A DNA stretch of 63,769 bases, counting the filler, from Reclinomonas americana ATCC 50394 (Eukaryota), in NCBI GenBank assembly GCA_048213135.1. It is 5 parts of 4 records of this genome, joined end to end, with 100 filler letters (N's around TTAATTAATTAA, not from the genome) between each part and the next. Parts side by side here need not be neighbours in the genome. Positions count along the whole stretch, not along the records: positions 30,843 to 43,777 come from PS015155.1; positions 43,878 to 53,067 come from PS015155.1; 3 more parts are not named here. One strand, 5' to 3'. The notes beneath the pieces are model-generated. The model was not told where the DNA came from. It ran no database searches and saw only the letters and a list, made by a program, of their open reading frames with translations. A program made the position numbers and the translations under genes. Positions 1 through 63,769 of the stretch are shown here, one piece after another (the first letter of the stretch is position 1; each line of letters begins with the position of its first letter).

Positions 1-350
1 GAGGGGGAGGGGGAGGGGGGAGGGGGGAGGGGGAGAGGGAGGGGGAGGGGGAGGAAGACGGAGAGGGAGGGAGAGAGAGAGAGAAAGAGACCAACACACC
101 TCAAGGGAGTGTAAAAGGTGGAAATGAAAGGTTGAAAAAGATAAAAAGGGAGAGAGAGTTGAACCGGACCATAGACAGTGACATGGATAGGTTGAGAGGC
201 AAAGGTAGAGGGAAAGGGATGTGAGAGAAAGGGTGGAAGGGGGAGAGGGACGGGGTTGTGTGCTTCTGTGAGAGAACGAGAAGGAAGGCCAAAGAGTGCA
301 CGCACAATTACGGCACAGAATCCTGACTGCAAACCCCATGCCACACTCAC

Positions 351-2442
351 CGTACTGTGTCATGGGCCTGCACGACGACACCAAACGAGCCCTTGCCAAG
401 CTTCTTCTTGACATGATACCGATCGGCAACCACGTGCTCTGTTCGTGGTACGTAGTTGCCCTCGGCATCGTCGACACTCTCCGCCAAACCCGCCAGCAAT
501 CGTTGCTTCTCGTAGTACTTGCTGCAAACGGGAAGGGCGGGTGAGTGAAGCGTGAAAAGAGAGAGAGTTAAGAGAAAATACACGCGCACCGATTGATCTC
601 CTTGTAGGTGGCCAGCAAGCGCACAGAGAGCTTGTGCACAGGTCGTGACTCGGCCGAGCGGTGGAAGGCCGATCGGTCAGTGGCCATTGGTTGCACGCCC
701 GACATGGCGACAGAGGAGGCTGCTGCGGCAGCCGCTGCGTCACCGCCGCTGACAGAGACCATTTCGACGAGGGCTGAAAATGGGGAGAAGGGAGAGGGAG
801 AAGGGTGAGGAGAAGGAAACGAGAGGAAGTGCGTTCTTGCTGCGACGAACAGGAACTAGATGCACCTGCCATTCTTCCACGCGAAACACAGAGGGAAAGA
901 GAGGGAGACAATGAGACAGAGGGAGAGATAGCGTGTTCCAGAGTGAGAAAAACTGAGCAAGAACCCCGTTGACTGATAGTGCTGCAAATGAGACATAAGA
1001 CGCACTGCACGCCGTACCTCACCCACACAGCCAGCACGGAAAGAGGGAGAAGCGAGAGAGAGAAACAAACAGCGAGTGCGCCAGAGAGCGTCAGAGAAAA
1101 TGAGAGGATTAGCGAGCAACCAAGACAACTACTCCTTTGCCTCATCGCGCCCCAAGTGAGACACGCCAAGCACACTAGCCACACCAACACACGTACACAA
1201 AAACGCAGAGAGGCAAGTGCGCGTGAGTGAGTGAGTGTGTGCGAGAGAGACGTGAGAAAATGACAGAACAAGGAGCAACTGAGACAAGTGCTCCTTCAAC
1301 TGAATGCGCTGTGGGAGAGAGAGAGAGGGAGGGAGGGAGAGAGAAAGAGAGAACGAGTGTGCTGGAGAGAGAAATGAGGAAAAACGACAGAGGATGGAAG
1401 GCGGCAACCGAGACAAGTGCTCCTGCGACTGAGTGCGCTGTGTATGTGAGAGAGGGCACTCGATACCCTGTGCTCCACACACGCCCATGCTCCATCACAC
1501 AGAACAGGAAAGGGAGTGAGAGAGAGAGAGAGTGAGAGAGTGAGGAACGGTGTCTGTGTGAAGTGAAAAAATGACAGAACGAGGAGCAACTGAGACAAGT
1601 GCTTCAACTGAATGCGCTGTGGGTGGGAGAGAGAGAGAGAGCGAGAGAGCGAGAGAAAGAGATAACGAGTGCGCTGGAGAGAGAAAATGAAGAAAACCGA
1701 CAGAGGATCTCAAGAGCACGCGAGACAAGTGCCCCTGNNNNNNNNNNNNNNNNNNNNNNNNNNNNNNNNNNNNNNNNNNNNNNNNNNNNNNNNNNNNNNN
1801 NNNNNNNNNNNNNNNNNNNNNNNNNNNNNNNNNNNNNNNNNNNNNNNNNNNNNNNNNNNNNNNNNNNNNNNNNNNNNNNNNNNNNNNNNNNNNNNNNNNN
1901 NNNNNNNNNNNNNNNNNNNNNNNNNNNNNNNNNNNNNNNNNNNNNNNNNNNNNNNNNNNNNNNNNNNNNNNNNNNNNNNNNNNNNNNNNNNNNNNNNNNN
2001 NNNCGACTGAATGCGCTGTCTGTGTGAGAGACACAGAGAGAGGGCACTCGACACACCGTGCTCCACACACCACCAACACCCATTCTCCTGCCATCTCATC
2101 CCCATCTCATCCCCTCTGTCTCTCACCATCCAACGGCGACGCCGACGCCGGCACCGTCACCGCACCAACCGCCGCGCCGCTGCCGCCTGCTCCAGCAACC
2201 GCCGCCGGCGATCCAGTCGACTGAGTGGACGACGCAGCGGCCGCCGCCGCCGCCGCCGCCGCAGCCGCCGCCGCTGATGCACTCGACGACGATTTCACCA
2301 AATCAACATCCATGGAAAGCGGCTTGGGCACGGACGATGACGACGACGATGCTCCGCCTGCACTCGGCGAGGTGTTCTCCTTGGCGCCACTGCTGCCTCC
2401 ACCAGCAACAACAACCTGACCGCGCGGAGGCGGTGATTCCAT
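351..2442 (-). CDS. DYRK1: DYRK1-family dual-specificity kinase, 5' part (exons 2442-2127, 773-590, 521-351; continues beyond window start)
   Basis: Spliced product contains RPVHKLSVRLLATYKEINR-KYY (DYRK1 N-terminal motif), DDAEGNY (DH box) and kinase subdomain I LGKGSFGVVVQA. The GT-AG introns keep frame (phases 1 and 2). Confidence 0.85.
1257..2070. repeat. Degenerate tandem repeat in DYRK intron 1
   Basis: Recurrent GAGACAAGTGC...ACTGAATGCGCTGT blocks at about 1281, 1410, 1592, 1722 and 2004, interleaved with (GA)n. Confidence 0.75.
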
Positions 2443-3838
2443 AATCTACTCGCACTCTTTGGTTTTTCCCAGCACACGCTTGCTTGGAAAGGAAAACACA
2501 CACAACCGCACTAACAAAGAGGAAGCTGTGCGCAAACAACAACAACAACAAAAAAAGTGTGAGAGATGGACGACGACGAGATGGCGCACAACGGTTTAAC
2601 GGGCGCGTGTGTGTGCCTCTTGTCACTGTGCTCTCTCGCTTGTCGTGTTTCACTCTNNNNNNNNNNNNNNNNNNNNGTGTGTGTGTGTGCTGACAAAAAA
2701 ACGCATGCACATGTACACGCAGAGAGAGACAAGGCGACAGTGTGTGTGTGTGTGCGTGTTTGAGCAGTGAGTGTCTAACGGAATCGCGCACGTTTTTGGC
2801 TCACAACGCGTGCGTGTGTGCGTGTCGGTGCGTGACTCACTCTTGTGTTGACACAGTGCGTGCGAGACAGAGAGCGTGAGCGCAAAGAGAGTGTGCGCCG
2901 GTGTGCGTGTGTGAAAGGCCGACCGGACATCACAAACAACCGCCCGGCAAACGACGCAAAGTGCAAACACTCACACTTGTGAAAAAATAATCTGCACTTT
3001 GCTCTCTCTCGCTCGCTCGCCGCTTCTCTGTGTTGACTGGCGAAACGCAGACCGCCACTCACCAGGTGTTGTCTGTCTGCGCGGTATGCGTGTGGTGTGG
3101 TGCGTGTCGATTCGTTGATTCGGTGGGCCGTCGATTTGACACCGGACTGTGGTCGGACGATTTGCGGCCCGCGGGAAATGCTCGAGTGAGGCAGGGAGAG
3201 GAAGAGGAGGAGGTGATGGCGGGCGCAAAGTTCAGGTGGAGCTGCGCTTCTTGCACGCGCCAAAAATGATCGCGCGTGAGTTTCGAGATCCGAATTCGGC
3301 AAAGTCAATCCGCATGCATCCGCAGGTTATCGTGTCGGAACGGGGGATCCATTCTCAAGTGTAGACGTAGGCAAAGAAAAGAGAAATCGAGAAGAGCTCG
3401 TTGCAATTGATTTTCGGGCTCCAAATTCGAACGCTCGAGCTTGAAACTGGTCGTGATTGCAAGCTTGTCATTGTTTCGTGCATTCGTAGCTCCCGATGTT
3501 TGTTCTCCGACCTCGGTACCCGGAGGCTGCCCGCGCAGTTGGCTCCTTGCCACAGCTTGTACTGCAGAACGAAACGATCACACTGAGTTTCTCTGCCGTG
3601 CATGCGCAGAAATGGACAGCATTGGATAGGATAAGCACAACAATTCATTCACCTAAGAGAGAGAGAGAGAGAGACGAAGCGTTTGGAGACGAGCAAGATG
3701 CTCAGGAATCCTGGTCCATCCACAACCGACGACGGTGGTCGGCGATGCGTCAACGGACAGCACGAGAGGATAGAGGGACGTACGGATAAAAGAAAGAAAA
3801 GGCGAGAGCTCGAGATACACAGACGGGATGCTCGTCCA

Positions 3839-4942
3839 TCACAAGCGATTGCTTGCGTCGGCGAAGCACCGATGCAGAATAACCTCGGCCTCCTCGACCA
3901 CGAAGCAGCGGAGCACCATCTCTGGAAGGCAACGCGAATCTCGCACCTGGTCCCCCTCTGCACCCTGCCGCTGCATCTCCTGCACAGCACGCATGGCCGA
4001 GCGCGCACAATCGACCTCCTCTCGCGCGAGGCAATGAGGAGTAGACCATACCCTCACTGTGCAGTCTGGGCTGCCACTCACAATGTGCTGACCATCGGGA
4101 GAGACGGCAACGTACTCTATCCCTTCGGTGTGCCCCACCAACCGCCGCACCTCCTCACCACTTGCCAGCGACCACACCCGCACTGTCTGGTCCTGACTCC
4201 CGCTGACAATTAGCTCTCCATCGGGAGTAACTGTGACACAGCGCACCTCATCCGCGTGACCCTCCAACCGCCGCACTTCCTCTCCGCTCGCCAGCGACCA
4301 CACTCGCACTGTAAAGTCATCGCCCCCGCTCACGATGCACTGACCATCGGGAGTGACGACGGCAGACCACACATCGCCAGCGTGTCCCTCCAGTCGGCGC
4401 ACCTCCTTCCCACTCGCCAGTGACCACACTCGCACTGTTTCGTCTCCACTCGCACTCACAATGTGCTCGCCATCTGGAGTGACAGCGACCGACAACACGT
4501 ACGCGCGGTGCCCTGAAAGTAGATGCTCCATAGTGCCAGTCGCCAGCGACCACACTCGCACTGAACTATCCCAACTCCCACTAATCACGTGCCGCCCGTT
4601 GGGGGTGACAGCGACCGAGGATACCCAATTAGTGTGCCCCCGCAGCAGTCCCACTTGCTCTCCACTTGCCAGTGCCCACACTCGGACTGTGAAGTCGTCG
4701 CCACCGCTCACAACATGCAGCCCATCAGGAGTGATGGCGACAGCCGATACTCCTGCAGCGCATCCCTCGAGCCGTTGGACTTCCTTTCCGGTCGCCAGCG
4801 ACCACACTCGCAGAGTGCAGACGGCGCTGGCACCGCCAATCACAATGTGATCCGAGGTGACGGTGACACATGATACGACGTCATCGTGACGGAACACGTA
4901 CTTGCATGGGAGAGAAGGAGGAGGAGGAGGAGCGGAGGTCAT
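3839..4942 (-). CDS. Intronless 7-blade WD40 protein with conserved C-terminal helical module (array 1)
   Basis: Uninterrupted ORF starting MTSAPPPPP, repeats of GH..V.SVAVTPDG..VVSG..D.TVRVW, ending RCLPEMVLRCFVVEEAEVILHRCF. Confidence 0.92.
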   Translation of the reverse strand: MTSAPPPPPSLPCKYVFRHDDVVSCVTVTSDHIVIGGASAVCTLRVWSLATGKEVQRLEGCAAGVSAVAITPDGLHVVSGGDDFTVRVWALASGEQVGLLRGHTNWVSSVAVTPNGRHVISGSWDSSVRVWSLATGTMEHLLSGHRAYVLSVAVTPDGEHIVSASGDETVRVWSLASGKEVRRLEGHAGDVWSAVVTPDGQCIVSGGDDFTVRVWSLASGEEVRRLEGHADEVRCVTVTPDGELIVSGSQDQTVRVWSLASGEEVRRLVGHTEGIEYVAVSPDGQHIVSGSPDCTVRVWSTPHCLAREEVDCARSAMRAVQEMQRQGAEGDQVRDSRCLPEMVLRCFVVEEAEVILHRCFADASNRL

Positions 4943-5030
4943 GTGCGCCTGGGCGTATGCGTGAAGCGCGATCGGAAGCGCGTGTGTAATGTCGACTCGT
5001 AATGTCCTCTCTCGCCACACAATGGCGGGC

Positions 5031-5075
5031 GTTTCGAAGTTGTTTCGAAGGCAAGCACCTTGATGTATCACCCTT
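5031..5075 (-). promoter_or_regulatory. Conserved upstream motif of array-1 WD40 genes (copies also at ~6493-6535 and ~7906-7945)
   Basis: GAAGTTGTTTCGAAGGCAAGCAC(C/T)TTG..TATCACC found ~60-130 bp upstream of three ATGs; retained in the third spacer, which is otherwise diverged. Confidence 0.45.
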
Positions 5076-5322
5076 CACCGAAACACGTATTACAATCACA
5101 TGCCGCGCGCGCTTCACTTCAACTATCGCAGTATTCAGCAACCAGCACGAGTATAAACGTCGGCAACGGAGACGAAAAGAGCGAGATGCACATCAGCGCG
5201 TCCATCCACAACCGGCGACGGTGGTCGGCGCTGCAAGGTGTCGATGGACATCACGAGAAGAAAGAGGGACGTACGGAGAAAAGAAAGAAAAAGGCGAGAA
5301 AAACAGACGGGATGCTCGTCCA

Positions 5323-6417
5323 TCAGAACCGGAGACAGTCGTCCGTGGAGCACCGATGAACAACAACCTCCGCCTCCTCGACCACGAAGCAGCGCAGCAC
5401 GATCTCCACCAGACACCGCTGTTCTTCCTCTTCCCGCATCGCCTGCACCGCCCACATGGCCTCCCGCGCACAATCGAGCTCTTGGCGAGCGAGGCCGCAC
5501 GGAGTGGACCACACTCGCACTGTTCCATCCACACAGCCACTGACAATATGCTGGCCATCGGGACTGACGGCAACCGACTGCACTGTGTCGGTGTGCCCCA
5601 CCAACCGCCACACCTCCTCGCCGCTCGCCAGCGACCACACCCGCACAGTCTCGTCGACACTTCCGCTAACAATGAACTCACCATCGGGAGTAACTGTGAC
5701 ACAGTGCACGTCATCCGCGTGACCGTCCATTCGTCGCTCCTCCTCACCGCTCACCAGCGACCACACTCGCACTGTGAAGTCATCGCTCCCACTCACGATG
5801 TGCTGACCATCGGGAGTGATGGCGACAGACCACACGAAGTCAGTGTGTCCCTCCAGTCGGCGCACCTCCTTCCCACTCGCCAGTGACCACACTCGCACTG
5901 TTTCGTCTCCACTCGCACTCACAATGTGCTCGCCATCTGGAGTGACAGCGACAGACAACACACTCATGAGGTGTCCTTCGAGTTGACGCTCACAGTTGCC
6001 AGTCGCCAGCGACCACACTCGCACTGAACTATCCCAACTCCCACTAATCACGTGCCGCCCATTGGGGGTGACAGCGACCGAGGATACCCAATTAGTGTGC
6101 CCCCGCAGCAGTCCCACTTGCTCTCCGCTTGCCAGTACCCACACTCGGACTGTGGAGTCGTCGCCACCGCTCACAACATGCAGCCCATCGGGAGTGACGG
6201 CAACTGATCGCACGACACCAGTGTGTCCCTCCAGCCGGCACACTTTTGCGCCACTCGCCAGTGACCACACTCGCAGAGTGCAGACGGCGCTGGCACCGCC
6301 AATCACAATGTGATCCGAGGTGACAGTGACACAAGGTACGGCGTCATCGTGACGGAACACGTTCTTGCATGGTAGAGACGGAGGAGGAGGAGGAGGAAGA
6401 GAAGGAGCGGAGGCCAT
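5323..6417 (-). CDS. Intronless WD40 protein, same family (array 1)
   Basis: ORF starting MASAPSLPPP, 7 WD repeats, same C-terminal module. Confidence 0.92.
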   Translation of the reverse strand: MASAPSLPPPPPPSLPCKNVFRHDDAVPCVTVTSDHIVIGGASAVCTLRVWSLASGAKVCRLEGHTGVVRSVAVTPDGLHVVSGGDDSTVRVWVLASGEQVGLLRGHTNWVSSVAVTPNGRHVISGSWDSSVRVWSLATGNCERQLEGHLMSVLSVAVTPDGEHIVSASGDETVRVWSLASGKEVRRLEGHTDFVWSVAITPDGQHIVSGSDDFTVRVWSLVSGEEERRMDGHADDVHCVTVTPDGEFIVSGSVDETVRVWSLASGEEVWRLVGHTDTVQSVAVSPDGQHIVSGCVDGTVRVWSTPCGLARQELDCAREAMWAVQAMREEEEQRCLVEIVLRCFVVEEAEVVVHRCSTDDCLRF

Positions 6418-6778
6418 GTGTGTGTGCGTATGCGTGAAGAGCGGCAGTGCGTGTAATGGATCGTGCAATGTCCTCGCCACACAATGGCGGGCGTTTCGAA
6501 GTTGTTTCGAAGGCAAGCACCTTGGTATCACCACCCTTCACCGCAACACGTATTAGAATCACATGCCGCGTTTCACTTCAACTATCGCAGTATTCAGCAA
6601 CCAGCACGAGTATAAACGTCGGCAACGGAGACGAAAAGAGCCAGATGCACATCAGCGCGTCCATCCACAACCGGCGACGGTGGTCGGCGATGCGTCAACG
6701 GACAGCACGAGAAGAAAGAGGGACGTACGGAGATAAGAAAGGCGAGAGCTCGAGATAAACAGACGGGATGCTCGTCCA

Positions 6779-7849
6779 TCACAAGCGATTGCTTGCGTCG
6801 GCGAAGCACCGATGCAGAATAACCTCGGCCTCCTCGACCACGAAGCAGCGCAGCACAATCTCCACCAGACACCGCTGTTCTTCCTTTTTCCGCATCTTCT
6901 GCACCGCCCACATGGCCTCCCGCACACTGTCGAGCTCCAGCCGAGCGAGGCCGCACGGAGTGGACCACACTCGCACTGTTCCATCCACACAGCCACTCAC
7001 AATATGCTGGCCATCGGGACTGACGGCAACCGACTGCACTGTGTCGGTGTGCCCCACCAACCGCCGCACCTCCTCGCCGCTCGCCAGCGACCACACCCGC
7101 ACAGTCTGGTCGACACTCCCGCTCACAATGAACTCACCATTGGGAGTAACTGTGACACAGCGCACCTCATCCGCGTGACCGTCCATTTGTCGCTCCTCCT
7201 CACCGCTCACCAGCGACCACACTCGCACGGAGCAGTCACTGCTCCCACTGACGATATGCTGCTCATCGGGAGTGATGGCGACAGACCACAAGTGATCAGA
7301 GTGTCCCATCAACCGCCGCATGTCGTCGCCAGTTGCAAGTGATCGCACTCGCACTGCGTTGTCGTAATCGCAAGAAGTCACGATATGCTGACCGTCTGCA
7401 GTGACGGCGATCGATGCTACCGATTCGCGGAACTGTCGCACAGGATCTCCACTCGTCAGCGGCCAATCTAGCACTGTCAAATGCCAACTCCCAGTGACCA
7501 CATGCTGACCATCGAGAGTGACGGCAACTGATGTTACATCTCCATCGAGGTCCTCAAACATTCGAATCTCATCTTCAGTCGCCAGTGACCACACACGCAC
7601 GGTCTCGTCGGCGCTCCCACTCACGACGTGCTCACCATCGGGAGTGACGGCAACCGATCGCACGACACCAGTGTGTCCCTCCAGCCGGCACACTTTTGCG
7701 CCACTCGCCAGTGACCACACTCGCACCGTCTTGTCGGCACCGCCACTCACCACGTGTTGCCCGTCGGGAGTGACAGCGACACTGTACACGACGCCACAGT
7801 GACCGCGCAAGCATTTGGACGGAAGGGAAGGGGGAGGCGTGGAGGTCAT
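6779..7849 (-). CDS. Intronless WD40 protein, same family (array 1)
   Basis: ORF starting MTSTPPPSLP, 7 WD repeats (some degenerate), same C-terminal module. Confidence 0.92.
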   Translation of the reverse strand: MTSTPPPSLPSKCLRGHCGVVYSVAVTPDGQHVVSGGADKTVRVWSLASGAKVCRLEGHTGVVRSVAVTPDGEHVVSGSADETVRVWSLATEDEIRMFEDLDGDVTSVAVTLDGQHVVTGSWHLTVLDWPLTSGDPVRQFRESVASIAVTADGQHIVTSCDYDNAVRVRSLATGDDMRRLMGHSDHLWSVAITPDEQHIVSGSSDCSVRVWSLVSGEEERQMDGHADEVRCVTVTPNGEFIVSGSVDQTVRVWSLASGEEVRRLVGHTDTVQSVAVSPDGQHIVSGCVDGTVRVWSTPCGLARLELDSVREAMWAVQKMRKKEEQRCLVEIVLRCFVVEEAEVILHRCFADASNRL

Positions 7850-8259
7850 GTCGGTGCGTGTGTGGACGAGGCAAGGACGATGATGCAGTGTCCTCCGCAC
7901 TCTTGGGAAGTTGTTTCGAAGGCAAGCACTTTGGTATCACCCCACCGCAACGTGTATTACACATGCCTTGCATTACCTCTAAGGGGTCAGAGAGTTTGCA
8001 GCGGTTTGCAACAAGGATTACGATACAGTTCTAGGCGATGGGAGAATGAGCTGGATAAACAGTGATGCCTTCCGACCACAGACATTGGCGAACATCGAAG
8101 AACAGCAGGAAAAGAGAGAAAGGAACGCAATGCGAGACAGACAGCCACCGATGCTCGTCCAACACAACCGGCGACGATCATCAATGAGAGATGCCACAGG
8201 GAAAAGAGAGAGAGAGAGACATACACAGTGGAACGAAAAGGGCCAGCGATGCTCACCCA

Positions 8260-9351
8260 TCAAAAACGGAGCTCGTGATCGTGGTCGCTGCGATGTAGAA
8301 CTACAGCCGCATCCTCGACGATGAAGCAACGCAGCACCATCTCCGGAAGGCATCGCGAATCTCGCACCTCCTCGTTTCCACCTCCCCGTTGCATCTCCTG
8401 CACAGCACGCATGGCCTCCCGCGCACAATCGAGCTCCTGCCAAGCGAGGCCGCACGGAGTGGACCACACTCGCACTGTTCCATCCACACAGCTACTCACA
8501 ATATGATGCCCATCGGGACTGACGGCAACGGACTGTACTGCGTCGGTGTGCCCCACCAACCGCCGCAACTCCTCGCCACTCGCCAGCGACCACAGACGCA
8601 CAGTCTTGTCCTCACTGCCACTCACTATGTACAGACCATCACGAGTGACGGCGACAGACAGTACGGAATCAGTGTGCCCATCCAACACTCGCACTAACTC
8701 TCCACTCGCCAGTGACCACATACACACTATTTGGTCACACGCCCCGCTGACAATGAACTGACCATCGGGAGTGACGGCGACAGAACACACGTAGTCATCG
8801 TGTGCGTTTAACCATCGCAACTCTTCTCCAGTCGCCAGTGACCGCACCCGCACTGTACATGTGCAGTCGTAATCACTTGCAAACACGACATTCTCCCCGT
8901 CGGGAGTGACAACGATGCATGTCGCCGAAGCGCCAAACTGTCGCACCTCCTCACCACTCGCCAGCGACCACACTCGCACTGCGCCATCCCAGCCTCCACT
9001 CACAACATGCTGTCCATCGGGTGTGCCAGCAACAGAACGCACGCTTCCATGGTGGCCCTTCAACAATCGAATCTCTTCTCCACTCGCCAGTGACCACACT
9101 CGCACCGTGCTGCCTGTACCCCCACTCACAACGTGCAGGCCATCGGGAGTGATGGCGACAGAGAGCACTGCATCAGTGTGTCCCTCAAAGCGTTGTATTT
9201 CGCGCCCACTGGCCAGTGACCACACACGCACAGTGAAGTCGGCACCGCCACTCACCACGTGTTGCCCATCGGGAGTGACGGCGACACTGTGCGCGGCACC
9301 GCGGTGGCCACACAAGCGCTTGGATGGGAGGAAATGAGGGACTGCGGACAT
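8260..9351 (-). CDS. Intronless WD40 protein, same family (array 1)
   Basis: 363-aa ORF starting MSAVPHFLPSKRLCGH, 7 WD repeats, same C-terminal module. Confidence 0.92.
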   Translation of the reverse strand: MSAVPHFLPSKRLCGHRGAAHSVAVTPDGQHVVSGGADFTVRVWSLASGREIQRFEGHTDAVLSVAITPDGLHVVSGGTGSTVRVWSLASGEEIRLLKGHHGSVRSVAGTPDGQHVVSGGWDGAVRVWSLASGEEVRQFGASATCIVVTPDGENVVFASDYDCTCTVRVRSLATGEELRWLNAHDDYVCSVAVTPDGQFIVSGACDQIVCMWSLASGELVRVLDGHTDSVLSVAVTRDGLYIVSGSEDKTVRLWSLASGEELRRLVGHTDAVQSVAVSPDGHHIVSSCVDGTVRVWSTPCGLAWQELDCAREAMRAVQEMQRGGGNEEVRDSRCLPEMVLRCFIVEDAAVVLHRSDHDHELRF

Positions 9352-9355
9352 GTGA

Positions 9356-9397
<42 letters not shown>

Positions 9398-9809
9398 GGA
9401 GAGAGAGAAAGTGTGTGTGTGTGTGTGTGTGTGCGTGTATGTGTGTGTGTGTGCGCGTGTGATGGTCAACAGTGTCCTCCAATCTTCGCAACTTCAACTT
9501 GCGACGTGGGCTCCCCCTGTATCATGCATCCGAAAACAGAGACAGCACCTGGCAAGCAGGGGTCAGGCCAGGGATGAGGCGATTCGGTGCTGTTGAGTTG
9601 TACTGTACCTCAGTAGCGAGAATACAAAGATTTCGTTGCCTTCTTGCGTGACTCACAGAAAGCGCTGCAAAGGGGCTCCTCTTGCGCTCTTTTCTCCACC
9701 ACGTAGACGACGCGTTGTTTTCCGGACGATCATCACTCGTTTGCGTTCTGTGGAAGTGGCTGTGGAGGTGCGGTCTCTGCAAAATCGAGCATACAACTGC
9801 ATGTGTATT

Positions 9810-9890
9810 TGTATATTGTTGCCAAGGTCATTGTCGGCAAGAGATATGTCGCACTATTGCAATGTGGTGAATGAAGTGTTTGTTTTGTTG
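9810..9890 (-). repeat. Dispersed intergenic repeat family A
   Basis: Reverse complement matches 54030-54130 (ACACTTCATTCACCACATT...CTTGCCGACAATGACCTTGGCA). Further copies at 21725-21800 and 46497-46570. Confidence 0.8.
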
Positions 9891-10078
9891 GGTGTTTCTT
9901 CTCAATCCACCGCTCACTATACATTTGTAGTCTGCATCACCGCGACACGGACAAAAGAAGACACTCCCCACTCATCATCGCGACAGATACTGCGTGGACG
10001 TCAGCTGGTTCAGCGCCGGCCTCCTGTGCACACACACACACACACAAACATCTTATCAGTCTCAACTCAAGCACCCAT

Positions 10079-11609
10079 CTATTCCCCCATGCGACGACGC
10101 AACAGTCGATCACAGAAATCCTTCTTATTCAGCGTCGCCGACGGCGCGCCCGGCACAATCTTCTCCGCCGACGCCGCATTGTCCGCCGCTCCCAGGTTGA
10201 TCAGTGCTGCGCGTTTTCGACGGGTGAGATGTCGCTGCTGCTGCTGCTGCTGCACGAGAAAGAGATGCCTCACCATTGCGAGCCTGCTCGACGGTCACCG
10301 AGCCGTGCCCGTTGAGGTCAATCATCGAAAACATAGTCTCCACGTCCGCAGTGTCCACGCATGCCTGGGGTGAGGAAGGGGAGAAGAAGCAAAGAGTGAG
10401 CGAGGGAGAGAGGGGGGGAGGGAGGGAGGGAGGGGGGGAGGGAGGGAGGGAGGGCGGGAGGGTGAGGGACAAGGGGAGCAAATGAGCGAGGGGAAAGGGG
10501 AGAAGAAGCAAAGAGAGAGAGAGAGGAGGGGAGTGTGAGAGAGAGAGAGAGAGAAGGAGGGAGGAAGAACGGGAGACGAAGCAACGAGCAAATGCGGAGG
10601 CACGGGAAGCGTGCAACGAGCGAATGCACACGGACGGGAAGAGAGCAAGGAAAGAGAATGCGACGCAGTGAGCAGATGCAAAGGAAGGCCGAATGAGCAA
10701 GTAGAGGGAAGCAAGAGAGGGCGAGCGGTAGGAGGATGAGTGAGGGTCGAGGAAGAGAGGAACAAGGAATTGAAAGGACGGAAAAGAGAAGCAGAGCGTG
10801 AGTGCCGAGAGTTGGGGAGGGATCGACAGAGAGAGAGGTAAAGGAATGAAGTGCAAGGGTGGAGTGAGGGAAGAGGAAGGGAGAAACCAGAGAGCAGATG
10901 GGGAAGGGGGAAGAAGTTCGTGAGTGACAAGTGAGCAAGTGAAACCGAGGAAGGAGAGGAGAGCGAGTGCGGAAGGAGGAGGAGAATGAAGAAGGTGGGA
11001 GACAGCAACAGAGACAATAAGTAGGATGAGGGGCGGTTTGTGAACGACAAGCGAGTGAGGGCAAGGAGCGAGAAAACGGGGGGGATCAAGCGAGTCNNNN
11101 NNNNNNNNNNNNNNNNACAGGGAGATTGCATCTGTCTCACTCTGTGCCTGTATCACGCAGTCTCCTGCGGTTCTTCTTCTTCTCTCTCTGGCGCCTCCTT
11201 CTCTCTCGACTTCCCTCTTCTTCTTCTTCTTCTTGTTCTTCTCTCTCTCTCTCTCTCTGTCCTTTCCCTTCCATCTCCCTTCCATCTCCTCTGCAATCAT
11301 CATACACACCTCACACAGCTTCCCATCGCGCAAGTTCTGCAACTCCGCCACCAAGAACGCACGCGGATCGTCAGGCAGGCGATGCGTCAACGCAGTCATC
11401 AAGTACTGTGCAAAGACAGAGAGAAAGTAAGCAAATCAGTGACGAACTCTTGCACCCTCTCTCACTCACNNNNNNNNNNNNNNNNNNNNNNNNNNNNNNN
11501 NNNNNNNNNNNNNNNNNNNNNNNNNNNNNNNNNNNNNNNNNNNNNNNNNNACTGCTGTCTCTCTGCTCTCTTTCTCTCTGCTCTCGCTCACTTGCACACT
11601 CACTCACTC

Positions 11610-11643
<34 letters not shown>

Positions 11644-11806
11644 TCTCTCTCTCGCACACTCTCACTCACTCAATCTATCACTCTCTCACTCTCTCTCTCT
11701 CTTTCACTCTCACCTGCATCAACGACATCACATGGTGCTTCTGAAAGTACTCTCGTGCGCGTGTCAGACGCGGATTCACAAACGCGTTGCTCCCTTCTCC
11801 CTCCAT
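10079..11806 (-). CDS. EFCAB10: EF-hand protein with RIIa/Dpy-30-like N-terminus, EFCAB10-like (exons 11806-11714, 11405-11310, 10364-10274, 10206-10079)
   Basis: Spliced product: MEGEGSNAFVNPRLTRAREYFQKHHVMSLMQ-YLMTALTHRLPDDPRAFLVAELQNLR...DVETMFSMIDLNGHGSVTVEQARNALINLG. All introns are GT-AG and in frame. Confidence 0.8.
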
Positions 11807-11991
11807 TATCAAATGATCAACGGCCGATTGTCCCAAGCCGCTCTGTAAATCAGTCTACATAAATGGCCAGTTTCTGAGAATTGTTTCCTCCCAATGCGCG
11901 ATTGGCTATGTGGCAACAACAACGACAATATAGAGATGACCGCGCTGCACAAAAACAAAACAGAATATCCATTGATAACAAGGATTCATGT

Positions 11992-12248
11992 CAATTCATT
12001 CACCAACAAACAAGCAACAGCTGTCTTGATGACCAAGTTCAACCGTATCCAAAACATCAACACAGACACCAATCTTGAGGCAGCAGCAGGTTCCTTGTGT
12101 GTGTGTGTTCGCTCTCGGAGCTCCGAACAAGTTGAGAGCTACGATCTTTTCACCGCATAGAGCGTGGTTGACCTGTGGATTTGACGCACTTGCATGGACG
12201 CGATCGTACGTGACGGCACATCGAATTCGGGAAAAGGCCATAAGCCAG
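11992..12248 (+). repeat. Dispersed intergenic repeat family B
   Basis: Close match to 46680-46902 plus 47557-47600; a partial inverted copy lies at ~29645-29695. Confidence 0.85.
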
Positions 12249-13177
12249 GCAAACAAAGCAAAGCCGGGTCCGGATCCGTGAGGCAGGCAAAGCAAAGCAA
12301 AGCTGCGGAGGTGTCGTAGTTGGTGGCGTGGTTGAAACAGAAGAGAGCTTGTCATGTTGTCGGTGAGGTTCATGGTGGCGGTGGCTGGTGGTAGGCGCGG
12401 TTGTTGTTGTTGTTGTCATTGTTGTCGCAGCAGTGATTCAAGACTGTGACAACCACTGACCGGTGGCCGCACAATGAGGAAAAGAGGCCTGAAGGTTGGT
12501 AGGTCCACCAGCAGCATGTGTGCGTTTCGGGAACTGCAATCTGCATCGCATCAACGTGAACGGAACTCAGTCATCTCACTTCACTTACTCCTCACTCGTC
12601 ACCGGCCGCTGCTGTGGCCGTGTGAGTGGACTCTACCACCGTCTCCATCGTCACGCTGCCGCTGCCACTGCTTTCGCCAGCCGCGGTGATCACTGTGGCC
12701 GTTGTCGTCTTTGTCGTCGTCGTCGTGCCAGCAAAGTCACCCTCACCACCTGAAGGAAACAGCTCCTTTCTTGCTACGACCGTGTAATACCTGCACGCGC
12801 AGCAAAGATGAGCCTCGCTCTCATTCTTCCCATACCTCTTCTCCTTCTCCTTGCAGATCGGTCATCTCCCTCCTCTCTCTCTCTCACTCACACGCTCTCG
12901 TTACTCGGTGGTCAGAACTCGAGTTTCACGGCCTCTCTCTCTCTCACTACACTCACTCACGCTCACTCGCACTCACCCAATCTCACTGCTCCGACTAAAT
13001 ATCGCAGTTTCCCCTCTTGATCCTCAGTCTTGCGACTGCACTCTGCCGTCTGAAACATCTCTCTCAGGTACACTCTCGCTTCCCATCAAACATGGCACCC
13101 CACTTTCTCCATACACAGCGCGACTTCCCTCTTGCATTCTCTCACACCCACACTCCATCTCCCTCCCCCACACACTG

Positions 13178-13345
13178 CACCACCACCACCGCCACTACCA
13201 CCACCAACAGCACGACAACAACAACAACAACAGCAAGAACAAGAACAACAACAGCGAGAACAGCAAGAATAAGAAGACGACGACGACGAAGAAGAAGAAC
13301 AAGAAGAACAAGAAGAACAAGAACACAAACGAAGAGGAAGATTAA
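13178..13345. repeat. Compound trinucleotide microsatellite (CAC/AAC/AAG/GAC)
   Basis: Seen directly in the sequence. Confidence 0.85.
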
Positions 13346-13526
13346 AGCAGCGGAGGAGGAAGAAAAGGAGAAAGAAAGAAGAAGGGGAAGGAAGACACCA
13401 TGACCAAGATGCAGGCAGATGAGGAAGAGAAGGAGTTGGGGAACAAAAAGACGAAACGAAGAGGAACAGAAGAATAAGAGCAGAAGAACAAAAAGAAGAA
13501 CAAACAGCCCCATCCCTCTCCCCCCG

Positions 13527-14513
13527 TCACCTCCCTTCCCTCTCTTCCCCCTCTCTTCCCCCTCTCTTCCCCCTCTCTCCCCCTTTTCCCCGCAACTCAT
13601 TCCTCCTCCTCCCCGCCATGGCACACACATCAATCGCCACCACCCGCTGCCTCCCAAACGACGCCTCCGCGTACCGCTCAACATGATCCTCGGGAATCCG
13701 ATAGTTGCGCGGCACCCTGGCACGCACCAATGAGCGCTGCAGCCCGGAAAACACAAGCAAACAAAAGGCGCCTCACTTTTTCACCGTGCGCTGATTGACC
13801 TTGAAGAGCGTCATGTGCGCCTCGAACTTGTACCCCTCATCGACAGCCACTCCACTCTGACTGAGATGCCTCGTCAACGCCACTGCGCAGTCGGCAACAT
13901 AAGAAGCGCGTAACTCCACGCAAGCAGCTTACCCATCGCGCACTCAACTCTGCATCCGCGACAACCACCTATGCGACTCGTCTTCCTCGACCGCCGCAAA
14001 CAGCACTCGTCCCTTCCCAAACGATCGCGTTCCTCGTAAATGCAACTCGCCACCGCCTGCAGCTGGCACAGGCGGCACCTCAAACGCATCCAGTGCCTGC
14101 TGCACCTCCGCGATCCATTGCTCCACTGGTGAAGGTGGCGCAAAGAGCAAATTCAGTGAGAAGTGAAAGGCGGCCTCGTCGATGCGCAGGTGGTTGAGGG
14201 TGCGCGTGGTCAGACACAGATCGTCTTGCGCAGCGCTGAGTGCGCTGACAAGGGCGCGGTTGTCGACTCGAACGGAGAGGAAATGCGTGGGAGGCACTCG
14301 TGCGCGCGACGAGGAAGCAGAGGCCGCGAAGGAGGAGAAGACGCGCGGGACGGTGTTGAGCACGGGCAACATGAATCGTGCGGCGGTTTCGGCGTATTCC
14401 TCCTCGAGAGGCGAGGCTGCTGCTGCAGCAGTGGGCGACTTTTCGTGGTCTTGTTGGTCGTCTGGTGCAGTGGGAGCGACGGGAACGACGATGCGGCGGC
14501 GACGTGGAGGCAT
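13527..14513 (-). CDS. AKAP7-like 2H phosphoesterase (2'-5' phosphodiesterase/LigT fold); 3' end uncertain
   Basis: Spliced product has PTHFLSVRV, the two 2H motifs FHFSL and AHMTL, and FGRQRVVAIDVCAM, which match the AKAP7 core pattern. Confidence 0.75.
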
Positions 14514-15158
14514 TGGGTGTGATGAGAATATGTCCTGCGGAATAGTAATCAACTTCACTGATCCATGCACAGCAATGAGCATCTACTAGTGATCGCCAAC
14601 AAGTCTCGTGTGCCCTCCTACAAATAAAACTTTTATCGACGTTGAGAAACCATACATAGTCAATTCTGGACACATTTACAGCCTCAAGGCCTTTGCTGGC
14701 TTGCATGCGAGAGAGTGTATCTGGCTCAGGCCGTACATGCACACGCAGAGGCTATGCGGTGTCATTTGTTGCTCATTCTGTGCATTCTTATATCGACGTC
14801 GACAGCAATTGCAAGCGACGTCGTGCAGCAACGTCGAGGCTATCCATCCTCCTCACAGCCTCCTGCTCATCAACCACCGTGCTCGCACATTGCGCACGCT
14901 GAAGACTATCATGATGGGTCGCAACGGCGGCTCAGAACTCACCGTCAAGCCATCGACGTTGCGAATTTCGACCACTGGAAGGAAACAAAGCTCTGTCGCA
15001 CATCGCTGCACGTGTTCCTTCACTTGTTACTACGCCCTCCGCAGCCACACAAGCTCCACTCTTCCACTGCGCGCCTCACACTCCAAGAAAAAAGCGCGGG
15101 ACAAAAAACTGACCGTTACTTTTCCAAGTCACAGTCACTCAATCGCGCACCAAGTGCA

Positions 15159-15571
15159 ATGAGACGCGCGTCGTCTCCCTCAGTGGGAGGAGCAACAACA
15201 ACAGCAGCAACAGCAGCAGGAGGGCAGCAGAGTGTGACTGCTGGTGCCTCCTCCTCCATGACACATGTGATGTGTGTGTGGGTGGAGGAGGCGGTGGAGA
15301 TGCCAGTGGTGGGCGTGCGAGGCAAGAGAGTGTGTCTGCTGTCGCAGTTTAACAGTTGCGTGAGCGGGAGGGAGAGGGGGGATAAGAGGGAGGGAGAAGA
15401 GAGATGAGAGGCAGCAGTTTTTTTGTGTCCCTTCCTTCCTCTCTTTCTCTGTGTGCCTGCGTACGCAGTGCTGTCTTCTCTCTGTCTTCTCTGTCTTGTG
15501 CAACTCACCTCTGTCCTTGATCTGCCCTTTCCCTTCTTCTTCTTCTTCTGTCACACTCGTCTTCAGTCTCG

Positions 15572-15615
<44 letters not shown>

Positions 15616-15735
15616 TCGNNNNNNNNNNNNNNNNNNNNCGGCGTGCCCGTTCGCCTTACCTCTTTGTTACCTCCGACGTTGTCGTAACCTACCGACTTTA
15701 CGTTCCCCTTCCGTTCGTTCGTCTCCTCTTTGTCA

Positions 15736-15785
<50 letters not shown>

Positions 15786-18700
15786 CCTTTTGAACACTTC
15801 GTTCATCCTTCTCATTCACCTTTCTCTGCCTTCGCTTCTCAGCCTCCCTCACTCTTCCCTTTCGCCTCACCCTTCCCCTTCTATTCCCCTTCTCACCCTC
15901 CCCCGCAACAGGGCAAGAACAACGCTCCCCATCCGTCCCCCTCCCTCTCCCCCAATCCAACACCGGCAACACCAACTCCACTCCACCGCCCTCCGCCTCC
16001 ACCCAACCACCCGCCAGCGCACTTCGCCTGCAGTGGACATTCACACCCGCACAGTGGCGGGAGGTGCGCGCCAACCGACGTGCCGCAGTCCGCGTCGACG
16101 TGCTGGTCCACGAGGCCAACAAGGCACCGGACGCGCGCACCGACTCGCTCGGCTACGCTCTGTTGCATGTGCACGAGTGTGTGGAGGCGCAGGGAGCACC
16201 AGAGGAGGTGCAGCTGCGCGAGTACCCGCTGAATGCGTCGCAGCATCGGCGGTTCAACGCACCACGACCGGCAGTGTTGCGCGTGCGCTTTTTTGTGCAG
16301 ACGAATGCGAATACGATGGCGGGTGATAATCCAGGTGCGGGTGAGCGCAATCAGGAGGGGGAATTGTTGCATCTCTCTCTCCCTCTCTGGTTCCATTCAC
16401 CGTTCTCACTCTGCATTCGTCTCTCTTTTACTCGTTGTTCTCGCTCGCTATCTTCCACTCCTTTTCTTGCACTGTCGTTTCGTTCATCGTTCTCTCACAC
16501 TTTCTGTCAGTCTCCCTCTCCCCTTTCTCTCCATCTCCCCCGCTCATTTTCTCGTCTCTCTTTCTCTCTTGCCCTCTCTCCCTGTTTCAACCTATCTGTT
16601 CCTTCTCTCTTATCTCGTCTCGCTTGTCTTCTCATGTCATTTTCATCTCCTTTCGTTCTTGTTATCTCTTCGTTCTCTCTCTTCTCTCTCGCCAATTCCC
16701 CTTCGCCCATTTCTCTCCCCTTTTCTCCCTTGTCGTTGAGTTCAACGTTCTCTCGCACTTCCTGTCAGTCTCCGTCTCCCTCTTTCTCTGCCTCCTCCGC
16801 TCATTTTCTCGTCTCTCGTCTCTCGTCTCTCTTGCCCTCTTTCCCTTTTTCCAATTCCTCTCTTCTCCCTTGTCGTTTCGTTCTTGGTTCTCTCGCACTT
16901 CCAGTCAGTCTCTCCGCTCATTTTCTCGTTTCTCGTCTCTCTTGCCCTCTCTCCTTGTTTCAACCTCTCTGTCCCTTCTCTCTCATCTCGTCTCTTTTCT
17001 CTTCTCATCTCTCTTTCTTCTCCTTTCTCGCTCTCGCCAACTCGCCTTTTCCTCCCAATTCCTCCTTCTCCTTCCGTCTTTCCCTTTTCTTCACACTTCC
17101 CCGTCCCCTCAACGCCTTTCTCATCCACCCTCTCTCTATTCTTCGCAGACTCCGCACCACCTCCACCACTCGTCGTGGATACACAAACACAGGATGTCGT
17201 ACCAACACCACCACTGTCCCCCGGACGCGTGGGAGGCGGTGTGTTCCCCTCGACAGCTCTCTTCTTTCCCCCCTCAATTCTCACTCTTTTTTTAAATCCT
17301 CGCCAGGCCCCAATCGTGATCCAGTGAGCAATCAACCTGCGTTTGGCGCTGGCGATGAGCGCAAACTGCGCCTCTCCATCAACCTCCGCGACTTTCGCGA
17401 CTGTGCGCTTCCGTCGGCCAATGTGTACATATTTTACAAGCTGCCGGCTCTCGGCGTATTCACACCCATCAAGTCCACGTCGATGCAGGTGATTGATTGC
17501 CGACGATGAGAACACTTGTGCGTCTCGCTCACCCCGTGCGCAGATTGTCGGTCGTGGCGAATTCAAAATCCCCAACGGCTACTGCACATTTGATTTCCAC
17601 ACCCCACCTCGGTTATTCGCGCAAGCACTGGCCACTGCGCCACTGGAACTCCTCGTGTTTCACAAGGGCGAGGCATCGAAGGACGAGCTGGTGAGTGAAG
17701 ATGCGCTGCAGGCATTGTAAGCGGGCGCTGACAGCGATTCGCAGATTGGTGTCGCCACCATTTCTCTGCAAGAAATCGTCACTGCACCGGCCGTGGCGAT
17801 TCGTTCCGATGGCGTAGCCGAGGTCATGTGTCATATTCTCGATCTGTTGGTACCCGTGATGCTCACAGACAACGAGACGGGAGAGAGTCGGAGGGTGAGT
17901 ATTGCTATTTTTGAGTGTGCAGTGCGTCGCTGCTTCTCATTGTGGCGAGTACAGAGTGGCATTTTGCGAGTGGTGTGCACACTGGAGATTTTCCCGAGCG
18001 CCGAACCAAGACCACTGGCTGTTTTTGAGCGACAGGATCCGCATACTGTTTACACAGAAGGTGTGTTGCCAACCTGCAGCAGGGTTCCTTGCTCTCGCTT
18101 CCGCTCCCTTTCTCTCGCTTCCGCTCTCTTGCTCTCGCTTGCGCTCCTTGCTCTCGCTTGCGCTCCTTGCTCTCGCTTGCGCTCCTTGCTCTCGCTTGCG
18201 CTCCTTGCTCTCGCTTGCGCTCCTTGCTCTCGCTTCCGCTCCTTGCTCTCGCTTCCGCTCCTTGCTCTCGCTTCCGCTCCTTGCTCTCGCTTCCGCTATC
18301 TTTCTCTCGCTCCCGCTCCATTCTCTCCTTCCCCCCTTTCCCTTCCCCCTTTCCCTTCCCCCTTTCCCTTCCCCCGTTTCCCTTCCTCCCTTTCCCTTCC
18401 CCCCTTTCTCTTCCCCCTTCTCACTCCCCCTCTAAAAGACCCCCACCGACGACCACCTCTCGCCCCACCACCCCAACCACCCGCCACCACGACTGCCGCC
18501 AGTGACCGCCGCCGACCATCCTCCGCCTCGCCCACGCGTCGCGCCGAGGGAGGCGACGAAGGAGCGAGTGCCGCGCCGCCACCTCGACAACCACCAACCA
18601 TCACCATGCCAGTGGCACGGCCGCACGACGACCTCACAGCAAGCATGTTGCGCGACACTCCCGAGTACCGCACGGCACTGGAATTGGNNNNNNNNNNNNN

Positions 18701-20411
18701 NNNNNNNNNNNNNNNNNNNNNNNNNNNNNNNNNNNNNNNNNNNNNNNNNNNNNNNNNNNNNNNNNNNNNNNNNNNNNNNNNNNNNNNNNNNNNNNNNNNN
18801 NNNNNNNNNNNNNNNNNNNNNNNNNNNNNNNNNNNNNNAAATGTGGAAGGAGCAGGAAAAGGCGAGATTCGCGGAAGAGATGACGGTGTATGAGCGCAAG
18901 AGGAAGGCGCAGTTGGAGAGGGAGCATGCGGAGCGTGCGCAGCGTTTTGAGGCGGGTGTGAAGCTGCGCGAGGCGGAGTTGGCCAAGCACGAGGAGCGGA
19001 TGCGCGCCTGCGTGGCGGAGTGTGAGGCACGCGAACGGCGCCTGACATCGATTGATGCGGAGTTGCAGCGGCGCAAGGTGGAGTTGGAGCGCGACTACGC
19101 CATCAAGTGCTCGCAGGCCGACGATGCCGTGCGACGTGCTCGTGAGGAGTGTGAGCACAAGGTGTCACTGGAGCGACTCAAGTGCGAAGAGTTCGACAAG
19201 CAGCTAAAGCAGGCGCAGAAGCGCATGGAGAAGGCCGACGCACAGCTGCAGAAGCAGGTGGAGGAGTTTGAGCAGGTTTGACACGAGATTTGTTTGGNNN
19301 NNNNNNNNNNNNNNNNNTGAGGGCTGTGGAGTGTGGTGTGAAGTTACTGACTGCCACGGCATTGTAGTATCGCAAGAGCAACAGCGAGAGCGAGGCGGCG
19401 GCCCTGCGACAGCAGTTGTCGATTTTACAAAACGATGTTGTTGCGTAATCAATGAGAATCGCTTGAGCAACTCTCATCTGACTGTCGCGTGCAGGCCGAA
19501 TCACACCGCACCATTGACCGACTGAACAAGTCCAAGAAGAGCTACAAGGATCAACTGCGTCGCGCCGTACAGGAGATCGATCGCCTGAGCGTGCTGCACC
19601 GAGATCGACGCACAGCGGAGCTCGACAGGGTTTGTCTTGCGTGTCCTCCCTCCATTCAACAAGTTGGTTGACTGCTTGTCGGCCACAGGAAAAAGAAGAG
19701 ATTGAGGGCTTGCGCCGCCACTACTTGCAGGTGGAGCAGGCGAGTTTGCGCACGATTGGCGGCGGTGCCGCTGCCTCCGCCGGTCAAATGATGGCCGGTA
19801 CGACCACCACCACGACGGGTGGTTGGGGCTTTGAGCAGCTGGCAGCACGGGCGCAGAGTGCAGGAGGCTCCGCATCGCATCTCAGCGAACTGCACACTCT
19901 GCAGAGTCGCCTCAACTCGCTGCTGCGACGCTTCGAGACGGGAGCGGGCGAGGAAGGCGTGCCCTCTGATCCACAGCAGCCACAGCAGCAACCGCCACCA
20001 CCGGCTCCAGCCGCCGCTGCTTCTGCTGTTCCTCCTCCTCCTCCTCCCCCTCAGCAACAACAACAAGCACAGCAGCAGCAGCCTGCACAACCGCAGCCAC
20101 CACCACTGGTCTCAGCGACATCGACCAACACGATGGCGACGGTGGCCAGTGGCGGCCGGTCGTTCATGGTGTCGACCGCGGACTCGTCGTCCGAGGAGGA
20201 CTCGTTGCGCATGCGCGATCCCGAACTCGCCGTGGTGCGTCGCTCCGGGCACTATGGTGGCGAGAACGCCCGTGAAAACGAGGAAATCCGCCGACTGCTA
20301 CGCGAGAAGGAGGAGCTGTTGCGCGTGGGTTTGGAACCGTCGGATAGCGTCGTCGCGGAGATTGACAGGAAGGTGGCCGACATTCGCGCTCGCGCCGGTC
20401 GCGCCAGGTAG
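15159..20411 (+). CDS. CEP120: Centrosomal protein CEP120 (C2 domains plus coiled coil), multi-exon
   Basis: Motifs LSINLRDF..NVYIFYKLP, IPNGYCTFDF..PLELLVFHK..SKDEL, RDTPEYRTALELEMWKE and C-terminal RLLREKEELLRVG..DSVVAEIDRKV, all characteristic of CEP120. Confidence 0.9.
18087..18298. repeat. 19-bp minisatellite (CCTTGCTCTCGCTT[G/C]CGCT, ~11 copies) in a CEP120 intron
   Basis: Direct tandem copies with no spacers. Confidence 0.9.
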
Positions 20412-20515
20412 CACAACAATAATACAAAATAGTACCCCCCTAATAGCAAGCCAATAGTTAATTTCATTTGGCCCTTTCTAACAGGATATGGATGCACAAA
20501 AAAAGAGCTAGCTCC

Positions 20516-21666
20516 CTATTGGTACAGCGTCATGTCGTGGAAGCGCACCAGCAACGCATCGTCGCCCTCCGGCGTGATGACCACCATGCCCGAGATCTCC
20601 TCTTCATCGGTGTGCACGATAAAGGCAATGTCAATGTTCTCGAACAGTCTGGCGGAGAGGGGAAGGGGAAGGGGAAGGGGAGACGTAAGACTCTCATCAA
20701 TGGGTAATCTTCACCAATGCACGCAACTCTGAATCAATCACCGAGAGCACGACCAGTGTGCCACCGTGTGCGGCCGCCTCCGCCGCCAGTGACTTCTCCA
20801 ATTCGGTGCGGGGTCCGCGGAGCGGCTGATTCAGACGCAAGTACTCGCGGGCCTCCAGGCAGACCAGCGCGGGGAAGTGCAGACTGTGTGAGGGAGTAGG
20901 ATTAGAGAAGGGGGGAGAGAGGAAAGGGGCGGATGGGGGGAAGGGGGAAGAGGGGAGGGGGGAAGAGGGAAGGCGGGAAGATGCAAGGTGAGAAGAGGGA
21001 AGGGGGAAGACGGAAGAGGGGATAACGGAAGGGAGAAGACTGGAGGGGGAAGGGAAAGATGGGATGGGGAAGACGCAAGGCTGGAAGAGGGAAGGAGAGA
21101 GAGACGGAAGAGGGGAGGAGGGAAGAGGGAAGGAGGAAGACGGAAGGTGAAAGAGGGAAGGAGGAAGACGGAAGGTGAAAGAGGGAGGGGGGAAGAGGGA
21201 ACGGAGGACGACAAGAAGCAGACAGAGAAACATAACAAGACAAAGAATACAGCCTCTCTCACAAAGTCGTGAATCTGCATGCAACAGGAGCGCAGAAGCT
21301 TCTTCTCTCTCTCTCTCTCTCCCTACACTCATCACGAACTCTGGCATGTGCAGTGGTCGTCAAGAGGAGGAACGCAGGCAGAGAAAAAAACGGCCGCTCT
21401 CACAGAGTGGAAAACCTGCTGACCAGAGGGGCGGAGAAGCTTCCTCTCTCTCTCTCTCTNNNNNNNNNNNNNNNNNNNNAGTGGAGGTGGAGGGGGTGGT
21501 TGCAGCGGAGACACTGTGTGTGTGTGAGGGAGTGAGTGAGTGTGTGTCAGAGGTGTGTGCAAGTTGCAAAGCAACGGTACCTCTTGTGTGGTGAGAGTGT
21601 GAACACTGCGGCGGCTGCTGCTGTGCAGCTGAGGAAGGCGGTGGCGGAGAGGCGATGCAGCCACAT
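20516..21666 (-). CDS. Small spliced hypothetical protein, possibly with an N-terminal targeting peptide
   Basis: Coding-like exons ...EAREYLRLNQPLRGPRTELEKSLAAEAAAHGG... and LFENIDIAFIVHTDEEEISGMVVITPEGDDALLVRFHDMTLYQ*. The 5' exon MWLHRLSATAFLS... is tentative. Confidence 0.5.
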
Positions 21667-21724
21667 TGAGACGGAGGATGTGTGAGTGAGAAAAGCTCGA
21701 TGTCCTGTGACCGCACTCAAATGC

Positions 21725-21800
21725 AATTCCCTTGCCGACCATGACCTTGGCATATCAACAATAGGCACGCAAGTACTCTTCTCCGACAGTCATCTTCCCT
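21725..21800 (+). repeat. Partial copy of repeat family A in a divergent promoter
   Basis: TCCCTTGCCGACCATGACCTTGGCATATCAACAATA matches 54080-54116. Confidence 0.7.
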
Positions 21801-22430
21801 TTCAGGCCTAGGAGGCAATTGCAAAGCCAATATATAAACTGCAATTGCAAACTTTGATGGAGTGCAGACCGTGTTTGCGTGCAGCTGCTGTGAATATCAG
21901 CTTGCGTACACAACACACACTCGTGCAATGGCTTTTTTTAAATCACTCGCACAGTTGCACTTGCAGAATTCGAGCAAGAAAAGCCCTTTTCTTGCCAACT
22001 TCGCTGTCAGTTGTGCTTTGAAGTGGAATTGCAGCTGCCACGAGACGGTCTCCTGTGCGTTCTAGTGCATGGGGAATGCATCATGCGTCTCAGAGCTTGA
22101 TGGAGATGGTGAGTTGTCTCGACGTCGAACGTCGAGATCGTTTTTTCTCCTCATCTTTCGATTGCCAACGTTCCTCCATGCGCTCCATCGCTCGCACTCT
22201 GCCTCTTCAGTGCAACAGCATCGCTCGCACTCATACACTATCGTTTTTTCGACGTTACAATGCACAGGACCGTTTTTCAATTGTTTTCTCTCCTCACGCG
22301 CGCAGGCGCAAGCCGTTAGAGTGAGCGCGCGAGAGAGAGGTGAATGCCTTACGCTCTCTGCCTCTCTCTCTCTCTCTCCATGCAACTCTCTGACTCGTTC
22401 TCTTTGCAGAAAAAACGGGCCCTCTCTCTC

Positions 22431-25400
22431 ATGGGCGACTCGGCCGCTCACTACGATGTCGATCGACGAGGTTCGCTCACTCACTCACTCTCCCTCCTCT
22501 CCCCCTCTCACAAACTCACTCTCTCTACACAACAGCAATCCACCGCGAAGTCACTGCGCTTCGACAACGACTCACTCCTCGATCGCCCCCCTCCTCCTCC
22601 TCCTCGTCCTCCACCACCACCACACCTTCCACCGAGCAGGCCTTCTCCATCCACGCAGTGCTCAGTGAGGTCGCCCAGGTGTCTCACGCACTCGCCAGCG
22701 CACAAGCAGCACATGAGTCACACGCAGACGAGGTCGAACACGCGCGGAAAGAGACTCTACGCGCTCTCCACTGGTGCGATCAGAGCCTCCAACGCGTCCT
22801 TGCAGAGGCGCCTCAGTGGACCGATCTAATAGCGATTGTGCACGGGGATCAGTCGTCGTCGTCGTGGGGATCGATCACGCAACTGTGCGAGAGTTGGGAG
22901 CGGGCGGCACGAGAATGCGATGAAAAGGCGATGTTTTGGCGACCTCTGGGCGTGTTTCTGCGGCGATCGGTGACGGTGTTGGGAGAGGCGATGCGCGTGG
23001 ATGAGGTGGAACAGGCGCGTGCAGAGGCGGCGAGTGTGACGGGGGAGTGTCGGCGAATGGCGCAGGTGGTGCGGCAGTTGGAGAGTGAGATGCGAGCGAT
23101 GCGGGAGTGGAGTCGTGGGGAGGCGGAGGGAGTGCGCGAGTCGGTGAGGACGTTGTTTGGGGCGGTGCATCCGGCGGCGCCAAAGCCCGACGATCCCACG
23201 GCGGTCATGCGATTGCCGGCGGGTCCAGTGCGCGACCGCGAAGGGCAGGAGGTGTGTGTGTGTGTGTCTCCGTCTCTTCCGCGTGCTCCTGCGTGGTGAC
23301 GAGTGCGCTGTGGCAGGCGCTGGTGTGGGAGTGGTTCTCGAGCATTGACATGGAGGCCGCTGCGCGGGCGTCGGTGGCTGGCGAGCTGGAGCGCTTCGGG
23401 TCGCCGCACAGTGGCGGCTCATTGCCGTCGCCTCGCATCAACCTGGGCGGTCTCAGTGGTCTTCTGTCGGCGCTGAATGCCGCCACGGTCACATTGTTGA
23501 TGTCGTTGAAGCGACGGCTGCGTGACGAAGCCGAGGTTTTGTTGCCGTCGCTGGCTGTTTGTTGTGTGCATTGGCTCACACACACACACGATGTGTGGGG
23601 TGCAGCGTGCGGTGGCGAGGGCACTGGATCTCGAGGCCCGGCATCGTGCGGCGACCGCCGTCACCTCCCCGTCCTCGTCTACCAGCTCGACGTCGTCTGT
23701 CGGCTCACCTGCAGTTGCGACATGCTTCTCTCTCCTGTTGTCGAGAAGTAGTGACTTACCAGTTTCGTGCTTGACGCAAACAAGTCTGCTGGTCTCCGGG
23801 AGCAGATCCACCAGATTGTTGCCGCCCATCGCAACCGTCTCATGGTTGTGTCGACGGCCATTGAGCAGATCGAGGTACAGGAGATGATTCGCTGTGAGTG
23901 ACATGCAATGTGTGGCTGACTTGCATTTTTTCGCAGAACACACAGGCGCACAAGAGCAGTGGCGGCGACCAGGCTGCCGCCACCGTGCCAACCATTCGTC
24001 TCATCGACCAGCTGGACAATGAATTGGAACGCGCACGCCAGGAGTTTGCCGACGCCTTGTGGGACTTGCGCTCGCAGTGGTCCGAGCGCGTGCAATTGAC
24101 GGCTGCGTTTCCTCGCGCCGACGTCAGCCCGATCAATCGGCGAGTGCGGCCGGCGGAGACCGATTCGCAGCTCGGGGAGTTGCTGAGTGCGCTGAGTACC
24201 AAGGGAGCGGAGCTCATGGATGCCCGCTTGGAGAATGAGCGGATTCGCTCGCATGTGGGGAGCCTGGAGGATCGCGTGCGCACGGCCAATGCGGTGTGTG
24301 TGTGTGAATCGTGTCACCACGATGGCAGGCTACGTGTCTCTCATCTACCGCGTAGGAATCGACGGCATTGCGCCACGAGCTCGACAGCCTGCGTGAGGAG
24401 CGACAGCAGTGGATGGAGAGCGCTGACAATTTGCGCTCGCGCCTGCATCAGGTGCTGCTCGAGAGCGACGACATCCGCCGATCGCACGCCGACTTGGAGG
24501 AGGTCTGTGTTCGGGGAAGAAGGCAGAAGAAAACTTGATTTTTGGTTCTGAATTTTTTGGTGACAGGCGGTTCGAGCGGCGCGGCGTCACGAGCGGGCGG
24601 CAGAGACCGAGAAAGCGCGAGCCGATCGCGCGGAGGCCGAACTGGCCGAGGTCACTGCCAAGCTCGCCAGCAAGCGACAGGAGTACAAGGTGGGAGGCGG
24701 GGGATAAGGGGGGAGAGAGGGAAGGAAAGGGATAGATGGAGATGACCGTGTTTCCGCCACCCCCCTCGCATTTCCGTGGCACTCCTCGATACTTTTGTGG
24801 CCCTCCTCGATTTTGTCGGTCCTTTTTGACTTCTCGGCCCTCTTCACTACCTCGGCCCTGTTCGGATTTCTGTGAACCCTGGTAGCTTTTGCTCGGCCCT
24901 GTTATTTTCTGGGCCCTCTTTGAACTTCTTCGATTGTGTCCGCGTTTTCTCGACCTCGGCCCTCCTCGTGTTTCGTCGGCCCACCTCTATTTTCGCGGCC
25001 CTCGTTCTGCGTCGGTCTTGTTCGTGTTTTTCTGGGCCCTCTCCACACTATGGGTCCTGTTGGGAATACCTTGGCCCCTCTCGCGTTTTGTGGCTCACCT
25101 CTACATCCACGGCCCTTGTTCTACCTCGATCTTGTTCGCATTTCTGTGCCCTCTGCTCTCTTTGGGTTCCGTTCGGAGTTTGTTGGGCCTTCTCGCATTT
25201 CTGTGGTCCTCGGCTTTCATCTGCCCTCCGATCGTTTTCTCGACCCTGTTCATTCTTTACGGCCCTCTGTTCCCCAGTCCTGTTCGGGATTAGTTGGCCC
25301 TCTCTGCTCTCTCTGGGCCCTGTCCCTGTTCGTGTTTCTGTGGCCCTCTCTGCTCTATCTGAGTCTTGTTCGGCTTTGCTTGGCCCTCCGTTTGTTTCTC

Positions 25401-28163
25401 GATCGTGTTATTCTCTGTTTTTCTGTTTTGTTCGGGATTAGTTGGCCCTCTCTGCTCTCTCTGTGGGCCGTGTTCGGACTTGCTTGAGCCCCTTCTTGTT
25501 TCCGTTTCCCACATCGATTTCCGCGGCCCTCTTCCGTTTTGTTGGTCCTGTTCGATTTCCGCGACCCTCCTCGGTCCTGCTCGGGGTTTTTATGGCCCTC
25601 CTCGTTCTTTTGTGGCCCTATTCGAGTTTCCTTGGGCCCACTTCGTGATTCCTCGGCCCTCTTCGTGTCTCCTCCCTCCCCTCCTTCCCCTCACCCTCTC
25701 TCCCTCTTTCTTGCACAGACAACAACAGAAGAACGCGAGCACGAGGCGGTTGCTCTGCGCGCAGAATGCCAGCGCTTGCTGCAACTCACTCGACAGCAAG
25801 CCGGCATGGTGCAGCGACTGGAGGACGAGATTGCGGCCATGCGACGGCACCGAGAAGTTGCGAATGAGTGCGGGGAAGAGATCGATCGCGGCCACGCACT
25901 CACATTCGTGTCACGCAGATCCGTGAAGACTCGTGGCATCACGAGCTCACGCGGCAGTCCGCGTCGCTCGACGACCAGCGTTCGAAAATCACTCGCACCG
26001 AGTCGCACGTGCGTGACATGGCCTCCACGATCCACGCCTCTCGTGAGCACCTGCAACGCCAGCTTTCGCTCAGCGCCGCTGCCGGTGTGGGCGCTGGGGG
26101 TGACAGTGGCATGGGCAACGCAGGTGGTGGGAGTGGTGGCGACCCGTTGCAGTCGGCCATGGATGTGCGCTCGGCGATTGTTGAACAAGTGGAGCAGAGC
26201 CTTTCGAGCCGCGATGACCAGTTTGCGGTGCGTGGCCATCCTCTTTTTCCTTGTCTCCAGCGGCGCGTTGACTTGTGGTCGGCATAGTTGCTGCGTTCTG
26301 AGTTGCAGTCGGGCTTTGCGCGGCGCGATGCGATCAATGCCGAGTTGACAGTTGAGTGACAAGATGTTGCATGAGGCGCAATGCTCCTCTCTTATTTACT
26401 CGAGTACGTGTCGCAGGAAGCACTGGCTCGTGCTCGGGAAATGGCCGAATTCCAGCGCCATGTTGCGGCCGATACGCAGCGCGAACTGGACGTGTCACGC
26501 AGCGAGTTGCTGGCGCTGCAGGGTGAAACGGCGCTGAAGCAGCAGGAGTGGATGGCGGTGTGCAATTATTTTGAAACGCCTCTCAGCTCTCTCGCGCGAC
26601 TGAATTCTCGTCGCAGGAGTCGCGCCGCCTGCAAGCACTGCACGCGGAAGCCGTCGAGAGGCACGCGACGGAAGTGAGTGCAGAAATGGCTCGCCATGCA
26701 ATCACAGTCGGCGATCTGCGCGGACAACTGGCGTCGAAGCAGGCAGAGCTGGAGGTGGGAGGATGGGAGAGAGAGAGGAGGGGGGGAGGGAAGGGAGAAA
26801 GTAAGAAAGGGAGAGAAAGAGCTAGTGAGTGTGGGAGAGAGTGTTATAGAAATGGGAGAAAGACAGACGGAGAATGGGAGGAAGAAAAAGAGAGAGAATG
26901 CGAGAAGAAGTGAGAGAATGAGAGAAAGAGAGAGAGAGATAAAGAGAGAGAGAATTGGGGAAAAGAGAGAGAACAGGAGAATTGGGGAAAGATAGAGAGT
27001 TTGGGAAATAGTGATTGAGAGAGTTGGAGACTGAGAGAGAGAATTAGTGAATGAAAGCAAGAAACTGAGAGGAAGAGAGAGTGCGAATCGGAAAAATGTG
27101 TGTGTGTGTGAGAGAGAGAGAGTGGGAGAAAGAGAGAGAGGTGTGAGGTATGTGGTGTTTTGCTGACTAGAGACGTGCCGGCGGGACTGAACTGACCTTG
27201 TGTGATTGCAGAGTGCGCGCTCCACTGCCGACGGAGACCATCGATCGTTGGCCGCTCAGCTGGCGCTCGTACAGGTGGGCACGCACAGTGGGCGACTTGT
27301 CGACCAACTATATAATCTCATGTTGTGGTGCAGGAGGAGGCTCGCGTGCGATCACAGGATCTGGCGCGTGTGCATGCTTCGCTGGACGAGATGACCAAGG
27401 AGCGCGACACGTTGCAGGTGTGTTTTGGCACGTTCGACTGCGAGTTTCTTTCGTGCTCTAGTCTCATGTAGAGTCAACAGGCCTCACTGGCGGACATGAC
27501 TCGACAACGCGATGCGGCACTGGTGCGTGTCTGTTGATGATGACCTGTATCACGTACATTATATGTGACTCGACTGCTGCCTGCAGGTGTCGGTCGATGA
27601 ATGCAAGCGCCAGTGTGTTACGCTGCAGGTTTGTTTTCTTTGCTAAGCAATGATATCCATCATTGTCTGTGTGGTTTACGACTTTCTCGACAGGCCGAGG
27701 TGGACGAGCAGAAGAAACGAGCAACAGCAGAGACGGTTTGATATCTGTTGTGGGTTTCACATCGAAACGTAGCTCATCGTCCGCTCCGCAGGATCGACTT
27801 GGAGAATTGGCGAAGCAGCTGGAGGACACAGAGGTTGGGAACGATTGTGGCCACCTTTTGTGTCAAAGTCAAACTCACTGCAGTGCCGTGCAGTCGCGCT
27901 TGCGAGAGACTGAGCAGGAGCTCGCGTGGAGCATGGCTCATGCCACCCTCATGGAGCAGCAGATGGCCGAAGTGACGGTCTGTTTTACGATTATCTTGCG
28001 CTACTTGCAATCGCTCACTCTTCTGCATCGCTTGCCATAGCTTCGCCTGGCAGACGCCGAACCGCAACTCTTGTATCACCGCCAGCTTGCCGCCGAGACA
28101 GCAGTGGCGCTGCGCAAGACAAACGACAAGGCCAAGCTGCGCAAATCCGATGTTCGAGTTGCG

Positions 28164-28216
<53 letters not shown>

Positions 28217-28410
28217 GTCGTCGTCGTTCGTCCGTCGTTCGTTCGTCGTCGTCGTCGTCGTACTTCGGACCCTTGTACGTCGACCGTTNNNNNNNNNNNN
28301 NNNNNNNNGGTCCCGGCCGGACGAACGACGACGAGGTACGGCGCGTCGCGACGAACGAACGAACAACGACGACGACGTCGCGCGAACACGTACTAGTTCG
28401 TCGTTGTGTC

Positions 28411-28451
<41 letters not shown>

Positions 28452-29507
28452 GTGCGTGTGTCTGTCTGTCTTCCTCCATGCCAAGTCACTCTCCTTTCCT
28501 CCGCGCTAATCTCATTATCTTTTCCTCCACGCCAGACTCACTCTCCTTTCCTCCTCGACAAACTCACTCTCTTTTACTCCAAGCCGAACTCACTCTCCTT
28601 TCTTTCAAGCCGAACTTACACTCCAAGCTCCTCCAACAACCTCCCACTCCTGTCCTCCAAGCAAGTTATACTCTTGCCTCCAAGCCATGCTCTCTCTCTC
28701 TCTCTCTGCTGTCCTCCAAGCCAATTTCACTCTCCTTCACTCCACGCTAAACTCTGTCTCCTTTCTCCACGCCGAACTCACTCTGCTTTCCTCCCCGCCG
28801 AACTCACTCTCCTTTCCTTCTCGACCATCTCACTCTCCTTTTCTCGCCACAGCGACTGAGCCTGGAGCACGCGGAGACGGCAGAGACACTGGAGCAGCGG
28901 CAGGCCGAGTTGGAAGCACTGCGCGAGGAGATCGAGCGATTGCAGAGGATACTCGACGAGAAGAGTGCGGAGAGTGAGGCGCAGGAGCACGTGCTGGAGC
29001 AGTACCTGTCCAACATTCACAACAAGGACGAGGAGTTGGAGACGCTGCAGGAGATTGTGGACAGCCTCACCGCGCAGCTGGCTCTGTTGCGGCAGGAGGT
29101 TACCGCAAGGCCGGAGCAGCAGCAGCAACAGGAGGAGCAGGGACAGGAACAGCAGCAACCGCAGCCGGAAGTTCCCGTCTCGCACACAGATCGCGATGAG
29201 GCACAGCGCGAGCAGCTTTCCATGCGGGAGCGGGAATGGACGCAGGCAATGGCCGACCTGCAGCGCACACTGGACGTTTGTCGTGTGGAGCGTGACGATG
29301 CGTGTGCGCAGGTGGTGCTCGTGCGCGGAGAGCTCGACGCCCACACCAATCGCGCCAACGTGCACCTGCTGGAGCAGGCCAACCGCCTGCAGGTGATGGA
29401 GGACAGGCTGCGAGCGTTGGAGGTAAGATAAAGAGATGTGCACATGCTTGTGCTTTTTGCTGACACACGGGGTTTCTTTTCAGAAGTTGCGACGACCTGC
29501 CGATTGA
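22431..29507 (+). CDS. Large multi-exon coiled-coil protein, unidentified
   Basis: Many short GT-AG-bounded exons rich in E/Q/R/L/A heptads. First exon 22431-22470 splices in frame; last exon ends with TGA at 29507. Internal junctions not all checked. Confidence 0.7.
24760..25670. repeat. Degenerate GGCCCT-anchored intronic satellite
   Basis: GGCCC(T) recurs every few tens of bp in a T/C-rich background. Confidence 0.65.
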
Positions 29508-29644
29508 GATGTCACAGCTTGGGCCATCAACCTGAAGGGTTGCAAGCGCCGGTATTCGGCCGCTGTGCGCCAAATCCACTGTCCGTGGCCACGCAGTACT
29601 CGCCTTGTGGAAGCTCCAGACCACCCTCTCGCTTGCAGTTGTCT

Positions 29645-29892
29645 GCTGGCGAATGAACCACGCGTGCAGATCGCAGTTCTTGACTTTGCGGACTGTTGTT
29701 TGTCTTCTGCGCGCCGATGATGGCGATGGATGCATGATCATGCAGGTTGTGAGTATGTGTGTATGTGTGAGAAAGTGATGGGCGCAGCGAGAGAGTTCCA
29801 TTTACTTCGGACCTCTTGCATTCCAGTCTGGAATTCGGCGTCTATTCCGGATACTTGCTTGTCGCGAACTATTGTCTCTCTTGCAGAAACAC
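29645..29892. repeat. Dispersed repeat fragments (inverted family B plus family C)
   Basis: 29811-29892 resembles 47658-47745 (CTGGAATTCGGCGTC...TGCTTGTCGCGA...CTCTTGC.GAAAC); reverse complement of 29645-29695 resembles 46830-46875. Confidence 0.6.
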
Positions 29893-30432
29893 GGACTGTC
29901 TACGTTTCTGGTGCTTGCTTACACGCGAGAGACATCATCGATATCGATATCATGCAGGATTGGTTGCGCGTTGTCGATCCCCATGCTCGATCAGAGCTCG
30001 AAGGCGCCGAGCCGACGGTTGCAGCTTCGTCGCAACCATGTTTTGCGCATGGATGGCGTCAGTGATGCAACCCGACAACTGGTGCAGCGATGCTATTTCC
30101 GCACATTTGTCGTGTTCGGAACGGCGAAAACCAATGAGACGATCGAGACCACAAGAGACGACTGTAGCTCTGCAGCTGGCGCTGCACGTCGCCTGATAGC
30201 ACAAAGAGCACACGCATGCACTCATCTCCGATCGCTCTGTTTCGGAGATTCATGCAAAAGACAGCGGAGTTGCAAAAAAACCGTCACTCTTCGATCGATC
30301 GCATTCGCCAACTCCGTGCACCTGCTCCGTTTCTTGCGCCGGTGGGTGTCATATCACTTCAGAGGCCATTCACGCGCAGAGGCAACTTCACCTCAACACA
30401 CACGCACACGCTTTATTCTCTCTGATCCCATC

Positions 30433-30593
30433 ATGGAACGTCGCCTTCGCAGCATCCTCGCTCACTGCACAGTCGACAACGTTGCCGGTGACAGTGGCAG
30501 CAGCAGTGCGCTGGGTGCCTCTGGAGTCATGTCGGAGCACGCACACTCTGCGGGCGACAAGCTCAAGGTGGCGATTCTCGGCAGTGGTAACTG
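30433..30593 (+). CDS. GPD1: NAD-dependent glycerol-3-phosphate dehydrogenase, first exon only (rest lost at assembly join)
   Basis: KLKVAILGSGNW(G) is the GPDH Rossmann signature; it is followed by a GTGAGT donor. Confidence 0.8.
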
Positions 30594-30709
30594 GTGAGTG
30601 ATTGTGAGCAAGGGATCGGAGAGGATGCAGAGACCGAGAGGAGCACTCTCTGGCACACTGCACACACACACACACGCACACTGGCACACTGATCACTGGT
30701 GCACTCACT

Positions 30710-30742
<33 letters not shown>

Positions 30743-30786
30743 NNNNNNNNNNNNNNNNNNNNNNNNNNNNNNNNNNNNNNNNNNNN

Positions 30787-30798
30787 TTAATTAATTAA
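30787..30798. other. Artificial assembly linker TTAATTAATTAA in a 100-nt N spacer
   Basis: Flanked by 44 N on each side; stop codons in all frames. Confidence 0.95.
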
Positions 30799-30903
30799 NN
30801 NNNNNNNNNNNNNNNNNNNNNNNNNNNNNNNNNNNNNNNNNNCGTGTGTGTGTGTGTGTGTGTGCGGCGATCCTTGTCGACCGACGTTGAATTCTGATGA
30901 TAG

Positions 30904-33900
30904 GAGTCGTGGATGAAATTGACGGCTGAAGTCGAGAACGAAGAGGATCCGATTCTGCCGTTTGTGACGGAGGCTGTGGGTGCGTTGCGTGAGTGCCGTG
31001 GTCTCTTGAGTGCTCTGCTGCGAGGCAACCAGCTCTCGGAAGCCGAGATATCACGTGCTGTTGTGTGGTGCCAGTCCAAGGGTGTGTATTCTTGTGACAA
31101 GAGTGGTGCTATTCGCACCGGTCGGTGCTCAGTAGCACAACACAGATGTGAAGATGGAGGAGGCGGAAGAGGAGGACGAGGACGAGGACGAAGATGACGA
31201 CGACGAGGATGAAGAATATGAGGACGAAGATGACGACGAGGACGAGGACGAAGAAGATGACGAGGACGCTGACATCAAGGTTTGCGAGAGAGGAGTATTC
31301 AGGCGAGAGAGAGCGAGAGAATGAGCATTGGACCATGCACCCAGCCAGGCATTTCATGGCTCGCGTTCACAGGTGCATGGGGGCGGTGACGATGAGAAGG
31401 ATGATGATGGAGGATCAAAGCCGAGAAAGGTATGGCAATGTGCATGCCGTTGAATGATTGGTGAGGCTGGTGTGCTGATTGCAAATGCTGCGCGGGATGT
31501 GAACGCGCAGCATGGATTCCATGATCGGCGTGTGTTTGCCAAGAGCCTGAGCAAGAATGAGCGAGCGGTCCTGCAGAAACTGCTTGTTGCGTGCAGATGT
31601 TGGCATCGCGATGAGCTGCGATTGTTTCTCACGACGCCTCGTTTTTGTGAACAGCAATGCAACAGGAAGAAGGTGATGGTAGCAGCTTTTGGTATCATGG
31701 CACCCGTTGTACTGGAGCCTACAGTCCTGCATCATCGTCAAGTACTTTGTGACCTTGCATGCAAGGACTGTGGTGTTCCGTTGTCGGGAGCTGGAAGCCC
31801 GTCGTCTGCAGTTGTGAACGCATTCGGCACGAGTATTCGTAATATTGCGGACCATGCACGCAGAGAAACACCCAGATCAGTGCAGGGAGTACTTCGGAGT
31901 ATGAGCAACTGCATTCAGGTGCGCATCCATTTGCGTTATTTGCCTCGTACGACAAACACTCTTGACACTGCATGTGTAATCCACAGAAGAGTGAACTACG
32001 CGGTGCGGCGCTGTCAGATGCCATTTTGAACCCGATGATTGTTGTCGATGAGCGTGGCTATTCGGAGGTGCGTTGTCTCTCCAGCACGTACATGGCACGT
32101 GTTGGGCACTGTCGTCTCATCGTCGATGCTCTGGGGATTCGCGCGACAGGAAGTGTCGAAACTACTTAGGCTGCGTAGCAACGCACAAAATCGACTCCAG
32201 CCGTATATCCCACAGGCCGTGGAGATACTCCACAACTATCCTGGCCTGCTTGCCACTCTGCTTCGCGACGGTTACCTGTCTAAGGCGGAGATTGCACGTG
32301 CCGGTAAGTGATGGACATGACCTCAGCGCACCTTCTGTTCCTGGACGTACCGCCCGTGAGACTGACAAATGTGGTACAGTGCTGGAGTACGGACAACCAG
32401 TGAGAGTGGCGACTGTGATGAGCAAGGAAGAGAAGAAGCAGGAGGAAGAAGGAGACGCAGAAGAAGATGACTCTGATGGCCTAGAAGAGGACGACGACTC
32501 CCAGGTACGCGGTCGTGGTACCTGGGGACTGGAAGAAAACCGTGCACTCAGCCAAGCATTTCATGGCTCCCCACCACAGGCGCATGTCGGCGCTGACAAT
32601 GAGGGTGATGATGATGGAGTGTTGAAGCAGAGAAAGGTACGGCCACGTGCAAGGAGTTGAGGATTTGTGGAGCACGTGTTGTTCACTATCATTGTACACT
32701 GGGCAACCATGCGCAGCAAGGAATCCATTATCGGCGCGTGCTTGCTGAAGACTTGAGTGAGGATGATCGATTGGTCTTGCAGCAATTGCTTGTTGCGTGC
32801 GCATGTTGGCATCACACATGTGTTATATTGTTTCTTCGCGAGCCTCATTGTTTTCGTGAACAGATGTGCAACAGGAGGAAGGTACTGGTGACAGCTTTTG
32901 GCATCATGGCGCCTGTTGTGATGGAATCCACAGTCCTGCATCATCGTCAAGTTCTTTGTGACGTTGCATGCAAAAATTGTGGTGTTCCGTCGTCGGGAGC
33001 AGGAAGCCCGTCGCCCACTGTTGTGCGCGCATTTTGCACGAGTATGCGTTATGTTGCCAACCACACATGCAGCAAGACGGCCAAGTCAGTCGAGGGAGTG
33101 CTGCAGAGCATGAGCCAGTTCATTGAGGTTCGCAATCGCATCTGTGTTATTTCGACTTACAACAAGAGCTAACGCCGCTCCATGTACAATCGTGCAGAAG
33201 AGTGATCTACGCGGAGCTGCTTTGTCAGATGCAATCGAGAAGCCACTCTTTGTCGTAGACGAGCGTGGACATTCAGAGGTGTGCTGTCTGTCCTGCATGC
33301 ACATTGCGCATGCTGAGTAGTGTTGTCTCACTATCTGTGTCCCGGGGTTCGCATTGCAGGAACTGTCGAAACTGCCAAGAATGCAGTCCATTCTGCTTAT
33401 TCGACTCCTGCCGTATGTCCCGCACGCCTTGCGAGCTCTCCGCGACTGTCCTGACCTGCTGGCCACTCTGCTTCGCGACGGCTGTCTGTCCGCAGCGGAG
33501 ATTGCACGTGCCGTCAAGTGGTGCGATGAACGAGGTGTGTCCGTGTGCTCTTCATAGTTGCTGTCGATGCTGTTGCCGACAAGCAGGTGACAGCTGTGCG
33601 GGAAATGGAGATAATGGACGAAGCGAAGAAGGGCGACGACAAACTGAAAGTTGGTGTCGATGATGATGACGATGAGCAGGAGGACGGCGAAGAGAAGGGT
33701 AATGGGGGGAACAAGGTTCGGTTGTCGTTGATGTATCTGTGATGTACGACAGGGGCGTGCCTCTCATCGCTGCGTGATTTGTATTCGCAGCCCAGAAGGA
33801 GTGGTTCTGTGAAGCTTAGCAACAGCGAACAACAGATGCTAACGACGCTGCTTGTTGCGTGCTGTCGCATCCGCTGTCTCTGTTGTCTGCTTTGCTTACC

Positions 33901-36900
33901 ACGGCCGCGTTTTCCGTGACGCCGGAGAGCAGAACTGCAACAGGAAGAGGGTGATGGTGGAGGCGTTCGGTTTGATGGCGCCCATCGTGATGCCGACGAC
34001 AGTCCGCCATCATCAGCGACTTCTCTGTGAGCTTGCGTGTGACGATTGTGAGATGCCGTCGGAGGGACTGGGAAGTCCGTCATCCGCAGTCTTGTCTGCT
34101 TTCAGCAACAGTCTGTGCAATGGCGCCAGAGATATGCGTAACAAATCGGTCAAGTCGATTGCTGGTGTGTTGAAGAGCATGAGCAGCTTCATCGAGGTGA
34201 GCGTGAGTGTTCTTCTCTTATTGCACATGACCTTGAGGTGTTCTTGGCACCCACTTGTTCGTGTGTGTATATGTGTGTGTGGAAACTATCAGAGGAGCGG
34301 TCTGCGAGGAGCTGCGCTTGCGGCTGTTGTCGAGCGACCACTTATTGTGATTGACGAGTGCGGCTACTCTGAGGCATGTGCAATATTGCATACATTTGCA
34401 TGCTGCTGTTTACTAAAGGTCATTGTCGACTCACTTTGCAAACTCTGGGCGGCAGGAATCAGCGAAACTGAAGAAAGACAACGGCCAGACAAATAATCTG
34501 CAGCCGTTCGTGACGCAAGCCACGCAAGCTCTACGCAATTGCCCTGGCTTGCTGGCCTCTCTGCTTCGCAATGGTTGCGTGTCCAAGGCGGACATCACAC
34601 GTGCCGGTGAGTGGTGAACGAGCACACGACTCTGAGAACCTGCTGTTCCTTGACGTGCCGCCTGTGAGAATGACAAATGGCGTGCAGTGCTGGTGAACGA
34701 ACAGCCAGTGAGGGTGGCGGCTGTGAAGAGCAAGAAAGAGGAGGAGGAGGAGGAGAAAGAAGAAGGAGAAGAAGAAGAGGATGAAGATGGTTGCGATTAC
34801 TCTGAGGTACGCAGACATGGTACCTTTGGACTGGAGGCAGATCACTCACTGAGTCAGGCACTCATGGCTCTCCCCCACAGGTGCATGCTGGCAGTGACGA
34901 TGATGATGGTGATGAAGAAGAACCACAGCCGAGAAAGGTATGGCAAGGGGCATCGCTTGGTTGTGGATGCTTGATGAGGCTGGTCTGTTGACTATCAGTC
35001 TTGCATGGAATGTGTATGCGCAGCGCGGACGCCAGGATCGGCATGTGTCTGCCGAAGACGTAAGCAAGGAAGAGCGATCGGTCCTGCACAAACTGGTAGT
35101 TGCGTGTGTGTGCTTGCATCATCTCTGCGAGGCCCATCGCATCAAGTGATGCATCTGCTGTTTACTTTGCTTACTCACATGTGTATGTATGTGTGAACAG
35201 CGGTGCAACAAGCACAAGGTTCTCGTCGTGGCGTTCGGCATCATGGCACCCACGGTGATGCCATGCACTATCGTACATTATCAGCGCGTTCTGTTTGAAC
35301 TTGCCTGCAAGAGCTGTGGAATAGCAGCACCATCGGGAGCAGGCAGTCCATCGTCGGCCGTGATGAGCGCCTTCAGCAAGAGCCTTTGCAAGGTCACCGA
35401 CCATGCGCGTCGAGGGACGGCCAGGTCGGTTGAGGGAGTGCTCGAGAGTATGAGCCAGTTCATTGAGGTGAGCTTCCCCGTGTGTCTGTTCTCTGTTCGA
35501 TTCCCACGATGACCAAGAAATATATCCCTTGCGTGTGCAAACACACAGAAGAGTGATCTACGTGGCACTGCGCTGGCGAATGTCATTGATACACCGTTGA
35601 TTGTGGTGGACGAACGAGGTTACTCGGTGGTGAGTGCGTCATCGTCTGTGGTGTTGTCGACGTACGTCTCACAGCATGCACGTTATAGGAATCGTGGGAT
35701 AAGACACCGCAGCCACAGAGGAGTAGCAATCCTCTTGCATCGTTTGTGTTCCAGGCGTCGCTGGCGGTGCGCGAGTGTCGAGGTCTGCAGACGTCGCTTG
35801 TTCGGGACGCGCGTCTGTCTGAGGCGGAAATTGCACGTGCCGTCAAGTGGTGCATAGCCAGAGGTAATTGCGAGTCTTGTTTGCGGTCGGCGCGTGATGG
35901 GTGTCGGCCTCACAGGGGGGAGGGATTGTAGCACCTGCTGAAGAGAAAGTCGTGGCGAAAGCGAGAGATATGGAGATGGAGGAGGAGGAGGAGGAGGAGG
36001 AGGAGGAGGAGGAGGAGGAGGAGGAGGAGGAGGATTCAACGAGCAGCAGCGAAGAGGTTGAGTGCCGATTGGATATGGTGCGCATTGGATGGCAAGAGGT
36101 GGATGCATGTATATATGTGGCTGCAACTCAAATATGTGCATTCGCAGCAGCGGCGCAATGGAGGTCCTTCGACGCTGAGCACAGACGAGCAATTGATGTT
36201 GAAGAGGCTTCTCGTTGCGTGTTGTTGTGTCGACGTGACTGCCAGACAAATGTCATGATCTCATCCGTCCGCACACTTGGAAACAGGATTGCAACAAGAA
36301 GAGAGTGCTGGTGAAGGCGTTCGGAATCATGGCACCGCTCGTGATGCGAACCACAGTCTGGCATCATCAGCGCCTTCTCATTCAGCTTGCTTGTGACGAG
36401 TGTGGAGTCTTGTCGGAGGGACCTGGCAGCCCGTCGTTTGCTGTAAAAAGTTCTTTCCGCAAAACGCTCGGCAAATGCGCCGAAAGTTCGCGCAACTCCA
36501 CGCCTCGGTCTGTCGAAGGCGTACTCCAAAACATGAGCAACTTCGTGGAGGTTAGTCGTCAGTCTTGCATTGTTCGTTCGGACCGTCCGTCAATATTGCA
36601 ACCTGCAGATCAGTGAACTTCGCGGTGCTGCTCTGGTGGCAGCCATTGAGAGGCCGATGATTGTTGTGGGAAATCGTGGACATTCCAAGGTGAGCTACCT
36701 CTCCGAAGCTCGATAAGTGCGTGCGGAGTGGTGCTTAGCCACGCTTGTGATTCGCATGGCAGGAGTCGGCCAGTTTGCCGAAAATCAGGCGTTATATGCA
36801 GAATCCTCTTCTGCCGTTTGTCACACAAGCCGTGGACGCTCTTCACATTTGCCCCGGTTTGCTGGCCACTCTGCTTCGAGACGGTTGTCTTTCGAAGGCG

Positions 36901-38673
36901 GAGATTGCACGTGCTGTCGAGTGGTGCAATGAGCGAGGTTTGCGGCATTCGACTTGTGTCGGGACAATGTGGGCCATTTTATTGACAAGCTTGCAACAGC
37001 TCCCAGAGACGTGAAGATGGCGGAGAGAGGACAAAGTCTGAAGAACGAGCAAGAGGATGATGTCAGTGACGGCAGTGAGGNNNNNNNNNNNNNNNNNNNN
37101 NNNNNNNNNNNNNNNNNNNNNNNNNNNNNNNNNNNNNNNNNNNNNNNNNNNNNNNNNNNNNNNNNNNNNNNNNNNNNNNNNNNNNNNNNNNNNNNNNNNN
37201 NNNNNNNNNNNNNNNNNNNNNNNNNNNNNNNNNNNNNNNNNNNNNNNNNNNNNNNNNNNNNNNNNNNNNNNNNNNNNNNNNNNNNNNNNNNNNNNNNNNN
37301 NNNNNNNNNNNNNNNNNNNNNNNNNNNNNNNNNNNNNNNNNNNNNNNNNNNNNNNNNNNNNNNNNNNNNNNNNNNNNNNNNNNNNNNNNNNNNNNNNNNN
37401 NNNNNNNNNNNNNNNNNNNNNNNNNNNNNNNNNNNNNNNNNNNNNNNNNNNNNNNNNNNNNNNNNNNNNNNNNNNNNNNNNNNNNNNNNNNNNNNNNNNN
37501 NNNNNNNNNNNNNNNNNNNNNNNNNNNNNNNNNNNNNNNNNNNNNNNNNNNNNNNNNNNNNNNNNNNNNNNNNNNNNNNNNNNNNNNNNNNNNNNNNNNN
37601 NNNNNNNNNNNNNNNNNNNNNNNNNNNNNNNNNNNNNNNNNNNNNNNNNNNNNNNNNNNNNNNNNNNNCTGATGGCGCGCATGGAAATGGTCGCAGCAAG
37701 GTACACTTTCGTGGCTAAATACGCGAGAGAAATGCGCACCTAATCGCTCCATGACTCGGATTCGCAGTATCACAGTAGGACCCAACCTGCGAGACTGAGC
37801 GTCAACGAACACTTGGTACTTACAAAACTGATTGTTGCGTTGTCTGCATTGCATCCGCGACTATGTTCGCTGCACCTCACACGCCTGTCACACTCGAGAT
37901 CAGGAAAGCAACAGGAAGAGGGTGCTGGTGAAGGCATTTGGTCTCTTGGCGGCGGTGGTAAAGGGGTCCACAGTTCTCCATCATCAGCGCGTTCTGTTCC
38001 AACTTGCCTGTGACGAGTGCGGCATGCCATCGAAGGGACCTGGCAGTCCATCGTCTGCTGTCATGTCAGCATTTGGCAAGAGTTCTGCTTTTACTGCTAA
38101 CAATGCGCGCCAAACCACGGTCAAGTCGATGGAAGGCGTGCTCCAGAGCGTCAGCAACTTCATCGAGGTGAGACTCTCGTCCAACGACGACAATTGCAAG
38201 GCAAATAACTAACTCGAATTCTTCACGAGGGCAGAAGTGCGGCCTACGAGGAGCTGCGCTGGCGGATGCCATCAGGAGGCCACTGATTGTGATCGACGAG
38301 AGTGGCTACTCTGAGGTCTTGGTGACTTGTTGTAGGCGCGCAGCTATGCGCTGATAATGTGGACTCATCTCGCGCTGTGTCTTGGTTGCAGATATCGGCA
38401 GACCCGAAACAGAAGCCTGACAAAGATGTTCTTCGTCCCTTTGTCGTGCAGGCCATGCATGCCCTTCACAACCGTCCCGGTCTGCTTGCCGCTCTGCTCC
38501 GAAACGGTTGTCTTTCGGAGGCGGAGATTGTGCGCGCTGGTGAGTTCTGCAAACGCAGGCAATCTGGCGTCACGTGTTGTTTGCTCCTCTTCGTTCTCTG
38601 TAATGTCACTGACGAGCGAAATGCAGCGTCAAATCCAGTTGGCGACAAGTTGGTGAAGAAAGAGGAGGAGTAA
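30904..38673 (+). CDS. Giant tandem-domain protein A (7 units of an unrecognised ~190-aa Cys/His domain with acidic linkers); 5' truncated
   Basis: Repeated exon set; ~264-nt core exons start at about 31655, 32864, 33931, 35201, 36287 and 37904. Junctions I checked are in frame. Stop at 38671-38673 is provisional. Confidence 0.75.
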
Positions 38674-39406
38674 GGAGGAAGAGGACGGAAGTGAGAGGTG
38701 AATGCGACGAGCATGATATTGCTGCATATCTGTATCTATCTGCTCCGGTGTGTGTGGCTGGTGGGAGTGAGAGAGGAAGAGATTTCACAGAGTCAGTGGC
38801 GTTTGCTGGTTTCCATGGTCGATGGCGCGAGAATGCAGTAGCACAGTGCACCAGAGAGATGGGATCCATGTATGTGAGTCTCCCTCTGCGCCGCTGATCG
38901 GTGTGCTTGTAGGGGTGAAGAGAAACATAAGAGCCGTACTCTCATGACGAGCACTGAAAGCTGTCGAAACGTTGACTGACCTCAGGCGCCTTGAGAGAGG
39001 GAGCAGTCGCGTGGTTGTGGGGTAGCTTGTTCGCTGTGAAGAGACACAGATGTCCAGTGCAACCGCAACTGTTGGTCCGCGATCGGGACCAGAACCATGG
39101 TCGGGACCCCAATGCGATAACATGTGTGGCCAGAGGCTGTTCATCGGAGTGCTGCTGCTCAGTGTGGGTGTCCAGAGAAAGAAAGAGAGACACGCACGGC
39201 AGGTGTTGACGGGCGGCTGTAGTTTACAACGCACGAGAAACCTCGCCTCTCTGTTTCGTCCCCTTCCCTCCTCTCATCACAAATGCTTCATGCTGGTCGG
39301 ATCAACGGAACTTTAGCTGCACGTCGCTCTTGGACGGAGACAAGCACAGATGGCCTCTCGAGCACCACCACCACGCCCTCACTCAACAACAACTGCTCCG
39401 CTCACA

Positions 39407-42400
39407 ATGTCTGCCTCGTCTCAGCGCAATGCGAGAGCGAACATGCTGATCGAAAGCAGGCATCACATGTTGACGCATTCCTCCTCCTCTTCCGCCTCCT
39501 CCACCAACAGCAGCAATGACAAGGAGAGTGCGTCGACTCACAGTGCACTTGCACCGTCGAGTCGACGAGTGGCCACCTCCTCTTCGTCTTCTTCTTCTTC
39601 TTCGTCCACTTNNNNNNNNNNNNNNNNNNNNNNNNNNNNNNNNNNNNNNNNNNNNNNNNNNNNNNNNNNNNNNNNNNNNNNNNNNNNNNNNNNNNNNNNN
39701 NNNNNNNNNNNNNNNNNNNNNNNNNNNNNNNNNNNNNNNNNNNNNNNNNNNNNNNNNNNNNNNNNNNNNNNNNNNNNNNNNNNNNNNNNNNNNNNNNNNN
39801 NNNNNNNNNNNNNNNNNNNNNNNNNNNNNNNNNNNNNNNNNNNNNNNNNNNNNNNNNNNNNNNNNNNNNNNNNNNNNNNNNNNNNNNNNNNNNNNNNNNN
39901 NNNNNNNNNNNNNNNNNNNNNNNNNNNNNNNNNNNNNNNNNNNNNNNNNNNNNNNNNNNNNNNNNNNNNNNNNNNNNNNNNNNNNNNNNNNNNNNNNNNN
40001 NNNNNNNNNNNNNNNNNNNNNNNNNNNNNNNNNNNNNNNNNNNNNNNNNNNNNNNNNNNNNNNNNNNNNNNNNNNNNNNNNNNNNNNNNNNNNNNNNNNN
40101 NNNNNNNNNNNNNNNNNNNNNNNNNNNNNNNNNNNNNNNNNNNNNNNNNNNNNNNNNNNNNNNNNNNNNNNNNNNNNNNNNNNNNNNNNNNNNNNNNNNN
40201 NNNNNNNNNNNNNNNNNNNNNNNNNNNNNNNNNNNNNNNNNNNNNNNNNNNNNNNNNNNNNNNNNNNNNNNNNNNNNNNNNAGAGAGAGAGAGAGAGAGA
40301 GAGAGAAGAGAGAGAAGAGAGAGAGAAGAGAGTGTGTGCATTTTTGTGCGTCTTCATCTCGCTCTCCCTTTCTCTTTGTCTCTCACCTGCGAGTGCATTC
40401 ACGCAGATGCTAGTCGGGAGCACTCGCATCACGCAGCAGCGGAAGGCTCTGTCGAGGTGCGGCGATTCTCCATTCCGATGCAAATGAATTCCGCTCACTC
40501 GAATCATTCTCTCTCTCGTTTCTCTCTTGCTCTCTCGCGTGGCACTGTTCGCGCAGCATCGTGCGAGGAGGCAACCAACCAATGTGTCTCTCGTGGAGCA
40601 CAATGCAAGAAATGTGCCTGTTCGGAGTCCAGCTGAGGCGTCGGCCCGCAAGCGTTCTCTGGAGGTGAGCTCCCTCGAAGGGAGGCGCCTCTCGCAACCA
40701 CGTGCATCGCAGTTGACACGGATGCTTCATCGTTTGCAGCAAGTGGATGGAACCGGCAATGATGAGCTTGCACCGCCGCAAAAGAAGGTGGGGGGTGTGG
40801 TGTCTCTCAATGTATTTGTCTTCTTGGTCAACATGTTTGCTTTGTTACACCCCACAGCGCGACGTGGACACGGCGCAGGCTGTGGGTGGGACAGATGGAT
40901 TCAGTGTGGACGAAGAGCTCGTGCTGAAGAAGCTGCTTGTTGCGTGTGTGTGTGCGATGAAGCAGGCTCTCTTCTTCTTCTGCACTCATCCTCTGTTCCT
41001 CACGAGCAGGTGTGCAACTGGAAGCGAATACTGATAAAGGCATTCGGTGTGATGGCGCCCTTTGTTCAAGAATCGACAGTCTTGCACCATCAGCGCGTTC
41101 TCTTTGAACTTGCGTGCAACGACTGTGGAATCGCGTCATCGACTCCGGGTCGCACAACGGCCGCCGTGCTGCGTGCATTCGACAAGAAGCTTGGATGGAC
41201 CACGAGTCATTCACGCAAACGAACACCGAAATCGGTGGAGGGTGTGCTGCGGCGAGTGAGCAATTTCGTCGAGGTGAGTACATGCACATAACGCCCCTTC
41301 GTGTGTGTCGCANNNNNNNNNNNNNNNNNNNNAGGAGTCGTGGATGAAATTGACGGCTGAAGTCCAGAAGGAAGAAGATCCGATTCTGCCATTTGTGACG
41401 CTGGCCGTGGGTGCGTTGCGTGAGTGCCGTGGTCTCCTGGGTGCTCTGCTGCGAGACAGTCGCCTCTCGGAAGCCGAGATATCACGTGCTGTGGTGTGGT
41501 GCCAGTCCAAGGGTGTGTATCCTCGTGCCAGGATTGGTGCTGTTCGCACCGGTCGGTGCTCAGCAGTGCAACGCAGATGTGAAGATGGAGGAGGCGGAAG
41601 AGGAGGAGGAGGACGAGGATGAAGAATACGAGGACGATGAAGATGACGAGGACGATGACTTCAAGGTCTGCAAGAGTGGAGAGAGCATGATTGCAAAGTG
41701 CGTAGATCCATGCGCTCACCCAAGCATTTCATCGCTCGCGTTCACAGGTGCATGGAGGCGGCGACGATGAGAAGGATGATGATGCAGAATCGAAGCCGAG
41801 ACAGGTTCGCAAATGTGCATGGCTGTAGTTGATAGTGAAGTCATGTGTTCACTATTGCCGCACATACGGCAACCATGCGCAGCGTGGAATCCAGAGTCGG
41901 CGAGTGTTTGCCAAGAGCCTGAGCGAGAATGAGCGGTCGGTCCTGCAGAAACTGCTTGTTGCGTGCTCTTAGCAATTTTGTGAGGCGGATTGTATGCCAC
42001 CTCAATTCGCTTGTGCACAGGGGTTCAACAGGAAGAAAGTATTTGTGATAGCATTCGGCATCATGGCTCCAGTTGTGATGGAGTCCACAGTCCTGTATCA
42101 TCATCAGGTACTTTGTGACCTTGCCTGCAAGGACTGTGGCGTGCCGTCGTCGGGAGCGGGAAGCCCGTCGTCAGCAGTTGTAGGCGCATTCGCCACGAGT
42201 CTTGGTAATGGTGCCGATAATGCACGCAGAAATACCGCCAGATCAGTTGAAGGAGTGCTTCTTAGCATGAGCAAGTTCATTGAGGTGCGCTTTCACCTCT
42301 GTGTTCTTGCGACATCACAACAAGAGCTAACACTGCTTCATGTACAATCGTACAGAAGAGTCTACTGCGCGGTGCTGCTCTCTCAGACGCAATCAAGAAG

Positions 42401-45400
42401 CCACTCTTTGTGGTGGACGAGCGTGGGCATTCGGTGGTATGCTGTCTATCCTTCACGTGCTTCGTGCGTACCGTAGACTGTTATCTTACGTTCGCGTTTC
42501 ACCATTGAATGTCAGAAATCGTCGGCTATTATTTCGCACAACAGACAACATCTTCTGCTTCCGTTCGTCGCACAAGCTTTACAAGCACTCCACAACTGTC
42601 CTGGCTTGTTGGCCGCTCTGCTTCGCAACGGTTGTCTGTCTGAGGCGGAGATTGCACGTGCTGGCAAGTGGTGCAACGAACGAGGTTTGGCTGTGTGTCA
42701 CAACCTTTTGGTATTGTTTGGTATGAGATGACTCACAAGCAGGTGACGTTGGCAGGCTTGAAAGCGGTTGCATTGGTGGAGGAAGAGCGGAAGCGTGAAG
42801 TCGTGCAGAGGGATGGTGAGGATGGCCATATGAATCTGAAGGTGTATGGCCGGAAGAAGGTGTGGTTGTAGGTATTTGTGCGATGTGATTCTTAGAGAGT
42901 GTACATCTATCTCATCGCTGCATTGTTCGTATTCGCAGCTCCCAAGGGCAGACCCCGTGAAGTCGAGCAACGGCGAACAACAGATGCTGACCACGCTGCT
43001 TGTTGCGTACTGTTGCTTCCGCTNNNNNNNNNNNNNNNNNNNNNNNNNNNNNNNNNNNNNNNNNNNNNNNNNNNNNNNNNNNNNNNNNNNNNNNNNNNNN
43101 NNNNNNNNNNNNNNNNNNNNNNNNNNNNNNNNNNNNNNNNNNNNNNNNNNNNNNNNNNNNNNNNNNNNNNNNNNNNNNNNNNNNNNNNNNNNNNNNNNNN
43201 NNNNNNNNNNNNNNNNNNNNNNNNNNNNNNNNNNNNNNNNNNNNNNNNNNNNNNNNNNNNNNNNNNNNNNNNNNNNNNNNNNNNNNNNNNNNNNNNNNNN
43301 NNNNNNNNNNNNNNNNNNNNNNNNNNNNNNNNNNNNNNNNNNNNNNNNNNNNNNNNNNNNNNNNNNNNNNNNNNNNNNNNGCCTCTGTTGTCTACTTCTT
43401 TTGTCACTGCCCTCTCCGTGACACTGGCGTGCAGGACTGCAACGCTAAGAAGGTGATGGTGAAGGCATTTGGTCTGATGGCGCCGATTGTGATGGAATCG
43501 ACAGCCCGTCGCCACCAGCGACTTCTCTGTGAGCTTGCCTGTGACGATTGTGGAATACCGTCGAAAGGACCGGGAAGTCCATCAGCCGCAGTCATGACTA
43601 CATTGGGCACCAAACTGGTTAATTCCGCCAGTAGTGCACGCCGCAGCACGCGCAAGTCCACCGATGGCGTGCTACAGAGCATGAGCAGCTTCATCGAGGT
43701 GAGTGTGAGTGTTTTCTTGTGTTCTATGTGACATTGCGGTGTGCTTGCACTCACTTGTTCGTGCTTGGAATCATCAGNNNNNNNNNNNNNNNNNNNNNNN
43801 NNNNNNNNNNNNNNNNNNNNNTTAATTAATTAANNNNNNNNNNNNNNNNNNNNNNNNNNNNNNNNNNNNNNNNNNNNAGGAGCGGTCTGCGAGGAGCTGC
43901 ACTGGCGAATGCTGTCGAGAGACCATTGATTGTGATTGACGATTGGGGCTACTGTGAGGCATGTACACCAAGGCTTTTTTTTTGCTGCGGAATGCTGTAT
44001 AGGTTATTGTTGGCTCACTTTGCAATTTCTGGGGCGGCAGGAATCGGCAAGACTGAGGATTGATAATGGTCAGACAAACAGTCTGCAGCCGTTCGTGACG
44101 CAAGCCATACAAGCTCTTCGCAGCTGTCCTGGCTTGCTGGCCTCTCTGCTTCGCAACGGCTGTCTGTCCAAGGCGGATATCACACGTGCGGGTGAGTGGT
44201 GAACGAGCGCATGATCTTGGCACAGCTGATGTTCCTTGACGTGCCGCCTGGGAGGCTGACAAATGCCGTGCAGTGCTGGTGAACGAGCAGCCAGTGAGAA
44301 TGGAGACTGTGAAAAGCAAGAAAGAGGAGGACGAAGAGAAAGAAGAGGAGGACGAAGAAGATAATGACGATGACTCTAAGGTACGCAGAAATGGTACTTG
44401 AGGACCGTACGCAGATCATGCACTCATGATCAGTCAAACATTCGTGTCTCTCGTCCGCAGATGCATGCTGGCGTTGACGATGATGATGGCGATGAAGGGG
44501 AATCGAAGCCGAGAAAGGTACGGCAAGGGGCATGGCTTGGGATGTCGATGCTTGGTGTTCTAGACTCTAACTGCCAACGCTGCGTGGAATATGCATGTGC
44601 AGTTTAGTCTCCATCGATATCGCGTCTTTATCAAAGACCTGAGCGAGGACGAGCATTCGGCCCTGCAAACATTGCTTGTTGCGTGCTCATGTCCGCTGCT
44701 CGTCTGAGCGGTGGATTGCATCTATTGACGCTTCGTTGTTTTCGAGCACAGCGGTGCAACAAGATAAAACTACTGGTGAGAGCATTCGGCATCATGGCAC
44801 CAGTTGTGATGGAGTCCACAGTCCTGCATCATCGTCAAGTTCTTTGTGATCTTGCATGCAAGGACTGTGGCTTGCCGTCGTCGGGAACTGGAAGCCCGTC
44901 GTCCGCAGTTGTGGGCGCATTCGGAACGAGCCTTGGCAGTAGTGCCAGCAAAGAACGCAGAAGGACGGTCGACTCAGTTGAAGGAGTGCTGCAGAGCATG
45001 AGCCAGTTCATTGAGGTACGCGTCCGCCTGTGTCGTTTCGACTTACAACAACAAGAGCTGACGCCACTGCATGTGCACTCAATCGTGCAGAAGAGTGAAC
45101 TGCGCGGTGCTGCTTTGTCGGATGCCATTTTGAAGCCATTGATTGTTGTCGACGAGCGTGGCCATTCAGAGGTATGCTGTTTCTCCAGCATGTACATGGC
45201 GCGTCTGTATAGTAGTGTCTCACCGTCAATGTCCCGGGATTTGCTTGTCAGGAACTGTCGAAACTGCCAAGAATGCAAAGCAATCTGCTTAATCGACTCC
45301 TGCTGTATGTCCCGCCGGCTGTGCAAGCTCTTCGCGGCTGTCCTGGCTTGCTGGCCTCTCTGCTTCGCAACGGCTGTCTGTCTGAGGCGGAGATTGCACG

Positions 45401-46465
45401 CGCTGTCAAGTGGAGCACGACCAGAGGTGAACTGTGACGCCTGTGTACAGTCTACGCGTGATGTGTCTCACAGGGGGATGGGGGGTTGTAGCACGCGTTG
45501 AGGAGAATGTGGTGGTGAGAGGGAGAGAAATGGTGGTGGAGGAAGCAGACCAAGAGGAGGAGGATTCAACGAGCGGTGGCGAGGAGGATGAGTTCCGTGG
45601 GAATAAGGTAGGCCCATGGATGGCAAGCGCAGAGTGCATGTGTGTGGCTGCAATTTCATGTGTGTGTTCACAGCAGCGGCGCAAAAGTGGTCCTGCGACG
45701 CTGAGCGAAGCGGAGCTACTGGTGTTGAAGAACCTGCTCGTTGCGTATTGTTGAACACTGTCGTTAGGATTGCCGAACTGCTGTCATGAACTCATCCATC
45801 CACACACTTGCGAATAGGAATGCAACAGGAAAAGGGTGCTGGTGAAGGCGTTTGGTCTCTTGGCTGCGGTGGTGAAGGGGTCCACAGTGCTTTGTCATCA
45901 GCGCGTTCTCATGCAGCTTGCCTGTGACGAGTGCGGCATGCCAGCGGAGGGACCCGGAAGTCCATCGTCCGCAGTCATTTCTGCATTTGGCAGTAAGATT
46001 TCTTATTCTGCGAATTCCATACGGCACACGGCTGTCAAGTCGATGGAAGGGGTGCTGGAGAGTGTAAGCAACCTCATCGAGGTGGGTTTCTCGCTCGGCA
46101 ATGACGAGACAAATAGCTGACTCGCATTCTTCATGAGGGCAGAAATCCGGTCTTCGAGGAGCTGCGCTGGCGGATGCTATCAGGAGGCCACTGATTGCGA
46201 TTGACGAAAGTGGTCACTCTAAGGTCTGTGGGTGGACTTGATTCTCTGCGATGCTGGCCTATGATGAAGTTTACGATTGCGCCTCCTGTTGCAGATATCA
46301 GCAAGGTTGTTGCAGAGGAAAGGCACTCCGGATTTATTGCGACCAGTTGTCGCACAGGCTATACACGCCCTTCACAACCATCCCGGTCTGGTGGCCGCTC
46401 TGCTCCGAAACGGTTGCCTTTCGAAGGCGGAGATTGTGCGTGCCGTCGCGCGTGGCAAAGGGTAA
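39407..46465 (+). CDS. Giant tandem-domain protein B (5 units), paralog of A
   Basis: Ser-rich N-terminus, then core exons at about 41010, 42021, 43435, 44751 and 45818. Exon at 41335 is nearly identical to the one at 30904. Start and end are provisional. Confidence 0.7.
43822..43833. other. Artificial assembly linker
   Basis: TTAATTAATTAA within an N run. Confidence 0.95.
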
Positions 46466-46496
46466 TGAGCAGGATGTGGAGGGGAGAGGATGATAA

Positions 46497-47745
46497 TCAT
46501 CGTCGGCAAGGGATTTGTGGACATTTGTCGCATTATTGGAATGTGGTGAATGAAGCGTTTTGTTTGTTTTTACACACATGTGTTGTGTTGATGTTTTGGA
46601 TACGGTTGAACTTTGTCACAGTGACATCTCCCGTGAGCAACGCCATTATCAGCGACAACCACTCAACAACAACAACAACAAATTCATTTGCTAACAAACA
46701 TGTACAAGCAACAGCTGTCTTGATGACCAAGGTCAATCGTATCCAAAACATCAACACAGACGTCGACACCAATCTTGAGGCAGCAGCAGGTTCCTCGTGT
46801 GTGTGTGTTCGCTCTCGGAGCTCCGAACAAGTCGAGAACTGCGATCTTCACCGCATAAGCGTGGTTGCAATTGACCAGTGGATTTGACGCACTTGCATAG
46901 ACNNNNNNNNNNNNNNNNNNNNNNNNNNNNNNNNNNNNNNNNNNNNNNNNNNNNNNNNNNNNNNNNNNNNNNNNNNNNNNNNNNNNNNNNNNNNNNNNNN
47001 NNNNNNNNNNNNNNNNNNNNNNNNNNNNNNNNNNNNNNNNNNNNNNNNNNNNNNNNNNNNNNNNNNNNNNNNNNNNNNNNNNNNNNNNNNNNNNNNNNNN
47101 NNNNNNNNNNNNNNNNNNNNNNNNNNNNNNNNNNNNNNNNNNNNNNNNNNNNNNNNNNNNNNNNNNNNNNNNNNNNNNNNNNNNNNNNNNNNNNNNNNNN
47201 NNNNNNNNNNNNNNNNNNNNNNNNNNNNNNNNNNNNNNNNNNNNNNNNNNNNNNNNNNNNNNNNNNNNNNNNNNNNNNNNNNNNNNNNNNNNNNNNNNNN
47301 NNNNNNNNNNNNNNNNNNNNNNNNNNNNNNNNNNNNNNNNNNNNNNNNNNNNNNNNNNNNNNNNNNNNNNNNNNNNNNNNNNNNNNNNNNNNNNNNNNNN
47401 NNNNNNNNNNNNNNNNNNNNNNNNNNNNNNNNNNNNNNNNNNNNNNNNNNNNNNNNNNNNNNNNNNNNNNNNNNNNNNNNNNNNNNNNNNNNNNNNNNNN
47501 NNNNNNNNNNNNNNNNNNNNNNNNNNNNNNNNNNNNNNNNNGCATAGCGTTTTCTGCGATCGTACGCGGCACATCGAATTCGGGGAAAGGCCAGTAGCCA
47601 GCTGCAGCTGCACGTTGCCTGGCTTTGTTGGTTATTCCTATGTGTTCTGACACCAACACCTCTTGCTATCTTTCTGCATTCCTTTTTTGGAATTCGGCGT
47701 CAAATCCATGCTTGTCGCGAGCCGTGGTTTCTCTTGCTGAAACGC
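46497..47745. repeat. Composite of dispersed repeat families A, B and C; possible degenerate non-autonomous mobile element
   Basis: A at 46497-46570, inverted B fragment at 46583-46620, B at 46680-47600 (gap inside), C at 47658-47745. Confidence 0.65.
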
Positions 47746-48130
47746 CAGCATTAGCCATCTCGACTTTTTCTCGCTTTTTTCCGTGATGTCTGAGTTTCTG
47801 GTGCTCACTCAAGATGGTGAACATCATGCAGCTGTGTTGCTGTTTGGATTAGTAAAGTTGTTATTGTTGTTGTTGTAATCTGGGCTGGGTGCGCTCGCTC
47901 GTGGACGAATGCATGCGAAACTGGTGCTCGACGTCGTTTTGATCTTTCCAGATAAAGGCGAATTCTCGACAATGCACACACACACGCATCACACAAACAT
48001 AATACACCACAGTTGCTGTTGCAGTTTGCGAGCCGCACTGCAATCCACAAACCAAATAGTCGAATTATTTTCTTTGTCCCGCGCGAAAACGGCTACGTAC
48101 CAAACATCGCGCGTTTTTTTCTCTTTCTCA

Positions 48131-51100
48131 ATGTCGTTTGCTCCCGACATCCGCAACCCCATGGGTCGCATGCTCATTCGTGAGCACATGAGATAGTTGC
48201 GTATGTGTGTGTGAGAGAGTGAGTGAGTGAGAGTGTGAGAAGAAAACTGCACAACGTGTAACTGTCATGTCGAAGAGGGTGTTGCACTCAGAGCCATGAG
48301 AGAGAGAGAGAGGGGGAAGGAGAGCATACAAAGCACACTGCTCTCTCTCGCTCATTACTCACATGCAATCTGACCTGATCTCCTCTCTCACATACTTGCA
48401 CACATAGAGACAGTGTGTGTGTGTGTTTGCTTCTGATAGTGAGGCACACTCACTCACACTCAGGCTCACGCACACACACACACACACACACTCTCTCTCT
48501 CTCACTCACTCACTCACACTCTCACTCACTCACTCACTCACTCACTCACTCACTCACTCACGCACTCACTCACCACTGTCACACACAACTCACTCTCTCT
48601 CTCTCTCTCACTCACTCACTCACTCACCCCCTCTCTCTCACACTCACGCACTCACTCTCTCTCACACACACACACACTCACACACACACTCGCACTCACT
48701 CACTCACTCTCTCACTCACTGCACACACTCACCCCCTCTCCCACTCACTCACCCCCCTCTCTCTCTCACTCACTCACTCTTCTTCTCCCTCTCCCCTTCT
48801 CAGTCATGTCGCGCGAGTGAGCACTGCCAAGTCCTCTGTGGACGCACACACGCCCTTCTCCAGCGCGGAGGCTGGTGGTGGCAAGCGCGGAGCAGGTGCT
48901 GGTGCTGCTGGAGGAGGAGGTGCAGGTGGTGCAAGTGGGAGTGGTGGGGGAGGTGATGGGAAGCGCGGGCCGAGTACTGCTGGTGAGATATAGGGAAANN
49001 NNNNNNNNNNNNNNNNNNGGGAGGGAGGGAGGGAGGGAAAGGCGGAGAGCTGAGGCTTGAAGAGGCGAGATGCAGCTGAGAAAGGTGAAGTATGACAGGC
49101 TACAGAGAGAGAAAGAGAGGGAGACAGAGAGCTGAGGCTTGAAGAGGCGAGATGCTCACAGGTACGAGGGAGCATGAGCGTAAGGATAGACAGACGCCCA
49201 CAGTGGGAAAGTTAAAGCGTGACAGGCATTCTCGCGCACACACAAAGGGAGAAAGAGAGGTAAAGCAAGNNNNNNNNNNNNNNNNNNNNNNNNNNNNNNN
49301 NNNNNNNNNNNNNNNNNNNNNNNNNNNNNNNNNNNNNNNNNNNNNNNNNNNNNNNNNNNNNNNNNNNNNNNNNNNNNNNNNNNNNNNNNNNNNNNNNNNN
49401 NNNNNNNNNNNNNNNNNNNNNNNNNNNNNNNNNNNNNNNNNNNNNNNNNNNNNNNNNNNNNNNNNNNNNNNNNNNNNNNNNNNNNNNNNNNNNNNNNNNN
49501 NNNNNNNNNNNNNNNNNNNNNNNNNNNNNNNNNNNNNNNNNNNNNNNNNNNNNNNNNNNNNNNNNNNNNNNNNNNNNNNNNNNNNNNNNNNNNNNNNNNN
49601 NNNNNNNNNNNNNNNNNNNNNNNNNNNNNNNNNNNNNNNNNNNNNNNNNNNNNNNNNNNNNNNNNNNNNNNNNNNNNNNNNNNNNNNNNNNNNNNNNNNN
49701 NNNNNNNNNNNNNNNNNNNNNNNNNNNNNNNNNNNNNNNNNNNNNNNNNNNNNNNNNNNNNNNNNNNNNNNNNNNNNNNNNNNNNNNNNNNNNNNNNNNN
49801 NNNNNNNNNNNNNNNNNNNNNNNNNNNNNAAGAGGCGAGATGCTCACCGGGGCAAGTGAGCATGAACGTAAGGATAGACAGACGCCCACAGTGGGAAAGT
49901 TAAAGCGTGGCAGGCATTCTCGCACACACACAGAGTGAGAAAGAGAGGTAAAGCAAGAAGAGGCGAGAAAGGCACCGGGGCAAGTGAGCGTGAGCATAAA
50001 CGTAAGCACAGTAGTACGACTACAGACATAGAAAGCGGAGAAAGGTCAAGTTTGACAGGCATTCTCGCACAGAGAGAGAGGGAGAGAGTTGAAGCAGGAA
50101 GAGGCGAGACGAGACGTCCACTACCAGAAGCCCACACAAAAAGAAAGCGGAGGAAGATGAATGTGATTGCTTAGATGAAGGAAATGAGAGCTAAAGCGAG
50201 ACGCTCAGAGATGCAAGGTAGCATGGGCGTGGTAATGAAGCCAATCTCACAAGCAGAGAAAGCCGAGAGTGCTTTGGTGTGACTGGCATTCTCGCACACA
50301 CAGAGAGATAGAGAGGTAAAGCAAGAGGAGGCGAGACTGGCATGGGGTAAAGGCAGAATGGGTGCAGCAGAATTAGAGAAAGCAACAAGCTCACGCACGT
50401 AGGCGAAGTGTGGCATTCATTCTCATGAAACGCAAGAATAAGCAAAAAACGGCAAGTAGAAAAGAGTGTGTGTGCGGGAGAGAAGGCGAGGGTGAGAGGA
50501 AGATACATGTCTTCTATTTTACTCTCTGGCGACCCAACCTTGGCGTCATGTGACCCTAATCTACTTCACTGTCGCTGCTCGAGTTGACTCACGAAAAGTT
50601 CTATGCTCCATTTCCTCTCCCCTCTTCTCGTATTTCTCACTGTGGGCAAGTCTCCTCTCCTATTCCCTCTCCCATTACCCTCGCCCCTTTCCCTCCCTTT
50701 ACCCTCGCCCCTTTCCCTCCCTTCACCCTCGCCCCTTTCCCTCCCTTTACCCTCGCCCCTTCACCCTCCCATCTCACACCTCCCCTCCCACAGCCCGCCG
50801 ACCCGTCGACTGGACTCGCGACCTGGTCAGCAAAGCCGCCCGAGCCACTGCTGCCGAAGCCTCGTTTCGTCTCATATCCTCCCTCTCTCCTGCATTGCTC
50901 CCCCTCCTGCTCAATCACCCCCTCCTCTCTTCGTTTACCCCCAGAGGCCAGCAAGGAGCGGCAGCCGGGGCCAGTGGAAAATCACGGGCACGACCCACCA
51001 GCGCCTCCTCGAAGCGCGGCGACGCCTTTGACGAGGATTCTCAATTTTATCATCGAGTTTCGTTTGTCATCTATTTCTTGAGTTTTGGCCCCATGCGCTC

Positions 51101-53067
51101 ACGCAGCATGCAGTCCAACCTGCAAATGCCACCCAATGCTCGCGACGCCATTCGTATGAATGACCTGCTGGAGGACGAAGGCGAGGGTCGGTCAGGCAAG
51201 CCTCGCGGCAGCGCACGAGAAGGTTTCACGCACTTTGCTTGACATTATATGATAATGACCGCATGCTCATGTTTATTTTCTCGCGAATCAGTGGCCACCA
51301 TGGATCAACCGCTGAAGGCTGCTGCGATGCGAATCCACCGGCGTGGCGAGGGTGGTGGCAGTCCGAGTGCCGGCGGCGGTAAGAGCGGTCGCAAGCGGCC
51401 CAGCAGCGCCACTTTTCGCTCGTTGCGCTCCCCTTCTTCTTCCTCCTCCCTCCCTCCCTCCCTCGCGCGTGCCGCCTCTCAATCCTGCGTTCATGCAATG
51501 CAGACCCACGGCCACGGCACACGCGGTGACGGCCACGACTGCCACCGCATCGGCCGCTCCTCCGTCTGGCAAGTCCGGCACTGGGCGGCAGCGGCCAAGC
51601 TCGGCGCCTGTGCGGCGGTCAGCCAGCACGAATGGACCTGCCAGCCCCCAAGAGAAAAAGGCCAACGAGCTGGCTGCCGCCACCGACAAGCGCACTGGAC
51701 GTGTGCAGTCGAAGGACTGGGAGGCGTACGAGCAGGACATGGCCAAGTGGTTCTTCTCGGAGATTGTCAACAACATTGTGTCGAAGCGACTGTTCGCCAC
51801 CGACGACCTCTCGCAACTGTTCGCCAACTGCGACTACCAGGCGGTGAAGATTGCAACAAAGAGCGGACTCGACCCGCAAGTGCTGCTGGATGTCGTCAAG
51901 CAGCTACGTGCGGAATTCAACGTTCCGGAGCCACTGGAGGAGGCCATGTTGCAAGTCGGCAACACGGACAGCGGTAGGAGGCAACCGGCCGGTGGCGCTG
52001 CGTCGGTGAGTCCAATGAGCAAGTTCTATGTGGGGATGATTTTCATGTTTCCTTACTGATCGACGCAGAAATCCAAGACCGATGCCTCGAAGAAGCTGCG
52101 CGACAGTTCCGAGTCGCTCTCTCCCGCCCAGAAGGGCAAGAGGGGGCAGTCCGACGCGCGCAAGAATCCGTACGTGGACGAAGACGAGGATGAAGAAGAG
52201 GAGGACGAGGACGCTGCCATGGATCGTGTCTTTGGCCGACTCGACGCTGTGCGTGAGAAGCGCGAGGGTACCAAGCCTCCTGCTGCTTTCTCGGGCGTTG
52301 TCAAGAAGCAGGCAGCGACGGGAGCGGCAGTGGATGAGGAGGACGAGGCGATGGATCGCGTCTTCGGCCGGCTTGACGCCGTGCGCGCCAAGAGGCAGGG
52401 CACTGAGCCTCCTGCGTCGTTCACGACGAATGTCAGGAAGCAGCCGATGACCTCATCAGCTCTGGAGCCGGAGGATGAAGATGAGGATGCCGCGATGGAT
52501 CGCGTGTTTGGTCGACTCGACGCAGTGCGCTCACAGAGAGAGGGCACCAAGGCTCCCTCTGCCCCCGCTCCCGCTCGTGCTCCGGCTGCCGCCTCGGGCA
52601 GCCGGAAGAAGCCTGCTCTCCAGCCCGAGGATGAAGATGAGGATGCCGCGATGGATCGCGTGTTTGGTCGACTCGACGCGGTGCGCTCGCAGAGGGAGGG
52701 CACCAAGGCTCCCTCTGCTCCCGCTCCCGCTCGTGCTCCGGCTGCCGCCTCGGGCAGTCGGAAGAAGCCGGCTCTCCAGCCCGAGGATGAAGATGAGGAT
52801 GCCGCAATGGATCGCGTGTTTGGTCGACTCGACGCGGTGCGGTCGCAGAGGGAGGGCACCAAGGCTCCTTCCGCTCCCGCTCCCGCGCGTGCTCCGGCTG
52901 CTGCCTCTGGCAGCCGGAAGAAGCCTACGCCCGAGCCGGAGGATGAGGACGAGGATGCAGCGATGGACCGTGTGTTCGGCAGACTCGATGCTGTGCGCTC
53001 GAAGAGGGAAGGCACCAAGGCTCCCTCTGCTCCTGCTCCCGCTCGTGCTCCGGCTGCTGCCTCCGGT
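48131..53067 (+). CDS. SPATA7: SPATA7-like ciliary protein with a C-terminal tandem repeat; 3' truncated
   Basis: Spliced MLIREHMRYHVARVSTAKSSVDAHTP resembles the SPATA7 N-terminal motif. FFSEIVNNIVSKRLFATDDLSQLF...LLDVVKQLRAEF resembles the second conserved SPATA7 block. Confidence 0.65.
50677..50765. repeat. 24-bp minisatellite (~4 copies), intronic
   Basis: (T/C)ACCCTCGCCCCTTTCCCTCCCTT in tandem. Confidence 0.8.
52200..53067 (+). repeat. Coding tandem repeat, 156 bp / 52 aa, at least 6 units
   Basis: MDRVFGRLDAVR ATGs at 52219, 52351, 52495, 52651, 52807 and 52963. Confidence 0.92.
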
Positions 53068-53111
53068 NNNNNNNNNNNNNNNNNNNNNNNNNNNNNNNNN
53101 NNNNNNNNNNN

Positions 53112-53123
53112 TTAATTAATTAA
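53112..53123. other. Artificial assembly linker
   Basis: TTAATTAATTAA within an N run. Confidence 0.95.
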
Positions 53124-53167
53124 NNNNNNNNNNNNNNNNNNNNNNNNNNNNNNNNNNNNNNNNNNNN

Positions 53168-53236
<69 letters not shown>

Positions 53237-53622
53237 TGAGGGAGTGAGGCAGGGAGGGAGTGAGGGAGAGAGAGAGTGAGAACAAAGAGAGAGAGTGACA
53301 GGCCGCGATTAGGCGATGACTTAGGCGACGACTAAGGCGACATTGATTGCTCTGTGTGGGTGTGGGTGTGTGTGTGTGTGCAAGTGTCTGTTTGTGTGTG
53401 TGAGAGAGAGAGAGTGAGGGAGGGAGGGAGTGAGGGAGGGAGAGCGAAGTAAAGAGAGAGTGGTGTGATTAGATGACGACTTAAGACGACGACTAAGGCG
53501 ACACTGAATGTGTGAGTGTGTGCGCGGACTGCTGACAACAGAGAGACAGTGGTGTCTCTTTTCTCTCCCCTTTCCCCCAGACTCCCTCTCTCTCCCTCTC
53601 CCTTTCCCCCCGCCTCCGCAAC

Positions 53623-53847
53623 TCCACTATTCTTCACCAACGGCTGCACCGCCGACAACGTATACACGGCATAGGCGCGCGCCAAATCGCCGAGAGAGCG
53701 CCACGCAAACGCCCGCTCAGTGTTCGCAAAGTCAAGAACCGATGAAGTTGGAGAAGGCGAAGAGGTGGTGGAGAGTGCGCGGAGTGTCAAGGAGAGCGGT
53801 GGAGGCAGTGGTGGTGAGCGGAGAAGCCCACGTGAGAGGCGTAACAT
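53623..53847 (-). CDS. PRODH: Mitochondrial proline dehydrogenase, first exon (rest lost at join)
   Basis: Arg/Ser/Leu-rich transit peptide MLRLSRGLLRS..., then LDFANTERAFAWRSLGDLARAYAVYTLSAVQPLVKN, matching the PRODH N-terminal pattern. Confidence 0.7.
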
Positions 53848-54029
53848 GGGCGGAGACAAACGGAGAAATAGCGATCAGTGGGACGATAATTGCAAGTCGT
53901 GTTGTCTTTCTTTCCATGTACGTAAGAGGAGAGTGGTGAGCGGAGAAGCCTGCATGAGAGTGATTATGGGCGATATTTGACAGTGTGAGACGACGTCGAC
54001 TGATCATGATCGCTGCGCGTTCTCAAAAA

Positions 54030-54160
54030 AAAAAACACTTCATTCACCACATTCCAGTAATGCGATAAACGCCCACAAATCCCTTGCCGACAATGACCTT
54101 GGCACACCAACAATATACAAAACACATAATTACTTCTCCAACATCGTCGACGTCTTCCCT
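54030..54160 (+). repeat. Dispersed repeat family A, upstream of WD40 array 2
   Basis: Matches the reverse complement of 9810-9890 and of 46497-46570. Confidence 0.8.
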
Positions 54161-54479
54161 TAAGCTTTCAAGCTCTTCGAATTCGTTTGTTGCCTCCCGT
54201 TGTCAGCTTTACTCTAACAGAGAGTAAGATCGAGGCATTGATGAGCGAGATACACGCGCATTCGTGCTGTGTTAGAGGCGCGCGCAGTTGCAACGTGCGA
54301 CGTCTTCTTTGTCGACGTCGACTGTCGACAGTTCATCTTCATTCGTTGCGCTTTGTTGACGTCATCTGCTATGCAAGTGCCTGCCTCTTTCTTCCGCGCA
54401 GCTGTCTCGCGCTGAGAGCATGAAGTTGAAGTTACCTATGACACTCTCCGTCCCTTCGAATTCCTCTCCTGAGTCGCGC

Positions 54480-55583
54480 ATGTCGTCTGCAACTCCTCCC
54501 TCCCTCCCTCACACGTGCTTGCGTGGACACGAGGCAGAAGTGGTGTCGGTCGCCGTCACTCCCAATGGCCAGTTTATTGTGAGCGGGAGTCTTGACAAGA
54601 CAGTGCGTGTGTGGTCCCTGGCGAGTGGGGAGGAAGTGCGTCGGTTTGAGGGACACACTCAAGCTTTGTGGTCTGTCGCCGTCACTCCTGATGGACAGCA
54701 CGTGGTGAGCGGGAGCGCTGACACCACTGTGCGAGTGTGGTCGCTGGCGGGCGGGGAAGAAGTGCGGCGGCTGGAGGGACACACCAAGGGAGTGACGTCT
54801 GTCGCTCTCACTCCTGATGGTCAGTTTGTTGTGAGTGGGAGTGGAGACTGGACGGTGCGAGTGTGGTCACTGGCGAGTGGCGAGGAGGTGTGTCGGTTGA
54901 AGGGACACACTCGTGTGGTGCGCTCTGTCGCTGTCACTCCCGACGGTCGGCACGTGGTGAGTGGGAGTCTGGATCACACGGTGCGAGTGTGGTCACTGGC
55001 AAGTGGAGAGACGGTGTTGCGGCTGGAGGGACACATGACGTGGGTGACCTCGGTTGCCGTGTCACTCGATGGTCAGCATATTGTGAGTGGCAGCTTCGAC
55101 TGGACTGTACGAATGTGGTCCATCGCAAGTGGCGAAGAAGTGCGACGATTCGAGGGCTACACTGGTCCGGCATATGCTGTTGCCGTGTCTCCCGACAATC
55201 GGCACATGGTGAGCGGAGATCGAAACAGGTACATTCGTGTGTGGTCGCTAGCTGCTGGCCAGGAAGTGCGGCGGCTAAAGGGGCATGCCGCTGATGTGTC
55301 TTCTGTTGCCTTCACTCCCGATGGTGAGCTCATTGTGAGTGGTAGTGACGACAAGACTATCCGCGTGTGGTCGACACCGCGTGGTCTTGCGCGGCAGGAG
55401 CTCCAGTGTGCGCGACTGGCGATGCAGGCTGTACAGGCGATGCAGCGTGAGAGCTATGATGATGACGACGACGACAAAGAGGATCCACGTTGTTTGGTGG
55501 AGATTGTGATGCGATGCTTCTTGGTGGAGGAGGCGGAGGTTCTTGTTTATCGGTGTTTCGCCGATGACAGTCTCCTGCTTTGA
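54480..55583 (+). CDS. Intronless WD40 protein, same family (array 2)
   Basis: Starts MSSATPPSLPH, 7 WD repeats, ends DPRCLVEIVMRCFLVEEAEVLVYRCFADDSLLL. Confidence 0.93.
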   Translation: MSSATPPSLPHTCLRGHEAEVVSVAVTPNGQFIVSGSLDKTVRVWSLASGEEVRRFEGHTQALWSVAVTPDGQHVVSGSADTTVRVWSLAGGEEVRRLEGHTKGVTSVALTPDGQFVVSGSGDWTVRVWSLASGEEVCRLKGHTRVVRSVAVTPDGRHVVSGSLDHTVRVWSLASGETVLRLEGHMTWVTSVAVSLDGQHIVSGSFDWTVRMWSIASGEEVRRFEGYTGPAYAVAVSPDNRHMVSGDRNRYIRVWSLAAGQEVRRLKGHAADVSSVAFTPDGELIVSGSDDKTIRVWSTPRGLARQELQCARLAMQAVQAMQRESYDDDDDDKEDPRCLVEIVMRCFLVEEAEVLVYRCFADDSLLL

Positions 55584-56224
55584 TGAAGATGGAGAGACGC
55601 GCCCGGGGACTCTCTCTCTCTCTCTCCCTCTCNNNNNNNNNNNNNNNNNNNNNNNNNNNNNNNNNNNNNNNNNNNNNNNNNNNNNNNNNNNNNNNNNNNN
55701 NNNNNNNNNNNNNNNNNNNNNNNNNNNNNNNNNNNNNNNNNNNNNNNNNNNNNNNNNNNNNNNNNNNNNNNNNNNNNNNNNNNNNNNNNNNNNNNNNNNN
55801 NNNNNNNNNNNNNNNNNNNNNNNNNNNNNNNNNNNNNNNNNNNNNNNNNNNNNNNNNNNNNNNNNNNNNNNNNNNNNNNNNNNNNNNNNNNNNNNNNNNN
55901 NNNNNNNNNNNNNNNNNNNNNNNNNNNNNNNNNNNNNNNNNNNNNNNNNNNNNNNNNNNNNNNNNNNNNNNNNNNNNNNNNNNNNNNNNNNNNNNNNNNN
56001 NNNNNNNNNNNNNNNNNNNNNNNNNNNNNNNNNNNNNNNNNNNNNNNNNNNNNNNNNNNNNNNNNNNNNNNNNNNNNNNNNNNNNNNNNNNNNNNNNNNN
56101 NNNNNNNNNNNNNNNNNNNNNNNNNNNNNNNNNNNNNNNNNNNNNNNNNNNNNNNNNNNNNNNNNNNNNNNNNNNNNNNNNNNNNNNNNNNNNNNNNNNN
56201 NNNNNNNNNNNNNNNNNNNNNNNN

Positions 56225-56695
56225 GGGAGTGATCGCGACAGAGAATACCGAATCTGAATGTCCCTTCAGCTGTCGCTCTTCCTCGCCACTCGACAATGAG
56301 CACACTCGTATCGTGAGGTCCGGATTGCCACTCCCGCTCACAACGCGCTGCCCATCGGGAGTGACGACGACGCACCACACTACACTTTCGAAGTGTCCCT
56401 CCAGCCGCAGCACTTCCTTGCCACTCGCCAGTGACCACACACGCACCGTGGAGTCACCACTCCCACTGACCACATGCCTCCCGTCGGGAGTGACAGTGAC
56501 AGACCACACTGGATAAGTGTGCCCCTCAAACCGACGCACTTCTTCTCCACTCGCCAGCGACCACACTCGCACCGTCTGGTCCACGCTGCCGCTCACAACA
56601 TACTGACCATCGGGCGTGACAGCAACAGAAGTCACATCACTCTCGTGTCCACGCAAGCACTTGTGCGGGAGGGAGGGAGGAGTTGCGGATGACAT
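56225..56695 (-). CDS. WD40 family gene, 5' half on an inverted contig (probably joins 57350-58002)
   Basis: Starts MSSATPPSLPHKCLRGH, about 3.5 repeats, ends VAITP at the gap. Confidence 0.85.
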
Positions 56696-57349
56696 TTCGT
56701 GCGTGAGAGAAGGGCGATGAGAATTGAGGGGACGCCGACGTTGGACTTCATCATACCGCTGAGCAGCGACTGCATTCGCGCTCCTTTTTAATGGTCGAAG
56801 GAAAGATAGAAACAGACGATAAGCTGACAGAAGGGCAATTAAAGTGCAAAGCGGGGCCGCAGAAGAAAGCGGCGGAAACAACGGAGTGGGAGGGAGGGAG
56901 AGTGAGAGTGAGAGGGAGGAGGGAGAGGGGAGAGGGAGAGGGAGAGGGAGATAGAGAGGGAGATAGAGAGGGAGAGGGAGGAGGGAGAGGGAGAGAGAGA
57001 GAGAGACGGTCCCGGGCGCGTCTCTCCATCTTCATACAAAGCAGGAGACTGTCANNNNNNNNNNNNNNNNNNNNNNNNNNNNNNNNNNNNNNNNNNNNNN
57101 NNNNNNNNNNNNNNNNNNNNNNNNNNNNNNNNNNNNNNNNNNNNNNNNNNNNNNNNNNNNNNNNNNNNNNNNNNNNNNNNNNNNNNNNNNNNNNNNNNNN
57201 NNNNNNNNNNNNNNNNNNNNNNNNNNNNNNNNNNNNNNNNNNNNNNNNNNNNNNNNNNNNNNNNNNNNNNNNNNNNNNNNNNNNNNNNNNNNNNNNNNNN
57301 NNNNNNNNNNNNNNNNNNNNNNNNNNNNNNNNNNNNNNNNNNNNNNNNN

Positions 57350-58002
57350 GACGGTCAGCACGTTGTTTCCGGGAGTTTTGACGAGACAGTGCGAGTGTGG
57401 TCACTGGCAAGCGGCGAGGAAGTACGGCGGTTTGAGTGCCCAGGAGTGTCAATCGCCGTCAGTCCAGATGGTCGGCTGCTCCTCTGTGGGAGTGACGACG
57501 GCACTGTGCAAGTGCGGTCGCTGGCGAGCGGCGAGGAGTTGCGACGGTTTGTGGCACACGCAATGAGGGTGTCGTCTGTTGTTGTTACTCCCGGTGGCCT
57601 GCATGTGGTCACCGGGAGTGAGGACATGACAGTGCGGGTGTGGTCACTGGCCACAGGGGAGGAAGTGCGACGGCTGGAGGGGCACACCGAGAGTGTGTAT
57701 TCGATTACCCTCACTCCAGATGGCGAGCACCTTATAAGTGGCAGTGACGACCAGACAGTGCGAGTGTGGTCAATGCCGCGTGCGCTTGCTCGGCAGGAAC
57801 TTCAGTGTGCGCGTCTGGCCATGCAGGCTGTACAGGTGATNNNNNNNNNNNNNNNNNNNNGCAGCGAGAGAGCGACGACGACGATGATGAGGAGGAGGAG
57901 GATCCACGTTGTTTGGTGGAGATTGTGTTGCGGTGCTTCTTGGTGGAGGATGCAGAGGTTGTTGTTTATCGGTGTTTCGCCGAGGACAGTCTGCTGCTGT
58001 AA
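57350..58002 (+). CDS. WD40 family gene, 3' half
   Basis: Begins DGQHVVSGSFDETVRVW, ends RCFAEDSLLL*. Confidence 0.85.
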
Positions 58003-58290
58003 CCTGCTTTGGAATGGATACGGGGAGGGGGAGTGGCGCTCTCTCCCTATCTCCCACCCTCCGTCCCTTCCACTCTCGTGCCTTTTTTGTCTTGTCTGCC
58101 TCATCATTTCGGATTCATTTTCATCGGCACTCTGCATTTCTTTCGTTTGCGATTTTGCCGACTTCTCACCTGTTTCTCGCTTTCCTTCGCCCAGTAAAAG
58201 AAGTGTGCATTGTTGACAAGGTGCACTCTGACGACGTTAAACGTGTCCTTTCCTTTTCAGGACGCGCTCTCCCACACGCACACATCCGTC

Positions 58291-59388
58291 ATGTCATCTG
58301 CACCTCCTCCCTCCCTCCCTCACAAGTGTTTGCATGGACACGATGCTGGAGTGATGTCCATCGCTGTCACCCCAGACGGGCAGCACTTTGTCACCGGATG
58401 TTCCGACAAGACAGTGCGAGTGTGGTCGCTGACTACAGGCGAGGAAGTGCGACGTTTGGAGGGACACACTGGTTGGGTGCAGTCTGTGGCCGTCACTCCC
58501 GATGGTCAGCATGTGGTGAGCGCGGGTGACGACACTACAGTGCGAGTGTGGTCCCTGTCGACAGGAGAAGAAGTGCGACTGCTCAGGGGTCACCTTGAGT
58601 CGGTTTGGTCGCTCGCCATCACTCCCGATGGGACGCGTGTTGTGAGTGGAGGCGTGGGCATGGATGTGCGAGTGTGGTCTCTGGCGAGTGGAGACCTGGT
58701 GCACCTGTTGGAGGGACACACGAACTGGGTGCGCTCTATCGCTGTCACTCCCGACGGTCAGCACGCTGTGAGTGGGAGTGACGACGAGACAGTGAGAGTG
58801 TGGTCCCTGGCGAGTGGCAAGGAAGTGCAACGACTTGTGGGTCACGAGGACTGGGCAATGGCGGTGGCTGTCACGCCCAATGGCCTACATGTGGTGAGTG
58901 GGAGTTCGGATTACACAGTGCGAGTGTGGTCGCTGTCGAGCGGGGAGGAGGTGCGACAGATGGAGAGCAGCACTTTCTGGTCGTCTGTTGCCGTCTCGCC
59001 CGATGGTCAGTACGTGGTCAGTGGTGGTGGCGACAAGACAGTGCGGGTGTGGTCGCTAGCTACTGGCCAGGAAGTGCGGCGATTGGAAGGGCACACCGAG
59101 TCTGTGAATTCAGTTGCGTTCACTCCCGATGGTGAGCGCATTCTGAGCGGCAGTGGCGACAAGACAGTGCGCTTGTGGTCGACGCCGCGTGGTCTTGCAC
59201 GGCAGGAGCTCCAGTGTGCGCGCCTGGCCATGGAGGCTGTACAGGCGATGCAGCGAGAGAAGGATGACGACGACGACGAGGAGGAAGATCCGCGCTGCTT
59301 GGCGGAGATTGTGATGCGGTGCTTCTTGGTGGAGGAGGCGGAAGTTGTTGTTTATCGGTGTTTCGCCGACAACAGTCTCCTGCTGTAA
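58291..59388 (+). CDS. Intronless WD40 protein, same family (array 2)
   Basis: Complete ORF with 7 repeats plus the C-terminal module. Confidence 0.93.
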   Translation: MSSAPPPSLPHKCLHGHDAGVMSIAVTPDGQHFVTGCSDKTVRVWSLTTGEEVRRLEGHTGWVQSVAVTPDGQHVVSAGDDTTVRVWSLSTGEEVRLLRGHLESVWSLAITPDGTRVVSGGVGMDVRVWSLASGDLVHLLEGHTNWVRSIAVTPDGQHAVSGSDDETVRVWSLASGKEVQRLVGHEDWAMAVAVTPNGLHVVSGSSDYTVRVWSLSSGEEVRQMESSTFWSSVAVSPDGQYVVSGGGDKTVRVWSLATGQEVRRLEGHTESVNSVAFTPDGERILSGSGDKTVRLWSTPRGLARQELQCARLAMEAVQAMQREKDDDDDEEEDPRCLAEIVMRCFLVEEAEVVVYRCFADNSLLL

Positions 59389-59664
59389 CCTGCCTGAGGG
59401 GGAGTGGTGCTTTCTCCCTCTCGCACTCTCTCTGGATCCACTCCGCTGTGTATGCCTCTTTCTTCGTCATCGCCACCTTGTATTTTCTGATGTCGACGTC
59501 GTCAGCTTCTCATGCGTTTGTCTCCTTCTTCCTGCATTAAAGAGTGTGACTGCAGTTGCTGCGGTGTGTCGATGAGGAGCTATAGGTGTGGCGAAGTTGA
59601 ATGGCGGCGCCCCTTCACGGCAAGGACACACATACGCACACACGCCCGCACGCACACATCCGTC

Positions 59665-60771
59665 ATGTCGTCAGCAACTCCTCCCTCCCTCCCTCACAAG
59701 TCCTTACATGGACACGAGGCACAAGTGGCGTCTGTCGCCGTCTCTCCCAATGGCCAGTTTATTGTGAGCGGAAGCCTTGACACGACAGTGCGTGTGTGGT
59801 CACTGGCAACAGGCGAGGAAGTGCGTCGGTTTGAGGGACACACTCATGGTGTGTGGTCTGTCGCCGTCACTCCCGATGGACAGCATGTGGTGAGCGCGAG
59901 TGAAGACTGCACAGTGCGAGTGTGGTCACTGGCGAGTGGCGAGCAGGTGCGGCGGCTGGAGGGACACACTGACAGAGTGACGTCTGTCGCCGTTACGCCT
60001 GACAGTCAGTTTGCTGTGAGCGGGAGTGGAGACGAAACGGTGCGTGTATGGTCACTGGTGAGTGGCGAGGAGGTGCAACGGCTGTACGGACACACTCGCT
60101 TGGTGCGGTCAGTTGCTATCACTCCTGATGGCCGGCACGTTGTGAGTGGGAGTTATGACGAGACAGTGAGAATGTGGTCGCTGGCCAGTGGAGAGGAGGT
60201 GTTGCGGTTGCAGGGGCACATTACATATGTGTGCTCGGTTGCCGTGTCACCCGATGGTCAGCATATTGTGAGTGGCAGTCATGACTGGACAGTGCGCGTG
60301 TGGTCCATCGCAAGTGGCAAGGAAGTGCGACGGTTTCAGGGCTACACTGGTCCAGCATATGCTGTCACCGTCTCCCCGAATAGTCAGCACGTGTTGAGTG
60401 GGTATCGTGACGACAAGATTCGTGTATGGTCAATGGCGAGTGGAGAAGAACTGTGGCGACTGGAGGGACACGCTGGTGATGTGGCATCTGTTGCCGTCAC
60501 TCCCGATGGTCAGCACATTATTAGCGGGAGTGAGGACAGGACTGTGCGTGTGTGGTCGATGCCGCGTGCGCTTGCTCGGCAGGAACTCCAATGTGCGCGA
60601 CTGGCGATGCAGGCTGTACAGGCGATGCAGCGAGGGAGCGACGACGACGACGAGGAGGAGGAGGAGGAGGATCCGCGCTGCTTGGTGGAGATTGTGTTGC
60701 GATGCTTCTTGGTGGAGGAGGCGGAGGTTATTGTTTATCGGCGTTTTACCGATGCCAGTCTCCTGCTTTGA
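59665..60771 (+). CDS. Intronless WD40 protein, same family (array 2)
   Basis: Complete ORF; most similar to the gene at 54480-55583. Confidence 0.93.
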   Translation: MSSATPPSLPHKSLHGHEAQVASVAVSPNGQFIVSGSLDTTVRVWSLATGEEVRRFEGHTHGVWSVAVTPDGQHVVSASEDCTVRVWSLASGEQVRRLEGHTDRVTSVAVTPDSQFAVSGSGDETVRVWSLVSGEEVQRLYGHTRLVRSVAITPDGRHVVSGSYDETVRMWSLASGEEVLRLQGHITYVCSVAVSPDGQHIVSGSHDWTVRVWSIASGKEVRRFQGYTGPAYAVTVSPNSQHVLSGYRDDKIRVWSMASGEELWRLEGHAGDVASVAVTPDGQHIISGSEDRTVRVWSMPRALARQELQCARLAMQAVQAMQRGSDDDDEEEEEEDPRCLVEIVLRCFLVEEAEVIVYRRFTDASLLL

Positions 60772-61057
60772 TGAAGATGGAGAGACGCGCCCGGGGACTC
60801 CCTCTCTCTCTCCCTCTCTCCCTCTCCCTCTCCCTCTCCCTCTCCATCTGTTGTGGCTCCTCTTTTTTCTGCGGCGCCACTTTGTTCTTTGATTACCTTC
60901 TGTCAGCTTCTCGTCTGTTTTCATCATCTCTTCCCCCATGCATTAAAGCGAATGCGACAACAGCCAACGTTGCGACGTCGGTTGGTAATGAAATCCATGT
61001 CCCCTGCCAAAGGACACAGTCTCACACACGACACGCACGCACACACGCTCACTTCTC

Positions 61058-61478
61058 ATGTCGTCTGCAGCTCCTCCCTCCCTCCCTCACAAATGTTTGC
61101 GTGGACACCAGGCACAAGTGACTTCTGTCGCCGTCACTCCCGATGGCCAGTTTGTTGTGAGTGGCTGTGTGGACGAGATGGTGCGAGTGGTGTCACTGAT
61201 GACTGGAGAAGAAGTGCGACGTATGGAGGGACACACTGGCTGGGTGCGATCTGTCGCCATCACTCCCAATGGTGAATTCGTCGTGAGCGGGGGAGACGAC
61301 GGCACAGTGCGAGTTTGGTCGCTGGTGAGTGGCGAGGAGGTTCGACGACTCTCAGGGCATGCTGAGGCAGTCTTCTCACTCGCCATTACTCCCGATGGGA
61401 GGCATGTTGTGAGTGGAGGCATGGACAGTGATGTGCGAGTGTGGTCACTGGCGAGTGACAAGGATGTGCGGCGTATGG
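61058..61478 (+). CDS. WD40 family gene, 5' part (truncated by join)
   Basis: Starts MSSAAPPSLPHKCLRGH, followed by 3 repeats. Confidence 0.88.
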
Positions 61479-61522
61479 NNNNNNNNNNNNNNNNNNNNNN
61501 NNNNNNNNNNNNNNNNNNNNNN

Positions 61523-61534
61523 TTAATTAATTAA
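61523..61534. other. Artificial assembly linker
   Basis: TTAATTAATTAA within an N run. Confidence 0.95.
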
Positions 61535-61641
61535 NNNNNNNNNNNNNNNNNNNNNNNNNNNNNNNNNNNNNNNNNNNNGTGTGTGACGCCGGTCTACTTG
61601 GTGTGTTGAGTGCACTGAGTGTTTTTTTCTGTTTGTCGCAG

Positions 61642-63700
61642 GCCAACAAGTGGATTCGTGCCATGGAGGCCAAGAACGGCCTGAAGATCATCAAGATGGG
61701 TGGTGACAACTACCTGCAGGTGATCAAGAACGCCATTCTCATCGGTCAGCCCGTGCTGTGCGAAGACATGGGCGAGTTCCTCGACCCGGCGCTGGAGACC
61801 CTGCTGTTGAAGCAGGTGATCAAGCTGAAGGGCGGCCGCAAGGTGCTCTTCTTCGACGGCAAGGATGTGGACTATGACAAGAATTTCCGCTTCTACATGA
61901 CGACCAAGATGGCCAACCCGCACTACCTGCCCGAGGTGTGCATCAAGGTCACGGTGATCAACTTTACAGTCACCACCAATGGTTTGTGTGAGGCGGGCGC
62001 GCGGTGCGTGAAATGGCGTGAACAACTCACATCCGGGATGCGCAGGTTTGGAGGACCAGCTTTTGGCCGATGTGGTGCAAGAAGAGCGTCCGGAGCTGGA
62101 GGACATGAAGAACAAGTTGGTGTTGAAGGTGGCTGCCGACAAGAAGCAGTTGGTGGAGATCGAAAACGACATTCTGCACATGCTCTCCAACGAGGAGGGT
62201 GAGATTCTCGACAATGAGAAGCTCATCAAGACGCTGGAGGAGTCCAAGGTCACTTCGGAGCTCATCACTGAGCGTGTCGCCGAGGCCGAGAAGACCGAGG
62301 CGAAGATCAGTTGCGTGACGACGTGCTCGTGGTGCATCTGGATGGATGATACTCATTCTGGTATTTTTTCTGTTGTTGCGTGCAGACGAGGCTCGTGAGG
62401 AGTTCAGACCAATCGCCATTCGTGGCTCGATTCTGTACTTTGTGGTGGCCGACTTGGCCAGCATCGATCCGATGTACCAGTACTCGCTGGAGTTCTTCAA
62501 AGCCCTCTTCCTCAACACCATGCGCCGCACCGACGCCCCCGACGATATCCACATCAAGAGTCGCATGTACATTACGAACATCACGGAGACGGTGTACACG
62601 TCGGTGTGCCGTGGTCTCTTTGAGCGCCACAAGCCCATCTTCTCGTTCTTGATGTGCACATCGGTTCTGCGGCAATCGCTGGCCATTTCGCCAGCCGACT
62701 GGGCGCTCTTCCTGCGCGGTCAGGCCATGGTGGATCGCACCAAGATGGTGCCGAATCCGGCACCGCAAGCCATTCGAGAGCGCACGTGGGAGCTGCTGCT
62801 CGCAGCGGAGCAGAACATTCCGGTGAGTGGTGGCGCGAGAAGAGAGATATCATATGTGTATGTGTGTGCGGTGATCTCACACGTCCTTGCAGCAATTCCA
62901 AGGCATCACGGCGAACGTCGCTGCCAATATGGACGCGTGGTTGGAGTACTCTGCCGACGATCGCATCCACACCAAGCCGACGCCGGCTGTGGGTGGCGTG
63001 AACTGGAATACGCAGCTGTCGGGTTTCCAGCGATTGCTGCTGGTGCGCGCATGGCGCGAGGAGAAGGTGCGTGCTGCTCGACTGTCTTGTGTGTTGCTTG
63101 TTGTCGCTCGCGAATCTCACGACTGTGTGTCGACGCAGCTGTACTTCTCGGTGTTGAACTTTGTGGAGACGTCGTTTGGCGAGCACTTTATCAAGTCGCC
63201 GCCGTTCGACCTTGCACAGACGCACGAGAGCATGGACATTTCGACGCCGTGCATCTTTATTCTGTCGACTGGCGCCGATCCGACCAGCATTGTCATGCGC
63301 TTCGCCGCGGAGCGCAACAAGACGCTGCGTATCGTGTCCCTCGGACAGGGTCAGGAGGAGATTGCCAAGCGCAACATTGAGGAGGCGAAGCAGGATGGCG
63401 AGTGGGTGTTGTTGCAGAACTGCCATGTGGTGCGTCTTGTGTTTCTCTCTCCTGTGTGTCATGTTGTGAAATGTGAGTTGCTCACATGTGTGTGTGGTGG
63501 TGCGCACACGCAGGCCGTCTCCTTCTTGCCTGAAGTGGAGAAGAAGATCGCCGAGTTGGCAGCCGCCAAGGCCTCCGGCTCCGTTCGCGTCAACGTGGAC
63601 TTCCGTCTCTGGCTGACCTCCATGCCCTCGAATGAGTTCCCCATTCCGATTCTGCAGAATGGCGTGAAGCTGACTGTGGAGCCACCGAAGGGCCTGAAGG
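61642..63700 (+). CDS. DNAH6: Axonemal inner-arm dynein heavy chain, AAA5-AAA6 region, DNAH6-like (internal fragment, 6 exons)
   Basis: Motifs [87 protein letters not shown] and DFRLWLTS. Confidence 0.9.
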
Positions 63701-63708
63701 GTACGTTT

Positions 63709-63762
<54 letters not shown>

Positions 63763-63769
63763 GAGGAGG

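Follow-up and report, generated by a model that had tools for sequence, protein, structure and literature searches.

The window analysed here, the whole stretch of DNA at its full length of 63,769 nucleotides, carries two tandem arrays of WD40 genes and raises the question of what kind of protein family is being multiplied in this way, and for what. A first-pass annotation had read the arrays as variable binders linked to one constant module, with non-self recognition or ubiquitin-based defence as suggested roles. Our analysis supports the variable binders with a constant module; a ubiquitin role is not supported, as the docking motifs are absent, and neither is an immune, defence or non-self role of the family. 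The explanation we favour, at somewhat better than even confidence, is a multigene family confined to one lineage, whose members are small, seven-bladed and probably cytosolic WD40 propellers, built like binders of differing specificity.

A tblastn search with one member located ten family copies in the window, four in array A (3839-9351, minus strand) and six in array B (54480-61477). The tandem arrangement described earlier therefore holds, and the earlier count of about nine genes gives way to ten loci. Seven copies are intact, intronless ORFs of 356-368 aa, and N runs interrupt the other three. All four ORFs of array A are complete, with start-to-start distances of 1475, 1432 and 1502 nt, in keeping with the period of ~1.47 kb noted previously. 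The copies and the repeated spacer are as follows.

A1, 3839..4942, minus strand: complete intronless ORF of 367 aa; Pro-rich start, seven WD40 blades, tail at 3842-4045
Spacer upstream of A1, 4943..5322, minus strand: near-identical to the spacer upstream of A2 (6418-6778)
A2, 5323..6417, minus strand: complete ORF of 364 aa; tail at 5326-5508; mosaic
A3, 6779..7849, minus strand: complete ORF of 356 aa; tail at 6782-6964; blades 3-4 degenerate
A4, 8260..9351, minus strand: complete ORF of 363 aa; tail at 8263-8463
B1, 54480..55583, plus strand: complete ORF of 367 aa from a conserved MSSA start; tail at 55371-55580
B2, 56225..56695, minus strand: N-terminal 157 aa (start and ~3.5 blades), cut by the N run at 55633-56224
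B3, 57350..57999, plus strand: C-terminal part, ~4 blades and tail, beginning at the N run at 57055-57349
B3 tail, 57770-57835 and 57862-57999, plus strand: divided by a 20-N run at 57841-57860
B4, 58291..59388, plus strand: complete ORF of 365 aa; tail at 59179-59385
B5, 59665..60771, plus strand: complete ORF of 368 aa from a conserved MSSA start; tail at 60556-60768
B6, 61058..61477, plus strand: N-terminal 140 aa (start and ~3 blades), cut by the N run at 61479-61522

Two starts allow some latitude: B1 has an in-frame ATG upstream at 54420 that could serve as an alternative, and the B5 frame is open already from 59512. In the array spacers each ATG is preceded by pyrimidine-rich and CA-rich tracts. 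The nearest recognisable neighbour gene in the window encodes a dynein heavy chain; the best 120 of 180 protein matches to this fragment are 28-45% identical, with no close named relative among them. Being a draft scaffold, the window contains 27 N runs (4731 N in all). B2, the sole minus-strand copy of array B, sits on an 830-nt piece flanked by two such runs, and scaffolding could have given it a false orientation.

Each copy has the same architecture: a short Pro-rich start, seven WD40 blades of 42 aa and a tail of 61-71 aa (~65). All three elements had been described beforehand and were found in all seven complete proteins, where the start follows the pattern M-S/T-S-A-...P-P-S-L-P and PF00400 matches five to seven stretches per protein (E 2e-63 to 3.7e-83). 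An AlphaFold2 model gave 28 strands, that is seven blades of four, with propeller pLDDT above 90. The proteins belong to the WD40 beta-propeller superfamily, and the combination of WD40 and tail seen in the arrays is far beyond chance. Blade 1 is reached after only ~12 residues, and reading the sequences by eye revealed no evident signal peptide or membrane segment. NACHT and NB-ARC domains are absent, all listed Pfam matches being to WD40 or beta-propeller families, and with so short a leader and ORFs of 356-368 aa we agree with the initial view that these are not NLRs. A PTS1-like C-terminus was considered and ruled out, as the last three residues vary among copies (NRL, LRF, LLL).

High internal conservation of the repeats had also been claimed, and is borne out by a mean blade-to-blade identity inside one protein of 57.7% at the amino acid level (blades 2-7) and 65.4% at the nucleotide level; in ordinary WD proteins repeat identity is usually 10-20%, according to PMC1805685. 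Blade C-termini read V-R-V-W-S-L-A, and the repeat number is always seven. Several blades are degenerate, namely blades 3-4 of A3 and A4 and blade 6 of B1 and B5; in blades 3-4 of A3 the GH dipeptide is missing and an indel is present. The best PDB matches of the propeller were 2ymu_A (E 8.7e-157), Tako8 (1.4e-76) and PkwA (5yzv, 2.7e-72). Like the bacterial 'WD-40 repeat protein' 2ymu, PkwA and the designed Tako8 and WRAP-T, our proteins have near-consensus, internally similar blades, whereas those proteins lack the tail and the alignments end at about residue 299 of 367. As designed proteins score equally high, this likeness reflects closeness to the WD40 consensus and carries no information on ancestry or horizontal transfer. 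It also should be considered that eukaryotes with a mitochondrial type II secretion system, jakobids included, encode the Pex7-like WD40 proteins Gcp1-3 (PMC8134430); these were set aside on that paper's description of them as single conserved orthologues related to Pex7, unlike the tandem family here.

Against this uniform background, four positions of the blade stand out. Across 49 blades, unit positions 15, 17, 33 and 35 reach 3.59-3.67 bits with 15-16 residue types each, while conserved core positions are mostly below 1.1 bits and V16, D34 and the remaining scaffold are conserved. Mean identity is 8.5% at the four variable positions versus 67% at 35 scaffold positions. The first-pass annotation had likened the blades to variable sensors, and the pattern is indeed of that kind, with variability concentrated in four loop positions per blade (3.6-3.7 bits). 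DSSP on the model puts them in or beside the D-A and B-C loops, immediately ahead of strand A or where it starts, and on both sides of the B-C turn. The top face of WD40 propellers is their ligand-binding face and is built by the loops holding these positions, of which there are 28 per protein. In WD40 repeats at large, constraint is weakest at just these four positions, and variability alone is therefore no proof of a recognition repertoire. Their composition is more telling: they hold 22 Trp among 184 residues, versus 4 of 1598 in the scaffold (the WD Trp excluded), an enrichment of ~50-fold, which fits a binding surface better than a mere loss of constraint.

Comparison of the copies indicates how the arrays have grown. 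The upstream spacers of A1 and A2 are near-identical, so whole gene-plus-spacer units have been duplicated. Superimposed on this, array A genes are blade-scale mosaics of one another: A2 is 94-98% identical in nucleotides to A1 in blades 1 and 3 and only 76% in blades 2 and 7, and 94-98% identical to A3 in blades 6-7 and only 61-69% in blades 1, 3 and 4. Segment exchange was seen only between equivalent blades of adjacent genes. In nucleotides, blades of one gene are 65.4% identical, differently placed blades of two genes 65.8% and equivalently placed ones 70.1%; since the first two values are nearly equal, the repeats do not evolve in concert throughout, unlike those of the fungal genes discussed below.

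Over 21 gene pairs omega was 0.17-0.34 for the scaffold and 0.13-0.49 for the tail. Both are under purifying selection, and the genes are therefore not decaying. The variable positions behave differently from the scaffold. Our counts compare living sequences in independent pairs, with no ancestors reconstructed, and in nine close independent blade pairs the four positions, 9.5% of codons, hold 30.5 of ~74.5 nonsynonymous differences. At these sites nonsynonymous change runs at 1.5-2.1 times the synonymous rate of the scaffold (Fisher p 8e-4 to 5e-5), an excess that is biased upward because the sites were picked for variability and the blade pairs for the likeness of their scaffolds. With the sites' own synonymous changes as the reference, pN/pS is 0.77-0.82, which is not significant (binomial p 0.7-0.9). 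Positive selection at the hypervariable sites is thus suggested only, their rate of change being roughly neutral or above.

These figures bear directly on the most serious alternative, an ordinary lineage-specific expansion of recently duplicated WD40 scaffold proteins, for example cytoskeletal or flagellar adaptors, in which the variable sites would reflect relaxed constraint or simple subfunctionalisation and the tail would be a structural extension of the propeller. An omega near 1 at the variable sites relative to their own synonymous rate is what relaxed constraint would produce, and the degenerate blades, the fixed number of seven repeats, the failure of blades within a gene to be more alike than blades between genes (65.4% versus 65.8% nt) and the dynein heavy chain as nearest recognisable neighbour all sit comfortably with it. 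However, the ~50-fold enrichment of Trp is unexpected at unconstrained sites, scaffold and tail are held by purifying selection, at least ten copies are kept in two arrays, and the tail also occurs on very different propellers. On balance we regard plain paralogue expansion as possible, though somewhat unlikely.

The tail is the other half of the problem. It follows the last blade directly and departs from the propeller where strand C ends, on the face opposite the variable one. Modelled by itself it is an alpha-hairpin with helices at 3-29 and 42-64 (mean pLDDT 81.7), the two helices running antiparallel and joined by a variable acidic linker; in the full-length model its second half falls below pLDDT 50. 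In the alignment, helix 1 shows a heptad periodicity and carries small residues along one face, and helix 2 is hydrophobic on most faces. Nine columns are invariant across ten tails, two very divergent proteins included. The tail had been called constant in advance, and with all copies alignable and omega at 0.13-0.49 the description is apt. Invariant Cys residues number just one across the ten tails, which rules out a zinc site.

A profile of the tail found three matches in 1,835,955,588 proteins: one EST-derived Reclinomonas americana protein and two divergent WD proteins. Given so few, the family is no conserved housekeeping WD40 protein, an identity that the initial reading had named as one that would count against it. 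Two of the three carry quite different, degenerate WD propellers, and all three seem to stem from the same little-sampled lineage. A4 is the window copy closest to the EST protein (69.9% over 113 aa), and a homologue of the family, ~70% identical, is thus transcribed in Reclinomonas americana according to the EST. Elsewhere the searches were empty. Pfam has no family for three of three tails at E<=10; a word-based search of near-length proteins with the tail region scored nothing among 27 candidates; the profile run on longer proteins returned only the two already-known proteins among 8000 scored candidates; JGI metagenome contigs gave 68 tail pattern matches and IMG/VR viral contigs 16, with no relative in either; and the ESM Atlas yielded no usable match to the tail. 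PDB sequences gave nothing significant with the profile (best E 0.56), and a 19-residue likeness to the C-terminal helix of ribosomal protein eL34 (E 1.6) was rejected as chance level. With the tail model, Foldseek returned nothing from the PDB at E<=0.001, and the best Z of a wide VIA-align run, 8.2, was to unrelated helical hairpins and lies below the level the tool holds meaningful for helical models. As modelled, then, the tail is a generic alpha-hairpin without a sequence or fold relative in Pfam or the PDB. A limited literature search found no published description of this family.

Taken as a family of binders with differing specificity, the proteins might work as follows. The beta-sheet scaffold is held near the WD40 consensus while 28 top-face positions differ almost freely between blades and paralogues, so that the variable face could bind diverse ligands. 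The tail would be a coupling module, docking on a common partner, on another copy or on its own propeller; that it docks onto something constant is suggested by helix 2 being hydrophobic on most sides. The arrays grow by duplication of whole gene-plus-spacer units, with adjacent genes swapping blade-sized segments.

One form of coupling deserves separate mention, as it is compatible with the binder explanation. The tail may be a self-association module, forming a four-helix bundle or higher oligomer and making the proteins multivalent, possibly with mixed paralogues. The heptad pattern of helix 1, with its face of small residues, would suit such a bundle, as would the hydrophobicity of helix 2 on most faces, given that a lone two-helix hairpin cannot bury helix 2. 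Yet that hydrophobic surface might just as well lie against the propeller or a foreign partner, and we consider self-association unlikely to be what the tail is for.

The closest design among known systems, and the source of the more ambitious interpretation, is that of the WD-repeat sensors in the fungal HNWD/NWD NOD-like receptors of Podospora anserina (HET-D, HET-E, HET-R). These too have highly alike WD repeats of 42 residues and form a multigene family whose members exchange repeat-sized segments. In the HET-D/HET-E repeats, positively selected codons 7, 9, 25 and 27 lie on the interaction surface, in pairs around the conserved codons 8 and 26, as stated in PMC1805685; our positions 15, 17, 33 and 35 share their 2-16-2 spacing, from which the equivalence is inferred. 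The differences are no less instructive. The window proteins have neither HET nor NACHT, consisting of the propeller alone with a C-terminal hairpin; their repeat number is fixed at seven, whereas that of the fungal proteins is variable, at ten or more; their repeats are not homogenised across the gene; and their genes are tightly tandem and belong, plausibly, to a protist related to jakobids rather than to a fungus. The HET-D/HET-E codons are reported to be positively selected; for our sites this is only suggested, with pN/pS at 0.77-0.82 when their own synonymous changes are the reference and, biased upward, at 1.5-2.1 when those of the scaffold are. One could nevertheless picture a repertoire for innate recognition that does without a NOD, in a deep-branching eukaryote, either a jakobid or a relative. 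Diversified stand-alone propellers, each with its own foreign or variable ligand (prey bacteria, viruses and conspecifics being conceivable sources), would all signal through one new alpha-hairpin module to a common effector or assembly. We hold this to be doubtful; if true, it would mean that the hypervariable WD sensor of fungal and bacterial NLRs also works detached from a nucleotide-binding switch.

A role as substrate receptors of cullin-RING or other ubiquitin ligases, with the propeller selecting the substrate and the tail docking on an adaptor, is very unlikely. Its appeal lies in layout: WSB1/2, FBXW and DCAF/DWD receptors likewise combine a propeller with a short constant helical element, and by analogy the window tail, under purifying selection, could play that part. 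The earlier comparison with cullin E3 receptors does not extend beyond this, as the window tail is a different, unmatched sequence without their defining docking elements. The SOCS box of WSB proteins is C-terminal and made of a BC box and a Cul5 box. By the usual consensus sequences, no tail here has a BC-box-like or LPxP motif, and the three of three tails without a Pfam match (E<=10) thereby lack any SOCS_box, F-box or U-box match. The F-box of FBXW proteins is N-terminal and about 40-50 residues long; here only ~12 residues precede blade 1, no F-box is among the Pfam hits shown, and LPxE[ILVM] is absent. The DWD motif, 16 residues ending in W/Y-D/E-x-R/K as given in PMC5749748, was found in none of the ten window proteins, either in full or as WDxR. 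Fold matches of the tail, moreover, do not exceed the level common for helical hairpins.

That the arrays are an assembly artefact or dead genes, whether collapsed or mis-scaffolded repeats or pseudogenes, is scarcely credible: 27 N runs do interrupt this draft scaffold, and 3 of 10 copies are cut by them, but the seven complete ORFs are mutually distinct (58-79% identity), scaffold and tail omega are well below 1, and the R. americana homologue is transcribed.

So far, internally well-conserved WD repeats with hypervariable contact residues are known chiefly as the sensing part of fungal NOD-like receptors and of related bacterial proteins. Here the same sensor design is a free-standing propeller, tandemly multiplied and joined to a constant two-helix module. 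If the copies bind different ligands, they would represent a new binding-repertoire architecture in an early-branching eukaryote, with the tail as a new interaction domain. Otherwise, the family would still be a clean natural case of near-consensus WD40 scaffolds with variable faces, useful for binder design.

Searching the window by tblastn with one member as query, we found ten loci of the WD40 family, not the "about nine" of the first-pass annotation, whose description was otherwise correct. The sequence, a eukaryotic draft scaffold, contains 27 N runs (4731 N in total), and three of the six copies in array B are cut by such runs:

3839-4942, minus strand, A1, complete uninterrupted open reading frame
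5323-6417, minus strand, A2, complete uninterrupted open reading frame
6779-7849, minus strand, A3, complete uninterrupted open reading frame
8260-9351, minus strand, A4, complete uninterrupted open reading frame
54480-55583, plus strand, B1, complete
56695 to 56225, minus strand, B2, cut by an N run
57350-57999, B3, cut by an N run
58291-59388, plus strand, B4, complete
59665-60771, plus strand, B5, complete
61058-61477, B6, cut by an N run

Start-to-start distances in array A are 1475, 1432 and 1502 nt. The minus-strand copy B2 lies on an 830-nt piece flanked by two N runs, so that its inverted orientation could be an artefact of scaffolding. The "inverted repeats" at 55610-56224 and 39689-40303 (99-100%) are N runs paired with N runs and were rejected as artefacts of N-N matching. 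All WD genes lack interruptions, unlike the adjoining dynein heavy-chain gene (61579-63768, plus strand; AAA_9 and the D6 P-loop region), which is split over at least two reading frames with unmatched insertions, so the organism probably has short introns, or there are assembly errors or frameshifts there. The best 120 of 180 matches to the dynein fragment were 28-45% identical, with no close named relative among them.

The observation of WD40 propellers with a constant tail was confirmed, and their anatomy can now be drawn more sharply. Pfam reported five to seven PF00400 stretches (E 2e-63 to 3.7e-83) in each of the seven complete proteins, the remaining matches being mutually overlapping generic propeller families diagnostic of no single orthologue. 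The first protein shares 58-79% identity with the other complete ones, and each opens with M-S/T-S-A and a Pro-rich stretch (S-L-P), which in the alignment falls on strand D of the repeat unit; by standard WD40 topology this N-terminal strand would complete the last blade, the usual ring closure. An AlphaFold2 model built from the seven-sequence alignment has 28 strands in seven blades of four (mean pLDDT 84.9, pTM 0.81, propeller above 90), and the blade number is seven in every case. In sequence the propeller comes nearest to designed consensus propellers and to highly repetitive WD40 proteins of bacteria (closest PDB match 2ymu_A, E 8.7e-157; also Tako8, WRAP-T and PkwA), a likeness that reflects closeness to consensus, not ancestry.

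Variability was measured on 49 units of 42 residues cut from the proteins. Unit positions 15, 17, 33 and 35 (alignment columns 15, 17, 33 and 38) reach an entropy of 3.59-3.67 bits with 15-16 residue types, against less than about 1.1 bits at the intervening V16 and D34 and at most blade core positions. Pairwise identity averages 67% at the 35 scaffold positions versus 8.5% at the four hypervariable ones, and blades inside one protein are on average 57.7% identical. Strands on the model occupy unit positions 16-21, 27-32 and 36-41, which places the four positions, as modelled, where strand A is entered and to either side of the B-C turn. In WD40 propellers the strand A-entry and B-C loops make up the top, ligand-binding face. 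Of 184 residues at these positions 22 are tryptophan, versus 4 of 1598 at scaffold positions (the WD Trp left out), and Trp occurs in 10 of 48 array-blade-position groups, counts that are not phylogenetically independent; such a make-up is more in keeping with contact residues than with sites free of constraint. Each copy is thus a near-consensus propeller carrying 28 free predicted contact positions.

Nei-Gojobori counts over 21 pairs of complete genes put omega at 0.17-0.34 in the scaffold and at 0.13-0.49 in the tail. Purifying selection acts on both, and the genes are therefore functional. Rates at the variable sites were taken from 23 independent pairs of living blades, over which pN was 0.48 at the four sites and 0.11 in the scaffold. 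Against scaffold pS the four-site ratio was 1.49 over all pairs and 2.07 over the nine closest (Fisher p 5e-5 and 8e-4); choosing sites for their variability and pairs for their scaffold identity biases this comparison upward. With the sites' own pS as reference it was 0.77 and 0.82, respectively, with no significant nonsynonymous excess (binomial p 0.7-0.9), a comparison that multiple hits in the same codon bias downward. In the nine closest pairs, 30.5 of about 74.5 nonsynonymous differences fall in these four codons, 9.5% of the unit. On balance, the four positions evolve at the neutral rate or above, which suggests diversifying selection, but the excess over their own pS is not significant.

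The spacers upstream of A1 and A2 hardly differ, and the one upstream of A3 matches them in part, indicating duplication of whole gene-plus-spacer units. Per-blade nucleotide identity is strongly mosaic among array A genes: A1 and A2 share 94% in blade 1 and 98% in blade 3 and 76% in blades 2 and 7; A2 and A3 share 94% in blade 6 and 98% in blade 7, 69% in blade 1 and 61% in blades 3-4; and A4 matches A2 and A3 at 92-94% in blade 7 and about 62-82% elsewhere. This pattern is the signature of recombination or gene conversion between neighbouring genes in blade-sized tracts. Nucleotide identity stands at 65.4% among the blades of one gene; for blades taken from two genes it is 65.8% when their positions differ and 70.1% when they correspond. 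The homogenisation of blades across positions found in the fungal HET-D/HET-E family is absent here. The arrays have grown through tandem duplication, with exchange of segments the size of a blade. Long (CT)n and (CA)n tracts (9352-9480) directly precede the A4 start codon, and pyrimidine-rich and CA-rich tracts lie upstream of the other WD gene starts. Such tracts might act as promoters or in RNA processing, or be no more than microsatellites.

Three other features of the window were recorded. Between the two WD40 arrays is a third tandem family (30900-46900, plus strand, about a dozen units with a period of about 1.07-1.27 kb, made up of repeat families D6, D8, D10, D11, D15-D18 and D20), each unit having an acidic run, a conserved Q-C-N-R-K-K-V...F-G-I-M-A-P and K-S-x-L-R-G-A-A-L over several frames; it represents either intron-containing genes or one long repetitive gene. 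Its open reading frames of at least 110 aa had no Pfam match at 1e-5, and one searched against the ESM Atlas gave no usable match. An open reading frame at 13947-14582 (minus strand) has a weak AKAP7 2'5' RNA ligase-like match (PF10469, E 2.4e-06; 28 bits, cut-off 24.4). At 52303-53066 a 156-nt tandem repeat (family D12; at least four copies, 89-95% identity) lies inside long open reading frames on both strands and ends at an N run.

The tail begins directly after blade 7 strand C (W-S-T-P) and, by standard topology, would exit on the side of the propeller away from the variable loops. A conserved helix (G-L-A-R-Q-E-L...A-M-x-A-V-Q-x-M) comes first, followed by a variable, acidic linker (about 8-18 residues) and then by another conserved stretch (R-C-L-x-E-I/M-V-L/M-R-C-F-x-V-E-E-A-E-V...R). 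A model of the tail by itself, built on ten sequences, is an antiparallel hairpin whose helices span 3-29 and 42-64 (mean pLDDT 81.7); in the full-length model only its first helix has moderate confidence. In helix 1 small residues occur in an a/d heptad, and most faces of helix 2 are hydrophobic, a surface that a two-helix unit is unable to bury, and the tail would thus be predicted to pack on a partner, another copy or the propeller. None of three tails matched a Pfam family at E<=10; PDB sequences gave nothing significant and the ESM Atlas no usable match, and the tail model had no Foldseek match at E<=0.001 and only generic hairpins by VIA-align (Z<=8.2). Helix 2 (e.g., B1, 55488-55547; R-C-L-x-E-I-V-x-R-C-F-L-V-E-E-x-x-V) shows some likeness to the helix at the C terminus of ribosomal protein eL34 (PDB 3jbn and 8tpu), at chance level (E 1.6 and 7.8) and a curiosity only. 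The tail is a novel hairpin conserved under purifying selection.

An HMM of the seven window tails matched three of 1,835,955,588 representative proteins at E<=0.001. P0002 (E 3.9e-25) is a 116-aa EST-derived R. americana protein (EukProt, source name EC795383.1) that takes in the tail and the one and a half blades before it; its closest window copy, A4, is 69.9% identical. The EST shows that R. americana transcribes at least one family member. P0003 (394 aa) and P0004 (381 aa), both from assembled contigs, carry the same tail on irregular WD propellers that have diverged much further, with 22-28% identity to the proteins of the window. A profile search of a 5.8-billion-protein collection, JGI metagenome contigs and viral contigs yielded no further tail relatives. 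The tail is accordingly a real, older module that has been combined with different propellers and is apparently restricted to a barely sampled lineage. The sole match with a species name, the R. americana protein, is from a jakobid; the window itself probably derives from a jakobid or something closely related to one, perhaps from R. americana.

The closest sensor design to these propellers is the WD arm of fungal HNWD NLRs. According to Paoletti et al. (PMC1805685), codons 7, 9, 25 and 27 of HET-D/HET-E are under strong positive selection, act pairwise around purified codons 8 and 26, and map to a protein-protein interaction surface. The spacing of 2, 16, 2 is common to those codons and to our four positions, which may be equivalent, judging from this spacing. 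As for the likeness to cullin receptors drawn in the first-pass annotation, the layout is indeed alike and is what suggests the idea, but a SOCS box was not found in the tails (Pfam and BC/Cul5 motifs), nor an F-box or a DWD/WDxR motif (as defined in PMC5749748) in the window family. Membership in the HNWD NLRs themselves was rejected because the window proteins have no NACHT or effector domain, a fixed repeat number and no concerted evolution across all repeats. Gcp1-3, WD40 proteins of jakobids, are described in PMC8134430 as Pex7-like conserved orthologues, and none of the papers listed in a literature search describes this WD40-plus-tail family.

These genes may serve defence, ubiquitin targeting or something mundane. 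The best-supported mechanism, towards which we lean slightly, is a set of variable binders coupled to one constant module, and for this family the tail provides a direct experimental handle.

Follow-up and report, generated by a model that had tools for sequence, protein, structure and literature searches.

The window (the whole stretch of Reclinomonas americana ATCC 50394 DNA that was analysed, 63,769 nucleotides with filler) carries, on the plus strand between 30.9 and 46.5 kb, a multi-exon unit of ~1.0-1.6 kb that is repeated in tandem, as seen by repeat search, motif anchoring and splice-site inspection (Table 1). Direct-repeat families of 7-11 copies recur at spacings of 1,011-1,623 nt, or multiples of these, from 30.9 to 46.4 kb, and the introns of the unit are duplicated along with its exons. 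This confirms the preliminary description, which had reported a ~1.2 kb repeat, introns included, at 30904..46465. It had also assigned the array to two genes, and each indeed has its own stop codon. In the splice models the visible products are at least 1,488 aa (gene 1) and ~1,166 aa (gene 2) long, i.e., large; the term "giant" that had been applied to them overstates their size. The start of gene 2 is a putative ATG, chosen as a guess.

Each gene holds five to seven copies of the module. Of the 12 copies first counted, 11 stand as modules and the twelfth is partial, showing exon D alone. Two runs of N (30743-30786 and 30799-30842) lie directly upstream of this first visible D exon, and the sequence there shares 90% identity over 300 nt with 41333-41632. 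Eight N runs fall inside the region, and N hides the beginning of gene 1 as well as portions of units 6, 7, and 9. Rfam and tRNA scans of the whole window returned 0 matches.

Table 1. Genes, units and exons of the tandem array (positions along the window).
Feature	Gene	Type	Position	Strand	Exons and remarks
Gene 1	1		before 30904..38673	+	stop TAA 38671-38673; 5' end not visible
First visible exon	1		30904..31081	+	D-type by D alignment; AG acceptor, GT donor; its exons A-C not visible
Unit 1	1	I	31146..32303	+	E1 31146-31279 (acidic), E2 31373-31429, A 31511-31585, B 31655-31918, C 31987-32067, D 32150-32303
Unit 2	1	I	32380..33534	+	E1 32380-32504, E2 32580-32636, A 32717-32791, B 32864-33127, C 33198-33278, D 33360-33534
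Unit 3	1	II	33594..34606	+	E1 33594-33715, A 33791-33853, B 33933-34196, C 34293-34373 (GC donor), D 34456-34606
Unit 4	1	I	34688..35863	+	E1 34688-34806, E2 34881-34937, A 35024-35098, B 35201-35467 (89 aa), C 35549-35629, D 35689-35863
Unit 5	1	II	35932..36937	+	E1 35932-36098, with (GGA)19 tract read as poly-Glu; A 36148-36213, B 36287-36550, C 36609-36689, D 36763-36937
Unit 6	1	II	37000..38539	+	linker open from ~37000; N 37081-37668; A end 37833, B 37904-38167, C 38235-38315, D 38392-38539
Terminal exon	1		38627..38673	+	E1-like, truncated by TAA 38671-38673
Gene 2	2		~40722..46465	+	stop TGA 46463-46465
Unit 7	2		40722..41512	+	first exon 40722-40787 (putative ATG), A 40858-40938, B 41010-41273, D 41335-41512; exon C presumably inside 20-N gap 41313-41332
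Unit 8	2	I	41577..42684	+	E1 41577-41665, E2 41748-41804, A 41883-41957, B 42021-42284, C 42356-42436, D 42516-42684
Unit 9	2	II	42756..44191	+	E1 42756-42859, A 42939-43001, B 43435-43698, C 43878-43958 (GC donor), D 44041-44191; N 43024-43380 in A-B intron, N 43778-43877 in B-C intron
Unit 10	2	I	44274..45426	+	E1 44274-44380, E2 44461-44517, A 44603-44677, B 44752-45015, C 45091-45171, D 45252-45426
Unit 11	2	II	45474..46465	+	linker exons 45474-45514 and 45557-45607, A 45674-45739, B 45818-46081, C 46143-46223, D 46295-46465 with terminal TGA 46463-46465

Exon A is present in 11 copies, each terminating directly 5' of a common donor, GTTGCGT. The 11 copies of exon B encode 88 aa (89 aa in one) and all have AG and GT flanks and no stop, while the 10 copies of exon C encode 27 aa, with eight GT and two GC donors and one acceptor masked by N; exon D occurs 12 times. 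The peptide patterns originally proposed for these four exons agree with our alignments, and the D/E-rich linker exons described between modules, one or two per module, are present. Among the 54 fully visible introns (42-102 nt, median 75), 52 are GT-AG and two GC-AG. AG/GT flanks of the linker exons E2 and A are kept in 5/5, 5/5, and 4/4 copies.

The repeating set of exons, from E1 to D, is phase-symmetric, with phase 1 at both ends and phase 0 at its internal introns; every D-exon donor adopted in the models is phase 1, with the frame picked up again in the following exon. The six N-free blocks of the splice models (1,309, 179, 137, 360, 88, and 554 aa) contain no internal stops, the longest spanning 29 exons, and no unit has a stop of its own in the spliced frame. 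To this extent the proposal that the units are domains of a single polypeptide is supported. One further line of support for it does not discriminate: a stop-free, in-frame splice path crosses 9/9 N-free linkers, but wrong phases also give paths in 9/9, and such a path was found in 40-100% of 20 shuffles per linker. We thus dropped this test as evidence for linkage. The splice models would most simply be read as one polypeptide per gene.

Several measures bear on the coding character of these exons. In exon B, divergence at codon positions 1/2/3 is 0.293/0.208/0.485 (10 of the 11 copies, unit 4 being left out for its 3-nt insertion); the corresponding values are 0.243/0.166/0.505 in exon C and 0.254/0.185/0.487 in the core of exon D, so that third positions are the most divergent in all three. 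The first 57 nt of the intron after exon B, treated in the same way, gave 0.71/0.60/0.71. Coding motifs are therefore better kept than introns, as had been stated, with a mean pairwise difference per codon position of 0.21-0.49 in exon B vs. 0.60-0.71 in the following intron. The conservation profile aligned 10 of 11 inter-D units; the one of 2,951 nt, with its large N gap, was omitted. In a separate comparison, the linker exons E2 and A differ by 0.16-0.42 vs. 0.48-0.63 for adjoining intron, with no clear third-position excess of change in these two exons. All 55 exon-B pairs have dN/dS of 0.13-0.47 (dS 0.31-2.47), and synonymous codon usage correlates with that of the neighbouring WD40 ORFs at r 0.45, vs. 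0.05-0.24 for five control frames. Judged by these sequence comparisons, the exons are of coding type and under purifying selection, in line with what had been suggested at the outset.

The preliminary description did not recognise the family, and our searches likewise recognised no known one from sequence. No Pfam-A or NCBIfam family reached its cut-off with the 11 copies of exon B, the 12 of exon D, or read-throughs of A+B and B+C; these searches used exon pieces and contiguous read-throughs. A profile of the best-conserved part of the module (88 residues) had 0 matches among 1.84 billion representative proteins. Exon B likewise found no homologue in a protein collection that includes EukProt, MMETSP, Tara, and NCBI eukaryote entries (proteins of 157-2000 aa only), and the alignment of exon B gave pattern matches in viral (48), metagenome (349), and prokaryote genome (23) contigs, with 0 confirmed relatives in each. 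A dynein search of the same protein collection (proteins of 523-2000 aa) reached 36-38% identity at best and pointed to no particular lineage. A 27-residue match of exon D in metagenome contigs was attributed to chance, the strand having no ORF of at least 60 aa. Sequence search of the PDB did not recognise the module, the ESM Atlas offered no usable match to the B+C read-through or to exon B alone, and five peptide motifs of the module had 0 matches in a full-text literature search.

The conserved core of the module (exons A+B+C+D) comprises 186-199 aa and, in the eight fully modelled units, has a net charge of +3 to +13. Its linkers of 31-64 aa, encoded by one or two mini-exons, vary in length and exon number, are 29-67% D/E (same eight units), and are presumably disordered. 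Two AlphaFold2 models, which together span exons A-C and were built on alignments of paralogues only, agree on four helices for exon B (residues 2-15, 21-39, 51-71, and 76 onward). Confidence is moderate (mean pLDDT 64.8 and 64.7, pTM 0.47; exon C <50), with exon B at ~67-82 per 10-residue block in the first model; the second has an extra helix in exon A. Exons A and B are thus predicted, at moderate confidence, to be all-helical, and this partial fold had no structural match above background. A predicted complex between the B-intron-C read-through and exon D scored 0.00 against a mark of 0.34, the fold of the partner being uncertain and our alignments unused, and is neutral on whether exon D packs against exons B and C. 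Comparison of the exon-B and exon-D alignments by hhalign detected no internal similarity.

Taken together, we favour, at a probability of roughly 55%, a locus of two tandem paralogous genes encoding modular polypeptides that would serve as a lineage-specific multivalent scaffold. The scaffold role is our best guess, read from composition and architecture alone. The product would not be an enzyme of known type; it would instead be a block polyampholyte in which basic cores alternate with acidic linkers, the basic helical modules being candidate binders of a partner (protein, nucleic acid, or metal ion) and the acidic linkers potentially spacing or masking them. Alternating acidic and basic blocks are found in nucleolin, in Nopp140, and with the acidic tails of HMGB1 and UBF. 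As in those proteins, basic helical or folded parts here alternate with D/E-rich tracts; unlike them, the module matched no nucleic-acid-binding domain of a known kind, RRM and HMG included, in Pfam or NCBIfam. The predicted tandem all-alpha modules also recall spectrin and talin repeats. More tentatively, the module could represent a new alpha-helical Cys/His domain family, restricted to one little-sampled protist lineage, acting in a multivalent, charge-patterned scaffold whose basic modules would bind metal or nucleic acid and be spaced by disordered acidic linkers, and having a fold unlike solved structures. The domain is the new part, the tandem-module architecture being already familiar; protist genomes often carry repeat proteins peculiar to one lineage. 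If expressed, the array would supply a candidate for a new domain family and would mark a little-sampled branch of the eukaryotes, besides being a tractable case of a charge-patterned repeat protein.

The description of the module as a Cys/His domain is fair: the CxxC of exon B (C36 and C39) is invariant in 11/11 copies, and H27 is nearly so. Cysteines of exon D (before PGL, and in the GC before LS) recur in most of the 12 copies, the cores contain 5-9 Cys and 2-6 His, and T23, H27, L31, A35, and C39 lie on a single face of predicted helix 2 owing to their four-residue spacing. These residues could suggest a metal-binding (e.g., zinc) or thiol-redox domain. The product would then buffer or sense metal at several sites, or act in redox chemistry, instead of being an inert scaffold. 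We consider this unlikely, given that all zinc-finger and redox families score below threshold (the best, zf-AN1, in 1/11 exon-B copies at E 0.42), that 2/11 copies have another residue in place of the first Cys of exon B, and that H27 and C36, nine residues apart on one predicted helix, would be too distant to share an ion. Thioredoxin-fold CxxC oxidoreductases carry the motif at the N-terminal end of the helix after strand beta-1 in a beta-alpha-beta core; both models, at a mean pLDDT of only ~65, show no strand in exon B and put the CxxC at the C-terminal end of helix 2. The net basic cores would also fit nucleic-acid-binding modules, with contact made by a helix-turn-helix-like element of exon D and the acidic linkers acting as autoinhibitory mimics. 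Residues 33-57 of exon D, around LLxxLLRxGxLSxAEIxRA, show weak local similarity to HTH_AsnC-type (PF13404; 4/12 copies) and HTH_24 (PF13412; 3/12) at E 0.02-0.1. All these scores, however, are far under the gathering scores of 27 and 21.9, respectively (12.9 bits for the first member), and among the 11 PDB sequences retrieved by the exon-D profile at E up to 10 none is AsnC/Lrp or another HTH. In AsnC-type and winged HTH domains a third (recognition) helix and a wing come after helix 2. No recognition helix is evident in the exon-D sequences; 4/12 D exons end directly after the EIxRA helix, the putative second one, and a recognition helix would therefore need residues of the acidic linker (the remaining copies continue for 7-8 residues before that linker). 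We regard DNA or RNA binding of this kind as quite improbable.

The near-identical architecture of successive units would also fit a polyprotein precursor, with cleavage at the linkers releasing monomers of ~190-250 aa. A basic motif (KPRK, KQRK, or KPRQ) at the end of E2 in 5/5 type I units might mark such sites, but type II units lack it, and no targeting presequence was seen at the guessed start of gene 2. Cleaved precursors of the Euglena or dinoflagellate type have short conserved linker peptides between mature units, unlike the long, variable, and acidic linkers found here, and processing of this sort seems very improbable to us. Also to be weighed is the reading that the units are small genes expressed separately, or that the array is silent and decaying. 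It would be compatible with the non-discriminating linkage test, and in several units a stop follows a few codons on if the D-exon donor is not used, so that intron retention may terminate translation at the level of the unit. The array nevertheless shows zero stops or frameshifts in 11 B, 10 C, and 12 D exons although dS reaches 2.5; together with the low dN/dS of every exon-B pair, the conserved splice sites, and a spliced frame open through every unit, this makes separate or lost expression highly improbable.

Returning to the favoured scaffold genes, a tree of exon B divides the units into two types and joins units of one gene with units of the other (units 3 and 9 with support of 89/95, units 6 and 11 with 99/98). 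Unequal crossing-over within introns probably lengthened the array, and the second gene would have arisen by a later duplication of a multi-unit block. Duplication of phase-symmetric exon sets (the exon-shuffling or 1-1 module principle) is a way in which modular proteins are built, and the phase 1 found at the start and end of the repeating set means that its duplication preserves the frame. The present genes resemble such proteins in this symmetry and in their co-duplicated introns; they differ in that the duplicated domain lies outside the known module families and is split into five to six very short exons. The module duplication is unusually clear here, the introns, the two unit types, and the second gene copy all having been retained.

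The repetitive stretch that a preliminary description had read as two giant proteins with 12 copies of a multi-exon Cys/His domain is a real, constrained and lineage-specific repeat-protein locus. It comprises gene 1 (units 1 to 6, preceded by a lone D exon) and gene 2 (units 7 to 11), each unit consisting of core exons A to D followed by one or two acidic linker exons (E1, E2). A repeat search recovered direct-repeat families of 7–11 copies spaced 1,011–1,623 nt apart, motif anchoring in the three forward frames confined the described peptide motifs to 30.9–46.5 kb, and inspection of exon boundaries agreed, so that the repeat observation was borne out; the description proved accurate and its interpretation largely right. 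Exon B is present in 11 copies of 88 aa (one of 89), each preceded by AG, followed by GT and free of stops. Exon C occurs 10 times (27 aa; eight GT and two GC donors, one acceptor under N), exon D 12 times, and exon A 11 times, always ending right at an identical, unusual donor. Mean column identity is 70% in exon B, where C36 and C39 never vary, nor do 16 further residues, and H27 almost never does, and 62% in exon D. When 10 of the 11 inter-D units were aligned with MAFFT (leaving aside one unit of 2,951 nt that has a large gap), blocks of 0.7–0.88 conservation alternated with poorly alignable stretches.

The exons of the array are coding. All 55 exon B pairs have dN/dS of 0.13–0.47 with dS of 0.31–2.47, and the copies are thus both old and constrained. 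Mean pairwise differences at codon positions 1/2/3 are 0.293/0.208/0.485 in exon B (10 of 11 copies; unit 4, with a 3-nt insertion, was omitted), 0.243/0.166/0.505 in exon C and 0.254/0.185/0.487 in the exon D core; the same measure gives 0.71/0.60/0.71 in an ungapped comparison of the opening 57 nt of the intron 3′ of exon B. In relative synonymous codon usage, the modelled CDS correlates with the neighbouring WD40 ORFs at 0.45, compared with 0.05–0.24 for the two other sense and three antisense frames, which rules out the long antisense ORFs as the coding frame.

Splice-site matrices were trained on 30 confident donors and 30 acceptors (locus consensus AG/GTGAGT for donors, YAG for acceptor ends) and combined with inter-unit homology to model the linker exons. 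The six resulting N-free blocks contain no internal stops (see table). Among 54 fully visible introns (42–102 nt, median 75), 52 are GT-AG and two GC-AG. The A-B introns span 63–102 nt in 10 of 11 units, the eleventh being interrupted by an N gap; many have lengths not divisible by three, and some contain stops. All 11 open with the atypical donor GTTGCGT, while other donors in the locus resemble GTGAGT or GTGCGC. Both GC-AG introns lie 3′ of exon C, in units 3 and 9 (donors at 34374 and 43959); because these positions are paralogous, the GC donor is older than the gene duplication. The 5′ end of gene 1 is missing, falling in the N runs at 30743–30842; the gene first comes into view with a D exon that shares 90% identity over 300 nt with the leading D exon of gene 2, and its last exon is E1-like, shortened by TAA. 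For gene 2, the ATG at 40722 is our guess at the start. The visible proteins, at least 1,488 aa and about 1,166 aa, respectively, are large rather than giant. A perfect (GGA)19 at 35978–36034, in the unit 5 linker exon, would encode poly-Glu.

Coordinates and supporting detail for the gene models and other features
Feature	Position	Strand	Detail
Gene 1 block a	30904-36937	+	29 exons, 1,309 codons
Gene 1 block b	37904-38673	+	179 codons + TAA
Gene 2 block	40722-41273	+	137 codons
Gene 2 block	41335-43001	+	360 codons
Gene 2 block	43435-43698	+	88 codons
Gene 2 block	43878-46465	+	554 codons + TGA
GTTGCGT donors	31586, 32792, 33854, 35099, 36214, 37834, 40939, 41958, 43002, 44678, 45740	+	
Tandem WD40 beta-propeller ORFs, four, closely similar	3842-9465	-	WD40 E 1e-63 to 1e-83 across both arrays
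Tandem WD40 beta-propeller ORFs, three, closely similar	54360-60768	+	WD40 E 1e-63 to 1e-83 across both arrays
AKAP7 2′5′ RNA ligase-like ORF	13947-14582	-	E 2.4e-6, 28 bits vs cut-off 24.4
ORF with end ...KVAILGSGNW	30430-30597	+	just 5′ of N runs preceding gene 1
Dynein heavy-chain exons	62012-63768	+	AAA_9 E 1.5e-22; Dynein_heavy D6 E 4.2e-35

It is likely, at roughly three chances in four and judging from the sequence, that each gene yields one polypeptide. The in-frame junctions on which this claim originally leaned are weak evidence: a stop-free in-frame path of plausible introns exists across all nine N-free linkers, but the two wrong phases allow such paths too, for 9/9 linkers, as do 40–100% of 20 shuffles per linker. 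Other features support the claim better. No unit has a stop in its spliced frame, and the repeating exon set begins and ends in phase 1. Exon A and E2 keep their AG/GT flanks in 5/5, 5/5 and 4/4 copies and differ by 0.16–0.42, as against 0.48–0.63 in the adjoining intron, with no clear third-position excess. Separately expressed or silent units are disfavoured by the coding constraint and open frames. A further rival is a polyprotein cleaved into its units, but the linkers are unlike cleavage peptides.

In the exon B tree, type I units (1, 2, 4, 7, 8, 10) stand apart from type II (3, 5, 6, 9, 11), and the majority of type I units have the E2 mini-exon together with an exon A of 25 aa. Units are also joined across genes in this tree (units 3 and 9, support 89/95; units 6 and 11, 99/98); therefore, a multi-unit ancestor was duplicated, giving both genes. 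Exon B identity is 75–81% in the cross-gene pairs 1–8, 3–9 and 6–11. These paired units are paralogues rather than haplotype copies.

The module appears to be a domain without a detectable sequence relative, and the earlier statement that its family is not recognised holds: exon pieces and read-throughs gave nothing at threshold in Pfam. NCBIfam gave no match, the ESM Atlas no usable match, and the PDB no relative by sequence or profile search. An exon B profile (HMMER) had no match at E ≤ 0.001 among 1,835,955,588 representative proteins, and a word-indexed search found no relative among proteins of 157–2000 aa. This last collection includes EukProt, MMETSP, Tara and NCBI eukaryote entries, so a shortage of protist data does not by itself explain the blank, although the collection evidently lacks the proteome of the source organism itself. 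No relative emerged from scans of viral, metagenome or prokaryote contigs; a 27-residue exon D alignment match in contigs was discarded, there being no ORF at the site. The modelled part of the module has no fold relative above background, and a full-text literature search for five module motifs returned no match. Its architecture and mode of growth are nevertheless of a known kind, and may be compared with spectrin and talin repeats, nucleolin-like acidic/basic proteins and polyproteins.

Two AlphaFold2 runs on contiguous read-throughs, with paralogue exons as the alignment (unit 10 B-intron-C and unit 2 A-intron-B), gave mean pLDDT of 64.8 and 64.7 and pTM of 0.47. Both predict the same four exon B helices (residues 2–15, 21–39, 51–71 and 76 onward); the unit 2 model adds an exon A helix, and exon C in the unit 10 model has pLDDT <50. 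In the eight fully modelled units, cores are 186–199 aa with net charge +3 to +13, 5–9 Cys and 2–6 His, and linkers are 31–64 aa with 29–67% D/E. From this constrained, basic, predicted helical module, with its invariant CxxC and conserved His on one predicted helix face, repeated 5–7 times per gene with acidic tracts between, we infer a multivalent scaffold of the block-polyampholyte type, without enzymatic activity. Partner binding would fall to its modules, with the acidic linkers acting to space or mask them. One rival reading, prompted by the Cys and His conservation, would make them metal or redox modules. Another, a nucleic-acid binder, draws on matches of AsnC-type HTH models to four of 12 D exons and of winged HTH models to three of 12, but these score far under cut-offs and the PDB profile search lends no support.

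The window is gapped eukaryotic sequence (27 N runs, eight within 30.7–43.9 kb), with GC content of about 0.52–0.60 where sequence is present and short GT-AG introns. Within it, WD40 arrays flank the locus on both sides. The dynein heavy-chain exons, whose best matches among proteins of 523–2000 aa have 36–38% identity, indicate a flagellated organism. The ORF 5′ of gene 1 ends in what we take to be a Rossmann-type N-terminus, like that of NAD-dependent glycerol-3-phosphate dehydrogenase. It has no Pfam match at E up to 1, and the remainder of such a gene was not seen downstream, so that lost sequence or a misjoin may lie in the gap 3′ of it. A pattern of 44 N, 12 bases and 44 N, suggestive of an artefact of scaffolding or masking, occurs at the four fillers between parts (30743–30842, 43778–43877, 53068–53167 and 61479–61578), two of them inside the locus. 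A dispersed repeat shortly after the end of gene 2 (46704–46902) recurs at 12010–12199 with 88.6% identity over 202 nt, and further downstream, at 48447–48779, beyond the locus, there is a (CACT)~83 microsatellite.

What the first reader, a model, noticed from the sequence alone, without database searches (positions are those of the whole stretch)
54480..60771. WD40 variation is concentrated at a few repeat positions
Seen: scaffold residues (GH, V.SVAVTPDG, VVSG, D.TVRVWSLASGEEVRR) are nearly invariant. The residues after GH (QALW, KGVT, RVVR, TWVT, GWVQ, ESVW, DWAM, HGVW, TYVC) and around SGS-x-D-x (LDK, ADT, GDW, LDH, FDW, SDY, YDE, HDW) vary strongly. Known: these positions map to the propeller top face and correspond to the region under diversifying selection in HET-E-type WD repeats.
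Basis: partly seen in the sequence, partly recalled or inferred. Interest (0 to 1): 0.7.

Follow-up and report, generated by a model that had tools for sequence, protein, structure and literature searches.

The report
Tandem WD40 genes, variable binding face
The stretch is not one long repeat protein but a row of small sister genes, each making a seven-bladed WD40 ring with a shared tail, that stay alike except at a few residues on the ring's binding face, which change faster than silent sites and so look selected to differ.

Summary
Confirmed, but the anatomy is different. The interval holds five separate intronless genes (two cut by assembly gaps). They belong to ten paralogues in the window, which lie on two artificially joined pieces. 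Each encodes one seven-blade WD40 propeller (7 x 42 residues) plus a conserved orphan tail of about 65 residues.

Over 60 repeat units, entropy peaks at repeat positions 7, 9, 25 and 27 (3.6-3.7 bits, 16-17 residue types), then 6, 2 and 5; all others are at most 2.1 bits. In the AlphaFold model these lie in the d-a loop/start of strand a and in the b-c turn, i.e. the top face. They are the same four codons reported for HET-E/NWD repeats.

Comparing same-numbered blades of paralogues, site models reject neutrality (M7/M8 LRT 76.9; M8a/M8 26.8; omega about 2.3 for 13% of sites; positions 7, 27, 9). Tests that free those codons' own synonymous rate are significant only for close pairs.

Unlike HET-E there is no NACHT domain and no concerted evolution: blades within a gene are 54% identical.

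Best reading: a tandemly expanded panel of stand-alone binders with a diversifying face and a common tail; ligands unknown. The scan noted this family in at least eight other pieces of this genome.

The parts
54480..55583 (+). Gene E: complete intronless ORF, 367 aa, N-terminal strand + 7 WD40 blades + tail
   Evidence: ORF and translation; 7 WD40 stretches in Pfam; 7 HMM units
56225..56695 (-). Gene F: first 157 codons (blades 1-3 and start of 4), inverted relative to its neighbours; the rest is lost in N gap 55633-56224
57350..58002 (+). Gene G: blades 4-7 and tail. The 5' part is lost in N gap 57055-57349; a 20-N gap at 57841-57860 shifts the apparent frame, and the tail and stop follow in another frame
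58291..59388 (+). Gene H: complete ORF, 365 aa, 7 blades + tail
59665..60771 (+). Gene I: complete ORF, 368 aa, 7 blades + tail (the protein that was modelled)
61058..61478 (+). Gene J: first 140 codons (blades 1-3), cut by the end of the assembly piece
3839..4942 (-). Gene A (second cluster, on another assembly piece): complete, 367 aa
5323..6417 (-). Gene B: complete, 364 aa; mosaic of A-like (blades 1, 2b, 3, 4) and C-like (2a, 5-7) parts
6779..7849 (-). Gene C: complete, 356 aa
8260..9351 (-). Gene D: complete, 363 aa; its C-terminal 113 residues are 70% identical to a Reclinomonas americana transcript ORF
59842..59856 (+). Example of the hypervariable d-a loop: codons 5-9 of blade 2 of gene I (T-H-G-V-W; V8 conserved, 7 and 9 hypervariable)
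59902..59910 (+). Example of the hypervariable b-c turn: codons 25-27 of blade 2 of gene I (E-D-C; D26 conserved, 25 and 27 hypervariable)
60562..60768 (+). Conserved orphan C-terminal tail of gene I: helix 300-323, acidic linker, helix 338-347 and a hydrophobic Cys-containing end
53068..53167 (.). Artificial joint (N44-TTAATTAATTAA-N44) that starts the piece carrying genes E-J; a second joint at 61479-61578 ends it

Best explanation
The region is part of a lineage-specific, tandemly duplicated family of intronless genes. Each encodes a stand-alone seven-blade WD40 propeller, closed by a short N-terminal strand and followed by a conserved tail of about 65 residues that has no known family.

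Scaffold and tail are held by purifying selection. The residues that line the top (ligand-binding) face have been replaced over and over between paralogues: above all repeat positions 7, 9 and 27, then 25, 5, 6 and 2. Replacement at 7, 27 and 9 runs about 2-4 times faster than the background silent rate.

Diversity arises by point substitution after gene duplication, plus recombination between paralogues that re-assorts whole loops. It does not arise by homogenisation and shuffling of repeats within a gene.

Inferred, not shown: the family is a panel of binding modules with different specificities, which a common tail couples to one shared partner or place in the cell. What they bind (foreign or own molecules) is unknown.
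For: Anatomy
- Ten ORFs have their own start and stop and are 277-414 bp apart. All 7 complete copies are intact and have exactly 7 blades.
- Pfam finds only WD40/propeller families.
- The AlphaFold model has pLDDT 87 and 28 strands. Its best Foldseek TM-score is 0.97, to solved 7-blade WD40 propellers.

Concentration of variation
- See the entropy and contingency tests.
- There are 54 distinct residue combinations at 7/9/25/27 among 56 units. Trp makes up 22 of 224 residues there (9.8%), against 2.8% in the scaffold.

Constraint elsewhere
- Scaffold omega is 0.24-0.28 and tail omega is 0.13-0.49.

Positive selection
- Pairwise maximum likelihood on 27 disjoint same-blade pairs, using the four positions taken a priori from the HET-E paper: omega 2.44 against 0.28, LRT against 1 = 27.5.
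- Per position: omega 4.1 (position 7, LRT 18.4), 3.5 (27, LRT 21.0) and 2.0 (9, LRT 6.4). In a parametric bootstrap with omega capped at 1, the largest LRT over all positions had a 95% point of 6.0 and a maximum of 10.6 in 300 replicates.
- The result holds under other codon-frequency models and in each cluster separately (omega 2.7 and 2.2).
- Site models in my own code (M0 likelihood identical to IQ-TREE's, -5905.61):
  - M1a/M2a LRT 28.4 with one tree and 26.9 with seven blade trees.
  - M7/M8 LRT 76.9 and M8a/M8 LRT 26.8; omega 2.3 for 13% of sites.
  - 28 of 294 sites have posterior above 0.8. Of these, 18 are at 7/9/25/27, 7 at 2/5/6 and 3 elsewhere.
- The 58-unit alignment gives M1a/M2a LRT 72.3, with posterior 1.0 at positions 7, 9 and 27.
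- With a free synonymous rate, the 15 closest pairs still give beta/alpha 5.8 (p 0.014) for 7+27 and 2.9 (p 0.021) for the four positions.

No local mutation hot spot
- Codons 8 and 26, which sit between the variable ones, have a synonymous rate of 0.48 times background. The flanking codons have 0.71-0.81.

Recombination
- Gene B is A-like in blades 1, 2b, 3 and 4 and C-like in blades 2a and 5-7.
Against: When the hypervariable codons are given their own synonymous rate, the excess is mostly not significant:
- All 27 pairs: beta/alpha 2.3 for positions 7+27, p 0.11.
- Tree-based: alpha 2.7, beta 2.0 for the four positions, ratio 0.76, p 0.29.
- Single-position FEL-type tests: LRT 1.9 (position 7) and 0.6 (position 27).
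So neutral evolution of these codons at a raised overall rate is not excluded.

Other points against:
- Position 25 (omega 1.2-1.4) and positions 2, 5 and 6 (about 1) look neutral.
- All-against-all comparison of repeats is saturated.
- Even the closest gene pairs have scaffold dS of 0.28-0.49, so multiple hits and multi-nucleotide changes can inflate omega.
- Recombination is present and was handled only by pair-wise and per-blade designs. Branch lengths were fixed up to one scale factor. The comparisons are among paralogues, not alleles or orthologues.
- No expression data for these copies, no ligand and no partner of the tail are known. The functional reading is inference.
Confidence: 0.62

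Rival explanations
1. Relaxed constraint only. The top-face positions are simply unconstrained (omega about 1) in a family of redundant duplicates. The apparent omega above 1 would come from saturation, multi-nucleotide changes, recombination and a background silent rate lowered by codon preference.
For: - Dual-rate tests are not significant over all pairs or on trees (beta/alpha 0.76-2.3).
- Positions 25, 2, 5 and 6 have omega of about 1.
- All-pairs pN/pS is 0.8-1.0.
- Identity at 7/9/25/27 between blades is 6.6-6.8%, i.e. fully randomised.
Against: - Four designs with a shared silent rate reject omega = 1 strongly, and the bootstrap null never reached the observed LRTs.
- The 15 closest pairs, where saturation matters least, give beta/alpha 2.9-5.8 (p 0.014-0.021) with alpha 0.6-0.95.
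- In those pairs 35 of 60 hypervariable codons differ in amino acid, against 86 of 523 scaffold codons that differ only silently.
- All 7 complete copies keep intact ORFs, with scaffold omega 0.24.
Confidence: 0.25
2. A mutational mechanism. Short gene-conversion tracts from the large pool of paralogous blades, or targeted hypermutation, replace whole loops and so raise both silent and replacement change at the variable codons.
For: - The fitted synonymous rate at the four codons is 2.7 times background on trees.
- 47 of 105 hypervariable codon pairs differ at 2 or 3 nucleotides.
- Gene B is a mosaic with a breakpoint inside blade 2.
Against: - Codons 8 and 26, inside the supposed tracts, have a silent rate below background (0.48, p 0.003), and the flanks are not raised.
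- All 10 unit pairs whose 15-nt d-a loop differs by 2 nt or less are same-numbered blades, so no loop has moved between blade positions in this window.
- Among codon pairs that keep the same amino acid, silent differences are 4/34 at the variable codons against 180/717 in the scaffold.
Confidence: 0.08
4. Assembly artefact or decaying pseudogene array.
For: - The window is stitched from five pieces and has 27 N runs.
- Three copies (F, G, J) are incomplete.
Against: - The incomplete copies are cut by gaps or the end of a piece, not by mutations. G continues in frame logic after an unsized gap.
- All 7 complete copies are open, and scaffold and tail are under purifying selection.
- A transcript-derived relative exists in Reclinomonas americana.
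Confidence: 0.03

Closest known systems
WD-repeat domains of the Podospora anserina HET-E/HET-D/NWD (HNWD) NOD-like receptors (Paoletti et al. 2007, PMC1805685; Dyrka et al. 2014, PMC4986451)
   Same: - 42-residue WD units in a multigene family.
- Hypervariability in two pairs of codons (7, 9 and 25, 27) that flank conserved positions 8 and 26, in the d-a loop and the b-c turn on the top face.
- Almost every unit has its own combination: 54 of 56 here, against 55 combinations among 69 units there.
- Evidence of omega above 1.
   Different: - No HET or NACHT domain; stand-alone propeller with an orphan tail.
- Fixed number of 7 blades in all 7 complete copies.
- Blades 54% identical (about 85% there), and silent sites diverged (pS 0.53).
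- Blades are orthologous by number across genes, so there is no concerted evolution.
- FEL-type tests are not significant here.
- The host is a protist, not a fungus.
Highly repetitive WD40 propellers with solved structures: PDB 5yzv (Thermomonospora WD40 domain), 2ymu ('highly repetitive propeller'), and the 7-blade WRAP-T designs (7big, 7bie)
   Same: - Best structural matches: TM-score 0.94-0.97 normalised by target for 5yzv and 7big/7bie, 0.48 for the 577-residue 2ymu; 38-42% sequence identity.
- Consensus-like blades.
   Different: - Known to me only from the entry titles.
- None carries the tail (no PDB sequence match to the tail profile).
- No paralogue arrays or diversifying face are reported in those titles.
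WDR5-type stand-alone seven-blade WD40 adaptors (e.g. PDB 2h13, 2co0)
   Same: A single seven-blade propeller that binds partners on its top face; TM about 0.9 and 31-32% identity.
   Different: From general knowledge, WDR5 is a conserved single-copy adaptor. It has no tandem family, no hypervariable face and no such tail.
Transcript-derived ORF of Reclinomonas americana (EukProt EP00694 P005839; protein P0124)
   Same: Same family: last blade plus tail. It matches the tail profile with E 3e-20 and is 70% identical to the C-terminal 113 residues of gene D.
   Different: It is a 116-residue fragment. Whether it is an orthologue or a paralogue, and whether it comes from the window's organism, is unknown; nothing is published on it in the searched library.

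Membership tests
WD40 repeat beta-propeller (Pfam PF00400) | Repeated WD40 units recognised by the family model | tested here: met
   7 stretches in each of 3 proteins, E 1e-75 to 2e-83
WD40 repeat beta-propeller (Pfam PF00400) | Closed ring of four-stranded blades | tested here: met
   The AlphaFold model has 28 strands and pLDDT 96-98 over the blades. Residues 11-14 add the last strand of blade 7. Foldseek TM is 0.97 to 7-blade WD40 structures.
HET-E/HNWD/NWD fungal NLR WD repeats | WD repeats lie on one polypeptide with a NACHT NTPase and an N-terminal effector domain | tested here: not met
   Only WD40/propeller Pfam families are found. Each gene has its own start and stop, with spacers of 277-414 bp. 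Proteins carrying the tail are 116-394 aa.
HET-E/HNWD/NWD fungal NLR WD repeats | High internal repeat conservation (about 85% amino-acid identity within a gene; Dyrka 2014) | tested here: not met
   Within-gene blade identity is 54% in protein (62.5% without the variable positions) and 62.5% in DNA, over 148 pairs. The threshold comes from PMC4986451.
HET-E/HNWD/NWD fungal NLR WD repeats | Concerted evolution: repeats exchanged within and between genes | tested here: not met
   The nearest DNA neighbour is a same-numbered blade of another gene for 34 of the 38 units listed. The blade-7 clade has bootstrap 100. Third-position identity is 0.53 within a gene and 0.59 for the same blade in other genes. 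Recombination between paralogues at homologous positions does occur.
HET-E/HNWD/NWD fungal NLR WD repeats | Repeat-number polymorphism between alleles | not testable with these tools
   No population data. Among paralogues, all 7 complete genes have 7 blades.
HET-E/HNWD/NWD fungal NLR WD repeats | Hypervariability confined to codons 7, 9, 25, 27 on the top face | tested here: met
   Entropy is 3.63-3.68 bits at exactly these positions. They lie in the d-a loop/start of strand a and in the b-c turn, as in PMC1805685 section 10.
HET-E/HNWD/NWD fungal NLR WD repeats | dN/dS above 1 at those codons | tested here: inconclusive
   Met under shared-silent-rate models for positions 7, 27 and 9. Position 25 is not significant. 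Dual-rate tests are significant only in the 15 close pairs.
Gcp1-3, Pex7-like WD40 proteins of protists with a mitochondrial type II secretion system (PMC8134430) | Orthology to Gcp1-3 / relation to Pex7 | not tested
   Only passages of the paper were read and no Gcp sequence was on hand. That paper names no close homologues of these proteins beyond members of the broad WD40 superfamily, which does not resemble a tandem family.

The most novel reading that the evidence does not exclude
A free-living protist (a relative of, or the same as, the jakobid whose transcript carries the tail) runs a receptor repertoire built without any NOD/STAND engine. It would consist of dozens of stand-alone WD40 propellers whose top faces are kept different by diversifying selection and re-assorted by recombination between paralogues. 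All would be plugged by one orphan tail into a common effector, in effect an 'antibody-like' panel for recognising prey, symbionts, viruses or kin.
Probability: 0.25. Interest if true: 0.8.

Novelty: new variant of a known kind. Interest (0 to 1): 0.6.

Why it matters
Diversifying WD40 faces are known from fungal NOD-like receptors. There, a signalling engine and concerted evolution of near-identical repeats go with them.

Here the same four contact positions diversify in a family of bare propellers with a private tail. The family sits in a deep-branching protist and evolves by ordinary duplication, substitution and paralogue recombination.

If selection and binding diversity are confirmed, this shows that a propeller face can serve as a repertoire scaffold on its own. 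It would also give a tractable system (about 365 residues, a rigid fold, four to seven variable positions per blade) for asking what a unicellular predator needs to tell apart, and which partner the orphan tail reports to.

Tried and rejected
- **Whole genome:** none is held for this window, so the family could not be counted. Its spread over other pieces is known only from earlier notes.
- **RNA:** no RNA holder is listed for 57861-61478. One unlabelled run holds 6% of the words.
- **Complex prediction (two copies of the tail):** never accepted. The queue was full, and the tool was declared unavailable. Tail self-association is therefore untested.
- **Tail identity:**
  - No Pfam family; the only hit was E 0.41 to an acidic low-complexity model.
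  - No PDB sequence match at E up to 10.
  - No usable ESM Atlas hit.
  - By eye I considered a PTS1, a CaaX box and a SOCS/BC box and rejected them. The last residues differ between copies (-SLLL, -SNRL, -LRF) and the spacing does not fit the motifs as I recall them. No tool test was run.
- **All-against-all Nei-Gojobori comparison of repeats:** saturated (pS 0.75-0.79 at the variable codons), so uninformative.
- **Local silent-rate windows:** gave even higher omega (position 7: 8.7; position 27: 11). Several windows had an estimated distance of zero, so I give this little weight.
- **A conserved and a variable half of the propeller:** not seen. Identity at the four positions is 0.10-0.17 in every blade.
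- **Bacterial origin:** the best sequence matches of the propeller are metagenomic or bacterial WD40 proteins (30-55% identity over about 77-80% of the query). Consensus-like WD40s match each other generically, GC3 equals that of the dynein exons, and no phylogeny was made.
- **The first homology search:** capped at 8000 candidates and at lengths of 202-644 aa. No 'longer' search was run. The stand-alone claim rests on the gene structure and on the tail profile search, which has no length limit.
- stopped with an error after listing 38 of 60 units. The summary statistics were recomputed.

Full report
**What is there**

The window is not one locus. Four joints of the form N44-TTAATTAATTAA-N44 (30743-30842, 43778-43877, 53068-53167, 61479-61578) show it is stitched from five assembly pieces.

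The finding's interval lies on the piece 53168-61478. It does not encode one long repeat protein. It holds five separate genes:
- E (54480-55583, +)
- F (56225-56695, -, cut by the N gap 55633-56224)
- G (57350-58002, +, cut by N gaps)
- H (58291-59388, +)
- I (59665-60771, +)

A sixth gene, J (61058-61478), is cut by the end of the piece. Four more copies, A-D, lie on the minus strand at 3839-9351 of the first piece.

- Spacers between neighbouring genes are 277-414 bp.
- All 7 complete copies are uninterrupted ORFs of 356-368 codons.
- The three incomplete ones are cut by gaps, not by mutations. G resumes in another frame after an unsized 20-N gap and ends with the usual tail and a stop.

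Each protein has three parts:
- A short N-terminus (MSSATPPSLPH-like).
- Seven WD40 units of 42 residues. Pfam PF00400 matches 7 stretches, E down to 2e-83, and finds no other kind of domain.
- A conserved C-terminal tail of about 65 residues.

**The observation**

A repeat HMM built from the window finds 60 units, 58 whole. Of these, 29 (27 whole) lie inside the interval.

Entropy is 3.63-3.68 bits at positions 7, 9, 25 and 27 (16-17 residue types). It is 2.7-3.0 bits at 6, 2 and 5, and 0.37-2.12 bits at the other 35 positions.

The claimed invariant scaffold holds (for example R30 56/59 and W32 54/59). The exception is the last five residues of the unit, where the majority residue is found in only 33-38 of 59 units.

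The heterogeneity is far beyond chance. In 27 phylogenetically disjoint pairs the chi-square is 200.8 with 41 df (p 6e-23). The top-face six positions differ in 95/155 comparisons, against 52/270 for the bottom loops (p 3e-18).

At the four positions, 56 units show 54 different combinations. Tryptophan makes up 9.8% of residues there, against 2.8% in the scaffold.

**Where the positions lie**

The AlphaFold model of gene I was built from an alignment of the 7 complete paralogues (pLDDT 87, pTM 0.82, blades 96-98). It is a closed seven-blade ring of 28 strands. In the repeat register:
- Strand a is 8-13, b is 19-24, c is 28-33, and d is 39-42 plus 1-2.
- The d-a loop is 3-7.
- The b-c turn is 25-27.
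- The a-b (14-18) and c-d (34-38) loops are on the other side.

By the established WD40 topology, d-a and b-c connections form the top face. So the variable residues line the top face, and the bottom loops are conserved.

Paoletti et al. 2007 (PMC1805685; I read sections 8 and 9 in full, and passages of 7, 10 and 12) report codons 7, 9, 25 and 27 as positively selected in HET-E/NWD repeats. There they flank the conserved 8 and 26, with one pair in the d-a loop and one in the b-c turn. This is the same pattern. Their consensus figure is not held, so the identity of the two registers is inferred from this structural description.

**How the repeats evolved**

Unlike HET-E repeats, these are old at silent sites.
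- Over all unit pairs, scaffold pS is 0.53 and the variable codons are saturated.
- Blades within one gene are 54% identical in protein (62.5% without the variable positions; 6.6% at the four positions) and 62.5% identical in DNA.
- Dyrka et al. 2014 (PMC4986451, passages) put HET-E-type internal conservation at about 85%.

Blades group by blade number across genes, not by gene.
- The nearest DNA neighbour was a same-numbered blade of another gene for 34 of the 38 units listed before that script stopped.
- All eight blade-7 units form a clade with bootstrap 100.

So the seven-blade array predates the gene duplications, and there is no concerted evolution within genes. Recombination between paralogues at homologous positions does occur. 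Gene B is A-like in blades 1, 2b, 3 and 4 (81-100% DNA identity) and C-like in 2a and 5-7 (81-98%), with a breakpoint inside blade 2. This re-assorts d-a loops and b-c turns.

**Is it selection?**

Because blades are orthologous by number, I compared same-numbered blades of paralogues.

*(i) Pairwise codon likelihood.* I used 27 disjoint pairs, each with its own distance, and the four positions defined a priori from the HET-E paper. Omega is 2.44 against 0.28 for the rest, with LRT against 1 of 27.5.

*(ii) Per position*:

| Position | Omega | LRT |
|---|---|---|
| 7 | 4.1 | 18.4 |
| 27 | 3.5 | 21.0 |
| 9 | 2.0 | 6.4 |
| 25 | 1.2 | n.s. |
| 2, 5, 6, 41 | about 1 | - |
| The other 34 | 0.03-0.71 | - |

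A parametric bootstrap with omega capped at 1 gave, for the largest LRT over 42 positions, a 95% point of 6.0 and a maximum of 10.6 in 300 replicates. Other codon-frequency models change little. The two clusters each show the effect (omega 2.7 and 2.2).

The M0 likelihood reproduces IQ-TREE's, -5905.61.
- M1a/M2a LRT is 28.4 on one tree and 26.9 on seven separate blade trees.
- M7/M8 LRT is 76.9 and M8a/M8 LRT is 26.8; omega is 2.3 for 13% of sites.
- 28 of 294 sites have posterior above 0.8. Of these, 18 are at 7/9/25/27, 7 at 2/5/6 and 3 elsewhere (19, 39, 41).

*(iv) The 58-unit alignment.* M1a/M2a LRT is 72.3, with posterior 1.0 at positions 7, 9 and 27.

*Against.* When the variable codons get their own synonymous rate, the excess mostly disappears.
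- Beta/alpha is 2.3 (p 0.11) over all pairs.
- It is 0.76-1.16 (n.s.) on trees, with alpha 2.2-2.8.
- Single-site FEL-type LRTs are 1.9 and 0.6.
- Only the 15 closest pairs (at least 78% DNA identity) give significant values: 5.8 (p 0.014) and 2.9 (p 0.021), with alpha 0.6-0.95.

*What the raised alpha probably means.* I read it as a by-product of repeated replacements in deep comparisons, not as a mutation hot spot.
- The sandwiched codons 8 and 26 have a silent rate of 0.48 times background (p 0.003), and the flanks have 0.71-0.81.
- Codon pairs that keep their amino acid show fewer silent differences at the variable positions (4/34) than in the scaffold (180/717).
- No d-a loop has moved between different blade numbers in this window: all 10 near-identical loop pairs are same-numbered blades.
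- In the close pairs, 35 of 60 variable codons differ in amino acid, while 86 of 523 scaffold codons differ only silently.

My odds that positions 7, 27 and 9 are under diversifying selection are about 0.7. Positions 25, 2, 5 and 6 look merely unconstrained.

**The tail and relatives**

The tail is under purifying selection (omega 0.13-0.49). In the model it has:
- a helix at 300-323 (pLDDT about 60-70);
- an acidic linker;
- a short helix at 338-347;
- an unconfident hydrophobic end containing Cys.

It has no Pfam family, no PDB sequence match and no usable Atlas neighbour.

A profile of the seven tails, searched against 1.84 billion cluster representatives, found only 3 proteins:
- A 116-residue transcript-derived ORF of Reclinomonas americana (E 3e-20). 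It is 70% identical to the end of gene D.
- Two unnamed proteins of 394 and 381 residues. In these a much more divergent propeller carries the same tail.

So 'propeller plus this tail' is a narrow lineage-specific build. The tail is its constant part, and no longer fused form turned up.

The three full proteins are not in the 15-billion-sequence collection. The propeller alone matches generic WD40 proteins at 30-55% identity. Its best solved look-alikes are highly repetitive bacterial and designed propellers (5yzv, 7big, 2ymu; 38-42% identity), ahead of WDR5 (about 32%).

**Mechanism and rivals**

- *Shown:* gene structure, fold, the position of the variation, constraint on scaffold and tail, recombination between paralogues, and an excess of replacement over the background silent rate.
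- *Inferred:* the propellers are binding modules with different specificities, and the tail couples them to something common.
- *Unknown:* ligands, partner, expression, and any role in immunity.

Rivals are pure relaxation at the top face (0.25), a conversion or hypermutation mechanism (0.08), a HET-E-like receptor or single giant protein (0.02), and artefact or pseudogenes (0.03).

**Novelty**

Five full-text searches found no paper on stand-alone WD40 tandem arrays with a diversifying face in a protist. The hits were the fungal NLR papers and, for jakobids, the Pex7-like Gcp1-3 WD40 proteins. For these that paper names no close homologues beyond members of the broad WD40 superfamily (PMC8134430, passages), and they were not compared by sequence here. 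Supplements were not opened.

Earlier notes of this scan describe the same kind of array on at least eight other pieces of this genome, with mixed verdicts on selection. I did not see their data. They indicate that the family is large.

I class this as a new variant of a known kind: HET-E-like face diversification without the receptor engine and without concerted evolution.

**Limits**

- Comparisons are among paralogues with scaffold dS of 0.28 or more.
- Branch lengths were fixed up to a scale factor.
- Posteriors are naive empirical Bayes.
- There is no whole genome and no RNA evidence, and the complex predictor was unavailable.

Noticed in passing
window 30743-30842, 43778-43877, 53068-53167, 61479-61578: Four joints of 44 N, TTAATTAATTAA and 44 N (4 matches, 0 expected by chance). 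The window is a concatenation of five assembly pieces, so neighbourhood across these points is artificial (the two WD40 clusters; gene J and the dynein exons).
   Followed up: yes
window 61579-62199 (+) and 62875-63768 (+): Exons of a dynein heavy chain (Pfam AAA_9, E 3e-40; Dynein_heavy D6, E 4e-35) on the last piece. They are unrelated to the WD40 array.
   Followed up: partly
window 52459-53063 (ORF 52174-53115, +): Tandem repeat of 156 nt, 3.9 copies, 90% matches. It encodes a 52-residue unit with an acidic stretch, a conserved AAMDRVFGRLDAV motif and an Ala/Pro-rich part. No Pfam match. It is cut by the end of its piece.
   Followed up: partly
window 5323-6417 (-), gene B: Mosaic paralogue: A-like in blades 1, 2b, 3 and 4 and C-like in 2a and 5-7, with a breakpoint in the middle of blade 2. 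This is direct evidence of recombination or gene conversion between paralogues that re-assorts binding loops.
   Followed up: yes
upstream of the starts of genes A, B, C, D, H, I, J (e.g. 59545-59664, 9352-9471): CA-rich or CACG-rich tracts run up to the ATG. The 3' flanks of A-C, and of E and I, are near-identical for over 40 nt, so the duplication units include the flanks.
   Followed up: no
window 13947-14582 (-): An ORF piece with an AKAP7 2'5' RNA ligase-like domain (Pfam PF10469, E 2.4e-6). Most other long ORF pieces between the clusters (51 of 55 scanned) had no Pfam match at E of 1e-5 or less.
   Followed up: no
proteins P0125 (394 aa) and P0126 (381 aa), unnamed assemblies: Two proteins with strongly diverged, non-repetitive propellers end in the same tail. 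The tail is therefore older or wider than the consensus-like propeller that it follows in this window.
   Followed up: partly
genes A and B, blade 1 (window 4772-4891, 6235-6354): Blade 1 of A and B has lost the GH and the TPDG turn (FRHDD..., VTSDHIVIGGASAVC) yet is conserved between the two (86% DNA identity). This is a derived first blade specific to this pair.
   Followed up: no
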